A stretch of DNA of 55,177 nt from a virus. Its lineage: Duplodnaviria; Caudoviricetes. Under the pieces are notes generated by a model. That model was not told the origin of the DNA. It saw only the letters and a program-made list of their open reading frames with translations, and made no database searches. Every line of letters starts with the position of its first letter. Positions within the stretch are counted from its first letter, which is position 1. The DNA is taken from positions 1 through 55,177 of IMG/VR virus record IMGVR_UViG_3300034101_000800. One strand, given 5' to 3'. A program made the translations under genes and the position numbers. Positions 1 through 55,177 of the stretch are shown here, in pieces.

Positions 1-2232
1 CTTCTTGTATAGAGTGGCTGAGTCTGCGTACTTGTCCATACCCTTCACCCCGCGAGGGAACGCAATTGCTTGCGGAGGCATCTGATTGAACTCGGCGCGG
101 AACGATTCGATGTGCTGAATCACGGTTTCCTGATCGGTTGTAAGGATCAAATTGATTGCCTTGGTAAGCGCATCGCGCACAACCTGTGGAGTAGACGAGC
201 GAGTAGTTTCGATACCCATGATCTTGAGAGCAGGCTTGGCGTAACGCACACCCTCAGAGTCATGCACATTCAGAATGTAACGCTTCTTGGCAGTCCAAAT
301 ACCTGCGTCAGCGATCACCTCGCGCTTCATCACCATCTTGTTTGAGTAGGCATTCATGTACCGTGCCAGAGAGTCGTACTGAGACTCAATATACGGTTCA
401 ATCTTGTCTTCCACGCACTTGTGCAGGAAGTTCACAATCTTGGTGTGGTCTGCTCCGTTTGGAAACACCCGCTTCACAAGCGCACCCATACGCAGATACA
501 CGGAGTCTGTGTCTGAGGCAACCACATAGTCAACGCCTGTGGTTTTCAGCAAGTCATTCATGTACTGATTCAGCGCGTTCTCAATCCACCGAATGCTGAG
601 TTGCCCCGAAAGCGTAATCGCTTCTGCTTGCCTGATGTCAAAGAAGCGGAAGTACTCGTTACCAAGTGCGCCGTAAGCGGAGTTCAGCGCGATCTTGAGT
701 GCCATTTGCTTGGTGGAGTAGTACGCAATCTTGTTCTCTGCTTCTCGTTTTGCGGCAGGATCGGTCAGCGTTTCCTTGTGCTTCTTGGCAGCAATCATAC
801 CCGCCTTTGCTGCCTTGCGATCCTCGTACATACGATCCATCAGCGCAGGCAAGAATCCCTGCTTGTCCTTGCGGAAGCATTGTCCGTTTGCCGCCATGGC
901 GTATCCAAGACCAGGCAGATGCGAGGTGTCTACCTTGCGAACAAGCAGATCGTCTACCGTGCTTGCCTTGCTCATCCCGATGTGGTTCACAATGGTATCG
1001 GGCGAGATGTTGTACTGCATGATAAGGTGCGGATACAGCGAGTTCAAGTCAAGCGATACCACCCAATCGTGTCTACCAAGCAGAGGAGTCTTCACATACG
1101 CGCCAGCGTACTGGAAGTCTTTGCGCGAATCCTTCTTCATGGGAATCACAGTCTTGTTGTCCATCAGGTACGAATGGATAAGGCAGTCCCATGTACGCAC
1201 CTGAGAGAACACATCTTCGTAGTTGCACTTGGCAAGATACGCAATCGACAGTTGCAGTTCGATTAGTTTCAGTTTGTCGTCCAGGCGCCGTACAAGCGCA
1301 ACATCCTTGATGTTGTACTCTACGAATCGCTTAAAGTTCTGCTTGTAGAAGTCTGACATGGAGCCAAACTCCTCATACGACAATTTGCGTTCACCTAGTT
1401 CCACAAAGGCGATATGATCAAGTTTGTAACTCTCTTGGGTTACAAAGGTGTACTGCTTGTACAACTCAAAGTAGTCAAGTGATGAGATGCCCACCAGTTC
1501 GTAGCAGATAGTCTCGCGCTGCTTGATAACAACGCGCTTCTCTTTCACTTTACGCCACGGTGACAACCGCAGCACATCGCGCTCGCCGAGGACACGAACA
1601 ATACGATTATGCAGATACGGCAGATCAAAGAATCGTGTGTTCCATCCCGTGATTACATCGGGTGGATTCTGCTCCCAATACTCCAAGAATGCCTCGAGCA
1701 GGTCTTGCTCTCGCGTGAAAGTATGAAGTTCCACGGGAGCGTCTGTGTCCAAATCACCAGGCACATCTCCAAGCGCCCAACAATGGTAGCGATCCTTGCG
1801 CCACAAGGTGATGACATTAATCTCTTCGTTTGGGTCTTCAGGTAGAGGAAACCCTGACTCACAGGTGGTTTCGATGTCGATTACAACAACATCAATGTGA
1901 TCCATCGACCACGGAATGTCGTCTTTCCAATGCTGGCGAGTGTAGTCGTAGGCAAACTGATACTGGTACTGCGTGTTTCCGAAAATCTCGAAACCCTGCA
2001 CACCCTCGTACTGATCCAAGAACTCCCTGCAATCACGCACGGTGCCTGGTAGCACAGGCTCAACCCGCTTGCCGTCCACGGTGCGATACTGAGCGCCTGG
2101 TTTATTGCTAGGCACCCAAAGCGTTGGTTGGTATTCTTGTGTCTCAGTAAAGCGCAATCCTGTTGCGGAGTCTACACCGCGCAACAGGATGCGATTGCCA
2201 AGCAGAGAAATGTTGGTGTAGTACTTGCTCAT
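1..2232 (-). CDS. gp43: DNA polymerase, family B (T4 gp43-like); 3' end runs off the left edge
   Basis: Not in the ORF track (no stop in window). Manual translation from ATG 2232 (MSKYYTNISLLGNRILLRG) shows ExoI DIET, ExoII GWNTRFFDLPY, motif A SLDLNSLYPH, motif B KIALNSAYGALG, motif C DTDS and IAFPRGV in one frame. Confidence 0.97.
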   Translation of the reverse strand, partial: MSKYYTNISLLGNRILLRGVDSATGLRFTETQEYQPTLWVPSNKPGAQYRTVDGKRVEPVLPGTVRDCREFLDQYEGVQGFEIFGNTQYQYQFAYDYTRQHWKDDIPWSMDHIDVVVIDIETTCESGFPLPEDPNEEINVITLWRKDRYHCWALGDVPGDLDTDAPVELHTFTREQDLLEAFLEYWEQNPPDVITGWNTRFFDLPYLHNRIVRVLGERDVLRLSPWRKVKEKRVVIKQRETICYELVGISSLDYFELYKQYTFVTQESYKLDHIAFVELGERKLSYEEFGSMSDFYKQNFKRFVEYNIKDVALVRRLDDKLKLIELQLSIAYLAKCNYEDVFSQVRTWDCLIHSYLMDNKTVIPMKKDSRKDFQYAGAYVKTPLLGRHDWVVSLDLNSLYPHLIMQYNISPDTIVNHIGMSKASTVDDLLVRKVDTSHLPGLGYAMAANGQCFRKDKQGFLPALMDRMYEDRKAAKAGMIAAKKHKETLTDPAAKREAENKIAYYSTKQMALKIALNSAYGALGNEYFRFFDIRQAEAITLSGQLSIRWIENALNQYMNDLLKTTGVDYVVASDTDSVYLRMGALVKRVFPNGADHTKIVNFLHKCVEDKIEPYIESQYDSLARYMNAYSNKMVMKREVIADAGIWTAKKRYILNVHDSEGVRYAKPALKIMGIETTRSSTPQVVRDALTKAINLILTTDQETVIQHIESFRAEFNQMPPQAIAFPRGVKGMDKYADSATLYKK

Positions 2233-2240
2233 ACTTCATA

Positions 2241-2268
2241 AGCATAGCACATAAACCGTACTATGCAA
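2241..2268 (-). promoter_or_regulatory. sigma70-like promoter TTGCAT-N16-TATGCT (extended -10 TG), 8 nt before the gp43 ATG
   Basis: Read on the reverse complement; same geometry as seven other promoters in the window. Confidence 0.6.
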
Positions 2269-2269
2269 G

Positions 2270-2671
2270 TCACTTCATCGCTTTCTTCACCTTGTTCCAA
2301 TACTTGGTTGTCGCTGCTTTCTTGTGTCCTCGCGGGCCGCCATTGTGAATGCGGGCAAGAGTTTCATCTGAAGCATTGGCAGGAGCGTACCGATCCATGT
2401 ACGCTATCACGATGCGGCGAGCGTACTCAGGATCACGGCAGTCCTCGTAGCAACCACCGATGCTCGGATCGTGCTGTACTGCATCTTGCCAGTACACACG
2501 CCAAATCTGAAACACTCCAATGGCCTTGCCGCCGTCGCCGACTACATTGGGATTGTTACCTGATTCCACCGTTGCGATGGCGTCGAGCAACCGTTCTGAC
2601 GGCGGCGCGGCATTAGCAGAGCAAACAATGACGGAGATGCTGGCAGCAACCAATAGCAGAGAGCGAATCAT
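2270..2671 (-). CDS. Secreted lysozyme-superfamily protein (SLT / i-type destabilase-like muramidase or transglycosylase)
   Basis: Signal-like N-terminus ending SANA; AIATVESG (catalytic Glu), GVFQI..YW.D and LARIHNGGP motifs. Confidence 0.8.
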   Translation of the reverse strand: MIRSLLLVAASISVIVCSANAAPPSERLLDAIATVESGNNPNVVGDGGKAIGVFQIWRVYWQDAVQHDPSIGGCYEDCRDPEYARRIVIAYMDRYAPANASDETLARIHNGGPRGHKKAATTKYWNKVKKAMK

Positions 2672-2677
2672 GTAGGT

Positions 2678-2705
2678 AGTATACTACCTGAATCAGTAGA
2701 GTCAA
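2678..2705 (-). promoter_or_regulatory. sigma70-like promoter TTGACT-N16-TATACT, 6 nt before the ATG (leaderless)
   Basis: Near-consensus hexamers in an intergenic gap; no Shine-Dalgarno between the -10 and the ATG. Confidence 0.75.
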
Positions 2706-2729
2706 GCCAGATTCTAAATGCCATTTCAT

Positions 2730-3707
2730 TTATTTTGTTGAGTCTTCGTGAGTTCTTTTCATCAAAGCAGGCCAATTGGCTGTATCGTAATTGCCTGTGT
2801 CTACCGCTATGAAACTATTTGGCAACAGACCCTCTGAATATAGGTCCGTTAAGAACTTCTGTTCATTTACATTACTGTTAGGGTGATCGTAAAGAAGGTT
2901 ATCATTACAAACAGATGAAACATAGTTTGGAAAGTGTTCCTTATAGACAGACATCGCCGCCACTACTCCTTCGCGTGTTCCACCAAATAATCCAGCAGCA
3001 ATGCGGCCGCCCGACCACATAAACAAGCATTCACCTGGCCTATTTATCATCGTGTCGTGCATATTGGTGTAATATGATCCACTTGCTATTTGTAGGATAT
3101 CATCTACAGATTTACCACTTTGCAGTCCACCAGAAGTTGCATTGCTAGTCCACATAGCAGTATCAATCCAATACACTTGATCTGTGTTGCACTCTAAAGC
3201 ACTATCTAATAACAGATTTGGTTTTTCACAGGTTACTATAGTGTAGTATGGTGTTTGAACTTCTCGGGCGCAAATCGCTGTGTTAAATATACCCGTGTTG
3301 TGTTGTTTTTGCAAAAATCGTTCATGTGGTATCAATGCTGACGAATCTAAATCATAGTACTTAATTTTAGCGGTGTTCCATACCTCTTGAACAGATAGTC
3401 TGCAATCTACAGTCGGAAACACCCTATGTGGATCAGAAATGAATTGGTTTTCCTCCATTCGCAATATGTGTTCAGTATATGGGTCTGTCCATAACACAAG
3501 ATCACAGTTTGCTTCTTTCGCAATCTTGCCGAGACACATCAATCCAAAATTCCAACCATTTATAGAACCCCGTCCGTAAATAGGATTCGCTGTTTTTCCG
3601 GCTGTAGATAGTCTATAGTCGCCAATAGTTATCATGCCAGATTCTCTATAGGTTGGCAACAACCAAATAGCACTAACAATTGTTCCTTGTTTTTGGTTCA
3701 TATTCAT
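2730..3707 (-). CDS. HtrL/YibB (WlaTC)-like glycosyltransferase
   Basis: TIVSAIW N-terminal strand, YWID, IAAGLFGG and NEQ motifs, paralleling the N-terminal domain of 7281..8915. Confidence 0.6.
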   Translation of the reverse strand: MNMNQKQGTIVSAIWLLPTYRESGMITIGDYRLSTAGKTANPIYGRGSINGWNFGLMCLGKIAKEANCDLVLWTDPYTEHILRMEENQFISDPHRVFPTVDCRLSVQEVWNTAKIKYYDLDSSALIPHERFLQKQHNTGIFNTAICAREVQTPYYTIVTCEKPNLLLDSALECNTDQVYWIDTAMWTSNATSGGLQSGKSVDDILQIASGSYYTNMHDTMINRPGECLFMWSGGRIAAGLFGGTREGVVAAMSVYKEHFPNYVSSVCNDNLLYDHPNSNVNEQKFLTDLYSEGLLPNSFIAVDTGNYDTANWPALMKRTHEDSTK

Positions 3708-4327
3708 ATAAGTATATCTCTCTTTCCGAATAGGATATCTTCTTGAGATAGTTTACAATCGTGGTAATGCTTTTCAACAACATCAATCTGTACAAAACCA
3801 ACAGAGTTCAAATACTCAACAACATCTTTTTGTGTAGGACATCCAATGTTGTATTGATTGACATCAGTTTCAACTAGAACAAGTTTTGCGCTTTTCAGTA
3901 CAGCATTACATCCCTTTAAAATATCTAGTTCACTTCCTTGAGTATCGAGTTTTATCATATCAAATGCAACTGTATCTGCGCGATGTGCTGTAAGAATAGC
4001 GTCCATAGTATCAGTATCAACCAGTTCTACAGTCACATTATCTTCTGAAAAATAATGAGTGTTTTCAAGATACAACGAGTTTCCACTACATCTCGGTTCA
4101 TTTGTCCTTTTGTAAAACTTGCGTGTATCTTTTTTATCAGATGGACAAGCAATGATGTAATTCAATCCAACATTCTGCAATGAAAATTCACATTCTCTAT
4201 TTGCTTCTATGCATAGGATGTATATGTTGGGATGCTGCGTTAAAACTTCGAGGGCAAACTGTCCTACATTTGCTCCTATGTCAAGAACACTTTTGATGTT
4301 GTAGAGATCAATATAACTGTGGTTCAT
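3704..4327 (-). CDS. FkbM-family SAM-dependent methyltransferase
   Basis: VLDIGANVG, IEAN and IKLDTQGSEL motifs. Confidence 0.92.
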   Translation of the reverse strand: MNHSYIDLYNIKSVLDIGANVGQFALEVLTQHPNIYILCIEANRECEFSLQNVGLNYIIACPSDKKDTRKFYKRTNEPRCSGNSLYLENTHYFSEDNVTVELVDTDTMDAILTAHRADTVAFDMIKLDTQGSELDILKGCNAVLKSAKLVLVETDVNQYNIGCPTQKDVVEYLNSVGFVQIDVVEKHYHDCKLSQEDILFGKRDILI

Positions 4328-4358
4328 TTTACATTCTCATTTACTAGCGGCTCCAGTA

Positions 4359-4386
4359 AGTATACTACAGAAATCAGAAGAGGCGA
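4359..4386 (-). promoter_or_regulatory. Putative promoter TCGCCT-N16-TATACT upstream of the FkbM gene
   Basis: Same -10 as the other promoters; the spacer shares CTGATT...GTAG with the 2678-2705 promoter; weak -35. Confidence 0.45.
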
Positions 4387-4398
4387 GTCATGCTGATA

Positions 4399-5034
4399 TC
4401 AATCTTCTACTAGACGGTTAAAGTAGCCCATCACCGCCGCAGTACCGGGGCCCATGTAATCGTCGTTTGCTATCTCCATTTCAAACGAATCCGACCAAAA
4501 AAAACTCAAATCAGAAGTTTGTTCAATATCTCGTCCCTGAAAAATACGACTTGCAATGTCTGTGTATTCTACAAAAGGAAGTTTCGGATATGCAACGAAT
4601 CTATTTCCCTCTTTGTTAAAGATCCAACGATGGTGAATCCACCCAAAATACGATCCTTCATGCCTAGTCATCTCTTTGAATTTTGATGGAACCGCAATAT
4701 AGCCCCCATTAGCAATCTTGGGTAACAATTCACACACTAAGCCTGGATTACAAATGTCCTCTAATGTATGAGTACATATTGCGAAATCATATTTCCCATT
4801 TTTATCCACATCATCTAATATCTTGCTCCATAGTTCATAGGAACAAATGTTTCCCAAAAATGAAATTAGATTGCTATTCGGATGCTGATTTATATCAGCA
4901 TAGTGCGTTATGAAGGGAGATGACCACCCATACCCCGATGCACCAATGTCTATGACTCTTTTGTGTTTTGACTGTGAAAGATATTCATAGACCTCGCTTA
5001 CATATCCATTGCCATACTTAAAGTTGTGTATCAT
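4399..5034 (-). CDS. Class I SAM-dependent methyltransferase-like protein
   Basis: VIDIGASG, DFAICTHTLEDI, GYIAVP and HHRW motifs; start moved to ATG 5034 behind AAGGAG. Confidence 0.75.
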   Translation of the reverse strand: MIHNFKYGNGYVSEVYEYLSQSKHKRVIDIGASGYGWSSPFITHYADINQHPNSNLISFLGNICSYELWSKILDDVDKNGKYDFAICTHTLEDICNPGLVCELLPKIANGGYIAVPSKFKEMTRHEGSYFGWIHHRWIFNKEGNRFVAYPKLPFVEYTDIASRIFQGRDIEQTSDLSFFWSDSFEMEIANDDYMGPGTAAVMGYFNRLVED

Positions 5035-5089
5035 GTGTTTCTCTCCTTTGCGAGTCTCGCAGACCACTGCCTAGTGATTCTAATAGTTC

Positions 5090-5857
5090 TCATCGTGTCT
5101 CCAACTGCCTAATGTTGCAGGCTTCTGTAAGTTTGATTGTTTCTTCTCCCCATGGACCATTGTCGTGTATGACATACGCGGAGGCATCTATACCAATTGG
5201 ATTTCCAAGGTGATCTAAAACAGTCTTGTCTTTAGATAGATGGGTGCTGAAGAATAGTCTCTGATCCTCATCAAGCACTATGTCTGCTTTCTTAAGCAAA
5301 TACAGAGTTGCCCAAATACCCTGATCGTCCCCAGCGAAGGAGACATTAGGATCATCAGAATCAACCGCATACTGCAATGCAGAGATGATTGCAGTTGTTT
5401 TTCCTATCATGCATCCCGAATTCAAGTATTTGTATGAAGTAGAGGCTCCTATAGTTTCATACAGATGATTGTATGGTGTAGGCGGCCACAACCCCTTTTC
5501 TGCACACATCACAATGTCGTGTCCGTATTTCAAATACTCATCAAGCATCCCATCTACATTCTTGGTAAAGTTAGTGTCGGTTGCATCTAAAAACAAAGTG
5601 TACTCGTATTTCGATTGGATTTCAGTCAGGTACTCTAGATGCTTGTGTATCTTATACCATCGAAGTTTAGACATAAGAGACTCGTAGACATTATTTGACC
5701 ATGAGCATGGTGGAGAAACCCCATCACTATTGTAGCGTTGAACATGGATATCCGTTTGATATAGTCCCCTCTCAATACCAGTTTTGCAAAAACTAGGTTC
5801 ATAGGTGGATGGATAATCGAACAAAACTGTAGTGATAAGTAAACTCATGTTCATCAA
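5090..5857 (-). CDS. PLOD (procollagen lysyl hydroxylase) glycosyltransferase-domain-like protein
   Basis: LFLDATD, AEKGLWP, YKYLNSGCMIG, DDQ, LDEDQRLF and IHDNG match the PLOD1-3 N-terminal GT domain pattern. Confidence 0.8.
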   Translation of the reverse strand: MMNMSLLITTVLFDYPSTYEPSFCKTGIERGLYQTDIHVQRYNSDGVSPPCSWSNNVYESLMSKLRWYKIHKHLEYLTEIQSKYEYTLFLDATDTNFTKNVDGMLDEYLKYGHDIVMCAEKGLWPPTPYNHLYETIGASTSYKYLNSGCMIGKTTAIISALQYAVDSDDPNVSFAGDDQGIWATLYLLKKADIVLDEDQRLFFSTHLSKDKTVLDHLGNPIGIDASAYVIHDNGPWGEETIKLTEACNIRQLETR

Positions 5858-6627
5858 AACCTCAGTAGTCCTTCCGGCCGTGACGCGGGTGTAAACTTGT
5901 AATAGTCGTTCATAATTCTGAGGGGTATTAGAGAAGTTTTCATACCTGCAACCACAGTAGACATTCCTATCTCAACCCCCTCTGCAAATGCCCATATGTT
6001 CTCTGCTTGACTTTTATTGAAAAGTTCCATCCAGTTTGCACAGAACACAGACAACTTATCGTTATTCGCAAAAATCATATACTGTTCATTGCAAACATCA
6101 CCAGCATCATATCTGTCTGTTTCCATTAACCCATAGGCCGGTATCTTATGCCTCCAAAAACACCAATACGATGCTTCTGGTTGTTTTCCCGCACCAATAC
6201 CATGCGGTCTTTCAAAGAGAAAGTCTATGTTCTCCGTCTTCATCAGATTCAATACACGAAGCACACCGCTTTCTTCATAAAGGTCAGTAACTTCCCAATC
6301 TGCATCAACGAATATGATGTAATCAGAATCTTTGCATAGTTGATGGCTTTTTAAGATTGGTCGATGTTTAACATTGTAGTTAAACTGATCTGTGTAATAT
6401 CCATCTGGCATATTGAACAACCTGTAATCCGGCTCAATGATGTCAAAATGTATCTTCGGACTGATCTTATCTAAGTCTATGCCTTCTAGTGAAGATTCAT
6501 CCGTAGTTATCACAGAACACTTGTGATTGGAATACTTAGAAACCTTATCATGGAACAACAAAGCGGACGAGAGATACGTTTTACCTATGGCTACTGTGCA
6601 GTATGTGTATGTTAGTGCAGTCATCAA
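5854..6627 (-). CDS. Putative GT-A fold glycosyltransferase
   Basis: TVAIGKTY strand, FNYNVK, IIFVDAD (DxD) and a late EG; located in the GT cluster. Confidence 0.55.
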   Translation of the reverse strand: MMTALTYTYCTVAIGKTYLSSALLFHDKVSKYSNHKCSVITTDESSLEGIDLDKISPKIHFDIIEPDYRLFNMPDGYYTDQFNYNVKHRPILKSHQLCKDSDYIIFVDADWEVTDLYEESGVLRVLNLMKTENIDFLFERPHGIGAGKQPEASYWCFWRHKIPAYGLMETDRYDAGDVCNEQYMIFANNDKLSVFCANWMELFNKSQAENIWAFAEGVEIGMSTVVAGMKTSLIPLRIMNDYYKFTPASRPEGLLRF

Positions 6628-7268
6628 CCGCCTCCTTTTCTCTTACAAACCCACACAGCATTTGAAAACTCTTCATGCATGAAAGAAACAAGATTTTGTG
6701 CGATACAGGTTTCGGAAATATCATCATCAGTAATCTCACACCAGTTCCACAACTTGCCATTTATCTGTGTATCAAACACATCTATGTTGGGAGCATAATC
6801 ATGCGCAAGTATGATATCTCCAGGCTTCAAATGTTTTGCAGCACTATTAAACTCATGTTTCTTACTACCACCATCACACAACACAACAGTCGTTCCTTCT
6901 TGCTTGATGAAATCAATAGACTCTTGGCATATACCGCTTTCTAATACACCATTCTCCCATATAGACTTGGTTCTATAATCTGCAACTCCTTTAGCCTGCA
7001 AATCATCAAACCATGAATGTCGGGTAATGTCATATGTAACTATATCAAGAGGAAGGTCTATTTCTTGAGATATCTGTCTGAAGAATTCTGTTAGGCCTCC
7101 CAAAGCGGTTCCTATTTCTAGAATTCGCTTTGGTCTAACAGACTCTAACAAATTTGCAAATGCCAAGGGAGCATATTGATTTTGCTGTGCAGCAAGACCG
7201 TTTATAGTCATCAATCCTTGGTTTTCGTTTAGATTAGGTCCTACAATAGTGTATTTGTCAATGTTCAT
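6624..7268 (-). CDS. SAM-dependent methyltransferase (Methyltransf_24/CmcI-like)
   Basis: RPKRILEIGTALGG, LCDGG and LKPGDIILAHDY motifs. Confidence 0.8.
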   Translation of the reverse strand: MNIDKYTIVGPNLNENQGLMTINGLAAQQNQYAPLAFANLLESVRPKRILEIGTALGGLTEFFRQISQEIDLPLDIVTYDITRHSWFDDLQAKGVADYRTKSIWENGVLESGICQESIDFIKQEGTTVVLCDGGSKKHEFNSAAKHLKPGDIILAHDYAPNIDVFDTQINGKLWNWCEITDDDISETCIAQNLVSFMHEEFSNAVWVCKRKGGG

Positions 7269-7280
7269 TGCTATCCTTTC

Positions 7281-8915
7281 TTATAAGTTTTCTTTCCTCT
7301 GCTTACCATCATAGTGAAATGCTCTATTATGGTTGATAGGACTGCTTAGTAGACAACCTGCTCGGATCTTTCCTTCAGATATCAGTTGATGTACATGACT
7401 CATCCATGTTTGCTCATATGGGTATGCCCATTTGGTATCTAGAAACACCTTGCGATTGCCTTCTTTGTTGAACATTACAGGCCAATTACAATAGTGAAAG
7501 TCCCCAACGGCATACGACAATCCATCTACAGAACCAGTATGAGTTATCTTGGTTTTATTACAAACTCCTGCGATCTGTGGGCCTGGAAAGTACTGCTCTT
7601 TCTTGTCAGATGGAAGATTGTGCCAAGACCAATTAAGATGGTTGTCTCCAAAGAATTCTGTAAAACACAATTTCAGATAGTCAAGAGATTCCTTTTCCAT
7701 GATGCTCATACACTTATGAAACAATCTAGAATCGTATCGTATCATTCCGTTCCTACACGGCTCTTCTTCCTTGCCACAAAGCATCATATCATCTTCAAAG
7801 AAGACCATATACTGATGATCAGATTCTTCAAACATTTCTGCAGCAAGTTGTCTAGCACCACATATTCCTAGATTCTCTGGCTTTCTTATCTCCCGAAACG
7901 AATGCTTTTTGTAAAGTGCAGAGAACTCGTCATCGGTTGACATATCTGTAGAATTGTTGATTACATACTTGGAAGCGTGTCTGAAAGTAGAGTCGTGGTT
8001 GCGCGTGGAATCCAACCAAAGCCTGTACTGTGCAGGAATGTTAAAGCACACAGAGTATATACCAAGTTTACTGTCGGTTCTACTCTCTTTTGGTTTCTTG
8101 AGAATACTATCGATCCAAGGCGCTATGAGTCCATTCTCTTCAATCATCTCATATCTGCACAGATCTGGGTGATTGTATGTTAGCAGAGTAAAAATGCTTT
8201 CCTCTGTACCCATCAGTCCTCTACCAAGACTATCAGTCAAGTAAGAATAGTACAGGCCATTCAACTTGTTGATACTATCTTTGGTGCCTCCAAACAACCC
8301 ACCCCTAGCAACCCTACTAACAACTGTTCCTCTGGCGAAATCATTCATGGCAAGTGCATCAAACCCATGTATTTCCCCGTCCGCTTTGTACGGGAAACAC
8401 AGAAACAAAGCAGCACCGTCCATGTACTTTACTACTTCACTTTCAAACTTAGCACCAAGTAGACTGTCATGTACTGTGTTGACTATACCTCCATCAATCC
8501 ACAGAAAATACTTGGTGTTGTATGGGTTGAAAAGCGTTGCGTCATTCAACCAAAACATCTTGGACATCACCAATGGATTGTACAGATCCAATCTTGCTTG
8601 AGTACTTTCCGACAACCATCCCTTTTGGTTATACCAGGCAGGATTGGTACGGATATCCTGAATCTGTTTGTAGAACGGCATCTTCGTTCGTAGATCATCT
8701 GCAGTAACAAACTTCAGAGTAGTGTTGCTTCTGTCTCTATGCTGCCACACAAACTCTTCTAGATCAGGACTAATGTAAAGAAACATCGGGCAAGTAACCG
8801 ATTTCAGTAACTTCCCGAATGTTTCTTTGTAGTGATCAAATGAGCGGGAGAAAGATGTTCCCATCTCTCCACGCCCAATATTAATCAATCCGCTTACTAT
8901 AGTAAGTGTACTCAT
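7281..8915 (-). CDS. Two-domain glycosyltransferase: HtrL/YibB-like N-domain plus GT-A (GT2-like) C-domain
   Basis: N-domain TIVSGLINIGR, SKMFWL, FLWIDGG, RGGLFGG, GTEES; C-domain NLGICGARQ and FFEDD. Confidence 0.75.
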   Translation of the reverse strand: MSTLTIVSGLINIGRGEMGTSFSRSFDHYKETFGKLLKSVTCPMFLYISPDLEEFVWQHRDRSNTTLKFVTADDLRTKMPFYKQIQDIRTNPAWYNQKGWLSESTQARLDLYNPLVMSKMFWLNDATLFNPYNTKYFLWIDGGIVNTVHDSLLGAKFESEVVKYMDGAALFLCFPYKADGEIHGFDALAMNDFARGTVVSRVARGGLFGGTKDSINKLNGLYYSYLTDSLGRGLMGTEESIFTLLTYNHPDLCRYEMIEENGLIAPWIDSILKKPKESRTDSKLGIYSVCFNIPAQYRLWLDSTRNHDSTFRHASKYVINNSTDMSTDDEFSALYKKHSFREIRKPENLGICGARQLAAEMFEESDHQYMVFFEDDMMLCGKEEEPCRNGMIRYDSRLFHKCMSIMEKESLDYLKLCFTEFFGDNHLNWSWHNLPSDKKEQYFPGPQIAGVCNKTKITHTGSVDGLSYAVGDFHYCNWPVMFNKEGNRKVFLDTKWAYPYEQTWMSHVHQLISEGKIRAGCLLSSPINHNRAFHYDGKQRKENL

Positions 8916-8925
8916 GTGAGATTAC

Positions 8926-10266
8926 TTAGTAACCAAATGAAAGTGGAATCTCTACTTTGTTTAACCACCCCTTAGACTTACTATAAGGCCATAGTATGAA
9001 TTTAGATGGAGATGCTTCTTTATCGCATGTAAATGATATGGCAAATTTAGTGTACCCTTCTCGGAGAGAATCCGTTGGGGTTATACTTCTATCCCACATA
9101 AAAGGTTTAGTAGTAGGATTGAAGTCTTCTCTCCACAGAGTATCATTCTGTTCGTTGTGAACAGCACACACTACAAAATCTAAATCAGTTGCTTGATGAA
9201 ATTGTTTCTCATCCCACCGCAGTAGAGATGCATGACGAACCTTGTTGTCAGGCAAAATCTCGCATCTTTTCTTAAAGTCGAGTTGTGCGTACTCTTCGTA
9301 TTGCTGAAGAGTTCTTTCTTTACCCTTACCATATTTGCCAAATACGATATTTGGATCGTAATCCATTTCAAACAGTACACGATTTCTGTGGTGACAGATG
9401 TTGTTTCTGTCTACCCAGTTTAGACCATCAACAAGTTTTTCTTTGTTTTCGTCTACATGATCTACCCAATGCTTGTGGGTTCTGTACTCTCGGGTGTATT
9501 CGTGCCATATCACATTACGATGTGGCGTAAACAGATCATATCCGTGTGTATAGCATCTCATCGCCAGCGAAATTTCTTCACCGTGAAAGTAGTAATTTGG
9601 ATCATGTGGAACTTCTCTCACCATATCACCAAGGGTAAAAGCAAAATGTGCAGAAAAGAATCTACACGGAATGGGAGAGGTTAATTCAGCAAACTTTTTA
9701 CCATTACCCGCCCAAAAGGTTGTACCATCAATGTAATGTGGTTTAAAGAACACGCACCCCTCTGGAGTAAATCTATCAAATTCCAAGTACAGGGCATGAT
9801 TCTTCTCCAACATATCATCGTGTTGTCTTCCTCTGTGTTGCTCCGGGTTAAACGGAGTAACATATGAAGTTAGCAAAGGTTTGCGATGACCCTTTGCTTG
9901 TAACTCTTTAATCCACCCAATCAGAGTCTCGTCCCAATCTTGTGCAAATCGGTGATGAGAATCCAGTTGAAGAGTGTATTCTTCGCCATCATACAGTTGT
10001 TCTTGAATAGAATTACGGGCCCAACATGCTCCCTTACTTTGATTCCATGGCACATCAATGATCTTAAACCGGGGATCGTTTTTGAACTCTGCTAGTTCTG
10101 CGTCCCAAGGATCCGTTGGTTCATGTTGCCAACAAATTCCAAACCGCAGGCGTTCAGGATGCTTGGCCTTGTCTAAGCAATCCTTGATGGTTGGAACCAG
10201 TTCAGGATCCCGATACGCTGCAATCTGAATAAAAATACGGTTATCGTTTTCCATTTTCTTTGTCAT
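8926..10266 (-). CDS. GT60 / Gnt1-like polypeptide (Hyp/Thr) alpha-GlcNAc transferase
   Basis: IFIQIAAYRDPEL, SKGACWAR, YTLQLDSHHRF...WD, EVPHDP, FHGEEI and YTHGYDLFTP...WHEY are signature blocks of the Skp1 GlcNAc-transferase family. Confidence 0.88.
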   Translation of the reverse strand: MTKKMENDNRIFIQIAAYRDPELVPTIKDCLDKAKHPERLRFGICWQHEPTDPWDAELAEFKNDPRFKIIDVPWNQSKGACWARNSIQEQLYDGEEYTLQLDSHHRFAQDWDETLIGWIKELQAKGHRKPLLTSYVTPFNPEQHRGRQHDDMLEKNHALYLEFDRFTPEGCVFFKPHYIDGTTFWAGNGKKFAELTSPIPCRFFSAHFAFTLGDMVREVPHDPNYYFHGEEISLAMRCYTHGYDLFTPHRNVIWHEYTREYRTHKHWVDHVDENKEKLVDGLNWVDRNNICHHRNRVLFEMDYDPNIVFGKYGKGKERTLQQYEEYAQLDFKKRCEILPDNKVRHASLLRWDEKQFHQATDLDFVVCAVHNEQNDTLWREDFNPTTKPFMWDRSITPTDSLREGYTKFAISFTCDKEASPSKFILWPYSKSKGWLNKVEIPLSFGY

Positions 10267-10589
10267 TGTTTTGATCTCTCTTTCTCTTTCAAGTAAGCAC
10301 TCAACAGTACCATGTAGTTGATTACATCAACACAAGTATCCATAAAACTCTCATTGGAAACATGAAGTTTGCCAGACTCTACAAACGAACTAAGTCTACT
10401 CATCTTATCGGTAAGACGAACCAAGAACCCCTGCTCGGTGGAGCAGATGCCCATTGATTCTACTCTTGTGAAATTTGCGAACGGTTCTAGTCCGTCATTG
10501 CCTGCGTAGTCTCTGTTCTTCGCATCCATAAGTGTGCGGCCAGAGTCGCAGATTGATTTGTGCCATGCCAAAAGTTCATCACGGGTCAT
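10263..10589 (-). CDS. DUF1599 / nucleotide-modification-associated (Nmad1)-like helical protein
   Basis: KNRDYAG...PFANF, VRLTDKMSRL and ESFMDTCVDVINY pattern. Confidence 0.65.
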   Translation of the reverse strand: MTRDELLAWHKSICDSGRTLMDAKNRDYAGNDGLEPFANFTRVESMGICSTEQGFLVRLTDKMSRLSSFVESGKLHVSNESFMDTCVDVINYMVLLSAYLKEKERSKQ

Positions 10590-10595
10590 AATGTA

Positions 10596-11111
10596 TTACA
10601 CTCCTGTTGATCCAAACCCACCTGAACGATCTGTGGTTTGGTTGGGTCTAGTATGTATCTGTTCAATAGGTAATCGAATCGTGTTTACTAGATCACCCTG
10701 ACAAATTCTTTCGCCATGTTTAACTGTAACAAAGGCGCTTGATGCGTTCCTGACCATCAGGAACAACTCATCAAAGTAGTCTGCATCAATTATTCCTTCT
10801 CCATTCGGTAAGATCAGTCCGCGCTTTAACGCAACACCGGATCGCATATGCACACGAACAGAATATCCAACAGGGATTTTCGCAATTAGTCCAGTTGGAA
10901 TCAGTACAGTAGTTTGCGGGGGAATGGTCAGATCAGAACTGACTCTGAGCATATCGCTCATAGTGTTCTGCGGATCGACAGATTTAATCGTTCTGAGATG
11001 CCCAGTATCATCTACAAGATGTGCCGTCAAATCAAAGCAAGCAGAATGCTCGGTTGCATAAGTGGGAAGCGGGGCATTCGCGTATAATTGATAAAAGCCA
11101 AACTGCATCAT
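10596..11111 (-). CDS. dut: Trimeric dUTPase
   Basis: SACFDL, RSG, GIIDADY, GERICQ and RSGGFGSTG motifs I-V. Confidence 0.96.
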   Translation of the reverse strand: MMQFGFYQLYANAPLPTYATEHSACFDLTAHLVDDTGHLRTIKSVDPQNTMSDMLRVSSDLTIPPQTTVLIPTGLIAKIPVGYSVRVHMRSGVALKRGLILPNGEGIIDADYFDELFLMVRNASSAFVTVKHGERICQGDLVNTIRLPIEQIHTRPNQTTDRSGGFGSTGV

Positions 11112-11118
11112 GTCTCCA

Positions 11119-11793
11119 TTACTTAGAGGGAATAGGAATCAACTCATTCAATGCTTGTACATGAGTCGGAACAAGTGGACGATCAGTAAGAGTTTGCCAC
11201 TTGTTTTCGCTTTGTCTCAGAGCGGACTGGATGAACATTGGAACTGGAGCAGCAATTACTTTGAACTTAGACTGTGCTGCTGCAAAGCCATTGTCCATAG
11301 GAATCTGCTTAGAATATAGACACATGTGCGCTATATCTGCTGCGTAATTCTTGTATCTATCGGACACATAGAGTACTGCGTGTGCTGCAAGCATACCAAA
11401 GATTCTATACCATCCATTGTTCAAGTCAACGATTGCTTGCTTTTGATTTCCATGAGAAATCCCAAGATACACGGCATCAGTATCGTCTGGCACTTCTATG
11501 CTCGGAACAAATGCTTCAGTTGCAAGCGCATCATCTTCTAACACAAGAACAGGCGCCTTGTTGATTGATAACAAGGCGTCAATGTGCGCTTGTCCGCATC
11601 CCATGAAATGTGTACCGAATGCCTTGAGTTTTGCGGGAGACATAGACTTGGGAGGAGGAATGATCCTGCCAGGGATTCGCATATGAGATGTGAATCCCAA
11701 GCGATCAAATTGATCGGTCATCTGCTTGGCGTTAAGGGTCGCTCGGTCTAGATTGATCCATCTAGTTTGTACATTACGAAGGTCGATTTTCAT
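11119..11793 (-). CDS. Glycosyltransferase family 25-like
   Basis: WINLDR, GCGQAH, LVLEDDA and LAAHAVLY motifs. Confidence 0.75.
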   Translation of the reverse strand: MKIDLRNVQTRWINLDRATLNAKQMTDQFDRLGFTSHMRIPGRIIPPPKSMSPAKLKAFGTHFMGCGQAHIDALLSINKAPVLVLEDDALATEAFVPSIEVPDDTDAVYLGISHGNQKQAIVDLNNGWYRIFGMLAAHAVLYVSDRYKNYAADIAHMCLYSKQIPMDNGFAAAQSKFKVIAAPVPMFIQSALRQSENKWQTLTDRPLVPTHVQALNELIPIPSK

Positions 11794-11804
11794 GTCACTC
11801 TCAC

Positions 11805-12230
11805 TTAGAACTTTTTACCGATATGATACTTGGGAACCAGTTCCCAATCTCCCTTTTCTTTATGCGGAATAATCTTGATTTGCCCAAGACCTGCGGCAAC
11901 ATTTGCAGTCTTCGCGGGGTCAACATTTTTTACAAGTCCCCACTCGTCTAGCAATGTCACAATGGTATTGCGCCTGGCGATATCGGCCTCGGTCAGAGTG
12001 GACGGCAGGCCGTCGAGCGCAAACAGTTCCTTAAAGTGTACGATGTAGTATTTGCCCCGCTTGTGTAGAATATGGCAAGACTGATACAGTTTCTTCTCAG
12101 TCTTGGAGGAAATCCCAATACGGGTTAAGGTTTCTTTTACCTTTAGGAAATCGTCTGGCTTTGCCAGCGTGATCTCTACTAGTTCTTCAACGGTGATTTT
12201 CGGTTGGTATTCCATACATATGCACTCCAT
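11805..12230 (-). CDS. regA: Translational repressor RegA
   Basis: PDDFLKVKETLTRIGI, LYQSCHILHKRGKYYIVHFKELFALDG and WELVPKYHIG. Confidence 0.97.
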   Translation of the reverse strand: MECICMEYQPKITVEELVEITLAKPDDFLKVKETLTRIGISSKTEKKLYQSCHILHKRGKYYIVHFKELFALDGLPSTLTEADIARRNTIVTLLDEWGLVKNVDPAKTANVAAGLGQIKIIPHKEKGDWELVPKYHIGKKF

Positions 12231-12277
12231 GCCAATGAGTATGCCTCATCTTTACAAATATGTAGGAACACGATAAC

Positions 12278-12658
12278 TTAGGCGCCACCTCTATAGGTTG
12301 AGCGCACAATGTCTGCGATTTGCTCAGGGGTCAGGACTCGCATGATATCTTTAGCCTTAGCATCAGAGCAACCGTAACGCTCTTTGATAGATGCCAGATT
12401 CTGCGCTTCCTCTGCCTTGAACCACTTGCTGAAACGCTTTCTGGCACGAACACTATGGCGCAAGAAATCAAACTGCATCCGCTTACGCAAGGCACCGTAC
12501 CGATTCATTTCGTTTGCTTGCAGAATGGTATCGGGAAAGTAAGACAGTCCTCTGTTCACCAAGAATGGAATGTACCCCTTCTCGTCATGCTCCTCGTCGC
12601 ACAGCGGATTCTTGTTTACATTGATGGCGTTCAAGTAGTCGGTTAGTTTAAGCGTCAT
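12278..12658 (-). CDS. gp62: Clamp loader small subunit
   Basis: YIPFLVNRGLSYFPDTILQANEMN and RKRFSKW; conserved position before regA. Confidence 0.93.
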   Translation of the reverse strand: MTLKLTDYLNAINVNKNPLCDEEHDEKGYIPFLVNRGLSYFPDTILQANEMNRYGALRKRMQFDFLRHSVRARKRFSKWFKAEEAQNLASIKERYGCSDAKAKDIMRVLTPEQIADIVRSTYRGGA

Positions 12659-12923
12659 CTCTCACCACCAATGCAATATGATCCTGATGCACCAAGTCTA
12701 GATCGCCGTAATGATTTCCACGATTGGTTGCCAGTTCCCAATATACCGTATCACCAACGCGAACATCCTCAGTTAGATCATTGCCAACTGCAACAACTTC
12801 GGCAATGACATAGTGTCCTTTAGTCTTATCGTCCTTAAAGATGATACCACTCTCGGTCTTCTTTTCTTTTCCAAGATCAGTTCGTACCGCAATCCATTTG
12901 CCAATTGGTCTAAACGGCATCAT
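12648..12923 (-). CDS. groES: GroES/Cpn10-like co-chaperonin
   Basis: FRPIGKWIAV, KTESGII mobile loop, VVAVG and VRVGDTV; ATGA overlap with the gp44 stop. Confidence 0.85.
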   Translation of the reverse strand: MMPFRPIGKWIAVRTDLGKEKKTESGIIFKDDKTKGHYVIAEVVAVGNDLTEDVRVGDTVYWELATNRGNHYGDLDLVHQDHIALVVRDDA

Positions 12924-13867
12924 TTGAACTCGCACTCCATCATAATCTCAGTCAAGCAAGCAGTCATATTGATCTCTGCATCGGCAACAAATGCTGCCTT
13001 GTATTGGTATTCAGCAAGAATCAACACCAGTTTCGGAATGCTAGACGGAGCAAAGCACTCGTACATAGACTCGTAAATCTTGCGGAACAGAGATGCTGAA
13101 TCTGCATCAGAGTTCTCCACCACCCACTTACGAACCGATGTAAAATCCTTTTGCTTCAAGGCAGAAATGAGTTCCTTGATCTTGATTTCACCAAGTTGGG
13201 TCAAGATACCGACATCAATTTTGCCAGACACCGAGTACCGCTGCAACTCATTCAAGATGCGGCGGAAGTCGGGAAAGTGCTTCATAATGAGTTCTACAAG
13301 CACCTTGTCATCGTAAGCAACCCCTTCGGCATCCAAGATACCCTTGACACGCTGAAGCATTTGCTTTGCGAGGCCGGGGCGTTCTTTGGTTGGGATCTGA
13401 AAGTTAATGCAAGTACACCGCGAGTGTAGCGGTTCAATGATCCTGTTCTTAAAGTTACAAGTCAGAACAAACCTGCAGTTTGCGCTGAACTCTTCCATGA
13501 ATCCACGCAAAGCAGGCTGTGTGCTTTGAGCGTTGGAGTAGTCAAACTCGTCTAGGATCACAACCTTCTTGTTTCCTGACATGGAAACTGTACTCGCAAA
13601 GTTACGAATGCGAGTACGCAGCGTATCAATGTTACCGTCTTCTGAGCAGTTAACAATGATGTAGTCTGCGTCTAGTTCACTACACAGAGCGCGGGCAACT
13701 GTAGTCTTTCCGCATCCTGCACCACCTGATAGCAGGAGATTCTGCACCTCCCCTGATTCCACCATATCGGTGAAGGTCTTCTTCATTGCGGACGGAAGAA
13801 TACAATCCGCGATCACCTTTGGGCGGTACTTCTCCACCCAAAGGTATTCGGTTGCCGTAGCAGTCAT
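12920..13867 (-). CDS. gp44: Clamp loader large subunit (RFC-like AAA+)
   Basis: LWVEKYRP, GGAGCGKTT, ILDEFD and PLHSRC. Confidence 0.97.
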   Translation of the reverse strand: MTATATEYLWVEKYRPKVIADCILPSAMKKTFTDMVESGEVQNLLLSGGAGCGKTTVARALCSELDADYIIVNCSEDGNIDTLRTRIRNFASTVSMSGNKKVVILDEFDYSNAQSTQPALRGFMEEFSANCRFVLTCNFKNRIIEPLHSRCTCINFQIPTKERPGLAKQMLQRVKGILDAEGVAYDDKVLVELIMKHFPDFRRILNELQRYSVSGKIDVGILTQLGEIKIKELISALKQKDFTSVRKWVVENSDADSASLFRKIYESMYECFAPSSIPKLVLILAEYQYKAAFVADAEINMTACLTEIMMECEFK

Positions 13868-13869
13868 AT

Positions 13870-14589
13870 TTACTCCTTAGAGGCAGTACTAGAAGTCGCC
13901 TCAAGCGCAACGAAGTAAGTTAGATCCTTACTGCAATGCGAGAACTTGGCTACAATGCTCTTGCTAATATGAACATCGTAGTCGCCCGCCATGAGTTTCA
14001 GATTGTCTACCTTCATGTGGATATCAAACTTGGTCTTTGCCTTGTTCTCACCAACAACAATAGAGTAGGTATTGGAACCCTTGTCTGCCTTATCAAGAAC
14101 AACAACTTCGATCTTGTCCTTTGTTCCGCGCACGGAGATATCACCAACCTGTAACACCGAACTGGCACGCATAATCTCGGCAACATTGTCTGCCGTCAAC
14201 TTGAACGACACAAGAATATCGGGCATGGTGATGCTCTTCTTGGGCGAAGTCAACAGGCTTGGTTCGCAGTAGTAATAGTTCACGCTCGGAGCGTTCTTGC
14301 GAGTAGCATCAGAGACAACAACGGACTTCTCTCCGAAAGTCAGCATTGGTTCCTTGAACAACGAGATCACACCAAGGAACTTGTTCAAGTCCCAAATACC
14401 AAACTCAACATCAAAGGTTTCGTCAACTGTTGCCTCCGCCATAACATTCTTCACGGGAGTCACCGTAGCAATAGTGTTGCCAGGACGGATGAGAATGTTA
14501 GAGTTCAGAGAAGCGAAGTTCTTGAGAACAGCAAGAGTTTCTTGAGATAGTTTCATACCAGTTTCATTTTCAGTAGCAGTAGCAGTCAT
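13870..14589 (-). CDS. gp45: Sliding clamp
   Basis: MKLSQETLAVLKNFASLNSNI, FGIWDLNKFL and YFVALE; start at ATG 14589 behind GGAGA. Confidence 0.95.
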   Translation of the reverse strand: MTATATENETGMKLSQETLAVLKNFASLNSNILIRPGNTIATVTPVKNVMAEATVDETFDVEFGIWDLNKFLGVISLFKEPMLTFGEKSVVVSDATRKNAPSVNYYYCEPSLLTSPKKSITMPDILVSFKLTADNVAEIMRASSVLQVGDISVRGTKDKIEVVVLDKADKGSNTYSIVVGENKAKTKFDIHMKVDNLKLMAGDYDVHISKSIVAKFSHCSKDLTYFVALEATSSTASKE

Positions 14590-14617
14590 TATGTCTCCAT
14601 TCTGTAGGGGTTCGTAT

Positions 14618-14645
14618 AGTATACTTTCACTTTGATTTCTTGCAA
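14618..14645 (-). promoter_or_regulatory. sigma70-like promoter TTGCAA-N16-TATACT upstream of gp45
   Basis: Read on the reverse complement; 16-nt spacer. Confidence 0.65.
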
Positions 14646-14773
14646 CCACAACCTTTGGGTTTTGGGGGATTTGGTGGTGCAGAGTTTATCTGCCTGGCCT
14701 TAGGATCGATTGGTTGCCGAGGCGTCTGCCGTGCTGCTCCCCCGGTCCGGGTTGGTCTATTAACTCTTCTCAT
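14627..14773 (-). CDS. Small basic Pro-rich protein (48 aa) ending GCGCKKSK
   Basis: Below the ORF-track cut-off; MRRVNRPTRTGGAARQTPRQPIDPKARQINSAPPNPPKPKGCGCKKSK fills the gap between neighbours. Confidence 0.5.
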   Translation of the reverse strand: MRRVNRPTRTGGAARQTPRQPIDPKARQINSAPPNPPKPKGCGCKKSK

Positions 14774-15311
14774 CTGTTTGCTTGATCGTTAGGTCAACTT
14801 GCCTTTCGATCTGCTCCTTTCGGCTAAAGTCGTATCGCATTCTTCTTTCTACGCTTTCATCTGCACTAGGAGTGTAGTTGCTAAATCCAGGCATATTAAG
14901 AGGACACACCACTTTAGGAAAGTCTAGTTTGGTGTAGTCATCTGGCTGCTTTGCATTTAGCCATGTTGCTTTTCTATCTCCGCACCCACACTCACCGCAG
15001 TAGTATCTACCTTCTTCTGCGCTACTGTCGCGTCTAAATGGACAGGGGGCAATTCCGCGTTCGGGATCGCCATGACAAGAAACCAATCTAGTTTTCTTGA
15101 TATCTTCGGTGCATCGTTTATCTTGCGTAATTCCGCGAGAAGCGTATGCTTCAACAGCACTCTTTACTTTGTTCAGTAAAGACGGTGGATGCTGTGGTCC
15201 TGGAGTTGATACTGGAGTTGGTACTGGTAATGCAGCAGGTGTTCTAGCATTTGGTGATTTAGACCACCCACCAGTAGCAATAATTTTCTTACCGTTGTTT
15301 GGTGCGCTCAT
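14760..15311 (-). CDS. Hypothetical Cys-rich (possible Zn-binding) protein
   Basis: CHG...CP...CGECGCG...CP; start at ATG 15311 behind GAGGAG. Confidence 0.7.
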   Translation of the reverse strand: MSAPNNGKKIIATGGWSKSPNARTPAALPVPTPVSTPGPQHPPSLLNKVKSAVEAYASRGITQDKRCTEDIKKTRLVSCHGDPERGIAPCPFRRDSSAEEGRYYCGECGCGDRKATWLNAKQPDDYTKLDFPKVVCPLNMPGFSNYTPSADESVERRMRYDFSRKEQIERQVDLTIKQTDEKS

Positions 15312-15486
15312 CTCGGTACTCCTCAAATGAATCGTCTTCGTATCTCTCAATGTCAGAAGATGCTTCTCGCATTTTTTGCTTCTGCGAATGTCGGTCGCCG
15401 CGCTTTTGCTTTTTCTTTATGCCGCGATCCTTATGAAAGCGTTCAAACGAACCAGTTTCATCCCAATTGTTCCATTCTCTGCTCAT
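15289..15486 (-). CDS. Small highly charged hypothetical protein
   Basis: Starts immediately after the rnh stop; fills the gap on the coding strand. Confidence 0.6.
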   Translation of the reverse strand: MSREWNNWDETGSFERFHKDRGIKKKQKRGDRHSQKQKMREASSDIERYEDDSFEEYRDERTKQR

Positions 15487-16356
15487 TCAAAACTCCGATA
15501 CAACTTCAACTAGATTCTTCATCTTATGCTCCATCAAATACGAGAGGATATTTCCCCTGCGCGTAGGAGTGGAGTCTGCGTACTTTTGCAGAATGGATTT
15601 CTCCAACTCCACAGGTATGTATCTGAAGTCAACCATACATCGGTTACGATCCCAATTTCTTTTCACTTTATCTGGCATGTTTGCACCAACATCAAAGGTA
15701 TTACCCAGTACCACAAGATTTTCGTGGATCGCTTCCGCCTTCTTTGACGTGAGAGGAGTCTGACGCTTTCCGTCTGTGACGAAGCAATCGTCATCAGATA
15801 GAACATTAGGCACACCATCGCTTGAGTCTCCACCCAAGATATGCTCAATCAAGAACTCGGTAGGTTCCTTGCACGGCACAAATCCCTTGGTCATGGGACT
15901 CCATTGCCGAACATTTGGATAAATCTGCAACTGCTTAAAGTCTTTATCGCTAGAGACAATCACGATCTGTTCTTTTGCAGAAAAGTGTTTGGTCAAAGTT
16001 GCAATCACATCGTCTGCTTCTGCTCCAGTAACCCGCATGTGACGATACGGAAACACATCACGAATCTCTTCGCGGATACCGTCAATCATTCCGTAAATCG
16101 CCTTCCAATCCACATCAGAGGCAGCCTTTGCTTTGTTTCTGTTCTGCTTATACTGAGGGAATACAGAGTTACGCCAGCACTTACCACCCTCATGGCACAG
16201 GACAATCTCACCGGCATCGCGGAACTTCTGTCGATATGTACGATAGATGTTCAACACCGTATGTCGTAGAAGGTCTTCTGAAAACTGAGAAGCATCGCCC
16301 TTAGTAAGGGCGAACAGGCTTCCCAACAGTACTTGGTTGTTGTCAATCAGAATCAT
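15487..16356 (-). CDS. rnh: T4-type RNase H (5'-3' exonuclease, FEN family)
   Basis: MILID, YKQNR, GAEADDVI, SSDKDFKQL and GDSSDGVPN. Confidence 0.95.
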   Translation of the reverse strand: MILIDNNQVLLGSLFALTKGDASQFSEDLLRHTVLNIYRTYRQKFRDAGEIVLCHEGGKCWRNSVFPQYKQNRNKAKAASDVDWKAIYGMIDGIREEIRDVFPYRHMRVTGAEADDVIATLTKHFSAKEQIVIVSSDKDFKQLQIYPNVRQWSPMTKGFVPCKEPTEFLIEHILGGDSSDGVPNVLSDDDCFVTDGKRQTPLTSKKAEAIHENLVVLGNTFDVGANMPDKVKRNWDRNRCMVDFRYIPVELEKSILQKYADSTPTRRGNILSYLMEHKMKNLVEVVSEF

Positions 16357-17462
16357 TAGTAGGCTCCAACGAGAACACAGTTCTCGTTGATTCTTCCGCT
16401 CATCTTTGTGGGTTTAGTCTTAATAGAGTTCAAAGCGGTTTGCACAGAGCGAACACCAGTAAGTTTACTCAGCACATCCTTTGGTTTGCGGAGTTTCTTA
16501 GTAACAGACTTATCCTCATCGTAGTTGATAACGGTGGTTCCCTTTACGCTGAGTCCACGCGGATCTTTAGCAAAGAGTACAGTTAGTGTACGGTACTTCT
16601 CGTTAAACACAACCACCATTTCGCTGCCAACAATCTTTTCAGGAGAAATACTCTTGATGCCGTAATCTTTCGACTCGGACAAGTACTTCAGTTTCTTGGT
16701 GATCTGGCTAGGACTCTTCTCTTTCTTCTTACGAGGCTTGCGTTCGGATCTCTTCTCGTCTGCAAATGTACGGAAAGCGTTGGCGGTTTCAGATAGAACC
16801 TGTATGAGTTTCTTGAAACGCGGTCTAGTCAGGAACGAGTATCCTTCTACCAGTTGCTCGTCTTTGCCAGCATATGCAAGTGCCATCTCTTGTAGATAAG
16901 TTGTCTCAATGTAAGTGGCAATTTTACCACAATGCATAGGCTTAACACCCCTAGTTGTTGCCCATCCAACAGGGTCAAACTTTATCTCGCCCTTGCTTGC
17001 ACACGCGGTTACAGCCGCGTCCACAAGCATATCAATGTCTCCCAAGTATTCCCGACATTTCTGCTCTATCCTCTCTTGGATAGAAGGACCAGCACAGGCG
17101 TGACGCTTGGCAAGAACAGCAGCACCACTACACCGGAGTGCATCTATGTCACTTGTGATTTTCTCTTTGGTTTCATCTGAAAGCGGGGCCCCACGAGTGA
17201 GCATCCGGCAAAGATGTGCTATGCCAGAATAACTCTTGATGCAATTTTGGGCAACACACTTAATGTGTTCGGCATTCATCTTGACATGCTTACAGTATTC
17301 TAAAACCCACCGCTTCTTTTCTCGCTTTGTGCCTTTGCCCCAATACCAATTTAAAGCGCGTTGGAGCGCAGAGTCTCGCTCTTCTTCAGATGCAAAGGAC
17401 TCTGCGCTCCAAGATGGCTCTGTGCCATACGCGCGTTCTAGAGTTTTGTTGTAGTTCTTCAT
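16356..17462 (-). CDS. Conserved hypothetical protein of T4-like phages
   Basis: C-terminal KLKYL...SISPEKIVG...FNEKYR...SVKGTT...KKLRKP block that I recall from aquatic T4-like phages; function unknown. Confidence 0.75.
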   Translation of the reverse strand: MKNYNKTLERAYGTEPSWSAESFASEEERDSALQRALNWYWGKGTKREKKRWVLEYCKHVKMNAEHIKCVAQNCIKSYSGIAHLCRMLTRGAPLSDETKEKITSDIDALRCSGAAVLAKRHACAGPSIQERIEQKCREYLGDIDMLVDAAVTACASKGEIKFDPVGWATTRGVKPMHCGKIATYIETTYLQEMALAYAGKDEQLVEGYSFLTRPRFKKLIQVLSETANAFRTFADEKRSERKPRKKKEKSPSQITKKLKYLSESKDYGIKSISPEKIVGSEMVVVFNEKYRTLTVLFAKDPRGLSVKGTTVINYDEDKSVTKKLRKPKDVLSKLTGVRSVQTALNSIKTKPTKMSGRINENCVLVGAY

Positions 17463-17470
17463 TACACCTT

Positions 17471-17498
17471 AGTATAAGACGAACCCGATACAAGTCAA
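17471..17498 (-). promoter_or_regulatory. sigma70-like promoter TTGACT-N16-TATACT, 8 nt before the ATG
   Basis: Same hexamers and spacer as 2678-2705; fills the intergenic gap. Confidence 0.75.
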
Positions 17499-17499
17499 C

Positions 17500-18723
17500 T
17501 CAACTTACAAGTTTTGGTTCAAACTCTTTAGCAGATACTTCTGCCTTTGTAGGCACTTGCAGGTCTAGAACGCCCACAAGACTACGGCATAGTGCAAGAA
17601 CTCCAACATACGGATCGACTCCGGCACTTGGTCTACGATCTTCAAAATAAACATGATCGGTGGAGTCGCCCATCAGAGGTATTGTTGGTACGCAGATGGA
17701 AGCAGTTTTGTCTCCAAATCCCCAACTGAATTTGTTGTAGTCACTAATACCCCCTGTCTTCCCCACTAGGCGTGCTTCGTTGCCGGATCCATATGCTGCA
17801 ATATGCTCACGGTGATCTTGCCCTAAGGTTTCACAAATAGATTTGGCAAGACTAGCATTTCCACCGCTGCTTGTGTAATTTTCCAAGTACAACCGGAAAA
17901 TACAACCACTACCGTTCCATTCAGTTCCCGGAAAACTTTTTGGAGTGTAACTCACAACACACCTCGGAGATGTCTCTTCTTCAGCAACAGACTCGCAGAG
18001 GTATCGAGAAATGATAAGATCATCACACGCAGTCATAATATCGTTTTCTTGAACACTATAAGTCCATTGTGATAGACAAATTGCAGGATTGTAAGATCTG
18101 ATATTGATTCCTCTGTAGTTCATTCGATCTACAATCGAACTCATAATTCTTCTACCACGAACAAAGTCACCAGTACCTCCGTAGTATCGTCCTTGAGGAC
18201 CAGGGAAAACAACTTGCTCTTCTCCCTTTTCATTCTTTCCTAGTGGCCAAGAATATGGCTGTCTAGTATCCGGGTCTATAAAAAGAATGTCCTGATCCAT
18301 TCCAATCTTTACAGTAGAGAGTTTAGAGTTCTTGAGTAAGAACTTTTTCAGATCTGCTCTGCTGTTAGAAGCGTGGGGAGTTCCATCTGCAGTTTGTACT
18401 TCACAGAGTACAATAGAACTAGTAGGAGATATGCTGTCGTTTCCAAACAACACATCTGATACAACTCTGACAGGAACTAGAAACAGATCTGAATTATCCG
18501 TGGACGCTTGCTTGCAAGCAGATCCATCAAACCGCTGTACCTTTGGTGTCTTGCCTACAGAATTAAATACGGCACTACGAATGCTCCCGTCACCACTCAG
18601 CCAAATATATGTCCACTCGACTGTTCGGGAATCAGAAACTTCACTAGACTTTTTTGATTTCACAGAAGTAACATCAGATAGCGCACTATTTACAGACTTT
18701 GATTCATTCTTTGCCATTATCAT
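17500..18723 (-). CDS. Glutamine synthetase type II-like protein with substituted active-site residues
   Basis: FDGS, PGPQGRYY, WNGSGC, YGSGNEARLVG, FSWG..DKTASICVP and YFEDRRPSAGVDPY. Confidence 0.85.
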   Translation of the reverse strand: MIMAKNESKSVNSALSDVTSVKSKKSSEVSDSRTVEWTYIWLSGDGSIRSAVFNSVGKTPKVQRFDGSACKQASTDNSDLFLVPVRVVSDVLFGNDSISPTSSIVLCEVQTADGTPHASNSRADLKKFLLKNSKLSTVKIGMDQDILFIDPDTRQPYSWPLGKNEKGEEQVVFPGPQGRYYGGTGDFVRGRRIMSSIVDRMNYRGINIRSYNPAICLSQWTYSVQENDIMTACDDLIISRYLCESVAEEETSPRCVVSYTPKSFPGTEWNGSGCIFRLYLENYTSSGGNASLAKSICETLGQDHREHIAAYGSGNEARLVGKTGGISDYNKFSWGFGDKTASICVPTIPLMGDSTDHVYFEDRRPSAGVDPYVGVLALCRSLVGVLDLQVPTKAEVSAKEFEPKLVS

Positions 18724-20351
18724 TCTCCTTTTGGCTTATAAAAAACATAAACAGGTTCATACTTCATGTAGTCTCCACCGACCTTACAATAGTTCTTACA
18801 CTTGGGCAATCCTGTCTCTTCGTCAAGACGATTCTGCCCAGGCATAGATTCCATCGCCATTTTCACTTTGTATTTATACACTAATCCAAACTCCTCAAGG
18901 AATCTTTTTGAATCTTCTTCAAGAGGCAGATAATCTCCACCAACCTGAATGTCTGCAATGTTCCATAGCAAGTATCGATCAGGCTTTAAGAACTCTGCAC
19001 AGGTCTTTAGCGTGGGACGCAAGAAGCCATCTCTCCAACTTTCGTAAGATGAACCATACTTCTTGTACGATTGATTCTCGTCCTTTGAGTAGGCTTCTCG
19101 GTTAAAATACGGAGGACTAGTAAAGATCATATCAATCTTTCCCCGGTACTTCTTAAATCGAGGATTGTTGCCAATCTCTTCGGAACCTAGTCTGTAGATT
19201 TCATATGTGTTGGTTTCGCTGAAGAAAGGATTGCCTCTATATGTCTTGGTGTTATAGAAATCTGCAACATCAGCATAGCGAGGCCGCTCTTCCCCTGTAT
19301 CGGTGTCAATGTAATAAAGTTCAGGGTTTGGATCAGTTCCAATGTAATGGATTTTACGATCATCGCGCACACTCATGGCGCCTAGAATGCGACCACCCCA
19401 TCCTGATGATGGATCGTAGATCACAATAGGATCTTTCTGCCCCTTGACATGTTCGGTAAATCGCTCGTACAAATACTTGGCAGTCATTGGAGGAAAGTTG
19501 TGGGCAACCTGAATGTATCCAATACGGAAAGCGGCGAATCCCTTTGGGAATACCCTCTCACCCTTCTTGTAAATACGGATGGTATACACCCGATCATCCG
19601 GCATAGAGTTCACATCAAAGGTAGAGAAGTGCCTGTATTGCAGCACTCCTTCATCTTTGAGTTGTTGCACTTGTTCTCGTGTTAGATTCAGAATGTCTGA
19701 CTGATTAAGTTGGAAATATCCCGTGTTGTTGCCTTCACGAACCTTCACCTGTTCAAGCATGAAGTCGTATCCCTTGAAGATTTCCTTGTTGGTTTGAAAT
19801 GCTTTGATCCACGACAAAGCATCAGGTACAGACACAAGAGCAGGCTTAGCATTATTACGCAAGCAAGACAAGGCATGCATATACAGCGAGTCTCTACGGA
19901 AGTGACGCATTGATCCCTTCACCATGCGATCAAGAAATCGATCTTCAGCAAACAGTTCATAAATGGAGTACCCATCGTCTTTCTCGCTGTAGTTGATACG
20001 AGTCTTCATCATGGTGGGAAACCATTGATCTACTTCGGAACCAAGTCTAGCCTTGTTTAAGATTACATCTTTGCCAATGTTTTCCAGTTCATCGTCAAAT
20101 TCAAAAGACTTCACAGGATACTCAGCCATCTTGTTCCACTCTTCAATGATATCCTCTTCGACCTTTCCAATGCGAGGAGGGCATCCCATGTTGTCCCAAA
20201 TATCAACAACAGCCTTACGCATGTCGATGACCCATTTGCGGAAGTCATCTGCATCCATCTCCAGTAGTTCATCGAAGGTAACATTTACTGGATGGTTCAG
20301 AAGGTGAGTGTTCTTCTCAAAGAAGGTTTTATGTGCTTGTAGAGTTTCCAT
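18720..20351 (-). CDS. Putative DNA amino-methyltransferase (N4-C/N6-A type) with long N-terminal region
   Basis: SAM-binding YDPSSGWGGR, GTDPN and catalytic FTSPPYF. Confidence 0.8.
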   Translation of the reverse strand: METLQAHKTFFEKNTHLLNHPVNVTFDELLEMDADDFRKWVIDMRKAVVDIWDNMGCPPRIGKVEEDIIEEWNKMAEYPVKSFEFDDELENIGKDVILNKARLGSEVDQWFPTMMKTRINYSEKDDGYSIYELFAEDRFLDRMVKGSMRHFRRDSLYMHALSCLRNNAKPALVSVPDALSWIKAFQTNKEIFKGYDFMLEQVKVREGNNTGYFQLNQSDILNLTREQVQQLKDEGVLQYRHFSTFDVNSMPDDRVYTIRIYKKGERVFPKGFAAFRIGYIQVAHNFPPMTAKYLYERFTEHVKGQKDPIVIYDPSSGWGGRILGAMSVRDDRKIHYIGTDPNPELYYIDTDTGEERPRYADVADFYNTKTYRGNPFFSETNTYEIYRLGSEEIGNNPRFKKYRGKIDMIFTSPPYFNREAYSKDENQSYKKYGSSYESWRDGFLRPTLKTCAEFLKPDRYLLWNIADIQVGGDYLPLEEDSKRFLEEFGLVYKYKVKMAMESMPGQNRLDEETGLPKCKNYCKVGGDYMKYEPVYVFYKPKGE

Positions 20352-21235
20352 TATGATTCCATTCTTTTCTGTACTTCAGTTTCGCTTAGTCTACGCCCAA
20401 CCACCCAAAAGCAAGTACTCTTGTTTGTGTCGAGATTTTCTCGCATCCACTTGTGTGCCTTTGCTTCGTACAGATCGTCAAGGATTGTACCATCTGCAAT
20501 CTTTTCCACAAGAGGTTTTCCGTATACAGTATTTAGGCAATGTAACTCGTAGTCTGGCAGAGGATATCCTGCCATGGGATTCACCCATTTGTTGATGTTT
20601 TCTGTTCGCTTTGGACCAACACACAATCCAATTACCTTACCCACACTTAGACTGTACCGGTGAATGCCTCTGAGGATGGCAGCAAAGTGTACTCCACTTC
20701 CCACGGGCACCACCAACTGATCCAACTGATTCGGTAGATTAGCCACCTGATGCTCAATGCTATCGATGATTGCATCTTCTCTATTTTCTATATTGTGAGT
20801 AAAGACTCCATCGTATAGGTTTTCTGCTTTGGCAATCTCACGCATTCTAGCAAGTACAGGACCGTGCATTCCTGTTCCGCAAACATTGCGAACATCTGCA
20901 CCCAGCCACTTTGCGTATCGCATCATGTGATGATTGTCAATGGTTTCTGGCGAACTACCACCGATACAAATGACACAAGGAATCTCTAGATCCTTGCATA
21001 CTCTAGCAACAATGGCTCCTGTAGTGGAATGCACCTGTGTATGAGTCACTACTCCGCTTGTGCGTTCCTTCAAAATATCCCGCAAAGGATACAGCAAACG
21101 AATGGCTTGTCTTACCTTCCCTCCACTCACATCTCCAACCCCATAGGGGGTGTACATATCATCCCGCTTATACCACACGCCTTCAATAAACTGCACCGGG
21201 GTTCTAGTCAGAACATGGCTAGGAAATTCTTTCAT
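20351..21235 (-). CDS. PLP-dependent enzyme, ACC deaminase / D-cysteine desulfhydrase (fold type II) family
   Basis: TPV, KRDD, GGKVR (PLP lysine), VVPVGSG and LDDLYEAKA; ATGA overlap puts the start at 21235. Confidence 0.85.
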   Translation of the reverse strand: MKEFPSHVLTRTPVQFIEGVWYKRDDMYTPYGVGDVSGGKVRQAIRLLYPLRDILKERTSGVVTHTQVHSTTGAIVARVCKDLEIPCVICIGGSSPETIDNHHMMRYAKWLGADVRNVCGTGMHGPVLARMREIAKAENLYDGVFTHNIENREDAIIDSIEHQVANLPNQLDQLVVPVGSGVHFAAILRGIHRYSLSVGKVIGLCVGPKRTENINKWVNPMAGYPLPDYELHCLNTVYGKPLVEKIADGTILDDLYEAKAHKWMRENLDTNKSTCFWVVGRRLSETEVQKRMES

Positions 21236-21897
21236 AGCGGAAGAGTAGCCTTGGAATGATTGAATTTTGGATCGTAGAACTTCTCTTCCAGTTCGCATCC
21301 CCACCATCTGCGTCCAGTAGTACTGGCAGCAAGCAAAACAGGGGCAACTCCTGCGAATGGATCAACAACCAAATCTCCTGGCTTGGTAAGGTTCTCAATC
21401 ACATACTTACAGAAGTCTTGTGACCACACCGATTGATTCAGCACCTTCTCTTGCTGATCCACATAGATGTCGCGCAACCAGTCTCCCTTGCGATGAATCA
21501 CTCCGTGGCTTGTATACACAAGCATGTGTTGAAAAGTGAAGTAGTACATGTCACGCTTACCTACTTCATTCCGAACGACAACCTTGTAATCCTTGAGACT
21601 TAGGCCTTCGTTCTCTAGACATTGTGCATACCACATATGATTCGACAGAATGAATCCATTTACTCTGCGGTCAGTTTGACACACCACAACAAACCCCGTT
21701 GGTTTCACAATACGAGCAAACTCTCGCATTGCCTTCTGTTGAAACTGGCGATATGAGTCAGTCTCATCTTTTCCAAATGGAGTCTGAGATAGGTCTGGGC
21801 AGGAAGTGAATACTAGGTCTACCGATTCAGAGGCAATGTTAGGTAGATAATCAAAGGCATCTCCCAACACATACGAGTTCTCTTGAAAGTTTGTCAT
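21232..21897 (-). CDS. N4/N6 DNA methyltransferase-like protein (beta class) with atypical motif IV
   Basis: GDA...ESVDLVFTSCPD, TKPGDLVVDPFAG and GRRWWGCEL. Confidence 0.8.
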   Translation of the reverse strand: MTNFQENSYVLGDAFDYLPNIASESVDLVFTSCPDLSQTPFGKDETDSYRQFQQKAMREFARIVKPTGFVVVCQTDRRVNGFILSNHMWYAQCLENEGLSLKDYKVVVRNEVGKRDMYYFTFQHMLVYTSHGVIHRKGDWLRDIYVDQQEKVLNQSVWSQDFCKYVIENLTKPGDLVVDPFAGVAPVLLAASTTGRRWWGCELEEKFYDPKFNHSKATLPL

Positions 21898-23618
21898 GGT
21901 GTAATCCTGCTGAAATTGTTCTTCTTCTCAAACGACATGGTGTGTTCAAATTTGTCTACCAACTGATCTGCTTTGTGAGAAATCACAAACACATTTGATG
22001 TGTTACCAAAGGAATGCAGAATCTTCATAAACTCTTCAGTTCCTGCGGTGTCAAGCGACGAATCAAATACCTCATCCAAGATGAGCAGATTGGTGTTTGC
22101 GCTGTTCTTGATTCGTGCAATCTCTCGCCACGCCAGTAGCAAGGCCAAATCGATACGCATCTTTTCTCCCTCGCTGAAACTCATGTAAGAGAAGGCGTCG
22201 CGGTGCCGACTCTTGATAGTTTCGTTGAACTCTTCGTCAAGTGTGAAGTTTGCAAAGAAATCCATCGTATTCAAATACTTGTTGATGGTTTTGTTGATGA
22301 TTGGCAGATAGTAGCGAATGATCTTTGCCTTGATACCACTATCTTTCAGAAGAGTTGCCGCTACGCTGTAGTAGTGCATCTCTTCAACTAGGCTGTGCTT
22401 GGAGGCCTCGTTCTTGTTCAAGTCTCCCTGAAAATCAATCAATCGTTTCTGATGATCGGTGTCTTCTGTTTCTTTGCTTTGAATCGCCTTGTTCTCTTTA
22501 CTGAGTTTGCCGATATAAGAGTTGCACGCCGTGATGGTGCTATTAGCCTCCATCGTCTGCGTGTTCAGAGATTCCAGTTCATTGGACACCTCTTCATACT
22601 CTTCGATTTGATTTCGCTTGGTTTCAATCTCGGTGACAATGGCATCAACTGCTTCGTTCAATTCACCTTGCTTGCTCTTCTTCTTACATAGCAACCCGTG
22701 AATGGGTTGACTTGCCTTATCGATAGACTGCTGACAAGTTGGGCACACTTCGTTGTTGTCAAAGAATGACAACTCTTCTCCAACCTTTTTACGATTGGAT
22801 TCCAGTTGCTTCTGCAAGATTTCCATCTTGCTGATCTGCTTCAACAAGGTAACCTTGCCTTGCAGTTTGACTTTCACCTGTTGAATCTGCTCGGTTAGAG
22901 CAGAAAGTTCTGCTTGCTTTTCTTCAATCAAGGATTCAGAGCGAGCGATCTCTTTCAGATTTCCCTGCACCTGCTCATCGGTCTTGCTTTTCAGTCCTGC
23001 GATTAGGTCTTTCTGAGCGCGGATAGACTCGCGCAGAATTTCAATCTTGCGTTCATTATCTGCAATCTCTTCCTTGAGGGTAGACATCTTTGCCTTGAGG
23101 ATTGTGTTCATGGTTGAGAACACATTGATATCAAGAATATCTTCAATCACCGCCCGGCGATCTGCAGCAGGCAACTGCATAAACGGAACAAACGAAGAAC
23201 TACCAAGTATAACCACCTGTGTAAATGACTTGTAGTTCATCTTCAGAATCTGCTCTTCAAGCATTTTCTGATAGTCCTTTGTGGTGGCGTGCTGATCCAA
23301 CAGATTGCCATTCTTCCACACTTCAAAGCGATTAGGTTTGATGCCTCGAACTACCTTGTAGGAATCGGTAGCAATACCGAACTCCACCTCTACCAAGCAA
23401 TCCTTTTCGTTTACACTATTCACCAACTGAGGAAGATTGATCTTTCTGAATGGCTTCCCGAACAACCCAAAGGTGATAGAATCAAGCAAAGCAAATGACT
23501 TACCGTGCCCATTACTACCCGACACAAGAACCATCTTGGCCTTGTTCAGTTGAATTTCGGTGAAGTTGTTCCCAAACGATCCAAAGTTTTTGAACCGAAC
23601 CCTTGTGAAGTTAATCAT
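21894..23618 (-). CDS. gp46: Recombination endonuclease ATPase subunit (Rad50/SbcC-like)
   Basis: FKNFGSFGN, GSNGHGKS, CPTC hook, FSEGEKMRID, LDEVFDSSLD and ISH. Confidence 0.97.
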   Translation of the reverse strand: MINFTRVRFKNFGSFGNNFTEIQLNKAKMVLVSGSNGHGKSFALLDSITFGLFGKPFRKINLPQLVNSVNEKDCLVEVEFGIATDSYKVVRGIKPNRFEVWKNGNLLDQHATTKDYQKMLEEQILKMNYKSFTQVVILGSSSFVPFMQLPAADRRAVIEDILDINVFSTMNTILKAKMSTLKEEIADNERKIEILRESIRAQKDLIAGLKSKTDEQVQGNLKEIARSESLIEEKQAELSALTEQIQQVKVKLQGKVTLLKQISKMEILQKQLESNRKKVGEELSFFDNNEVCPTCQQSIDKASQPIHGLLCKKKSKQGELNEAVDAIVTEIETKRNQIEEYEEVSNELESLNTQTMEANSTITACNSYIGKLSKENKAIQSKETEDTDHQKRLIDFQGDLNKNEASKHSLVEEMHYYSVAATLLKDSGIKAKIIRYYLPIINKTINKYLNTMDFFANFTLDEEFNETIKSRHRDAFSYMSFSEGEKMRIDLALLLAWREIARIKNSANTNLLILDEVFDSSLDTAGTEEFMKILHSFGNTSNVFVISHKADQLVDKFEHTMSFEKKNNFSRITP

Positions 23619-24673
23619 AGAGACAGACTCTCCATGTACAAATCGCGCACAATGCGCTTCAGCATAGGCTTGTCGTGTACTTCTTCCATACCATCAATCT
23701 CTTTGTTGATTAGACCAAGCGTGTCTAGTGCCATATCTGCTGCGGGTTCACCTGTACTGGTATCAGGATTCTGTTCTACAACGGTGACGCCCATGGCAGG
23801 AGCGGTATAGATTCCATCCAAGAACTTGTCAAACATATACGGCTTGGTCTTCGAGTCCACAAAGACCTTGACAAAGGTGTTTGCGTACCGCGAGAAGTCT
23901 GCGTTCTCTAGAACTTTACTGTAGTCATGCCGAGAATCATCGTAGCGAATAGCATGAAACATTCTGTTGGGATTTTCGATGAACTCCAGTTGCCTGGTTT
24001 CTGTATCAAGTACATGGAATCCCTTACGGTCTTCCAAGTCGCTGAAGGTGATCTGATACTGTGTACCCAAATACTGCACATTCCCACCACCGTGCTTGTG
24101 GTGAAAGTGTCCCGACAGAACCATCTCGTAACGCGCAAGCAGATTGGCAGGCATACCACCATCGTGCTTTACGCCACGCATCACCTGATAGCCTTCCAGT
24201 TCAAAATGTCCACAGATCACAGGACACTTGCTCTTCTTGATGAAGCGCAGGAAGTCTTCGTGGTTATTCTTATTGATCCACGGAACCATCGCCACACGCA
24301 GAGAGCCAAACTGCAACTCAACTGGTTCTTCGTAAATAATGAAGTTGGTATAGCGTTCTCCAAACAATTCCTTTGGAGAGTTCACTAGGTTGGTGTTTTT
24401 GTAATACACATCGTGATTGCCAAGAATGCAATGCACGGTCATACCGCGCTGCAAAAGCGGTTCCATGAATCGGGTTCGCACTTGATTTAGCGTTTGAAAG
24501 TTAACAAACTTGCGACGATCCAGTAGATCACCTAGATGTAACACGGTGTCTATGCCGTGCTTGTCGCAGTAAGGAAAGAATACATCATCAAAGAACTTGA
24601 AGAAGTACTCACCAAATACTGGCGAATCAGATCTGGCGCCAAAGTGTGTGTCGTTGATAATGGCTAGTTTCAT
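23615..24673 (-). CDS. gp47: Recombination endonuclease nuclease subunit (Mre11/SbcD-like)
   Basis: DTHFG, LGDLLD, GNHD, GHFE and SGHFH. Confidence 0.97.
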   Translation of the reverse strand: MKLAIINDTHFGARSDSPVFGEYFFKFFDDVFFPYCDKHGIDTVLHLGDLLDRRKFVNFQTLNQVRTRFMEPLLQRGMTVHCILGNHDVYYKNTNLVNSPKELFGERYTNFIIYEEPVELQFGSLRVAMVPWINKNNHEDFLRFIKKSKCPVICGHFELEGYQVMRGVKHDGGMPANLLARYEMVLSGHFHHKHGGGNVQYLGTQYQITFSDLEDRKGFHVLDTETRQLEFIENPNRMFHAIRYDDSRHDYSKVLENADFSRYANTFVKVFVDSKTKPYMFDKFLDGIYTAPAMGVTVVEQNPDTSTGEPAADMALDTLGLINKEIDGMEEVHDKPMLKRIVRDLYMESLSL

Positions 24674-24693
24674 CGTGAATTACTTTACAACCA

Positions 24694-24721
24694 AGTATAC
24701 ACTCGGTTCACACATCGTCAA
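24694..24721 (-). promoter_or_regulatory. sigma70-like promoter TTGACG-N16-TATACT upstream of gp47
   Basis: Read on the reverse complement; 16-nt spacer. Confidence 0.7.
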
Positions 24722-25343
24722 GTCGATTGCGTCTTGTCTTCTTGCTTTTCTTGCCTTTTCTTTTAGTGCTGTCTGCGTTAGAAAATTTGGCTAAATCAGT
24801 TGGTGATAGATGAAAGAACTCAGCAACAGGATCTTCTGCGTTACCCTCTGAAGAATCTAACAGATTGCGGCGTATTTTGCCTGTCTTGTCTGCCGCTTCT
24901 AGCATCTTGTATCTGATGTACATTTGCTTTTTCTCTTTGGCAATTCTGCGTAGAAAGGCAAAGTAGATGATCTGAGTGAAGTACGAGAATGGATTCTTAG
25001 ACTTGCTTGGATCGAAGTTGCTGGCATACATCAAGCAGTTCTCAATACCGTCACCGATCATCTCTTCTCGGTACGGATAATTGATGAAGTTAGGCCTGTA
25101 CGACAGATGCGTGGCAATGTCTAGAAAGCATTTCCCGATATAGTCGGTAACTGGTGGGGTCTTTCTGTCTGCTGCACGCTCAGCAACAACAACCTCTTTC
25201 CACTTCACCATCTCTGCGTAGAAAACCTTGTTGTCTATGTAATGCCCAGACTGTGTTTCTTCTTCGATGTCTTTCTTTATCTCTGATACATCTATCTCTA
25301 CTTCATCTTCGGAAGTCTGTGTTTTTGATTTGCGCTTCTTCAT
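24708..25343 (-). CDS. gp55: Late-transcription sigma factor
   Basis: HYIDNK, YIGKCFLDIATHLSYRPNFINY and NPFSYFTQIIYFAFLRRI. Confidence 0.96.
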   Translation of the reverse strand: MKKRKSKTQTSEDEVEIDVSEIKKDIEEETQSGHYIDNKVFYAEMVKWKEVVVAERAADRKTPPVTDYIGKCFLDIATHLSYRPNFINYPYREEMIGDGIENCLMYASNFDPSKSKNPFSYFTQIIYFAFLRRIAKEKKQMYIRYKMLEAADKTGKIRRNLLDSSEGNAEDPVAEFFHLSPTDLAKFSNADSTKRKGKKSKKTRRNRLDDV

Positions 25344-25363
25344 AAGTCTCCATTTCGATTACA

Positions 25364-25391
25364 ACTATATCACAGTTTCACAATGGCGCTA
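25364..25391 (-). promoter_or_regulatory. Putative promoter TAGCGC-N16-TATAGT (extended -10 TG) upstream of gp55
   Basis: Intergenic; same 16-nt geometry; weak -35. Confidence 0.45.
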
Positions 25392-25478
25392 GTCGCTTAG
25401 AAAAACTCTTGGATTTTCTCTGAGGCATTGACTGCACCTATACTACATAAAAGTGAAGATTTCACGGTCCATAGTATA

Positions 25479-26027
25479 CTAAAAGTAATCACGGGGATCA
25501 GGCGACCAATCATTCGGTCTGTTACCGTAATCCTTATCAGAACCACCGTTCTTATCTTCGTCGGGTAATTGCTCAGGTTCGGAAGCCTCTATTTCTTCCA
25601 TACGCTCGCTTTCGATGCGACCTTCTTCAATCATCTCTGGCGTAACTTCTCCGCTCTTGATTTGTTCAAGCAGTTCTTCCATGAACGAGGCTCCTGCTTC
25701 CAGTTCAGCCTGTTCTGTTGCATTCAACTTAAAAATGCCACCATTCTTCAACACCATGAGATAATGAGCAACTGCTTTGTCGCTTGGGGGCATGCAATCC
25801 AATATATGTGCTTTGGGCAAAGAGATCACATTATCCTTTGTCCAGTTGATCCACTTCTTCATCAGTATGCGTTCGTCCCTAGGTACTCCATTTTGGTCAA
25901 TGAGGGTAAGAGTCTCTAAAGTGAATGGATTTTCTAGTACCATGCGAGTCTTGGTGACATCACGCACGGTTGCAATGATATCGTCGCCAGTCTTTAGTTT
26001 GATTATGGTTGGATCGCTGAATTCCAT
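25479..26027 (-). CDS. Hypothetical protein (Sm-like N-domain, acidic tail)
   Basis: IIKLKTGDDIIA..LENP..W pattern of the gene usually found between uvsW and gp55. Confidence 0.7.
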   Translation of the reverse strand: MEFSDPTIIKLKTGDDIIATVRDVTKTRMVLENPFTLETLTLIDQNGVPRDERILMKKWINWTKDNVISLPKAHILDCMPPSDKAVAHYLMVLKNGGIFKLNATEQAELEAGASFMEELLEQIKSGEVTPEMIEEGRIESERMEEIEASEPEQLPDEDKNGGSDKDYGNRPNDWSPDPRDYF

Positions 26028-26035
26028 TGCGCCTC

Positions 26036-27529
26036 CTATAGTTTGATTGTAACTGTGCTGTAATCAAACTTCTCAGTTGCGTAGATTTTCATACGCTCTA
26101 AGAAGTGATTCAAGGTGAAGTTCACCTTAGATTTCCACCGCAGATCATCTGCAACATCATATAGTCTTGCCTTTTCTTTATGCTCAGATTTGCGAAGTTG
26201 ACGACCGATACTTTGAAGCACCCTGATCCTGCTTTTGGATGGGGATGCGAACACAATATTATGTAGTCTGCGGATAGAGACTCCCGTACTGAATGTACCG
26301 TAAGATGCTACTATTATGGCATTGTCTTTGGTTTCAGCGATGGTACGCACATACTCGCGTTGTTCTACATCTGTTCCACCAAACACAAAAAACACTTCTT
26401 TTCCAAGCGTTTTGCCTTGTGCAAGAATCATATCGTACAGGGGTTTCCCGTGCTTTTCCACATACTGAAACAGGACTAGTGTGTTACCTTTAGTGTTGCA
26501 CGCCAGGTCTGTGATAAACTTGTTGCGCTTGGGGTGTGAAACCAAGAAGTCAATTTCCTCCTGATAACGTAAGGCTTTTACCGCTTTACAATCTTCGTCG
26601 GAGTACTTCAGCGTGATGCAATCGATGGTAAAATCGCTTAGTAGTTTCTGCTTGATGAGTTCTGTGGTGCTTGTGACCTTGTGAACAGCACCAAAGAGTC
26701 CTTCGATAATAAGGCGATGTGTTTGAGTACCGTCAAGCGTCCCGGTTGTTCCTATTCTGAACTCACAGTCGATTAAGCGCGACATTATGGTTGACAGCGA
26801 TTTCGCTTTGTACAGGTGGCACTCGTCACCAAACACCGAACCAAACTGCTGAAACCACTTCACAGGTTGTTTGTAGATGCTCTGCCATGTAGTGATAACC
26901 ACTTGTTTTTCTGTTGTTTTGCTCTGCCCTGCAAAAATCTTGTGAATATGCTTCTGTGCTTTCCAAGACTTATCTTCAGATGAGTAGTCGATGAAATCGT
27001 TCTCCATTTGTGCCACAAGTGATGTGGTAGGAACAACAACGAGAACTTTTCGCTTATCTTCTTCCAAACGTCTACGCATCAGCGTGTAAATGATGAGACT
27101 TTTACCTGAGCCGGTAGGAGAAAGAAGCAGACATCTTTCACGATTTAATGCATGGCATACAGCATCCAACTGGTGTGGATGCGGATCAATAGGTTTGCCT
27201 GCTGCTACTAATTTCAGGGTTTTCATGTACTTACGGACATCCTCGTGTGTCCATGCGTCTTGCGTTTCAGGAAACGAAACACCTACCCAGTAGTTGCGTT
27301 CAGTTGCAAAAGACTTCACATAGTCAAGCAGGCCACAGTACAGTTCCTGCGAATTCTGATTGTATAGTCTGATTTTGCCGTCCCACATTCTGCTGCGATA
27401 CGCAGGCATGAATTGGAATCCAGGCACCTTGAATGTAAAGAAATCTGAAAGTTCTTGTGCAACGCTCTTGCTGCCACAGTCTACTTTCAAGTACACAGAG
27501 TTCTTTTTGCTGACAATGATACTCTCCAT
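26036..27529 (-). CDS. uvsW: UvsW SF2 helicase
   Basis: WDGKIRL, SPTGSGKS, DECH, GTTGT and QSIGRQLR; start 27529 chosen because it follows a late promoter (track start 27550). Confidence 0.96.
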   Translation of the reverse strand: MESIIVSKKNSVYLKVDCGSKSVAQELSDFFTFKVPGFQFMPAYRSRMWDGKIRLYNQNSQELYCGLLDYVKSFATERNYWVGVSFPETQDAWTHEDVRKYMKTLKLVAAGKPIDPHPHQLDAVCHALNRERCLLLSPTGSGKSLIIYTLMRRRLEEDKRKVLVVVPTTSLVAQMENDFIDYSSEDKSWKAQKHIHKIFAGQSKTTEKQVVITTWQSIYKQPVKWFQQFGSVFGDECHLYKAKSLSTIMSRLIDCEFRIGTTGTLDGTQTHRLIIEGLFGAVHKVTSTTELIKQKLLSDFTIDCITLKYSDEDCKAVKALRYQEEIDFLVSHPKRNKFITDLACNTKGNTLVLFQYVEKHGKPLYDMILAQGKTLGKEVFFVFGGTDVEQREYVRTIAETKDNAIIVASYGTFSTGVSIRRLHNIVFASPSKSRIRVLQSIGRQLRKSEHKEKARLYDVADDLRWKSKVNFTLNHFLERMKIYATEKFDYSTVTIKL

Positions 27530-27534
27530 GTTGG

Positions 27535-27542
27535 TATTTATG
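27535..27542 (-). promoter_or_regulatory. T4-type late promoter CATAAATA upstream of uvsW
   Basis: Matches the NATAAATA gp55 consensus; 5 nt before the ATG. Confidence 0.55.
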
Positions 27543-28080
27543 GAGTCCATTGCTTACCTCTTACTCGCACCGAAACTGTTTGAACTTGGAATACTGTACC
27601 AGACCACAAGACACACTTGATTCCTGCTTCGCACAGCATATTCCATCCTTGCTCAATACTTTCACGCCTAGGTATTGATGCATCAGGAGCATATCGATCA
27701 AGCATTTCTTGGTGAGCAACTACCTGAGTTATTCCTGATTGAATCAATCCTCTGGCGCAGTCTACACACGGAGGTAGAGTCACATACGCATGACAACCTG
27801 CAGTAGATAACAGGCTTTGGCAGCAACGATACAGAGCGTTTCTCTCTGCGTGTTCCATGTAAATGGATTTTTGCGAACGATCATTGAGTCTGTTTTCTGT
27901 TACTTTTAGACCTTCAGGCAAGGCATTTGATGCTCCTGCAATTACTCCCATTGTTGGATGCACAATTACACAGCCAACTTGAGTGGATGGATCAGGACTG
28001 TGTTGAGCAAAGCGATACGCTTGCTTCAGATACGAAGCGTATACTGCTCCTTCTCCAACAAATCCTCTGATGGTTTGCAT
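27538..28080 (-). CDS. dCMP deaminase-like protein
   Basis: SPDPSTQVGC, HAERNA and PCVDCARGLIQSGI; TAATG overlap with the uvsY stop. Confidence 0.9.
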   Translation of the reverse strand: MQTIRGFVGEGAVYASYLKQAYRFAQHSPDPSTQVGCVIVHPTMGVIAGASNALPEGLKVTENRLNDRSQKSIYMEHAERNALYRCCQSLLSTAGCHAYVTLPPCVDCARGLIQSGITQVVAHQEMLDRYAPDASIPRRESIEQGWNMLCEAGIKCVLWSGTVFQVQTVSVRVRGKQWTP

Positions 28081-28514
28081 TATGCCCCGTGTGTGAACTT
28101 TTTCCACTCAATGGCACTACGAATGTTCCAATGCAGATTTCCAACCGCTTTGATAACACCTGTGAGGAATTCTACCTTCTCCTCGCAGAATGCAAGTTTC
28201 GTCATAATACCAGCCAAGTCTGCATCACTTTCCAAGTATTTGTCTAGGTCTTGTCTTAGAATCTTCAGATGAAACGGTTCCCATCCTAATTCCGTGAGGC
28301 GTTCTTCACTCATTCTGCCAGAGTAATACTCCCACTTGTCGCGCTTTAGTGCAGATAGTTCTAGTTTTAGTTTGCGAAGAATAAGTTTCTCGTCCATCAG
28401 TAAATTCAGATACTTGGAGTGCAACTGTGGCACCAAGAGAGATGCGATGTCGAGTTCTGTTGGATCTACAGTCAAGTCTTTCTTGACCATATTACGAAGT
28501 TCTTCTAGTTTCAT
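28080..28514 (-). CDS. uvsY: Recombination mediator UvsY
   Basis: PQLHSKYL, KWEYYSG, YLESD and IRSAIEWKKF. Confidence 0.92.
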   Translation of the reverse strand: MKLEELRNMVKKDLTVDPTELDIASLLVPQLHSKYLNLLMDEKLILRKLKLELSALKRDKWEYYSGRMSEERLTELGWEPFHLKILRQDLDKYLESDADLAGIMTKLAFCEEKVEFLTGVIKAVGNLHWNIRSAIEWKKFTHGA

Positions 28515-28520
28515 TACGAA

Positions 28521-28548
28521 AGAATACCTCAAACGGCAAACAAGTCAA
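28521..28548 (-). promoter_or_regulatory. sigma70-like promoter TTGACT-N16-TATTCT, 6 nt before the uvsY ATG (leaderless)
   Basis: Read on the reverse complement; marks the switch from the structural to the replication module. Confidence 0.7.
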
Positions 28549-29075
28549 GGCGTTTCTACTGTAAAGTACTCAAATGCAAAAATGGCGGTTGCAGTCATTG
28601 CCTCAGGATTGTCTGTACCGCTATCGAAATCCAATGAGGATAACTCTTTGGGAAACATGTTGTGGAACTTGAATCTGCGAACTGCATTGTTGGCACTACT
28701 GAACACAATCATAGCACCTTCGTCTAGTTGCGATTCTGAGTCTAGTGTTACATTTCTAACAAACGGTTTTACGGTTTCCCAATCGTCTACCACGCGCAAA
28801 GCCTGAATCCAACTGTATATTTCTAACCAGTTGTGCATGGTTTCGTCCACCAAGAACTTGATCTGCAAATCCTCAAATTGGAGATTCTGAGAAGGAACCT
28901 TTAATGTTCTACCGCTGCGAGGATTGTTGGCAGTAACTTCTGCCACAGATACGCCTGGGATGTTTGCGGTTTGACAATTGTAGATAACGCCTGGAATGCG
29001 AGTAAGTGTAAACTTAAAAGCAGTTGGATACAGGTAGTTCTCTACTTGGGGTTTGCTGTTGTCAAAGTTGGTCAT
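28545..29075 (-). CDS. gp3: Tail completion / tube terminator protein
   Basis: NYLYPTAFKF...CQTANIPG, FLVDE..NW.EIYSW and FP.ELSSLDF; position after gp23. Confidence 0.85.
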   Translation of the reverse strand: MTNFDNSKPQVENYLYPTAFKFTLTRIPGVIYNCQTANIPGVSVAEVTANNPRSGRTLKVPSQNLQFEDLQIKFLVDETMHNWLEIYSWIQALRVVDDWETVKPFVRNVTLDSESQLDEGAMIVFSSANNAVRRFKFHNMFPKELSSLDFDSGTDNPEAMTATAIFAFEYFTVETP

Positions 29076-29096
29076 TGTTTCTCCATAGTATGTATC

Positions 29097-29132
29097 CAAA
29101 AACAAAGCGGGGAGGATTTCTCCCCCCCGCTC
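29097..29132 (-). terminator. Rho-independent terminator after the major capsid gene
   Basis: Minus strand GCGGGGGGGA-GAAA-TCCTCCCCGC hairpin followed by TTTGTTTTT. Confidence 0.9.
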
Positions 29133-29155
29133 GTTTGGTTTCAGTAACCTGACGA

Positions 29156-30580
29156 TCAGCCAGCGATGTTGCTTACCGCAAAGATACGGAAGTATCTGTT
29201 GTTGCGGGTCAGCGCAGTCACTCCACCGATGTTGATGTCGATGGTTCCGCTTGACGGCGTTACATTGTATGGGTTAGTTGCCATACCGTAACGAGTCTTG
29301 AACGCGATCTTGGGTTGGAAGGTATCAGGATCTGTTGCGCGTACCATCTGTAGAGGTACATATGGGCAATAGAAGATACCTGCATCGTATGGGTTGGTTC
29401 CCTTGTAGCCAACCATGCAGTAGTCAGCGGTCACGAACGGATCGACATAAACCTTGATGCGACCGTTCAGAGTACCGACAAACAGTTCACCTGTCTCGTC
29501 TGGCTGAGCGATACCGTTGTTGTTGAACGGACCGCTGTAGTCTAGAAGACCTGCGAGTGAGAGAGCAGATGCAACATTGGTGCTGCAAATCAGGAAGTTA
29601 CCCTTGCCACGACGAGTGCGCTTGGCGATGATGTTTGCTTCCCTCTCGATGTTGTATACGAGATACTTGAAGCGTTCAACCATCCAACGGCCGTTTCCTG
29701 TGTTGGAAGCAGCGTTGTTGACATCTGTGCCACGCTCTGCTGTGAGGTAAGCAGTACGGATCACTTCGCGGTTGATTTCACCGAGAATTTCTGTCGAAAG
29801 AATGTTCGACAGTTCACTCTCAGCGTCAAGACCGTGAACAGCCTTGAGGTCTTGTGCGAGTTCTGTGGTGTACTCTGCCTTCAGAGCGCGAGCCTGTGCA
29901 GTTACCGTTCCCTTGTCGATGGTGAATGCCATCTCAGAGAATGGAGTTGCTTCTTCGCCACGCTTTTCAAGTTGAGCAGAGGTCATACCACCACCCACAG
30001 AGTAGTTACCTGATAGCGGATCGGTTTCGTTGGCTGCACCGAAGATACCGTATCCACCTGCATGACGACGGCCACCTTCAGCGTCAGGATCGTTACCGTT
30101 GCTTACTTCGGTGTCGCCTGTTACGCCACCTGCACCGACGCTGGCCGCGGTGATTCCAGTACCCGTTACAGGACGAGCGCCAGAGAAGTCGGTATCGGGT
30201 TCGTCGTATAGTGCTTCTGTACTTGAGAGAGTATTGTTTACAACATACTTCGAGCGCATTGCAAACACCAAGCCTGTTGGGCCACTCATCGGCTGTACCG
30301 ATGCAATGTCGTAGGCAATGATGTTTGGCAGGGCGCGCCGAACCAACGAGATCATCACCGGCGAGAACGAAGCGATGTTACCCAAGTTCGGGTCGCTACC
30401 GCTTGCGTATGTGCCGCTGAGTGAGTTAACTGCTGTTTCTCTGAGATCACGCTCGGTGTTCTCTAGAAGAACTGCGGTTACATTTTTACGATATGAGTCC
30501 TTGATAGCACCTGCTGATGCGTGGTTTAGGACTGGCGCCCACTTTTCGGTGAGCATGGCTGCGTTTGCGATCTTTTCCAT
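29156..30580 (-). CDS. gp23: Major capsid protein
   Basis: EKWAPVL, VQPMSGPTGLVFAMR, RALKAEYTTELAQDLKAVHGLDAE, FYCPYVPL and FQPKIAFKTRYG. Confidence 0.98.
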   Translation of the reverse strand: MEKIANAAMLTEKWAPVLNHASAGAIKDSYRKNVTAVLLENTERDLRETAVNSLSGTYASGSDPNLGNIASFSPVMISLVRRALPNIIAYDIASVQPMSGPTGLVFAMRSKYVVNNTLSSTEALYDEPDTDFSGARPVTGTGITAASVGAGGVTGDTEVSNGNDPDAEGGRRHAGGYGIFGAANETDPLSGNYSVGGGMTSAQLEKRGEEATPFSEMAFTIDKGTVTAQARALKAEYTTELAQDLKAVHGLDAESELSNILSTEILGEINREVIRTAYLTAERGTDVNNAASNTGNGRWMVERFKYLVYNIEREANIIAKRTRRGKGNFLICSTNVASALSLAGLLDYSGPFNNNGIAQPDETGELFVGTLNGRIKVYVDPFVTADYCMVGYKGTNPYDAGIFYCPYVPLQMVRATDPDTFQPKIAFKTRYGMATNPYNVTPSSGTIDINIGGVTALTRNNRYFRIFAVSNIAG

Positions 30581-30612
30581 CTGAATCTCCTTTTTATCCT
30601 CGGATGAGGGAA

Positions 30613-31659
30613 TTAGTTACGGAACTTTGAGAGTGTGCGAGTGTACGCCTGCATTGCAGGGGACAGTAGTGCATCGGATGATGCGGACGAATCTTCTACG
30701 AGAGTATCACGAGTTTCTTGTACTGGCGTCTTGAGATAAGTTTCTTTCAGCACATTGAGTTTGGTCTTGAATTCTCCTACAGAATCAAACTCAATGCTTT
30801 CTGATAGTTCTTTTAGTTTTTCAACCTCAGACAGCGTTAGACCATCAACCGACTCGGAGAAAGCAATCTTTGCTTCCAACTCGTTGATGCGCCGCGCTCT
30901 TTCCATGCTGTTCTTGATCTCTTCATTAACCTGCGAGGTCAACTCTTCGATCTTGGTGTTTGCTGCTTCAAGCACATCGACCTTTTCATCAGGAATAGTG
31001 ATGAAGTTGTCTGTGAACAGATTGCGAAGACCTTCCATGAAGTTCTCTGCAATTTCTGCACGAAGGCTGCGCTCTACTGCAATCTTATTTTCCTTGTACC
31101 ACTCTTCAACCACATATGACAGATATTCGTCAACCTTTTCTGCCAAATCTGCTTGAACGGTAGCATTTGCTTCTGCGAGTGCAGTTTCGTAGTGACTTCT
31201 AATTGCTGCTTCGCGCTCTGCGATAACAGCACCGAAGATTGCTTCTGCCTTGTTTCTAAAGTCTTCGGAGAGGTTCTGACCGTCAAAGAGAGGAGCAAGA
31301 TGTTCCTTCATCTTCTTTGGATATTCGTTTTTCTTAGCCTCTTCCATATCGTCTTCACAATCGTCACACCACGGAAGATCATCGTCTTCGTTGCACGAGC
31401 AATCCTTAGCGGCCTCTTCCATGTCTTCTTCGTCATCTGCCTTTTTTGCTTTGGCCTCTTCCATGTCTTCTTCGTCATCTGCCTTTTTTGCTTTGGCCTC
31501 TTCCATGTCTTCTTCTTTGCCTTTACCCTTCTTTTTCTTGTCTAGCCAGGGTGGCAACTTTCCTTCTTTAGTAACGGTAGTTTTCGTTGTTGATTCATCT
31601 AGTACTGTCTCTACACTTTCACGCAGGGACGTTTTCACAGGGTCTTTGGGATTGCTCAT
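30613..31659 (-). CDS. gp22: Prohead core scaffold protein
   Basis: LSEDFRNKAEAIF, KVDEYLSYVVEEW, LKETY and M.AY; between gp21 and gp23. Confidence 0.93.
   Translation of the reverse strand: MSNPKDPVKTSLRESVETVLDESTTKTTVTKEGKLPPWLDKKKKGKGKEEDMEEAKAKKADDEEDMEEAKAKKADDEEDMEEAAKDCSCNEDDDLPWCDDCEDDMEEAKKNEYPKKMKEHLAPLFDGQNLSEDFRNKAEAIFGAVIAEREAAIRSHYETALAEANATVQADLAEKVDEYLSYVVEEWYKENKIAVERSLRAEIAENFMEGLRNLFTDNFITIPDEKVDVLEAANTKIEELTSQVNEEIKNSMERARRINELEAKIAFSESVDGLTLSEVEKLKELSESIEFDSVGEFKTKLNVLKETYLKTPVQETRDTLVEDSSASSDALLSPAMQAYTRTLSKFRN
31411..31515 (-). repeat. 42-bp tandem repeat (about 2.5 copies) encoding EEDMEEAKAKKADD in gp22
   Basis: Identical units start at 31411, 31453 and 31495. Confidence 0.9.
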
Positions 31660-31692
31660 CGGATATCTCCTTTAGGGTAATGAAACCACTTC

Positions 31693-31700
31693 TATTTATG
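31693..31700 (-). promoter_or_regulatory. Late promoter CATAAATA upstream of gp22
   Basis: Intergenic match to NATAAATA. Confidence 0.75.
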
Positions 31701-31713
31701 CCTAATCTGATTT

Positions 31714-32352
31714 TCACAGACCGCGCAAGAAGGCATTGAATGCTTGCAGTTTTGCTTCTTCCAAATTACGCTTGGAAGTGCGCTTGATTGTCTGTTTGAT
31801 TGCTTCCACCTGTCTCCAGTTGCCATTTTCGTAGACCCAATCTTTACCTTCCATGACACCTTCAACAAAAGCGTCAGGAGCAGATGGGTCTGCTACAATG
31901 TCTACCGCGGCAAGATTGAAGTCGTTTTGCACTTCATTGATGCCGTCTTTGGTGGTTTTCAGAGAACCAACACCACGGGAAGACACACCAAACTTAACAC
32001 CCTCGTCAATCATGTTTTTGACGATTTTGCCGTATGGGGTGTCCATGACCTTTGCTTTACCCCAAATGTTCTTGCCGTCCACCTTCATCTCTTTGATGAT
32101 ATGGGAAACACGGTCAAGATTAAGTTGTGGGCCTTCGGGATGACCTAGTTCGCCCATTGCTCGGTTCGATTCTACGAACTCTTTGTTGTAGCGCATGGCT
32201 TCCTTAACAAGCACTCCGTTTGGGTACACGCGACCGTTGCGATTCTTGATATCAGACTGCATAAAGACGCCTTCAATGAAGTACGCTTTCTTGCCATCCT
32301 TCTCTTCGGTGATGATCTGAATGTCGTCTGTGTGTTCGGTTATGAGTTTCAT
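31714..32352 (-). CDS. gp21: Prohead protease
   Basis: NRNGRVYP, GELGHP, GVSSRGVGS and DIVADPSAPDA. Confidence 0.97.
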   Translation of the reverse strand: MKLITEHTDDIQIITEEKDGKKAYFIEGVFMQSDIKNRNGRVYPNGVLVKEAMRYNKEFVESNRAMGELGHPEGPQLNLDRVSHIIKEMKVDGKNIWGKAKVMDTPYGKIVKNMIDEGVKFGVSSRGVGSLKTTKDGINEVQNDFNLAAVDIVADPSAPDAFVEGVMEGKDWVYENGNWRQVEAIKQTIKRTSKRNLEEAKLQAFNAFLRGL

Positions 32353-32690
32353 TCGTCTTTGCCTTTCTTCTTTTTACCGCGAATAATCTTGAAGTCTTGA
32401 CTGTCTAGTTCACCGTTGTGATTCTTGTCCAGTTTCTTCTGATTGGCGGTCATCTCTTCTACTTCAGAGCAACCACAGTCTTCTGCTACTTCTTCTTCTT
32501 CACATGAGCAGTTGCAGTCTCCCTTCGCTTCTGCTGCTGCACACGGTCCGTAAGCAACAGATGCCAAGCATCTGCGCTTGTCTTCCAAGTACACCTTGGT
32601 TTTTTGTGCCAAAAGGGCGTGAATGTTTTCTTTGGTTCTGATGATGTTTTCATCAAGAATGTTTGATATGATTGTTTGTCCGTTTATCAT
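32349..32690 (-). CDS. Prohead core protein (gp67/gp68-like position) with EF-hand-like loop
   Basis: Directly before gp21; helical N-half and DKNHNGELDSQDF loop. Confidence 0.55.
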   Translation of the reverse strand: MINGQTIISNILDENIIRTKENIHALLAQKTKVYLEDKRRCLASVAYGPCAAAEAKGDCNCSCEEEEVAEDCGCSEVEEMTANQKKLDKNHNGELDSQDFKIIRGKKKKGKDE

Positions 32691-32702
32691 ACGATTCCTC
32701 TA

Positions 32703-34301
32703 TTAGAATGTACCGCAATCGATGGTTTTGTTGCTTAGTGTTTCTGATCCTGCAAGAGTTGCAAGTGTACCTGTTGTCGGAAGAGTAATGTTTGTGTTGT
32801 TTGTAGTGGTCAGGGTTAGCGTATGTGCGCCAGAATGCGTGAACGATCCTGCTGTGCTGATGTTTCCACCAAGAGTAATGGTATACGAACCGTTGTTTAC
32901 TCCAGTACCACCGTAGGTGGAACCTACGATACCACCCTGCCATACGCTACCTGTAGAGAGCGTCTTGTTGGTTAGCGTTTCTGATCCTGCAAGAGTTGCA
33001 AGTGTACCTGTTACCGGAAGAGTTACACTTGAACCGCTGGCGTTTGCATCAAATGTAATGTTTGCGGTATTGATTGTAAGTGTTCTACCTGCGTTGTTTA
33101 CTCCAGTACCGCCGTAGGTGGAGCCGATTACGCCGCCTTGCCATGTACCACTTGAAACTGTTCCAACCGTTGTGATGGACGATAGGTTTCCGGTAGTGAT
33201 TACTGTACCTGTTGCATCGGGCATCGTCCATACACGACCGGCACTAAGTGTTGCCGTTTTTAGATCACCGTTCAATGGCCCTGCTGCTGCTCCTGTAGGA
33301 TCAGATACTATTCTGAGGAAGCCGTCTACACCCAGTAAAGTTCCGTTTAGTTGGAAGTATCCTGCATCGAGTTTTGCGTATGCGCTTGCGGCAAGCGAAG
33401 CGTGACCGATCAGACTCAAATCTGCATCGTGTGTGTTATCACCCTTTAGAACCAATGCAGTACCACTAACGCTTTTTACCGAGTTGGTCTTGATGTCTCC
33501 CAAAGTTCCTGAGAATACTTCTGATGTGTTTGTTGCATCAGGAATAAACATGAAACTGCTGTCAGTATCATCGAATCCAAAGAAACCAAGTTTAGCGGCG
33601 CTACCGTTATGCCAACGGAACTCAATACCGCGATCCTTATTGTCATCGCTGCCTGGTGAAGAGTCTCCACCAAGAGTAAAGATGGGATCGTCTACTGATG
33701 TGGTTGTGGAATTTACCGTAGTTGTAGTGCCGTTAATGGTTAAGTTTCCGGTAACTGTAAGACTTCCACCAACAGTAACATCGTTTGGAAGACCAACTGT
33801 GATGGTTGTTCCACTCACAGACGTTTCTATTTCGTTTGCTGTGCCTGTGACAGTTATAGTACCGCTTGTTGTGATTGCGGTGCCGGATCCGCTCCCGGCA
33901 GCGGGGGTGATGCTAGTAACTGTTCCACCTGCATCAGTACTGCTTACGGTAATTGTATCTGTGCCCGCATCTGTGGTAATGGTGATACCTGAACCCGCTA
34001 CAAGCGTTAGAGTATCACCAGAAATGCTAGTATCAGCAACAACATTGCTCTGCCCTGTAACTGCAATGGTCTTGAAGTACGCCAGAGCATCAACTGCATC
34101 GGTATAGTACTTGCCGCCAATAGCAACCGCAGAAGTGCCAGCACTAGAATTCTGAATACCAAGATACACCTTGTTGGACGCACCGTTGTTGGTGCTATCC
34201 ATTGTAGTTGCCAACTCACCAATCACAATGTCGGTGCTTGCAACAGGTGCAGTTGTTCCTGTACTGCGCTTAATTTTGATGGTGCTATCTGTAGGCATCA
34301 C
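32703..34301 (-). CDS. Gly/Thr-rich virion fibre / decoration protein
   Basis: IKIKRS...GELA N-terminus, LTVTGNLTINGTTTTVNST, DRGIEFRW and internal duplications (GSTYGGTGVNN x2, GTLATLAGSETL x2). Confidence 0.75.
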   Translation of the reverse strand: MMPTDSTIKIKRSTGTTAPVASTDIVIGELATTMDSTNNGASNKVYLGIQNSSAGTSAVAIGGKYYTDAVDALAYFKTIAVTGQSNVVADTSISGDTLTLVAGSGITITTDAGTDTITVSSTDAGGTVTSITPAAGSGSGTAITTSGTITVTGTANEIETSVSGTTITVGLPNDVTVGGSLTVTGNLTINGTTTTVNSTTTSVDDPIFTLGGDSSPGSDDNKDRGIEFRWHNGSAAKLGFFGFDDTDSSFMFIPDATNTSEVFSGTLGDIKTNSVKSVSGTALVLKGDNTHDADLSLIGHASLAASAYAKLDAGYFQLNGTLLGVDGFLRIVSDPTGAAAGPLNGDLKTATLSAGRVWTMPDATGTVITTGNLSSITTVGTVSSGTWQGGVIGSTYGGTGVNNAGRTLTINTANITFDANASGSSVTLPVTGTLATLAGSETLTNKTLSTGSVWQGGIVGSTYGGTGVNNGSYTITLGGNISTAGSFTHSGAHTLTLTTTNNTNITLPTTGTLATLAGSETLSNKTIDCGTF

Positions 34302-34309
34302 TCACTCCG

Positions 34310-34423
34310 TTAGAACCAAACTACTTTTGTGTCTGGTGGTTGTTGTCGAATAGTAATTCTATTTATGGTCCTGACAATTACTAGAGGCAGTTTTGCCTGC
34401 TTTACTCGTACTCGGTATCTCAT
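34310..34423 (-). CDS. Possible 37-aa ORF (MRYRVRVKQAKLPLVIVRTINRITIRQQPPDTKVVWF)
   Basis: ATGA overlap with the upstream stop, GGAG just upstream, fills the gap. Confidence 0.4.
   Translation of the reverse strand: MRYRVRVKQAKLPLVIVRTINRITIRQQPPDTKVVWF
34360..34367 (-). promoter_or_regulatory. Late promoter CATAAATA upstream of the 532-aa fibre gene
   Basis: Match to NATAAATA about 60 nt before the start. Confidence 0.6.
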
Positions 34424-34821
34424 CGAATTGCTCCTGATTCAACAATAAACCTACCACGAAGCAGTTTCATGGGAGTTGAAGCATTCATCAATTGGATCTC
34501 GTAGAAATACTTGCCAGCAGGAACATCTGACATGGTATCTGCTTCCACTTCAAGCAGAATGTTGCCAGTTATTCCATCGTATGTGAGCGTAAATTCTCCG
34601 GCGTATCCCGTTACACCCTCAACCGTTGCTTCATCGTCGTTCACTTCTAATACGATATCTGTGCTTATCTCTTCGGTTGATCGGCGCACTTGCATACGGG
34701 CGTGTGTATATCCCGAAGCACCTGTAAGATTTACACCGTTTTCGTTGGCGTCTTCGTACAGAAACTCAATCTCTAACTTTGATCCTTGCTCAGTATAGAT
34801 GTCGTAGATTGGAGTTGGCAT
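34420..34821 (-). CDS. Small beta-sandwich virion protein (BppU-N / fibre-adaptor-like)
   Basis: YDI..EQG, NLTG..ARMQVR, GKYFYEIQL and LLRGRF pattern. Confidence 0.6.
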   Translation of the reverse strand: MPTPIYDIYTEQGSKLEIEFLYEDANENGVNLTGASGYTHARMQVRRSTEEISTDIVLEVNDDEATVEGVTGYAGEFTLTYDGITGNILLEVEADTMSDVPAGKYFYEIQLMNASTPMKLLRGRFIVESGAIR

Positions 34822-34824
34822 AAC

Positions 34825-37005
34825 TTACACCTTTGGTTTCTTTGGTGCTTTGGGAGCAGCAGGTTTTGCGCCAGGAATACTTGGTGCCTGAGGAACCATT
34901 GGTGGTGGGGCCTTGTCCGGTTCGATGGGATCGAAAATGGAGTTGATTTGCTCCCGTGTAAGCGAGGGAAATGCAGCATCCACAAGTGCTTTGCCTGCTT
35001 CTTTGGGCAGTAGTCCCATTTTCACATTGGTAACAATGGTGAGCAGACTCTCCACTTGCGCTCCGTTCAAAGCAGTATCTTGTACTGCGGTTGTCTCACC
35101 TCCACCTGCGACTTTTGGTTCTCCGTTAGTAGCAGATGTTTGTGTTTCTTGCGGAGCATTTGGATCGTTAGGATCAGCACTCATTGACGGATCTTTCTCT
35201 GAACCAATAGAGTCTAGGCCGGAATCTACATCTTTGGTGACATCGCTAGGGCTTTGATCGTATCCCATACCGTATGCCTTTGCACCACCAAGTGCCCTGA
35301 TAAGATCAGGACTGGGTTCTGGCTTGATACCCAACGCTTTCTCTGCTTCGATTTCTTTATCCATGGCAGCAATCTCCGATGGATTTTGTTGCAGGATATT
35401 CCTACGAATGTATCCAAGTGAGTAGTATTTGCCAATGTACTTGTCTATAGTTTCAAGAGCATCAATGCGGGTCTTGATTTGAGCGGTATCGCGCTCGCCT
35501 CCGATTATGCCTTCTTTCTTTTCATTGGTCACTTGTCCATCCAATTCTGCAACCAACTCTTCGGGTTGCATAAGAATGTTCTTACGAACCCATGCAGTAG
35601 AGAAGTATCGTCCCACATAGTTGTCTACACCGTTCAACAACTCTAGTCTGCTCTTCATAATTTCAGCATTCTTCAACTCAGTAAAGTGAGAATCCCGCAG
35701 ATAGTCCAAGTGTATCTTGAACTCGATATCAGGCCACTCTTCTGGGCGAATGATTTTCTTTAGCGTTAATTGTCTACGCAGAATCTGTAAGAACAATCCA
35801 TTAAACTTGCTGCGTAGTTTGCTGACAAATTTAGAGAACTTTAGTTCATCGCGGGTAATTTCGCTTGAGCGACCAAGGTTAAAGCCGTTGCTACTTTCTA
35901 GACGAGAAATAGGAACATTCAGCGAGCGATAGAGTTTCTTCTTGAAGTACTCTACATCTTGCATCTCGCTGAGATTCTGCCCGCCTGGTAGAGTTTGAAT
36001 CTCTGTGCCCTTTCCACCTTCGCGCCGAGGTAGCCAGTAGTCTTCAAGCATACTCATGTGGCGCTTTTCATCCCTGAGTTCTCCTGTTGCAGCATCGTAT
36101 ACCAGTTTGTTACGATACTTGTTCATCAGGCTTCTCATGTACTCTTCTGCCTTCATCTTTGGCAGAGAACCGATGTCGATATAGAAAATGCGGCGCTCAG
36201 GAGCGCGAGATATGCGATAGATCACAACAGCGTCTTCAATCATACGCAACTGGTTTAGTGGTTTAATCGCCTTGTGCAAGTAACTGATGATGAGTTTTTT
36301 CTGCGGATCAAATAGTCCCGAGTTAATGTACGAGATAGACTCAGGACTAATCTTGACTGCTTGACCTGTTCCCATGCCTGGTTTAGTTTCAGGGGTAAAC
36401 AAGAAGTATTCAACCACATCACCGATCAGGTCGATGTTGGTGCCTGGTTGTTTTTCTTTCTTGATCTCTTGAACTTTGCGGATGTTGATGGGATCGACAA
36501 ATCGCAACTCTTGAATGCCTTTGACTTGCTGTGTAGGATCGACAATCATGTGGAAGTAGATACGGCCATCCACATACCACTTACGGAAGATTTCATATCC
36601 GCGATTGTTGAAGTCAAGCATTCTAAGGATCTTGTCAAACTCATTACGGATAGCATCTTTTACTTTGTCGGGCATGTCTACATCATCAAGAACCAATCGA
36701 ACTGTTGGAGTGCCTTCTTCGGTTACGATTGCTTCGTTAATGATATCATCCACGGCGCTTTCAATTTCGCCGTGGTTAATCATGGTTCGATACTGAGCAA
36801 TTTGTGCGTTTTCATCTCTGATTTGACCGTCAAGGTCCAGAGTAGACGCATAAAAACCTGACGGTGCAATCTCTACCGATGCAGTTCCGTCACCGGCATT
36901 AGGGGCGACAACAGATTTTAGTCTGCTGTCGCCCCCGCTCGATAGTTCGCCGTTATCCCTACGCCGTCTTCCTAAAGGAAAACCAAACAGGTCGCTCAAA
37001 GCCAT
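34825..37005 (-). CDS. gp20: Portal protein with long C-terminal extension
   Basis: FRKWYVDGR, YLHKAIKPLNQLRMIEDAVVIYRISRAPERRIFYID and EDYWLPRREGGKGTEI. Confidence 0.98.
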   Translation of the reverse strand: MALSDLFGFPLGRRRRDNGELSSGGDSRLKSVVAPNAGDGTASVEIAPSGFYASTLDLDGQIRDENAQIAQYRTMINHGEIESAVDDIINEAIVTEEGTPTVRLVLDDVDMPDKVKDAIRNEFDKILRMLDFNNRGYEIFRKWYVDGRIYFHMIVDPTQQVKGIQELRFVDPINIRKVQEIKKEKQPGTNIDLIGDVVEYFLFTPETKPGMGTGQAVKISPESISYINSGLFDPQKKLIISYLHKAIKPLNQLRMIEDAVVIYRISRAPERRIFYIDIGSLPKMKAEEYMRSLMNKYRNKLVYDAATGELRDEKRHMSMLEDYWLPRREGGKGTEIQTLPGGQNLSEMQDVEYFKKKLYRSLNVPISRLESSNGFNLGRSSEITRDELKFSKFVSKLRSKFNGLFLQILRRQLTLKKIIRPEEWPDIEFKIHLDYLRDSHFTELKNAEIMKSRLELLNGVDNYVGRYFSTAWVRKNILMQPEELVAELDGQVTNEKKEGIIGGERDTAQIKTRIDALETIDKYIGKYYSLGYIRRNILQQNPSEIAAMDKEIEAEKALGIKPEPSPDLIRALGGAKAYGMGYDQSPSDVTKDVDSGLDSIGSEKDPSMSADPNDPNAPQETQTSATNGEPKVAGGGETTAVQDTALNGAQVESLLTIVTNVKMGLLPKEAGKALVDAAFPSLTREQINSIFDPIEPDKAPPPMVPQAPSIPGAKPAAPKAPKKPKV

Positions 37006-37037
37006 AGTAAAATCTCCTCACTATATGTAGACTTCTA

Positions 37038-37619
37038 TTAAGAAGTCGTTATTTCGCCTGCCTCGCCGTCGCGGCCGCTGGGGTTCTGTGGTTGATCGAC
37101 TGTCCACCACGAGTATGCCCATTGAATCTCAAATTCTTCGATAGCATCGTTGCTGTCTGCTGCCAGATCAATAGCAGCAACGCTTGAAGGCCATGCGTGC
37201 TTGAACTTGTAAGTACGCAGTCCTTTGCCATCGACATGGTGCAGTTGTGTTACCGTGATATCGGTGCTGTATCTGCTGATATCAGTTTCACCGATATTTC
37301 CTTCGTGCGAATGGATGGCATTCTGCCATGATTCCATTGCGCGACGAATCTTAAAGTCTGTATCGTTAATGACGGTGGTGTTCCATGTTTCTTCAAACTG
37401 ACGCACACCAGCCACATAGATGCTACGACCACGATACGGAACTGCAACGCGAGTTACTTCTGAAGACGGCAATGATGCCGACTTGCACAGGTAAGTCATC
37501 TTGGTTAGTTCCTGAGTGCCACCAATCTTTGGCGCAGTACCACAGAACACCTCAAAGATGTTTGGGCGCGCGCCTCCGCCTCTTAGGTTTGCTGCAAAAT
37601 CTGTTACTCTAATCGCCAT
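37038..37619 (-). CDS. gp19: Tail tube protein
   Basis: GGARPNIFEV, CKSASLP, VPYRGR, W..TVIND.DF and WP...AIDL...IEEF. Confidence 0.95.
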   Translation of the reverse strand: MAIRVTDFAANLRGGGARPNIFEVFCGTAPKIGGTQELTKMTYLCKSASLPSSEVTRVAVPYRGRSIYVAGVRQFEETWNTTVINDTDFKIRRAMESWQNAIHSHEGNIGETDISRYSTDITVTQLHHVDGKGLRTYKFKHAWPSSVAAIDLAADSNDAIEEFEIQWAYSWWTVDQPQNPSGRDGEAGEITTS

Positions 37620-37648
37620 GTTAGTCTCCTTTAGTTACTTTGAATGGT

Positions 37649-39484
37649 TCAGAAACCACCCGCTACTTCTGAGAAGTCTACACCTGTGCGTGTAGCAACG
37701 AAGTTCAGAGTGATGAAGTTGATCGAACGAGCAGGCTTGATGTAGATGTCTGCAACGAAACGATTGCTGTCGATTACTTCGGGTGTGTTGTTACTTGCAT
37801 CGCATATAACCTTGAAGTCAGTTAGACCTCTGCGACCCTGAACATCCCGTAAGAATGGCTCAACGAGTGTTACAAACGAAGCGCGTGTAAACTCGTCGTT
37901 GAACTCGAACAGTTGGAACTTTGATGCAGTAGCAATCGCCTTTTCTAGCACAATGAACAAGCGACGCACATTGATGCGGTCGAATGCACTTGGCTTGGCA
38001 AGAGCAGTCTTGTCTCCGAAAAGAACTGTGCCCTGGCCAGGGAAGGATACCACAGGATTGATACCAGACTGATACAGTTCGTCGCGCTGAGTCTTGTTGG
38101 GATTATACGCCAACTTGACTACGCGCTTGATCTGACCACGGTTGTATCCTGCTGGCGAGTACCACGGGTCACGGTCAGAGTCTGTCTGAGCGCATAGACC
38201 TGCTGTATCACCGTTCAGCGGCACCCAACGGTACTTGTCGTTGTACGGATCGTACTGATACTTCCAGCCGCTATCGATTACTGCATACGAACTAGACACA
38301 TTGAACTTGGTCTGCGCGTATGTGGCACCTGCGGGTGCGTTACGCCATTCGATTAGACGATCTGTAACAAGTGCTGCATTGGATTGGTCAAAGATATTTG
38401 TGTAAGGTGCGCTTACAAATGCAACGCAGTCCTTACGCTTTTCTGCAATCTGTTGGATAATATCTTTGGCAAGAGTAGTGTGAGTTCCCGATGTGTCTTC
38501 ATCAGAACCAATTGGGGCACCAAGTAGAATCAGCGAAATATCTACTTGTTCAGCGTCGATGAACAGTCCGTATCCGCGTGTTCCATCACTTGAGAAATAA
38601 TCTCCACCTGCGGGTGTTGTTCCATCTGAACCACCAGTTAGACGGTATCCGTCAGTACCCACAACAGTTACAGGGGTTTTGGTAGCAAGTGTGATAACAT
38701 CGTCAATGGTTTCTCCGCTGATGGTTATTTCTTTACCCATCCAAATGTACTGAGAACCACTATTGACTACTGATCGAATGTAGTTTGATGATCCGTCTGG
38801 TTTCTTGGCAGCAGGGAACAGCGATACACCTTCAAATCTCTCAAGTATTGTATTAGCAACACCGGAGATGGCACCTGTACGGTCAACAACACACAGATTG
38901 ATTTCGTCACCGTATACAGCGTTGTCGTGAGCCCAAGCAGAACCACCCGTTAACTGATTTGCTCCTAAACCTTCTACGGAGTTTGGTGCGCGATCAAAGA
39001 TTTGGTTGAAATACAGTCCAGTTTCAGTATAGATGTCTGTTCCTGTTATTTCTCCGTGATCCGCTGAGAGACTGTAAGCGTAAACCGCAATGGCGTTTCC
39101 TAGAGCGCCAGGATATTTGGCAATAAAACCAACTGCCTGGGCGCTTGCTTCCCATGCAGTTTCGTTTGCGATGTATCCTGTTACACCACCTACTCCTCCC
39201 GCACCTGCGTTCAGCGCGGTGGCTGAGTCAACCACACGCACAACTTTCAGATTATTGCCGTAAGACAGGAAGTTTGCAGCAGCAAACCATCCTGCAGCAT
39301 TGGTGTCATTTGGTTTACCAAACACCGACTTGAGTTCGTTTTCGCTTGAGATGGTCAAAATTTCATCGACCGGACCCCAAACGAATTGTCCTGCATACGC
39401 ACCCGCTGAAGCGGACACGGCAGGAATGATGTTTGTAAAGTCAAATTCCTTGATTTCTACGCCTGGACTAAGTTGGAATCCCAT
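37649..39484 (-). CDS. gp18: Tail sheath protein
   Basis: FQLSPGVEIKE, DSGWKYQYD, PWYSPAG, FDRINVRRLF and IKPARSINFI. Confidence 0.98.
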   Translation of the reverse strand: MGFQLSPGVEIKEFDFTNIIPAVSASAGAYAGQFVWGPVDEILTISSENELKSVFGKPNDTNAAGWFAAANFLSYGNNLKVVRVVDSATALNAGAGGVGGVTGYIANETAWEASAQAVGFIAKYPGALGNAIAVYAYSLSADHGEITGTDIYTETGLYFNQIFDRAPNSVEGLGANQLTGGSAWAHDNAVYGDEINLCVVDRTGAISGVANTILERFEGVSLFPAAKKPDGSSNYIRSVVNSGSQYIWMGKEITISGETIDDVITLATKTPVTVVGTDGYRLTGGSDGTTPAGGDYFSSDGTRGYGLFIDAEQVDISLILLGAPIGSDEDTSGTHTTLAKDIIQQIAEKRKDCVAFVSAPYTNIFDQSNAALVTDRLIEWRNAPAGATYAQTKFNVSSSYAVIDSGWKYQYDPYNDKYRWVPLNGDTAGLCAQTDSDRDPWYSPAGYNRGQIKRVVKLAYNPNKTQRDELYQSGINPVVSFPGQGTVLFGDKTALAKPSAFDRINVRRLFIVLEKAIATASKFQLFEFNDEFTRASFVTLVEPFLRDVQGRRGLTDFKVICDASNNTPEVIDSNRFVADIYIKPARSINFITLNFVATRTGVDFSEVAGGF

Positions 39485-39531
39485 GTGTGTCTCCTTTTGT
39501 CAAACGGAAGTTCCGAATGGTTCTGTTCTTG

Positions 39532-39539
39532 TATTTATG
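39532..39539 (-). promoter_or_regulatory. Late promoter CATAAATA upstream of gp18
   Basis: Intergenic match to NATAAATA. Confidence 0.75.
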
Positions 39540-39565
39540 CCTACTCTTACTTTCAGAACAGGCAT

Positions 39566-41167
<1,602 letters not shown>

Positions 41168-41653
41168 TTACTCACTTTGGTCATCAAGCCGTTTGCGCTG
41201 TTCTTCCTTCTGTAGTTTCAAGTATTCTTGTAGGTCTTTAGTGCTTCCCAAATAGATGGCATTATTTGTGATGTTTTGCGCTGTTTGCTTTTCGTGCGCT
41301 GCTATGTGTCTAATGTCTTTCACCCGCTTATGCAGGTCAATCAGACTGTTGTTTGCATCTGCAATCTGACGCATGATGATTGCGGCAACCTCATACGCAC
41401 GGGGTGATTCACCTTCGCTGGCAACTTGTATGATGCCATCAAGAGCAGACTTGCCTACATCAATGAGTTCTTTCAGATTCTTGCGAACCTCGTTGTAGTC
41501 GTTTGCTGCATGGGGGTCTTCTTGTGCAAGAGGATGGGCAGTTTCAGGAACTCGTACTGCAATTGCTTTTACTGGTTTCTCTGCAGATGGAATATCGTTC
41601 TGTATTCCTAGCACCGATGCAAGTTTTTCATCTACGCCTTTGGTTGGTTCCAT
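41168..41653 (-). CDS. gp16: Terminase small subunit
   Basis: DYNEVRKNL, SPRAYEVA and NNAIYLGSTKDLQ. Confidence 0.92.
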   Translation of the reverse strand: MEPTKGVDEKLASVLGIQNDIPSAEKPVKAIAVRVPETAHPLAQEDPHAANDYNEVRKNLKELIDVGKSALDGIIQVASEGESPRAYEVAAIIMRQIADANNSLIDLHKRVKDIRHIAAHEKQTAQNITNNAIYLGSTKDLQEYLKLQKEEQRKRLDDQSE

Positions 41654-41655
41654 AC

Positions 41656-42486
41656 TTACGCTCCTGCATTCCAAGACGGATCAATGTCTTCAAACAATTC
41701 GATATCTTGCCAAACATCGTATGCAGTACCTGTTACAGAAAGCGGTGCATTCGGTCCTGTGGTTCCTTCAACCACAGCACGATCCCATACTCGTACAAAG
41801 TCACGGGTTAATGCTCTTGTCTTTCCTAGATCTGCAAGTTCGTGTGCAGCGGTTTGAGTTTCCAATACAAACTTCGCATCGCGTAGCGGGCCAATGATGT
41901 ATCCTTTTGCTTCAAACGATAAGGTGTACATCATGCTTTTGCCTGCATCAAAGTTTCCTTCGTAGGTATCTTCCCATGTAACAGAATTCAAGGTAATGGG
42001 TAAATCAACTTTCTTGTCGATATCCGTGAAGTTAATACTCACGGTGTACGCCGGAGTAAAATACGGTAGAATCTGTTCAACTATGCGTAGTCCGTTGTCC
42101 ATTGTATCTGGCATAATATACAACTCAAAGGTGAATGTATACGGTACTTCTGCAAACCGATACACCTTTTGCTTATCTGCTGTGGGTGCGCTGGTGTCCA
42201 GTACCTTTTTAGTCATGGTTGTGCGCTTACGACCGCTATCGTATTCCCAATTAATCAAAGCAAATCCCAAGCGGGGTAAAGTCATGTTGAATGTTTGTCC
42301 GCTTTCTATTCTGCTTTCTGCTATACGACGAAGCCATTTCTGTTTTGGTGCGTATGTGAGAGGTATCCTTGCAGCGGGATTCTGTGCGCTATCTCCACCA
42401 ATATAGATGTTGTTGAACAGAGAACCAAATGCAACTACGGTTTTGCGAACACATTGATGATAGAATGGATTGTCGCCGTTAAACAT
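41656..42486 (-). CDS. gp15: Tail sheath stabiliser / terminator
   Basis: FYH..RK.VVAFGSLFNNI, PLTYAPKQK, LPRLGF and EQILPYFTP. Confidence 0.95.
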   Translation of the reverse strand: MFNGDNPFYHQCVRKTVVAFGSLFNNIYIGGDSAQNPAARIPLTYAPKQKWLRRIAESRIESGQTFNMTLPRLGFALINWEYDSGRKRTTMTKKVLDTSAPTADKQKVYRFAEVPYTFTFELYIMPDTMDNGLRIVEQILPYFTPAYTVSINFTDIDKKVDLPITLNSVTWEDTYEGNFDAGKSMMYTLSFEAKGYIIGPLRDAKFVLETQTAAHELADLGKTRALTRDFVRVWDRAVVEGTTGPNAPLSVTGTAYDVWQDIELFEDIDPSWNAGA

Positions 42487-43391
42487 CAGATGTCCTCACT
42501 AAATGGATTGCTCTCGGTAAAGTCTACTATGCGATTCAACTCAATTTCAAAGTCTGCATTCTGATTCACGGTACTGTCTGTTGGACCAACAGATACATCT
42601 GTTGCGGTTTGTGCAGAGTACGACCAAGACGCTCCTGAGTCTGCTCCAACAATGGGAGTGGCACTGGCAGTAAATGCACCAACCACGCGCTCTAGTCGTA
42701 GTACAGCAAGTGTCATACCTGAAGGTGGAGTCCACTTGAGAACTTTGGCAGAAGCAGTACCTTGGGTTACTGTTTCTCCAAGTGCATAGGTTCCTGATCC
42801 AGTTACAAGAGTTACATCCAAAGCAAACTCGGAGTATCCTTGTTCTATACCTGTTCCTGCTGTGTCAATTTCAGTATTGTCTGTCTCGAATGTATCGCCA
42901 GCAGATGTTGCGAGTTCGCAAGAGATACTGTAGACATAGTTCTTACCAAACTGATAGAATGGCTTTTCATGTTCAACAAATTTGATCTCAAATATGCCTT
43001 TGGATAGTGGGAAGTACAAGAGATCGCCTTCTCTTGGACGCTCTGCATTTGCTCCAGGACCATCACCTCCTGTGATGCCGCTGAATTCTTGCTTCCATCT
43101 GCGCTTACTCACTACCAGTTTCATACTGTCGCGCACTTCCAAACCAAACTTTGCAATGAAATCTCCCTCTCCTTCAAAGCCATCCACGCTTTCCACATAC
43201 ATTTCGATTGGTTTACCAATCTTATACACAGATGGTAGCGAGTCTTCTCCGAATATCGTGTCAATCTCAGGAGACTCACGGAACAGATACACAACCTCGT
43301 GTCCGTGAATCTTGATGGTTTCTACCACCAAGTCTTCCACAAGAGTTTGCTCGCTCCGTTCGTATTTGGAGAAGTACGGATTTAGTGCCAT
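42486..43391 (-). CDS. gp14: Neck protein
   Basis: EQTLVEDLVVE.IK, KFGLE, RPREGDLLYFP, FVEHEKPFYQ and DFTESNPF. Confidence 0.95.
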   Translation of the reverse strand: MALNPYFSKYERSEQTLVEDLVVETIKIHGHEVVYLFRESPEIDTIFGEDSLPSVYKIGKPIEMYVESVDGFEGEGDFIAKFGLEVRDSMKLVVSKRRWKQEFSGITGGDGPGANAERPREGDLLYFPLSKGIFEIKFVEHEKPFYQFGKNYVYSISCELATSAGDTFETDNTEIDTAGTGIEQGYSEFALDVTLVTGSGTYALGETVTQGTASAKVLKWTPPSGMTLAVLRLERVVGAFTASATPIVGADSGASWSYSAQTATDVSVGPTDSTVNQNADFEIELNRIVDFTESNPFSEDI

Positions 43392-43392
43392 G

Positions 43393-44145
43393 TTATCCTA
43401 CTATGAAATCGGGAGGAAGTTCAAATGAGGCGCGCATCTCCGCTTCTAGTTTGTCTGCTTCTGCTTTTGCATCCTCGTATATTGCCTTACCATCGAATGT
43501 AACTCCACCAGGCAACTGAATTCCGCTGTACTTGGACAGATTCTGCCCCCATTGCATCTTGACTAATGCGGTAGCATACTTCTTCAAGAAGTGATTGTCG
43601 TACACATCGGGATAGTTGGCTGGATTGACTTGTGAGTACACCTCAAATATCAGATTGGTGCCTACAGGAAAATCAACATCCCATTCAGCGTCAATGAACA
43701 ACTGGTTGGTGATGCGATTCCATCTGATCTGCTTTTCTGGCTCTAGCATCTGCTGAATCAAAGAAAGACGCTGCTGAACTATAGTCCAGTTGGCTAGATC
43801 CATTTCGATCAGGTTGTTGAAGTCTTGCAGGCTGTACTGAAATCTGGCGCCAAACACATTGTCTGTGCTAGTTTGTGATTCTCCACCAATCGGATACATG
43901 TTCACTATCGATAGGATATTGGGATTATCAATAGCGATATACTCCCGATCCATATCGGTTTGGGTGATCGTGTACGGTAGATAAATCCTCTCAACGCCGT
44001 CGTAGTGGTATTCGCCCAAGAACTGAACAGCATCATCAACGCGATCTTCCACCTGAGCGTCATCCACATTGATCTCAATGACAGGCGCGCCTAGTTTACG
44101 GTAGATGTAATCCTTGAGTTTCTTACGAGAATTGACTGTTGCCAT
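43393..44145 (-). CDS. gp13: Neck protein
   Basis: LGAPVIEINVDDAQ and KKYATALVKMQWGQNLSKY..QLPGG. Confidence 0.96.
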   Translation of the reverse strand: MATVNSRKKLKDYIYRKLGAPVIEINVDDAQVEDRVDDAVQFLGEYHYDGVERIYLPYTITQTDMDREYIAIDNPNILSIVNMYPIGGESQTSTDNVFGARFQYSLQDFNNLIEMDLANWTIVQQRLSLIQQMLEPEKQIRWNRITNQLFIDAEWDVDFPVGTNLIFEVYSQVNPANYPDVYDNHFLKKYATALVKMQWGQNLSKYSGIQLPGGVTFDGKAIYEDAKAEADKLEAEMRASFELPPDFIVG

Positions 44146-44195
44146 GGCATATCTCCCGTGGTATGTATGGTTCTGAGATTATGCCAATCTAGCAG

Positions 44196-44558
44196 TTAGT
44201 TGCTGTTTGGTCTGCTTGGTAGTGGAGCAGCAAACATAAACCGCACAGAAGCCATCTCACGAACGGTAAATGCCAGTCCTGCGGCGTCTGCTTCTTCAGG
44301 AAGCAGGGGAACAAAAGATCCTAGATCAGCAGTCGTGGTGTTCAGGTATTCTGCAAACTGCTGAGACAGTTCATCGGGTGACTTTTCTTCTCCATCTGAC
44401 TGCAACGAGTCGCGGAATCTTTCAATAGCGATCAGATGCGGATTCAGCATATCAATGATGTCAACCAACTTGATGGCAACCGCTGCTGAGAATGGTCTAT
44501 TGGCAAGAACATTCAGAGAAGGTGCTGCTTGAAACACTTGTGCATACGAAATCTTCAT
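44196..44558 (-). CDS. Hypothetical protein
   Basis: ORF in the fibre-to-neck operon; ATG 44558 behind AAGGAGA. Confidence 0.7.
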   Translation of the reverse strand: MKISYAQVFQAAPSLNVLANRPFSAAVAIKLVDIIDMLNPHLIAIERFRDSLQSDGEEKSPDELSQQFAEYLNTTTADLGSFVPLLPEEADAAGLAFTVREMASVRFMFAAPLPSRPNSN

Positions 44559-44581
44559 GGTATCTCCTTTAGTTATCACTT

Positions 44582-45106
44582 TCACTGGACCCCGAAAACG
44601 CTGTCAACACCGTTGTTTTTGCGATTTGCGGGGTATTTATTCTTGATATGTATTCGTTGAGACTGTATCTCTTGCACTCTTTGCATAGCCTTTGGGTTTG
44701 ATTCCACGACGAGTTCCCATAGAGCAACAATCAACTCATCGATGCCAGGATACTCTAGTTTTCTCTTTTCTGAATACGGGGTGGTCATTGCGTCTATTAG
44801 CCCGTCAATCTCTGCTGATTCTTCCTGTATGTTATCTGCTATTGCCTTTATGCTTTGAATGTTGGCAATATACTGATCCAGTTGTGGATACGGATGTGGC
44901 GCTCTAACATTGCGGGAGCCATTGTGTTGAAAATGATATCCTTGCTTGGTCTGTGGATCTACTGTATAGCGAACAGATTTGATACCTGTCGGCAAAGTAT
45001 ATTGCGGATCAAAAATCAACAAGGCTTCTAGTGGAATTCTGACTCCGTTTATCGAAATAGTATTGTCGGATCGATGAATAAAGGAATTATGAGTCATTTT
45101 AATCAC
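44582..45106 (-). CDS. Putative fibre-associated / assembly protein
   Basis: C-terminal YSEKRKLEYPGIDELIVALW...IKNKYP resembles small proteins found next to phage fibre genes. Confidence 0.55.
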   Translation of the reverse strand: MIKMTHNSFIHRSDNTISINGVRIPLEALLIFDPQYTLPTGIKSVRYTVDPQTKQGYHFQHNGSRNVRAPHPYPQLDQYIANIQSIKAIADNIQEESAEIDGLIDAMTTPYSEKRKLEYPGIDELIVALWELVVESNPKAMQRVQEIQSQRIHIKNKYPANRKNNGVDSVFGVQ

Positions 45107-46931
45107 TAAGCAGCCAATTAGACACCCCGTTTAGACCGTGGTTAGGAATATGATCGCCAACTTTAGTAATTGCTAAAGTACCATCAGCCTTTGCGTATAC
45201 TGTTCCTTTTGGAAGTGTAAATGTTGCGTTTGGGCCAATCCATCTGCTACTTGCTGCATTCCAAGTGTATCTTCTAATAGAAACTCGACCAGTAGCGTCT
45301 GTGTGAGTGCTGTAAAGTAGTTCTCCATCTGCAGACCCCGATCCTTTGGATCCTGTGGGATTGTTATCTACCCCGTTTACGGTGCTGTTGATTCCGGGCA
45401 AGAAAGGCATGACCAAGAATCCACGAACAAAGGTGTCTCCTGTAGTTGCTCTTACAGTAAATACAGGTGCATTGGAAGCAACTATGTTTCGGTATTCTCC
45501 GTTGGTTACTGCATCGGTTGGATTTGGTGCAATAGTAAACTGCCTTGCAGTTAAATCACTTCTGCTTCCAGTAGTTACTGAGGTGTCATACGATACATCT
45601 CCGTTTTCCAAAAACAACGAGAACTCATCGTTATTGTTGTCTCCTGACTTTACTTTGATTCCACCGCCATCGGGGTGTTTGTTTAGAAAGCCAGCAACAA
45701 AAGAGCCCGGATTTGCATAACCGTTGTCGTAAAACATGCTTCCAAATCCAGGCAAGAATCCAAACCTACCTGTAGATTGAGATGTGCTTACTAGAACTTG
45801 CTGCTGTTTGTCGTAGTAAACGGCCGTTGCGGGATCTCCTGCAGCACCTGTAAGAATAATATCCGCAGGATTTGCAGCAACTGCTCCAAAGAGTCTTGCG
45901 TATGTGGAGCCTCCTGACGCCGTAGAAGGATATCCTTCTTGATCTAGTATTTCCTCAGTATTAGCGTCTGCGGTTACCGGGGCTCCGTCTTCTATCAAGA
46001 ATCCACTAGGTAATAGTCGTGTACCTGCTCCAACGGCCATCTTGACTGCTGGCCAGGTTTGAGATGTGTCTTCGCCAATGACAAATTCGGTTCCGTTCCA
46101 GTCCACTACTGCTTGATGTTGCCTTACTACCTTTAGTAAAGAAAAGTCTACTGCTTGGCCGTTTGGTAGTGAAACTGATTCTACTACCTTGAACGCTTCA
46201 TTTTCCCCACCAGTTCTATTACTGTCTAGTCTGATAGTAAGTCCAGCCGGAGATGATATTTCATTCAGGCCGCCACCTTCTGTAAATGAAGCACCTACAT
46301 TTACACTAACTGTATTGCCTTGTATAGAAATTCCGTCTCCGGCAACCATTATGTCTTCAACCCGAGCAAAATATGTTTCTTTTGTGGTGGGATGTTTTGT
46401 TAGCAACCGCCCTGTTTTAAGACTATTCTGTACTGCATCAAGTTCCGCATCTGTATGTGACTTGATGGGAGTCTTGAAAATCAGGTATTCGGAGGTTGTA
46501 TCTGTGCCCACACCTCCCTGATAGTATTGAATTCTGCCCTTAATGTTTCCAGCCTCTACCCCGTTTCCCCACACCATCATGTTTCCAACCACTTCTAGTG
46601 TGTAGTTGGGCCTTCCACTAGGAAGATTAATACCAAGTCTTATGTCATTTACTTGAGGCACTCCGTTTAAGTTTAAAGAAGCAGCAAGAGTCATGCCTTT
46701 TGCAACTGCATCGGACCAAACAGAAGTTTCTGTTTGGTCTTTAACGGAAACATAAAAATCTAGTACTGCATTCTTGGTGAAGGGATACATGTCTCCGATG
46801 AGAGGTTTAAAGTTAACAAAAGTTCCACCCTGACCAAGAAGCGGATCAAACCTAAGCATATCTCCGGCCTCTGCGCTCGGGGCGTTAATGATACTGCCAG
46901 GTATTGGAATTCGTATTGCGCTGTTTGCCAT
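45099..46931 (-). CDS. Putative tail/neck fibre-like structural protein
   Basis: Gly/Thr-rich; LGIN..P.YTLEVVGN fibre-type motif; late promoter and AAGGAG upstream. Confidence 0.6.
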   Translation of the reverse strand: MANSAIRIPIPGSIINAPSAEAGDMLRFDPLLGQGGTFVNFKPLIGDMYPFTKNAVLDFYVSVKDQTETSVWSDAVAKGMTLAASLNLNGVPQVNDIRLGINLPSGRPNYTLEVVGNMMVWGNGVEAGNIKGRIQYYQGGVGTDTTSEYLIFKTPIKSHTDAELDAVQNSLKTGRLLTKHPTTKETYFARVEDIMVAGDGISIQGNTVSVNVGASFTEGGGLNEISSPAGLTIRLDSNRTGGENEAFKVVESVSLPNGQAVDFSLLKVVRQHQAVVDWNGTEFVIGEDTSQTWPAVKMAVGAGTRLLPSGFLIEDGAPVTADANTEEILDQEGYPSTASGGSTYARLFGAVAANPADIILTGAAGDPATAVYYDKQQQVLVSTSQSTGRFGFLPGFGSMFYDNGYANPGSFVAGFLNKHPDGGGIKVKSGDNNNDEFSLFLENGDVSYDTSVTTGSRSDLTARQFTIAPNPTDAVTNGEYRNIVASNAPVFTVRATTGDTFVRGFLVMPFLPGINSTVNGVDNNPTGSKGSGSADGELLYSTHTDATGRVSIRRYTWNAASSRWIGPNATFTLPKGTVYAKADGTLAITKVGDHIPNHGLNGVSNWLLSD

Positions 46932-46946
46932 GGTTACTCCTTGTGA

Positions 46947-46954
46947 TATTTATG
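46947..46954 (-). promoter_or_regulatory. Late promoter CATAAATA
   Basis: Intergenic match to NATAAATA. Confidence 0.7.
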
Positions 46955-46959
46955 TAGCA

Positions 46960-49900
46960 TCATGCCGGTGCCGGTGGTGGAACTGATAAGGCGTCCAAGT
47001 CTACTGAACTCCCTACTCCGGTAGTAAATGCGGTTACTGGGAACAGGTTGATAGTCTCTAGAATGCCATCATACGCCTCTTGGCCACCGAGTGCAGTAAC
47101 AACATTCCACTCCGGCAAATACGTTCCAGTTTCAACCCACACCTTGACTGCATTGCTGTAGTGCAACTGGTAAGCAGACCATGCAAACTTGATAAATCTA
47201 TGCAAAGCAGGAGCGTACCATCCTTGACCTGTTCCTATACCGGCCATCGCACCCAACCGAGGATCGTTAGGATCGCTTGGATCTGCATTGTCTAGTAGTG
47301 CAACCCGATACAGTTTTCTCCACAAGTTTATTTCATTGTACAGCGCCTGCCGTTCAGAGGTATAACTTCTGCCATCAGTATGCCTGTATGGCCAGTTTAA
47401 TCCGTCCGGTGTGTTGGGGGTCTGGGGATGCGAAGCAATCCAGGCTGCGAGTGTTTGGTTGGATTCCAGCCCAAGTCTTGCAATTTCTTGACGCATTGCC
47501 AGTGGATACCTATCAATAACCGAATACCATCTAGCAACTTTAAGATCTTCTCCGTTCGAACCGGGATCGTCATACCCCCATCTAGTTCCATCAGGACCAG
47601 TTATACTGGTGGGGAAATCAGTAATGAGATACTGTGTGATATTTGGATTGGTTGCAGATACTGATGTCCACCAAGCGCCTTGTTGGACGGTTTGGCTTGC
47701 TGAAAGAGTTTGAGGGTACGCAGTAGTCCACCACATAACTGCACCCGGTTCTTTGATGCCTGCGTCGATAATTGGCTGGATTTGAAGGTCTATGAAATCT
47801 CGAACGCTGAGTACTTTGTCCCAACATCTCCAGTTTTCGTAACAGTCGCCTACTACTCCGCTAGGAGAGGTGGCCTCATTGCCTGCTCCGCGGCCTTGGC
47901 AGTCAGGATTACACATGGTGGTGAAGAACCAACCACGATACTCACTACCGCGTTCTATAGCATTACCTGCGCCCCAAAGCAGGGAACTAACTGCAGCGTA
48001 AACCGGTTTACCGGTACGCGCAGATATTTCTAGTCGATCTTTCAGGCACTCTGACCAAGATTGGGCAACCTGCTGCGCGCCGGCCCACGGAGTTTGCTTA
48101 AAGTACGGTGAGTAGTAAGGGCCTTGTGGGTTGTTGTTGTTTACGTTTCCATTCACGCCGGTGCCTATAACTGCGGAACTGTAAAGAGTATACAGAGTGG
48201 GCTGTATGTAATCAGATGCATCTATAATGCTTTGCACTCGATCAAGCGAATACGTTTTAAGGTCATTTCGGAGATCTTGATCAAGATTGATGTAGTAATT
48301 GCCTATACTATTGCCGAGGCCGTCGCGTAAGAGCGGCGAGCCCCACAGATCTACAGTTGGGAATCCATAGTAACCTGTTGGTTTACCTGCAAATCCCATA
48401 TCTGCTTCCGGTGCGGTTCTCATGTAGTTTGCAAGAGCAACCAAGTTGTCTACCATTGTGCGGTAGGTAACCTCAATGTTTTCTCCGCTGGTTCCGCTTA
48501 ACTGATGATAGATGTAGTCCTTTGATTCAGGAAGCAGAGGATCTATCCGCACAGCCTCCGGGCAGTTGTTTCTGTCTGGACATCCTCTTTGCTCCCAGTC
48601 TGTATAGTTGCTCCAATAGTTAAAGATTGATTGAGGATATAAAACTTCTCCAGTTTTAAACTCAAAGTCCAAGTTTGTAATCGTATACTCGTCTATACCT
48701 CTGGCATCCTGGAAATTGGAGTCTGATCGTTGCAGGCCCCATCCCCAACGGCCACGAACACTTCGATTGCACTTCGACCTACTCGCTTCAGAGGTTACTG
48801 ACCATTGCAAATCCGTTGTGTTGGCTGACCAAACTGCACCGGTGCCGTCGGTGCTGGTGGGCCCGTTAGGATCACATGGTCTACCAAGAGCATCAAATCT
48901 GGGACCAGTAATCATAATCCAGTAGTTGTTACGAGGATCTTCTCCACCAGGCTCACCTAAAGCGTATGGCCATTGTTCTACATTATTTTCGTACAGGAAG
49001 AAGCACATGCCTCCGTACATGGAACCCAAAACCTGTTCGTATTGCCAGTCTAGTTCCTTTGACGGGATTTCTCCGTAGAACAAAGTAAACTGCGGCTGTG
49101 GCGGAAGTGGTGGACAAAGATCGGGAATAAGCGTACTACTACATGTGCGTCCAACGCCTTCAAACTGGTATACACTCGATTGCGCCCCGAGCGCAACAGC
49201 AAAACATTGTTGCGATGAGGAAACATCCGTACAAAGCGTTTGTTGTGTTGGAGTTCCTTGGTTCAAGCAATAGAAACAGGCTCCAACAGTTGCCGGTGTC
49301 CCTGTTGGTGTGGGAGTGGGTGTGCTTGTAGGTGTAAGTGTTGGTGTGTTTGTGGGTGTTTGTGTCTGTGTAGGCGTCTGTGTTGGTGTTTGTGTAGGCG
49401 TCTGTGTAGGAGTTTCTGTGGGTGTGGGTGTGTTTGTAGGCGTTTGTGTAGGTGTTTGGGTCTGTGTTGGCGTCTGTGTTGGCGTCTGTGTTGGGGTTTC
49501 TGTGGGTGTTTGTGTCTGTGTGGGCGTCTGTGTTGGCGTCTGTGTGGGTGTTTCCGCCGGAGTACCACCTGGCGTCTGTGTAGGCGTCTGTGTAGGCGTC
49601 TGTGTAGGCGTCTGTGTAGGAGTTTCTGTGGGTGTGGGTGTGTTTGTGGGCGTTTGTGTGGGTGAATGTGTGGATGTTGGTGTTACAGATGCAGAGGCAC
49701 CAGGCGTCTGCGTGGGTGTCTGTGTTGGTGTTTGTGTAGGTGTGTTCGTGGGCGTTTGTGTTGGACTACCAGTTGGTGTTTGCGTGGGTGTTGGTGTTGT
49801 AGTCGGAGTTTGTGTTTGCGATAGCGTTTCTGTTACAGACGGGGTTGGAGTCTGTGTAGCAGAGACTGTATGAGATGGTGTTACTGTTGGTGTAACTGTT

Positions 49901-52900
49901 CTAGTAACTGTCGTGGTGGGGGTTACGGTAACAGAAGGCGTTACTGTTACTGTTGGTGTGGGATCCGGTACGACTTCTTCTTCGGCGTCTGTGCCACACG
50001 CAAACGTATTTTGCCAGTTAGGTATACATTGATACGCACTACGGCATGCAGTTTCTTCATCACATATCGTGGTGGTTCTGCCTATTGCTCCAGTTGTGGT
50101 GATTTCTGAATTGTTATAGAGAGGTAGTTCTGAATCTGCAATCCATGAGAATCTAAGTCTACGCAATCCACCAGTTCCGTCTAGTTTCTTTATGCCGGTT
50201 TCAACTGTAAATTTACGAGAATCCGCTTGCTCAACATTTATATCAAACACCGAAGTTGCGCCTTGTTCTGGCGTGATGAAAATGTTTGGGTTGTTTCTCT
50301 TTGTTCGTTTTAGTTGAACCAGTTTAAACATGCCTGGGTTTAGACTCACAGATTCCATAGAAACTGTCATGGTACTGGTTCCAGTTTCATAGAACCTCTG
50401 ACACTTTTCTAGTGTCTTGTACTGGTCTTCGTACACATAGTCGTGTGCTTCATTTCCTTCTTCCAATTGTACATTGGCAAGACTTACTACTCCTGTATAA
50501 ACAAAGTCATCCAAACTGTGCAAACACGGAGAAGATTTAATCACTTCCGGTGCATTAGATGGAGTTACGCTTGGGGTTGGAGTATGTGTAGGAGTTGGTG
50601 TATGTGAAGGAGTTTGTGTAGGCGTCTTTGTAGGCGTCTTTGTAGGCGTCTGTGTGGGTGTCTGTGTCTTTGTAGGCGTCTGCGTAGGTGTCTGTGTAGG
50701 TGTGTTTGTGGGCGTGCTTGTGGGTGTTTGTGTTGGTGTAGGTGTCTTTGTAGGCGTCTTTGTGGGTGTGTGTGTTGGTGTAGGTGTCTTTGTAGGCGTC
50801 TTTGTGGGTGTCTGTGTAGGAGTTTGGGTTGGTGTAGGTGTCTGTGTAGGCGTCTGTGTAGGTGTTTCGGTTGGTGTCTGCGTAGGCGTCTGTGTAGGAG
50901 TTTGGGTTGGTGTCTGTGTAAGTGTTTCGGTTGGTGTCTGCGTAGGTGTCTGTGTAGGTGTTTCGGTGGGTGTCTGCGTTGGTGTCTGTGTCTGCGAAGG
51001 CGTCTGTGTGGGTGTCTGTGTGGGTGTTTCCGCCGGAGTACCGTTCGGTGTCCGCGAAGGCGTCTGTGTAGGTGTTTCGGTGGGTGTCTGCGTTGGTGTC
51101 TGTGTGGGTGTCTGTGTCTGCGAAGGCGTCTGTGTGGGTGTCTGTGTCTGTGAAGGCGTCTGTGTGGGTGTGTTTGTAGGCGTCTGTGTAGGCGTCTGTG
51201 TAGGAGTTTGGGTTGGTGTAGGTGTCTGTGTAGGAGTTTGGGTTGGTGTAGGCGTCTGTGTAGGTGTTTGGGTTGGTGTCTGTGTAGGTGTTTGGGTTGG
51301 TGTCTGTGTGGGTGTCTGTGTCTGTGTGGGTGTTTGTGTTGGTGTCTGTGTCTGCGAAGGCGTCTGTGTTGGAGTTTCTGTCGGTGTCTGTGATGGCGTT
51401 TGTGTTGGTGTCTGTGTCTGCGAAGGCGTCTGTGTTGGAGTTTCTGTCGGTGTTTGTGATGGCGTTTGTGTTGGTGTCTGTGTCTGCGAAGGCGTCTGTG
51501 TAGGTGTTTCGGTGGGTGTCTGCGTTGGTGTCTGTGTTGGTGTCTGTGTCTGCGAAGGCGTCTGTGTAGGTGTTTCGGTGGGTGTCTGCGTTGGTGTCTG
51601 TGTGGGTGTCTGTGTCTGCGAAGGCGTCTGTGTGGGTGTTTGAGTTGGTGTTTCTGCAGGCGTCTGCGTGGGTGTCTGTGTGGGTGTGTTTGTAGGCGTC
51701 TGTGTAGGTGTCTGTGTAGCCGTCTGTGAAGGCGTCTGCGAAGGCGTCTGCGTGGGTGTGTTTGTAGGCGTCTGTGTAGGCGTCTGTGTAGGCGTCTGTG
51801 TGGGTGTTTGAGTTGGTGTCTGTGTCTGCGAAGGCGTCTGTGTAGGTGTTTGGGTTGGTGTCTGTGTAGGCGTCTGTGTAGGAGTTTGGGTTGGTGTAGG
51901 TGTCTGTGTAGGTGTTTGGGTTGGTGTCTGTGTAGGCGTCTGTGTGGGTGTCTGTGTCTGCGAAGGCGTCTGTGTGGGAGTTTCTGTGGGTGTCTGTGTG
52001 GGTGTGTTTGTAGGCGTCTGTGTCTGTGTAGGTGTTTGGGTTGGTGTCTGTGTGGGTGTTTGGGTTGGTGTCTGTGTCTGTGAAGGCGTCTGCGAAGGCG
52101 TCTGCGTGGGTGTGTTTGTAGGCGTCTGTGATGGCGTTTGTGTTGGTGTCTGTGTCTGTGAAGGCGTCTGTGTGGGTGTTTGAGTTGGTGTCTGTGTGGG
52201 TGTTTGAGTTGGTGTCTGTGTCTGCGTGGGTGTGTTTGTAGGCGTCTGTGTAGGCGTCTGTGTGGGAGTTTCTGTGGGTGTGTGTGTGGGTGTCTGTGTA
52301 GGTGTCTGTGTAGGTGTAGGTGTTTCTGTGGGCGTATGTGAAGGCGTTTGTGTCTGAGAGGGTGTTTGTGTTGGAGTTGGTGTTTGAGTCGGACATATAT
52401 CGGTGACATCAGCACATGTACTACCTACACCGTACCACCTCCAGCAGTTCGGAAACGCACCCGACGCTAACGCCGCGCCGAGGCATCCGCCTTCGCCCTG
52501 CGTAATGGTGCATTCTTCCACTTGCTGCGGTGTACCACAGAATTTACAAACCCAACAGGCTCCGAATCCACCCGTTGGTGTAATAGTAGGAGTGGGTGTC
52601 TGTGTGGGAGTTTCTGTGGGTGTCTGTGTGGGTGTGGGAGTTTCGGTGGGTGTCTGTGTGGGTGTCTGTGTGGGAGTTTCTGTGGGTGTCTGTGTAGGTG
52701 TCTGTGTAGGTGTCTGTGTAGGTGTCTGTGTTGGTGTCTGTGTCTGTGAAGGCGTCTGTGTGGGTGTTTGAGTTGGTGTCTGTGATGGCGTTTGTGTTGG
52801 TGTCTGTGTCTGTGAAGGCGTCTGTGTTGGAGTTTCTGTCGGTGTTTGTGATGGCGTTTGTGTTGGTGTCTGTGTCTGTGAAGGCGTCTGTGTAGGCGTG

Positions 52901-55176
52901 TTTGTGGGTGTGTTTGTGGGTGTGTTTGTGGGTGTCTGCGTAGGCGTCTGTGTGGGTGTCTGTGAGGGTGTACTAGCCGGTGTACCGCCTGGTGTCTTTG
53001 AGGGTGTTTGTGTAGGTGTGTTTGTAGGCGTCTGTGTGTTTGTAGGTGTCTGCGTGGGTGTGTTTGTAGGCGTCTGCGTAGGCGTCTTTGTAGGCGTCTG
53101 TGTGTTTGTAGGTGTCTTTGTAGGCGTCTGTGTGTTTGTAGGTGTCTGCGTAGGTGTCTGCGTAGGTGTCTTTGTAGGCGTCTTTGTAGGCGTCTGTGTG
53201 TTTGTAGGTGTCTGCGTAGGCGTCTGCGTAGGTGTCTGCGTAGGCGTCTTTGTAGGCGTCTGTGTGTTTGTAGGTGTCTGCGTAGGCGTCTTTGTAGGTG
53301 TCTGCGTAGGTGTCTTTGTGGGTGTCTGTGTGGGTGTAGGTGTCTTTGTGGGTGTCTTTGTGGGTGTCTGTGTGGGTGTAGGTGTCTTTGTGGGTGTCTT
53401 TGTGGGTGTCTGTGTGGGTGTAGGTGTAGCACTTTGTACTACCGTACTGCAAGAACTGCTACCGGTTTCACATGGGAAACCAAGTACCGCTGCTATGTTC
53501 TGCGGAGTCATGTTTTGTAGCCAAGACCAATCGGTACAACTGCAGGATATGGTTGGATCATCTGGATCACATATATCGCAGCCGGCCGCGGTACTTACAA
53601 TTGAGCCCACAAGGCAGCATCTTAGACGCTCAGGGTCCGGATCAAATGGATTTGCACTATTAAGCCAGTCTGTGGGACACCCCTGCTCCGCGAAGTCACT
53701 ACCAAGCATCGATATACTACCGCTGAGCCCGCCGCAAGTCCCTGGCGAGGCCGCGCACGGCGTGCAGATGCCGCTCACGCATCGCTTATAAACCACCCCG
53801 GCGCCGAGTGGTGCAGACTCATATCCACAGCAGTTTGCATCCGCCCGTATTTCGTCTACACAAATCCTGCACGGCTGGCCATTGCCCGGGCACACGCAGG
53901 TGTAGTCTACCGTAATCCTACACTCGCCCACACCAAGTCCAATTGGAATATTTTCTTCCAAACTGTCTACACCTAGATCTAAATCTAACGCTGCGCTTCT
54001 AAGAGCAATAGAGGCAGGAGAACAATCAGATCCGCGTGACATCTGGGTCCAGAAATACACACCCAAGTAATCGTCCCCGTTGTTGCCAATCACCTTTCCG
54101 TCAATGTCTGGAATTTCTACACTAATGTCGTATCGCTTCCAAGAACGATCCAACTGTATAGAAATTAGCGGAGAGAACACAGGAGAACTGGTTCCTAGTA
54201 TTGGGTCGTAATCAAAAGAATCGCAGCCAGAAATACCACTAGTTTCTGGCGACTCTATTTCAATTCCGTGTAGTTCGCTACACAGGCCAACAGTAGATGC
54301 GTTTGCACAGGAAGCAAACGTGAGATCTTCAGCAGGATCTTCAGCAAAGAAACCAATACATGTACTTTGTATTAACGATTCATCCATTTCTACAACAGCA
54401 ACACCACATCCATTACACGGGAACGGAGTTGGTGAAGGTGTGGGTGGAACGGAAGCACACGGAGTTCTCGATGGTGTTGGAGTGGGAGTAGATGTGCTTG
54501 TAGGTGTCTGTGTAGGCGTCTGTGTAGGCGTCTGTGTGGGTGTTTGAGTTGGTGTCTGTGTCTGTGTAGGCGTCTGTGTGGGTGTTTGAGTTGGTGTTTC
54601 TGCAGGCGTCTGTGAAGGCGTTTGTGTAGGTGTCTGCGTGGGCGTGGGAGTTTCGGTGGGTGTGTTTGTGGGTGTTTGGGTTGGTGTTTCTGCAGGCGTC
54701 TGCGTGGGTGTCTGTGTGGGTGTGGGAGTTTCTGCCGGTGTCTGCGAAGGCGTCTGTGTAGGCGTCTGTGTGGGAGTTTCTGTCGGTGTCTGCGTGGGCG
54801 TCTGTGTGGGTGTGGGTGTACTAGTTGGCGTCTGCGAAGGCGTCTGTGTAGGCGTCTGTGTGGGAGTTTCTGCCGGTGTACCGGCTGGTGTCCGTGAAGG
54901 CGTCTGTGTAGGTGTCTGTGTAGCCGTCTGTGTAGGTGTCTGCGTAGGCGTCTGTGTAGGTGTCTGTGTAGCCGTCTGTGTAGGTGTCTGCGTAGGCGTC
55001 TGTGTAGGAGTTTGTGTAGGCGTCTGTGTAGGAGTTTGTGTAGGTGTCTGTGTAGGTGTCTGTGTAGGTGTCTGTGTAGGTGTACTGGCTGGTGTACCTG
55101 TTGGTGTACTGGCTGGTGTACCTGTTGGTGTACTGGCTGGTGTACCTGTTGGTGTACTGGCTGGTGTACCTGTTGG
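46960..55176 (-). CDS. Giant mucin-like (TPTQ-repeat) putative virion fibre protein, >2,738 aa, 5' end beyond the window
   Basis: The frame stays open upstream of the track's ATG 54387 (...[34 protein letters not shown]) to the window edge; four T-P-T-x tracts, Cys-rich modules and globular domains. Confidence 0.9.
49295..49970 (-). repeat. Degenerate 12-bp coding repeat tract (TPTQ/TPTV)
   Basis: GT-rich periodic sequence on the plus strand. Confidence 0.9.
50560..52390 (-). repeat. Longest degenerate 12-bp coding repeat tract ([16 protein letters not shown])
   Basis: About 1.8 kb of GGCGTCTGTGTA-type units with higher-order duplications. Confidence 0.95.
52570..53430 (-). repeat. Degenerate 12-bp coding repeat tract ([12 protein letters not shown])
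   Basis: Directly visible periodicity. Confidence 0.95.
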
Positions 55177-55177
55177 T
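54470..55177 (-). repeat. TPTQ tract ending in a perfect 24-bp repeat (TPTGTPAS) at the window edge
   Basis: GGTGTACTGGCTGGTGTACCTGTT repeated four times at about 55079-55174. Confidence 0.95.

Follow-up and report, generated by a model that had tools for sequence, protein, structure and literature searches.

The capsid of chlorovirus PBCV-1 and the fibrils of mimivirus are decorated by virus-encoded cytoplasmic machinery that glycosylates virion surface proteins, with methylated sugars among the attached residues. In mycobacteriophages, structural proteins are reportedly modified by phage-encoded glycosyltransferases, as described in a 2023 study. Genome announcements allude to mycobacteriophage virion glycosylation (e.g. 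PMC11256854). Virions of the Xanthomonas jumbo phage XacN1 are reported to contain "at least two glycoproteins", which its authors suggest are made by phage glycosyltransferases, citing PBCV-1 as a case of virion glycosylation; the available excerpts of that paper leave the glycoproteins unnamed and draw no link to Thr/Pro tracts (PMC5852040). The enzymes that start mucin-type O-glycans in protists belong to GT60, a family of polypeptide α-GlcNAc-transferases (PMC8724618).

The window analyzed here, the whole 55,177-nucleotide stretch of IMG/VR record IMGVR_UViG_3300034101_000800, is about one third of the genome of an uncultured T4-like myovirus. Because a giant Thr-Pro fibre and a GT60-family enzyme are encoded together, the phage probably coats its own fibre with sugar. 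A phage mucin-type O-glycosylation system is thus the probable reading of the GT60 island and the Thr/Pro fibre, held with moderate confidence; a literature search found no paper on a GT60/mucin-like fibre system of this kind in phages.

The genes of the glycan island (2730-11793) all lie on the minus strand, in an early replication block that runs from regA to gp43. The gene at 8926-10266 encodes a soluble candidate polypeptide GlcNAc-transferase of 446 aa with a "QLDSHH" motif, which matches PF11397 (GlcNAc, GT60) with an E-value of 1.1e-69 (236 bits, the cut-off being 21) and the glycosyltransferase profile phrog_24687 with 3.7e-117; IMG/VR holds 162 relatives of it. A 544-aa protein (7281-8915) combines an HtrL_YibB domain (4.4e-14) with a GT2-like C-terminal half carrying the DxD motif "FFEDDM". 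The product of 5090-5857 is a GT_PLOD-type glycosyltransferase (Pfam, 3.5e-14) related to the collagen LH3 glycosyltransferase domain, the human form of which it matches in the PDB (6wfv and related entries, 4.8e-7). Two further glycosyltransferase candidates are a GT25-like protein of 224 aa (11119-11793; phrog_24091, 4.7e-28), for which the Atlas-feature likeness to GT25 clusters (0.97) is a lead only, and a second HtrL-like (WlaTC/HtrL glycosyltransferase-like) protein of 325 aa (2730-3707; Atlas features 0.97, structural TM 0.60-0.64 to HtrL clusters). Methyltransferases are represented by an FkbM-family member (3704-4327; FkbM 2.6e-11, TIGR01444 2.7e-14) and by a candidate sugar O-methyltransferase (6624-7268), whose weak matches to CmcI (5.6e-4) and rhamnosyl O-methyltransferase NF045824 (1e-5) all fall under the curated cut-offs. 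By motif, a 257-aa protein (5854-6627) is GT-A-like ("IIFVDADWE", with a "DAD" motif) and a 222-aa protein (4399-5067) is methyltransferase-like (SAM-binding-like "VIDIGASGYG"); profile searches against Pfam, PHROG and further family profiles gave no family match for either. The island interval also holds the dUTPase gene next to GT60 (10596-11111) and a gene for a 108-aa protein (10263-10589), neither of them a glycosyltransferase or methyltransferase gene.

The island reported in the initial annotation is therefore real: it comprises nine genes for soluble glycan enzymes, among which the GT60 assignment is clear (PF11397, 1e-69). Its count of six glycosyltransferase-like and three methyltransferase genes is plausible because Pfam, Atlas-feature, structural and motif evidence can be combined over the nine genes, whereas at the Pfam level three glycosyltransferases and one to two methyltransferases are supported. 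Among the families it had named, PF11397, GT_PLOD and HtrL_YibB were recovered as Pfam matches, while the likeness to GT25 came from Atlas features. A search for membrane segments found none in any of the nine enzymes, as would be expected if they modify a virion protein in the cytoplasm.

The fibre gene (46960..55177, minus strand) lies 35 kb from GT60, and the two loci are unlinked in this clade. It is truncated at its 5' end by the contig end: the open reading frame at 46960-55176 runs off the window end and leaves 2,738 aa visible, compared with about 3,264 aa in a full orthologue. Its composition includes 722 Thr, 420 Pro and 287 Gln, with TPTQ occurring 161 times, and the earlier claim of more than 1,000 residues of T-P-T-x repeats holds, as about 1,243 residues lie in Thr/Pro-rich sequence (21-aa windows of at least 60% Thr/Pro). 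Globular domains conserved in relatives confirm the reading frame. The DNA repeats of the gene are imperfect (58-83% matches), and the Thr/Pro tracts are therefore not an artefact of perfect repeats; a 24-nt unit at the contig end (55075-55177, within tract 1) is present in 4.3 copies at 98% identity.

Globular modules alternate with Thr/Pro tracts. Tract 1 (aa 1-243; 54448-55176), built of TGTPAS and then TPTQ units, precedes a Cys-rich globular domain with 27 Cys (aa 244-587; 53416-54447), which is kept in three orthologues (L115, L119 and L120) and weakly matches positions 909-957 of the phrog_4492 profile (5.1e-6). Tract 2 (aa 588-863; 52588-53415) leads to a small Cys knot with 8 Cys (aa 864-934; 52375-52587), similar to a module in L119, and then to tract 3, the longest at about 600 aa (aa 935-1533; 50578-52374), with tandem arrays of 12-, 30- and 66-nt periods and 58-72% matches. 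The middle globular domain (aa 1534-1744; 49945-50577) matches positions 961-1096 of the phrog_4492 tail fiber profile (2.1e-12) and is kept in all four orthologues. It is followed by tract 4, Thr/Val/Pro-rich and then Thr/Pro-rich (aa 1745-1958; 49303-49944), a second small Cys knot resembling the first in sequence (aa 1959-2028; 49093-49302), and a C-terminal domain of 710 aa (46963-49092).

The initial annotation had placed this protein next to the neck genes. Judged by homology, it is instead a member of a tail-fibre family, downstream of baseplate and fibre genes, and not a neck protein: the full-length orthologue in G048 begins with a tail-collar domain (Collar, 2.6e-9; phrog_4492 tail fiber, 1.1e-16) and is located behind baseplate genes. 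Three ORFs (610, 174 and 129 aa) separate the fibre gene from gp13. The first of these, directly downstream (45099-46931), found no match in Pfam and PHROG searches; an ORF of 592-626 aa occupies the same position in L115, L117, L118, L119 and L120, and the fibre orthologues in L115, L118, L119 and L120 likewise lie upstream of this gene of about 600 aa and gp13.

The last 710 aa of the fibre have a predicted fold resembling that of GH56 hyaluronidases (Z 16). In the AlphaFold2 model (pLDDT 68.8, pTM 0.77) the domain forms a GH56-like barrel; the top six Foldseek matches are all GH56, with VIA Z scores of 15.6-16.0 against 9.1 for the next family and an rmsd of 4.2-4.5 Å over 274-288 aligned residues. 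Among GH56 enzymes, bee-venom Api m 2, human HYAL1 and PH-20 provide the best match to the predicted fold. The phage domain has large inserts and twice their length, and a search detected no sequence similarity to GH56. It shares with these enzymes a D-x-E triplet at a strand end ("DFE", domain residues 142-144), a likeness by position and not residue by residue, which 7 of 11 aligned relatives retain and 4 have lost; Api m 2 uses Asp111/Glu113 (PMC4619011). Only nine clusters among 1.84 billion representatives match the domain.

Conservation within the clade is limited to GT60 and the HtrL-like gene, along with the GT25-like gene; the remaining island is hypervariable. GT60 (76-85% identity) and the GT25-like gene (56-89%) occur in all nine close relatives, and the HtrL/DxD gene is complete in eight; in the ninth, G001, the contig end interrupts it. 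Of the same nine, only G003 and L010 have counterparts of the GT_PLOD gene and of 5854-6627, and close copies of 6624-7268 (60% and 88% identity), to which G001 and L007 show weak 30% matches at a different site. The genes at 4399-5067, 3704-4327 and 2730-3707 are each unique to the window. GT60 occurs together with a Thr/Pro fibre in both clade contigs that span the two loci, namely the window and G001.

The co-occurrence of GT60 with TP-repeat proteins was found reciprocally and against a random-contig control. Among 47 GT60-carrying viral records, drawn from 80 GT60 loci by sequence size before any result, 22 contain a TPTx tract (pattern TPTxTPTxTPT, back-translated), including all six that are at least 90% complete; 25 lack one by this strict pattern, two of them 86-88% complete (G043 and G046). 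Conversely, PF11397 is encoded in 16 of 47 records selected only for a (TPTx)x4 tract. Neither GT60 nor the tract was found in 37 random viral contigs of at least 19.6 kb each, and the reversed TPTx pattern had no match in all 47+37 records. Fisher tests against the random contigs, in which relatedness is ignored, gave p 2.4e-5 for GT60 and 1.6e-7 for the tract, and a length-matched comparison gave 6/32 versus 0/34 (p 0.01). The association is also positional: a Pro-Thr-tract gene lies directly upstream of GT60 in 8 of 43 locus clusters, compared with 24 of 875 genes at other neighbouring positions (p 5e-5). In 14 of the 43 clusters one of the first three genes downstream of GT60 is an HtrL gene, and a recurrent cassette after GT60 comprises HtrL, GT25, GT34, GT10, GT7C and PLOD glycosyltransferases together with methyl-, carbamoyl- and sulfo-transferases.

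These counts bear on an unlikely but best-surviving alternative, in which the Thr/Pro tracts carry no sugar and serve as flexible or extended spacers, the pairing with GT60 stems only from the frequency of both in one ecological or host-linked set of large environmental phages, and GT60 acts on a different protein or small molecule. Secreted bacterial enzymes often have Pro-Thr linkers. GT60 is missing from 31 of the 47 tract-bearing records, including 8 of 12 near-complete ones, so TP tracts exist without it, and the linkers of orthologous fibres differ, being Thr/Ala-rich in L119, VTPS in L118 and nearly absent in L120, which suggests that they may be plain spacers. The co-occurrence controls ignore relatedness. 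Against spacers alone, the enrichment is sharply positional, with tracts at 19% directly upstream of GT60 but 0-5% at the second gene upstream and the first to third downstream, and few of the eight upstream proteins are related to each other (PA14, P-domain and Cys-knot modules). The pairing spans capsid lineages, a gp23-like protein being encoded in 13 of 27 large GT60 records and not in the other 14, which reduces habitat or host confounding and does not remove it. Glycoproteins are, moreover, reported in XacN1 virions (PMC5852040).

Under the favoured reading, mucin-type O-glycosylation of the fibre, the soluble GT60 would act in the cytoplasm during fibre synthesis and prime Thr hydroxyls of the tracts with a HexNAc, probably GlcNAc donated by UDP-GlcNAc. 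The conserved HtrL/GT2-like and GT25-like enzymes would then lengthen the glycan, the strain-variable GT_PLOD-like, second HtrL-like and DxD proteins could lengthen it more, and methyltransferases would cap it. A search for a prolyl hydroxylase, relevant only if the acceptor were hydroxyproline, found none. The substrate would be a fibre exceeding 3,000 aa, its globular modules (the N-terminal collar/fibre part, the Cys-rich domain, both Cys knots, the fibre-type middle domain and the GH56-like head) joined by Thr-Pro-Thr-x spacers that total about 1,250 residues. We infer that the outcome may be a long, extended, protease-resistant mucin-like tether, possibly a stiff bottle-brush, that keeps a head which cleaves or binds glycans far away from the baseplate. 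The O-glycosylation proposal of the initial annotation thus draws support from co-occurrence, adjacency, soluble enzymes and the XacN1 glycoproteins, while its neck placement fell and most of the island proved hypervariable.

It is less likely still that the island enzymes act during infection on a glycan of the host surface (LPS core, O-antigen or exopolysaccharide), as a means, for instance, of excluding superinfecting phages, with the Thr/Pro tracts as unrelated plain linkers. T4-like cyanophages carry LPS-type gene islands, HtrL_YibB and GT25 are families named for LPS biosynthesis, and the island lies among early genes and varies between close relatives like surface-glycan islands. However, it contains no membrane protein, lipid-carrier priming transferase, flippase, polymerase or exporter, its nine enzymes being soluble, and remodeling of host glycans leaves the reciprocal co-occurrence and the upstream adjacency unexplained. 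Every characterised GT60 enzyme named in the available excerpts of one source acts on polypeptides (PMC8724618). Hypermodification of phage DNA with glycosylated bases that evade restriction, as in T-even phages, is very improbable: the replication/nucleotide-metabolism setting beside a dUTPase/dCTP-deaminase-like gene, a weak DUF1599 "nucleotide modification associated" match (E 0.003) and the DNA glycosylation of T4-like phages, along with the poly-arabinosylated cytosines now known (PMC13326640), speak for it, but a search of four clade records, all fragments, found no thymidylate-synthase or hydroxymethylase homologue, a term search of the accessible part of PMC13326640 returned no GT60, PF11397 or HtrL, and several GT-A enzymes, O-methyltransferases and the Pro-Thr link fit a protein glycan better.

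Compared with the GT60 enzymes of Dictyostelium and Trypanosoma cruzi, the phage enzyme falls by sequence into their Pfam/CAZy family (PF11397, 236 bits), likewise has a soluble catalytic domain and no ricin-like lectin domain, and has a candidate acceptor that is Thr/Pro-rich. It differs in a C-terminal stretch of about 110 aa without family assignment, and its putative activity, being encoded by a bacteriophage, would take place in the bacterial cytoplasm on a virion protein. Mycobacteriophages are likewise said to direct their own glycosyltransferases to structural proteins; they are siphoviruses and not T4-like, infect actinobacterial hosts, use other glycosyltransferase families on capsid and tail-tube targets, and have no giant mucin-like repeat. 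The giant viruses also apply their own cytoplasmic glycosylation machinery to virion surface proteins, but they infect eukaryotes, rely on other glycosyltransferase families, and carry N-linked capsid glycans or fibril proteins that are not Thr/Pro repeats. The closest cultured GT60 carrier is XacN1, which encodes a GT60 (ORF334, 41% identity) and a GT9 (ORF328) and has TPTx tracts in three large ORFs (ORF236, ORF370 and ORF372). It is a Rak2-like jumbo phage in which GT60 is followed by a carbamoyltransferase gene, unlike the HtrL gene that follows GT60 here.

The Thr/Pro tracts of a giant tail-fibre-like protein encoded at 46960-55177 (minus strand) are, on balance, probably O-glycosylated in the cytoplasm by a pathway that a GT60 enzyme would lead, giving an extended, protected tether. 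The giant ORF overruns the window end, leaving 2,738 aa visible, among them 722 Thr, 420 Pro and 287 Gln. The initial annotation had placed more than 1,000 residues of T-P-T-x repeats in this protein, and the count bears it out, with 1,243 residues in windows of at least 60% T/P and 161 TPTQ units. The Thr/Pro-rich residues are split into four tracts of ~214 to 600 aa each, separated by a Cys-rich domain (27 Cys), two mutually similar small Cys knots and a middle domain, and the protein closes with a C-terminal domain of ~710 aa. The predicted protein has a long tandem Ser/Thr/Pro-rich domain as in mucin-type O-glycoproteins, and a Thr/Pro tract of this kind is found in no other ORF of the window. 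The DNA repeats under the tracts are degenerate (58-83% matches) apart from one, a 24-nt unit repeated 4.3 times at 98% identity at 55075-55177, the very end of the contig, where it probably broke the assembly. The related giant ORFs at four other loci (L115, L118, L119 and L120) are all cut at their 5′ ends by contig ends, and such fibre genes systematically break short-read assemblies.

The gene content around these loci, as read from the sequence, is that of a T4-like myovirus. The window is one entire IMG/VR viral record (55,177 bp, without terminal repeats), is estimated at 31% of a genome and carries all its genes on the minus strand. The replication set comprises DNA polymerase gp43, regA, clamp loader gp62/gp44, clamp gp45, RNase H, gp46/gp47, gp55, UvsY and a helicase, and the virion set comprises the major capsid protein, scaffold, prohead protease, portal, tube, sheath, terminase, gp15, gp14 and gp13. 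By capsid protein the nearest cultured phages are cyanomyoviruses, at only ~52% identity. A block of four genes at 17500-21897 (minus strand), flanked by gp46 and the RNase H region and kept in relatives at 57-95% identity, encodes a glutamine-synthetase-like protein (407 aa, weak match), a protein of 543 aa that ends in an N6/N4 DNA methylase part, a PLP-dependent enzyme of 318 aa and a DNA methylase of 221 aa, and could be a DNA base modification module. A GroES/Cpn10-like gene (12648-12935, minus strand; 95 aa, 3.9e-7) lies between the clamp-loader genes gp44 and gp62. The portal protein (34825-37005, minus strand; 726 aa) is covered at residues 6-505 by the portal PHROG profile of 528 positions, which leaves out ~220 C-terminal residues. 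The T4 late-promoter motif TATAAATA has one match in the window, equal to chance expectation.

The fibre protein was traced in other phages through gp13, for which 13 related loci (74-98% identical) were found. At every gp13-linked locus that reaches far enough, a giant ORF stands upstream of the same ~600-aa gene and is cut by the contig end. Direct searches of viral contigs with the C-terminal 746 aa of the fibre, and with its 610-aa neighbour, found no relatives. One contig that extends further upstream (G048) holds a full-length orthologue of ~3,264 aa, whose N-terminal 600 aa match a tail-collar domain (2.6e-9) and the tail-fibre family phrog_4492 (1.1e-16). This orthologue is the last of three collar-domain genes and follows gp5-, gp6-, wedge- and gp8-like baseplate genes. 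The N-terminus of the window protein lies beyond the window; its middle domain (2.1e-12) and Cys-rich domain (5.1e-6) match phrog_4492. Because of these matches, together with the collar domain and baseplate-adjacent position of the orthologue, the giant protein belongs to a predicted tail-fibre family. The protein had been set beside the neck genes; its nearness to them stands, whereas an association with the neck does not, being a matter of T4-like gene order only.

Across the orthologues the globular modules are conserved and the linkers are not. Linker units are TPAE, TPTQ and TPLSTN in L115 and VTPS in L118, L119 has a Thr/Ala-rich linker of ~1,200 aa (TATATPTATASA), and L120 has nearly none. 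In the L120 protein (L120:2-1099) the first half of the Cys-rich domain is joined straight to the middle domain (window 53416-54447 and 49945-50577, respectively), and these two parts match contiguous positions of phrog_4492 (909-957 and 961-1096). The Cys-rich, Thr/Pro and knot segments, ~1,150 aa together, may have been inserted into a fibre module. An AF2 model of the fused L120 region has a pLDDT of 33.7.

The last 710 aa of the fibre form a rare family, with 9 clusters among 1.84 billion representative proteins. An AlphaFold2 model of this tip, built on 11 aligned sequences, has middling confidence (pLDDT 68.8, pTM 0.77), and GH56 hyaluronidases take all six top places among its Foldseek matches in the PDB (E 5.6e-4 to 1.2e-2). 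A second structural aligner placed the tip on four GH56 entries at Z 15.6-16.0 and rmsd 4.2-4.5 Å, with 274-288 of 314-324 residues aligned; PH-20 scored 12.1, HYAL1 11.2 and the next family 9.1. A DFE triplet occupies tip residues 142-144, following strand 136-142, and 7 of 11 relatives retain it. Bee-venom hyaluronidase Api m 2 uses Asp111 and Glu113 (extracts of PMC4619011), of which the triplet is a possible counterpart. Neither Glyco_hydro_56 nor any other Pfam family matched the 11 tip-family members at E up to 1, and no GH56 chain in the PDB was found by the tip sequence or the tip-alignment profile. Since no sequence-level link to GH56 was found, the tip is a GH56-like predicted fold and not a member of the GH56 family. 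An active tip would make a phage depolymerase of a new type.

The putative glycan island (2730-11793, minus strand) is laid out, in the direction of transcription, as regA, a GT25-like candidate (224 aa), dUTPase, a 108-aa gene, GT60 (8926-10266), HtrL_YibB (its second half DxD-bearing), a weak methyltransferase, a DxD protein of 257 aa, GT_PLOD, a SAM-motif protein of 222 aa, FkbM methyltransferase and another HtrL-like gene; downstream lie a lysozyme-like gene and gp43. The lysozyme-like gene (2270-2671, minus strand), which separates the island from gp43, encodes a destabilase/SLT-type protein of 133 aa; its N-terminus is strongly hydrophobic (hydropathy 2.08 at residue 1) and resembles that of a signal-anchor-release endolysin. 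The GT60 product is a predicted member of CAZy GT60, matching PF11397 at E 1.1e-69 and 236 bits (cut-off 21) over profile positions 98-351 and an N-terminal stretch. Within the Pfam-matched region falls 'QLDSHH', an Asp-x-His/Asp motif of GT-A type, which we take, by analogy with GT27, to be the metal site of the family. Further profile matches are HtrL_YibB at 4.4e-14, GT_PLOD at 3.5e-14 (with the human LH3 GT domain at 4.8e-7) and FkbM at 2.6e-11, which makes GT60, HtrL, GT_PLOD and FkbM the clear family calls of the island on profile evidence. The profile searches that the initial annotation had proposed for PF11397, PLOD GT and HtrL_YibB returned the expected families, and its tally of six GT and three methyltransferase genes is plausible, with clear profile support for these four. 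Of the other five, one is the weak methyltransferase match, the GT25-like and second HtrL-like calls come from Atlas look-alikes and are leads only, and the 257-aa DxD protein and the 222-aa protein with the SAM-type motif carry candidate names from motifs alone. PDB sequence searches with GT60 (best E 0.29) and the HtrL protein (no match) gave nothing usable. In passages of PMC8724618, GT60 is described as a protist family of polypeptide α-GlcNAc-transferases that initiate mucin-type O-glycans.

Only five island genes are present in every one of nine close relatives of the window: the GT25-like gene, dUTPase, GT60, HtrL and the 108-aa gene. The three island genes at 5090-7268 have close copies in two of the nine, and the three at 2730-5067 are present in the window only. 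By this pattern, the island consists of a conserved core and a hypervariable tail. A wider scan covered the three genes downstream of GT60 (127 proteins, 43 clusters). HtrL_YibB is found in 14 of the 43 clusters (fused twice to FkbM and once to GT25), GT25 in 7, GT34/DUF273 in 6, GT10 fucosyltransferase-like and FkbM proteins in 4 each, Glyco_transf_7C, carbamoyltransferase and a second GT60 in 3 each, GT_PLOD in 2 and sulfotransferase in 1; nucleotide-sugar enzymes are found in two clusters. An initiator followed by changing elongating and capping enzymes is the look of a protein O-glycan pathway, and the window island is one instance. The carbamoyltransferases, of NodU/CmcH type, come directly after GT60 in three clusters (L016, L072 and L081) and in the cultured jumbo phages XacN1 (L137, 219791-223508) and Xoo-sp13 (L138), which suggests that the glycans of these lineages are carbamoylated.

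The pairing of GT60 genes with long TP-repeat proteins, which had been proposed as a check, was borne out from both sides. The window GT60 has 162 relatives in IMG/VR, and 47 records, from the best 80 of the 162, were picked for contig size before any result. A back-translated TPTxTPTxTPT pattern occurs in 22 of these 47 and in all six with a completeness of at least 90%; read in reverse, the TPTx pattern had no match in the GT60-side records. From the tract side, the viral collection was scanned for (TPTx)x4, which gave at least 137 stretches, and, among the matches listed, 47 contigs of at least 23 kb were picked for the tract only. PF11397 is encoded in 16 of these 47, and in several of them the tract directly adjoins the GT60 gene. 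The control was 37 contigs of at least 19.6 kb sampled by an arbitrary 14-mer, used in place of an MCP-based baseline set, in which contigs only a few kb long carried most of the 80 loci. Neither GT60 nor the tract was found in any of these 37, giving Fisher p values of 2.4e-5 and 1.6e-7, uncorrected for kinship and habitat. With both sets limited to 110 kb, the counts were 6 of 32 versus 0 of 34 (p 0.01). In 27 large GT60 records a gp23-like capsid protein is present in 13 and absent from 14, and the pairing is seen in both groups.

An alternative, which we consider unlikely, is that the Thr/Pro tracts are unglycosylated spacers and that the co-occurrence arises from shared ancestry or habitat. 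Several observations count against the glycosylation reading: 25 of the 47 GT60 records, two of them 86-88% complete, have no strict tract pattern; 31 of the 47 tract-picked records, including 8 of 12 near-complete ones, have no GT60; and orthologous fibres have other linkers or nearly none. In this clade GT60 also lies in an early replication block beside dUTPase, 35 kb from the fibre gene, a separation already recognised at the outset. Against shared ancestry stands the position of the tracts in other GT60 phages. With GT60 loci grouped at 80% identity, a Pro-Thr tract was present in the immediate upstream neighbour of GT60 (same strand, 40-110 bp off) in 8 of 43 clusters, compared with 24 of 875 other neighbouring genes (p 5e-5). 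The upstream Pro-Thr proteins are mostly mutually unrelated, with a PA14 domain, two P-domains and Cys-knot repeats among them, so a single inherited gene pair cannot explain the pattern. Their matches to phrog_15511 fall on the repeat itself and are uninformative. One upstream protein (L026:8524-9957, plus strand) has four near-identical Cys-knot modules ('C..GN.C...GSPVGTCCDGL.C') joined by Pro-Thr/Ala linkers, and a weak Pfam Toxin_7 match below cut-off. In another GT60 phage (L077:4955-6487, minus strand), a gp13-like head-tail adaptor (phrog_211, 4.1e-25) has a ~111-aa Pro-Thr/Ser-rich N-terminal extension and is, by this match, a second kind of virion protein with a Pro-Thr tract.

Somewhat less probable again is that the island remodels host surface glycans. 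The HtrL and GT25 families bear LPS-related names, which counts against the glycosylation reading, and host enzymes could supply the membrane steps of LPS, O-antigen or EPS synthesis. A lipid-linked surface-polysaccharide cluster would have a priming transferase bound to the membrane, together with a flippase, polymerase or exporter; none of these is in the island, whose nine enzymes have no membrane-like segment (top 19-residue hydropathy 1.21). Glycosylation of DNA bases by the island is very improbable, and no thymidylate-synthase-like PF00303 protein (ThyA homologue) was found in the viral records G000, G001, G003 and G048, each 24-33% of a genome.

In the favoured glycosylation of the fibre, a soluble GT60 would begin in the cytoplasm by attaching HexNAc to Thr residues of the Thr/Pro tracts; lengthening of the glycan would fall to the variable GTs and to the conserved HtrL/GT2-like and GT25-like enzymes, and capping to the methyltransferases. 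The outcome would be an extended, protected tether carrying the GH56-like head. Mucin domains span ~0.25 nm per residue, so 1,250 residues would give a tether of ~300 nm. Prolyl 4-hydroxylase (PF13640), of the Skp1-type hydroxyproline pathway, was not found in the fragmentary records G000, G001, G003 and G048. More tentatively, and with considerable doubt, T4-like and other large environmental phages may run mucin-type O-glycosylation in the bacterial cytoplasm, in which a GT60 initiator and a fast-evolving elongating and capping set would make glycan bottle-brushes of the Thr/Pro spacers in fibres and adhesins. Here the tether would be longer than the tail and end in a GH56-like, glycan-cleaving head, and close relatives would differ in their sugar coat through the strain-variable part of the island.

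If this holds, an enzyme family characterised so far in protists only would let phages of several lineages make their own mucin-like glycoproteins. This would be a new class of virion modification with bearing on host recognition, particle stability, resistance to proteases or grazers, and adhesion to mucus or exopolymers, and it would account for the Thr/Pro low-complexity tracts at which many metagenomic phage assemblies break. Glycobiology would also gain an initiator of mucin-type O-glycosylation that is soluble, cytoplasmic and easy to express, and natural cassettes of elongating enzymes with it.

Giant viruses and mycobacteriophages are known to glycosylate their virion proteins with enzymes of their own. 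Searches by title and abstract, with subscription journals outside their coverage, found no published GT60-led mucin-type system acting on phage Thr/Pro tracts. The cultured Xanthomonas jumbo phage XacN1 encodes a homologue, ORF334, 41% identical to the window GT60, and TPTx pattern matches number 7 in XacN1 (within ORF236, ORF370 and ORF372) and 6 in Xoo-sp13. Excerpts of the XacN1 paper report 'at least two glycoproteins' in its virions, without protein names in those excerpts, and its authors suggest phage GTs as their makers (PMC5852040). These virion glycoproteins and the GT60/tract co-occurrence lend indirect support to dense O-glycans on the tracts. New in the window are the T4-like carrier with unlinked loci, the very long tract, the island with its conserved core and variable tail, the turnover of linkers between orthologues, and the GH56-like predicted tip.
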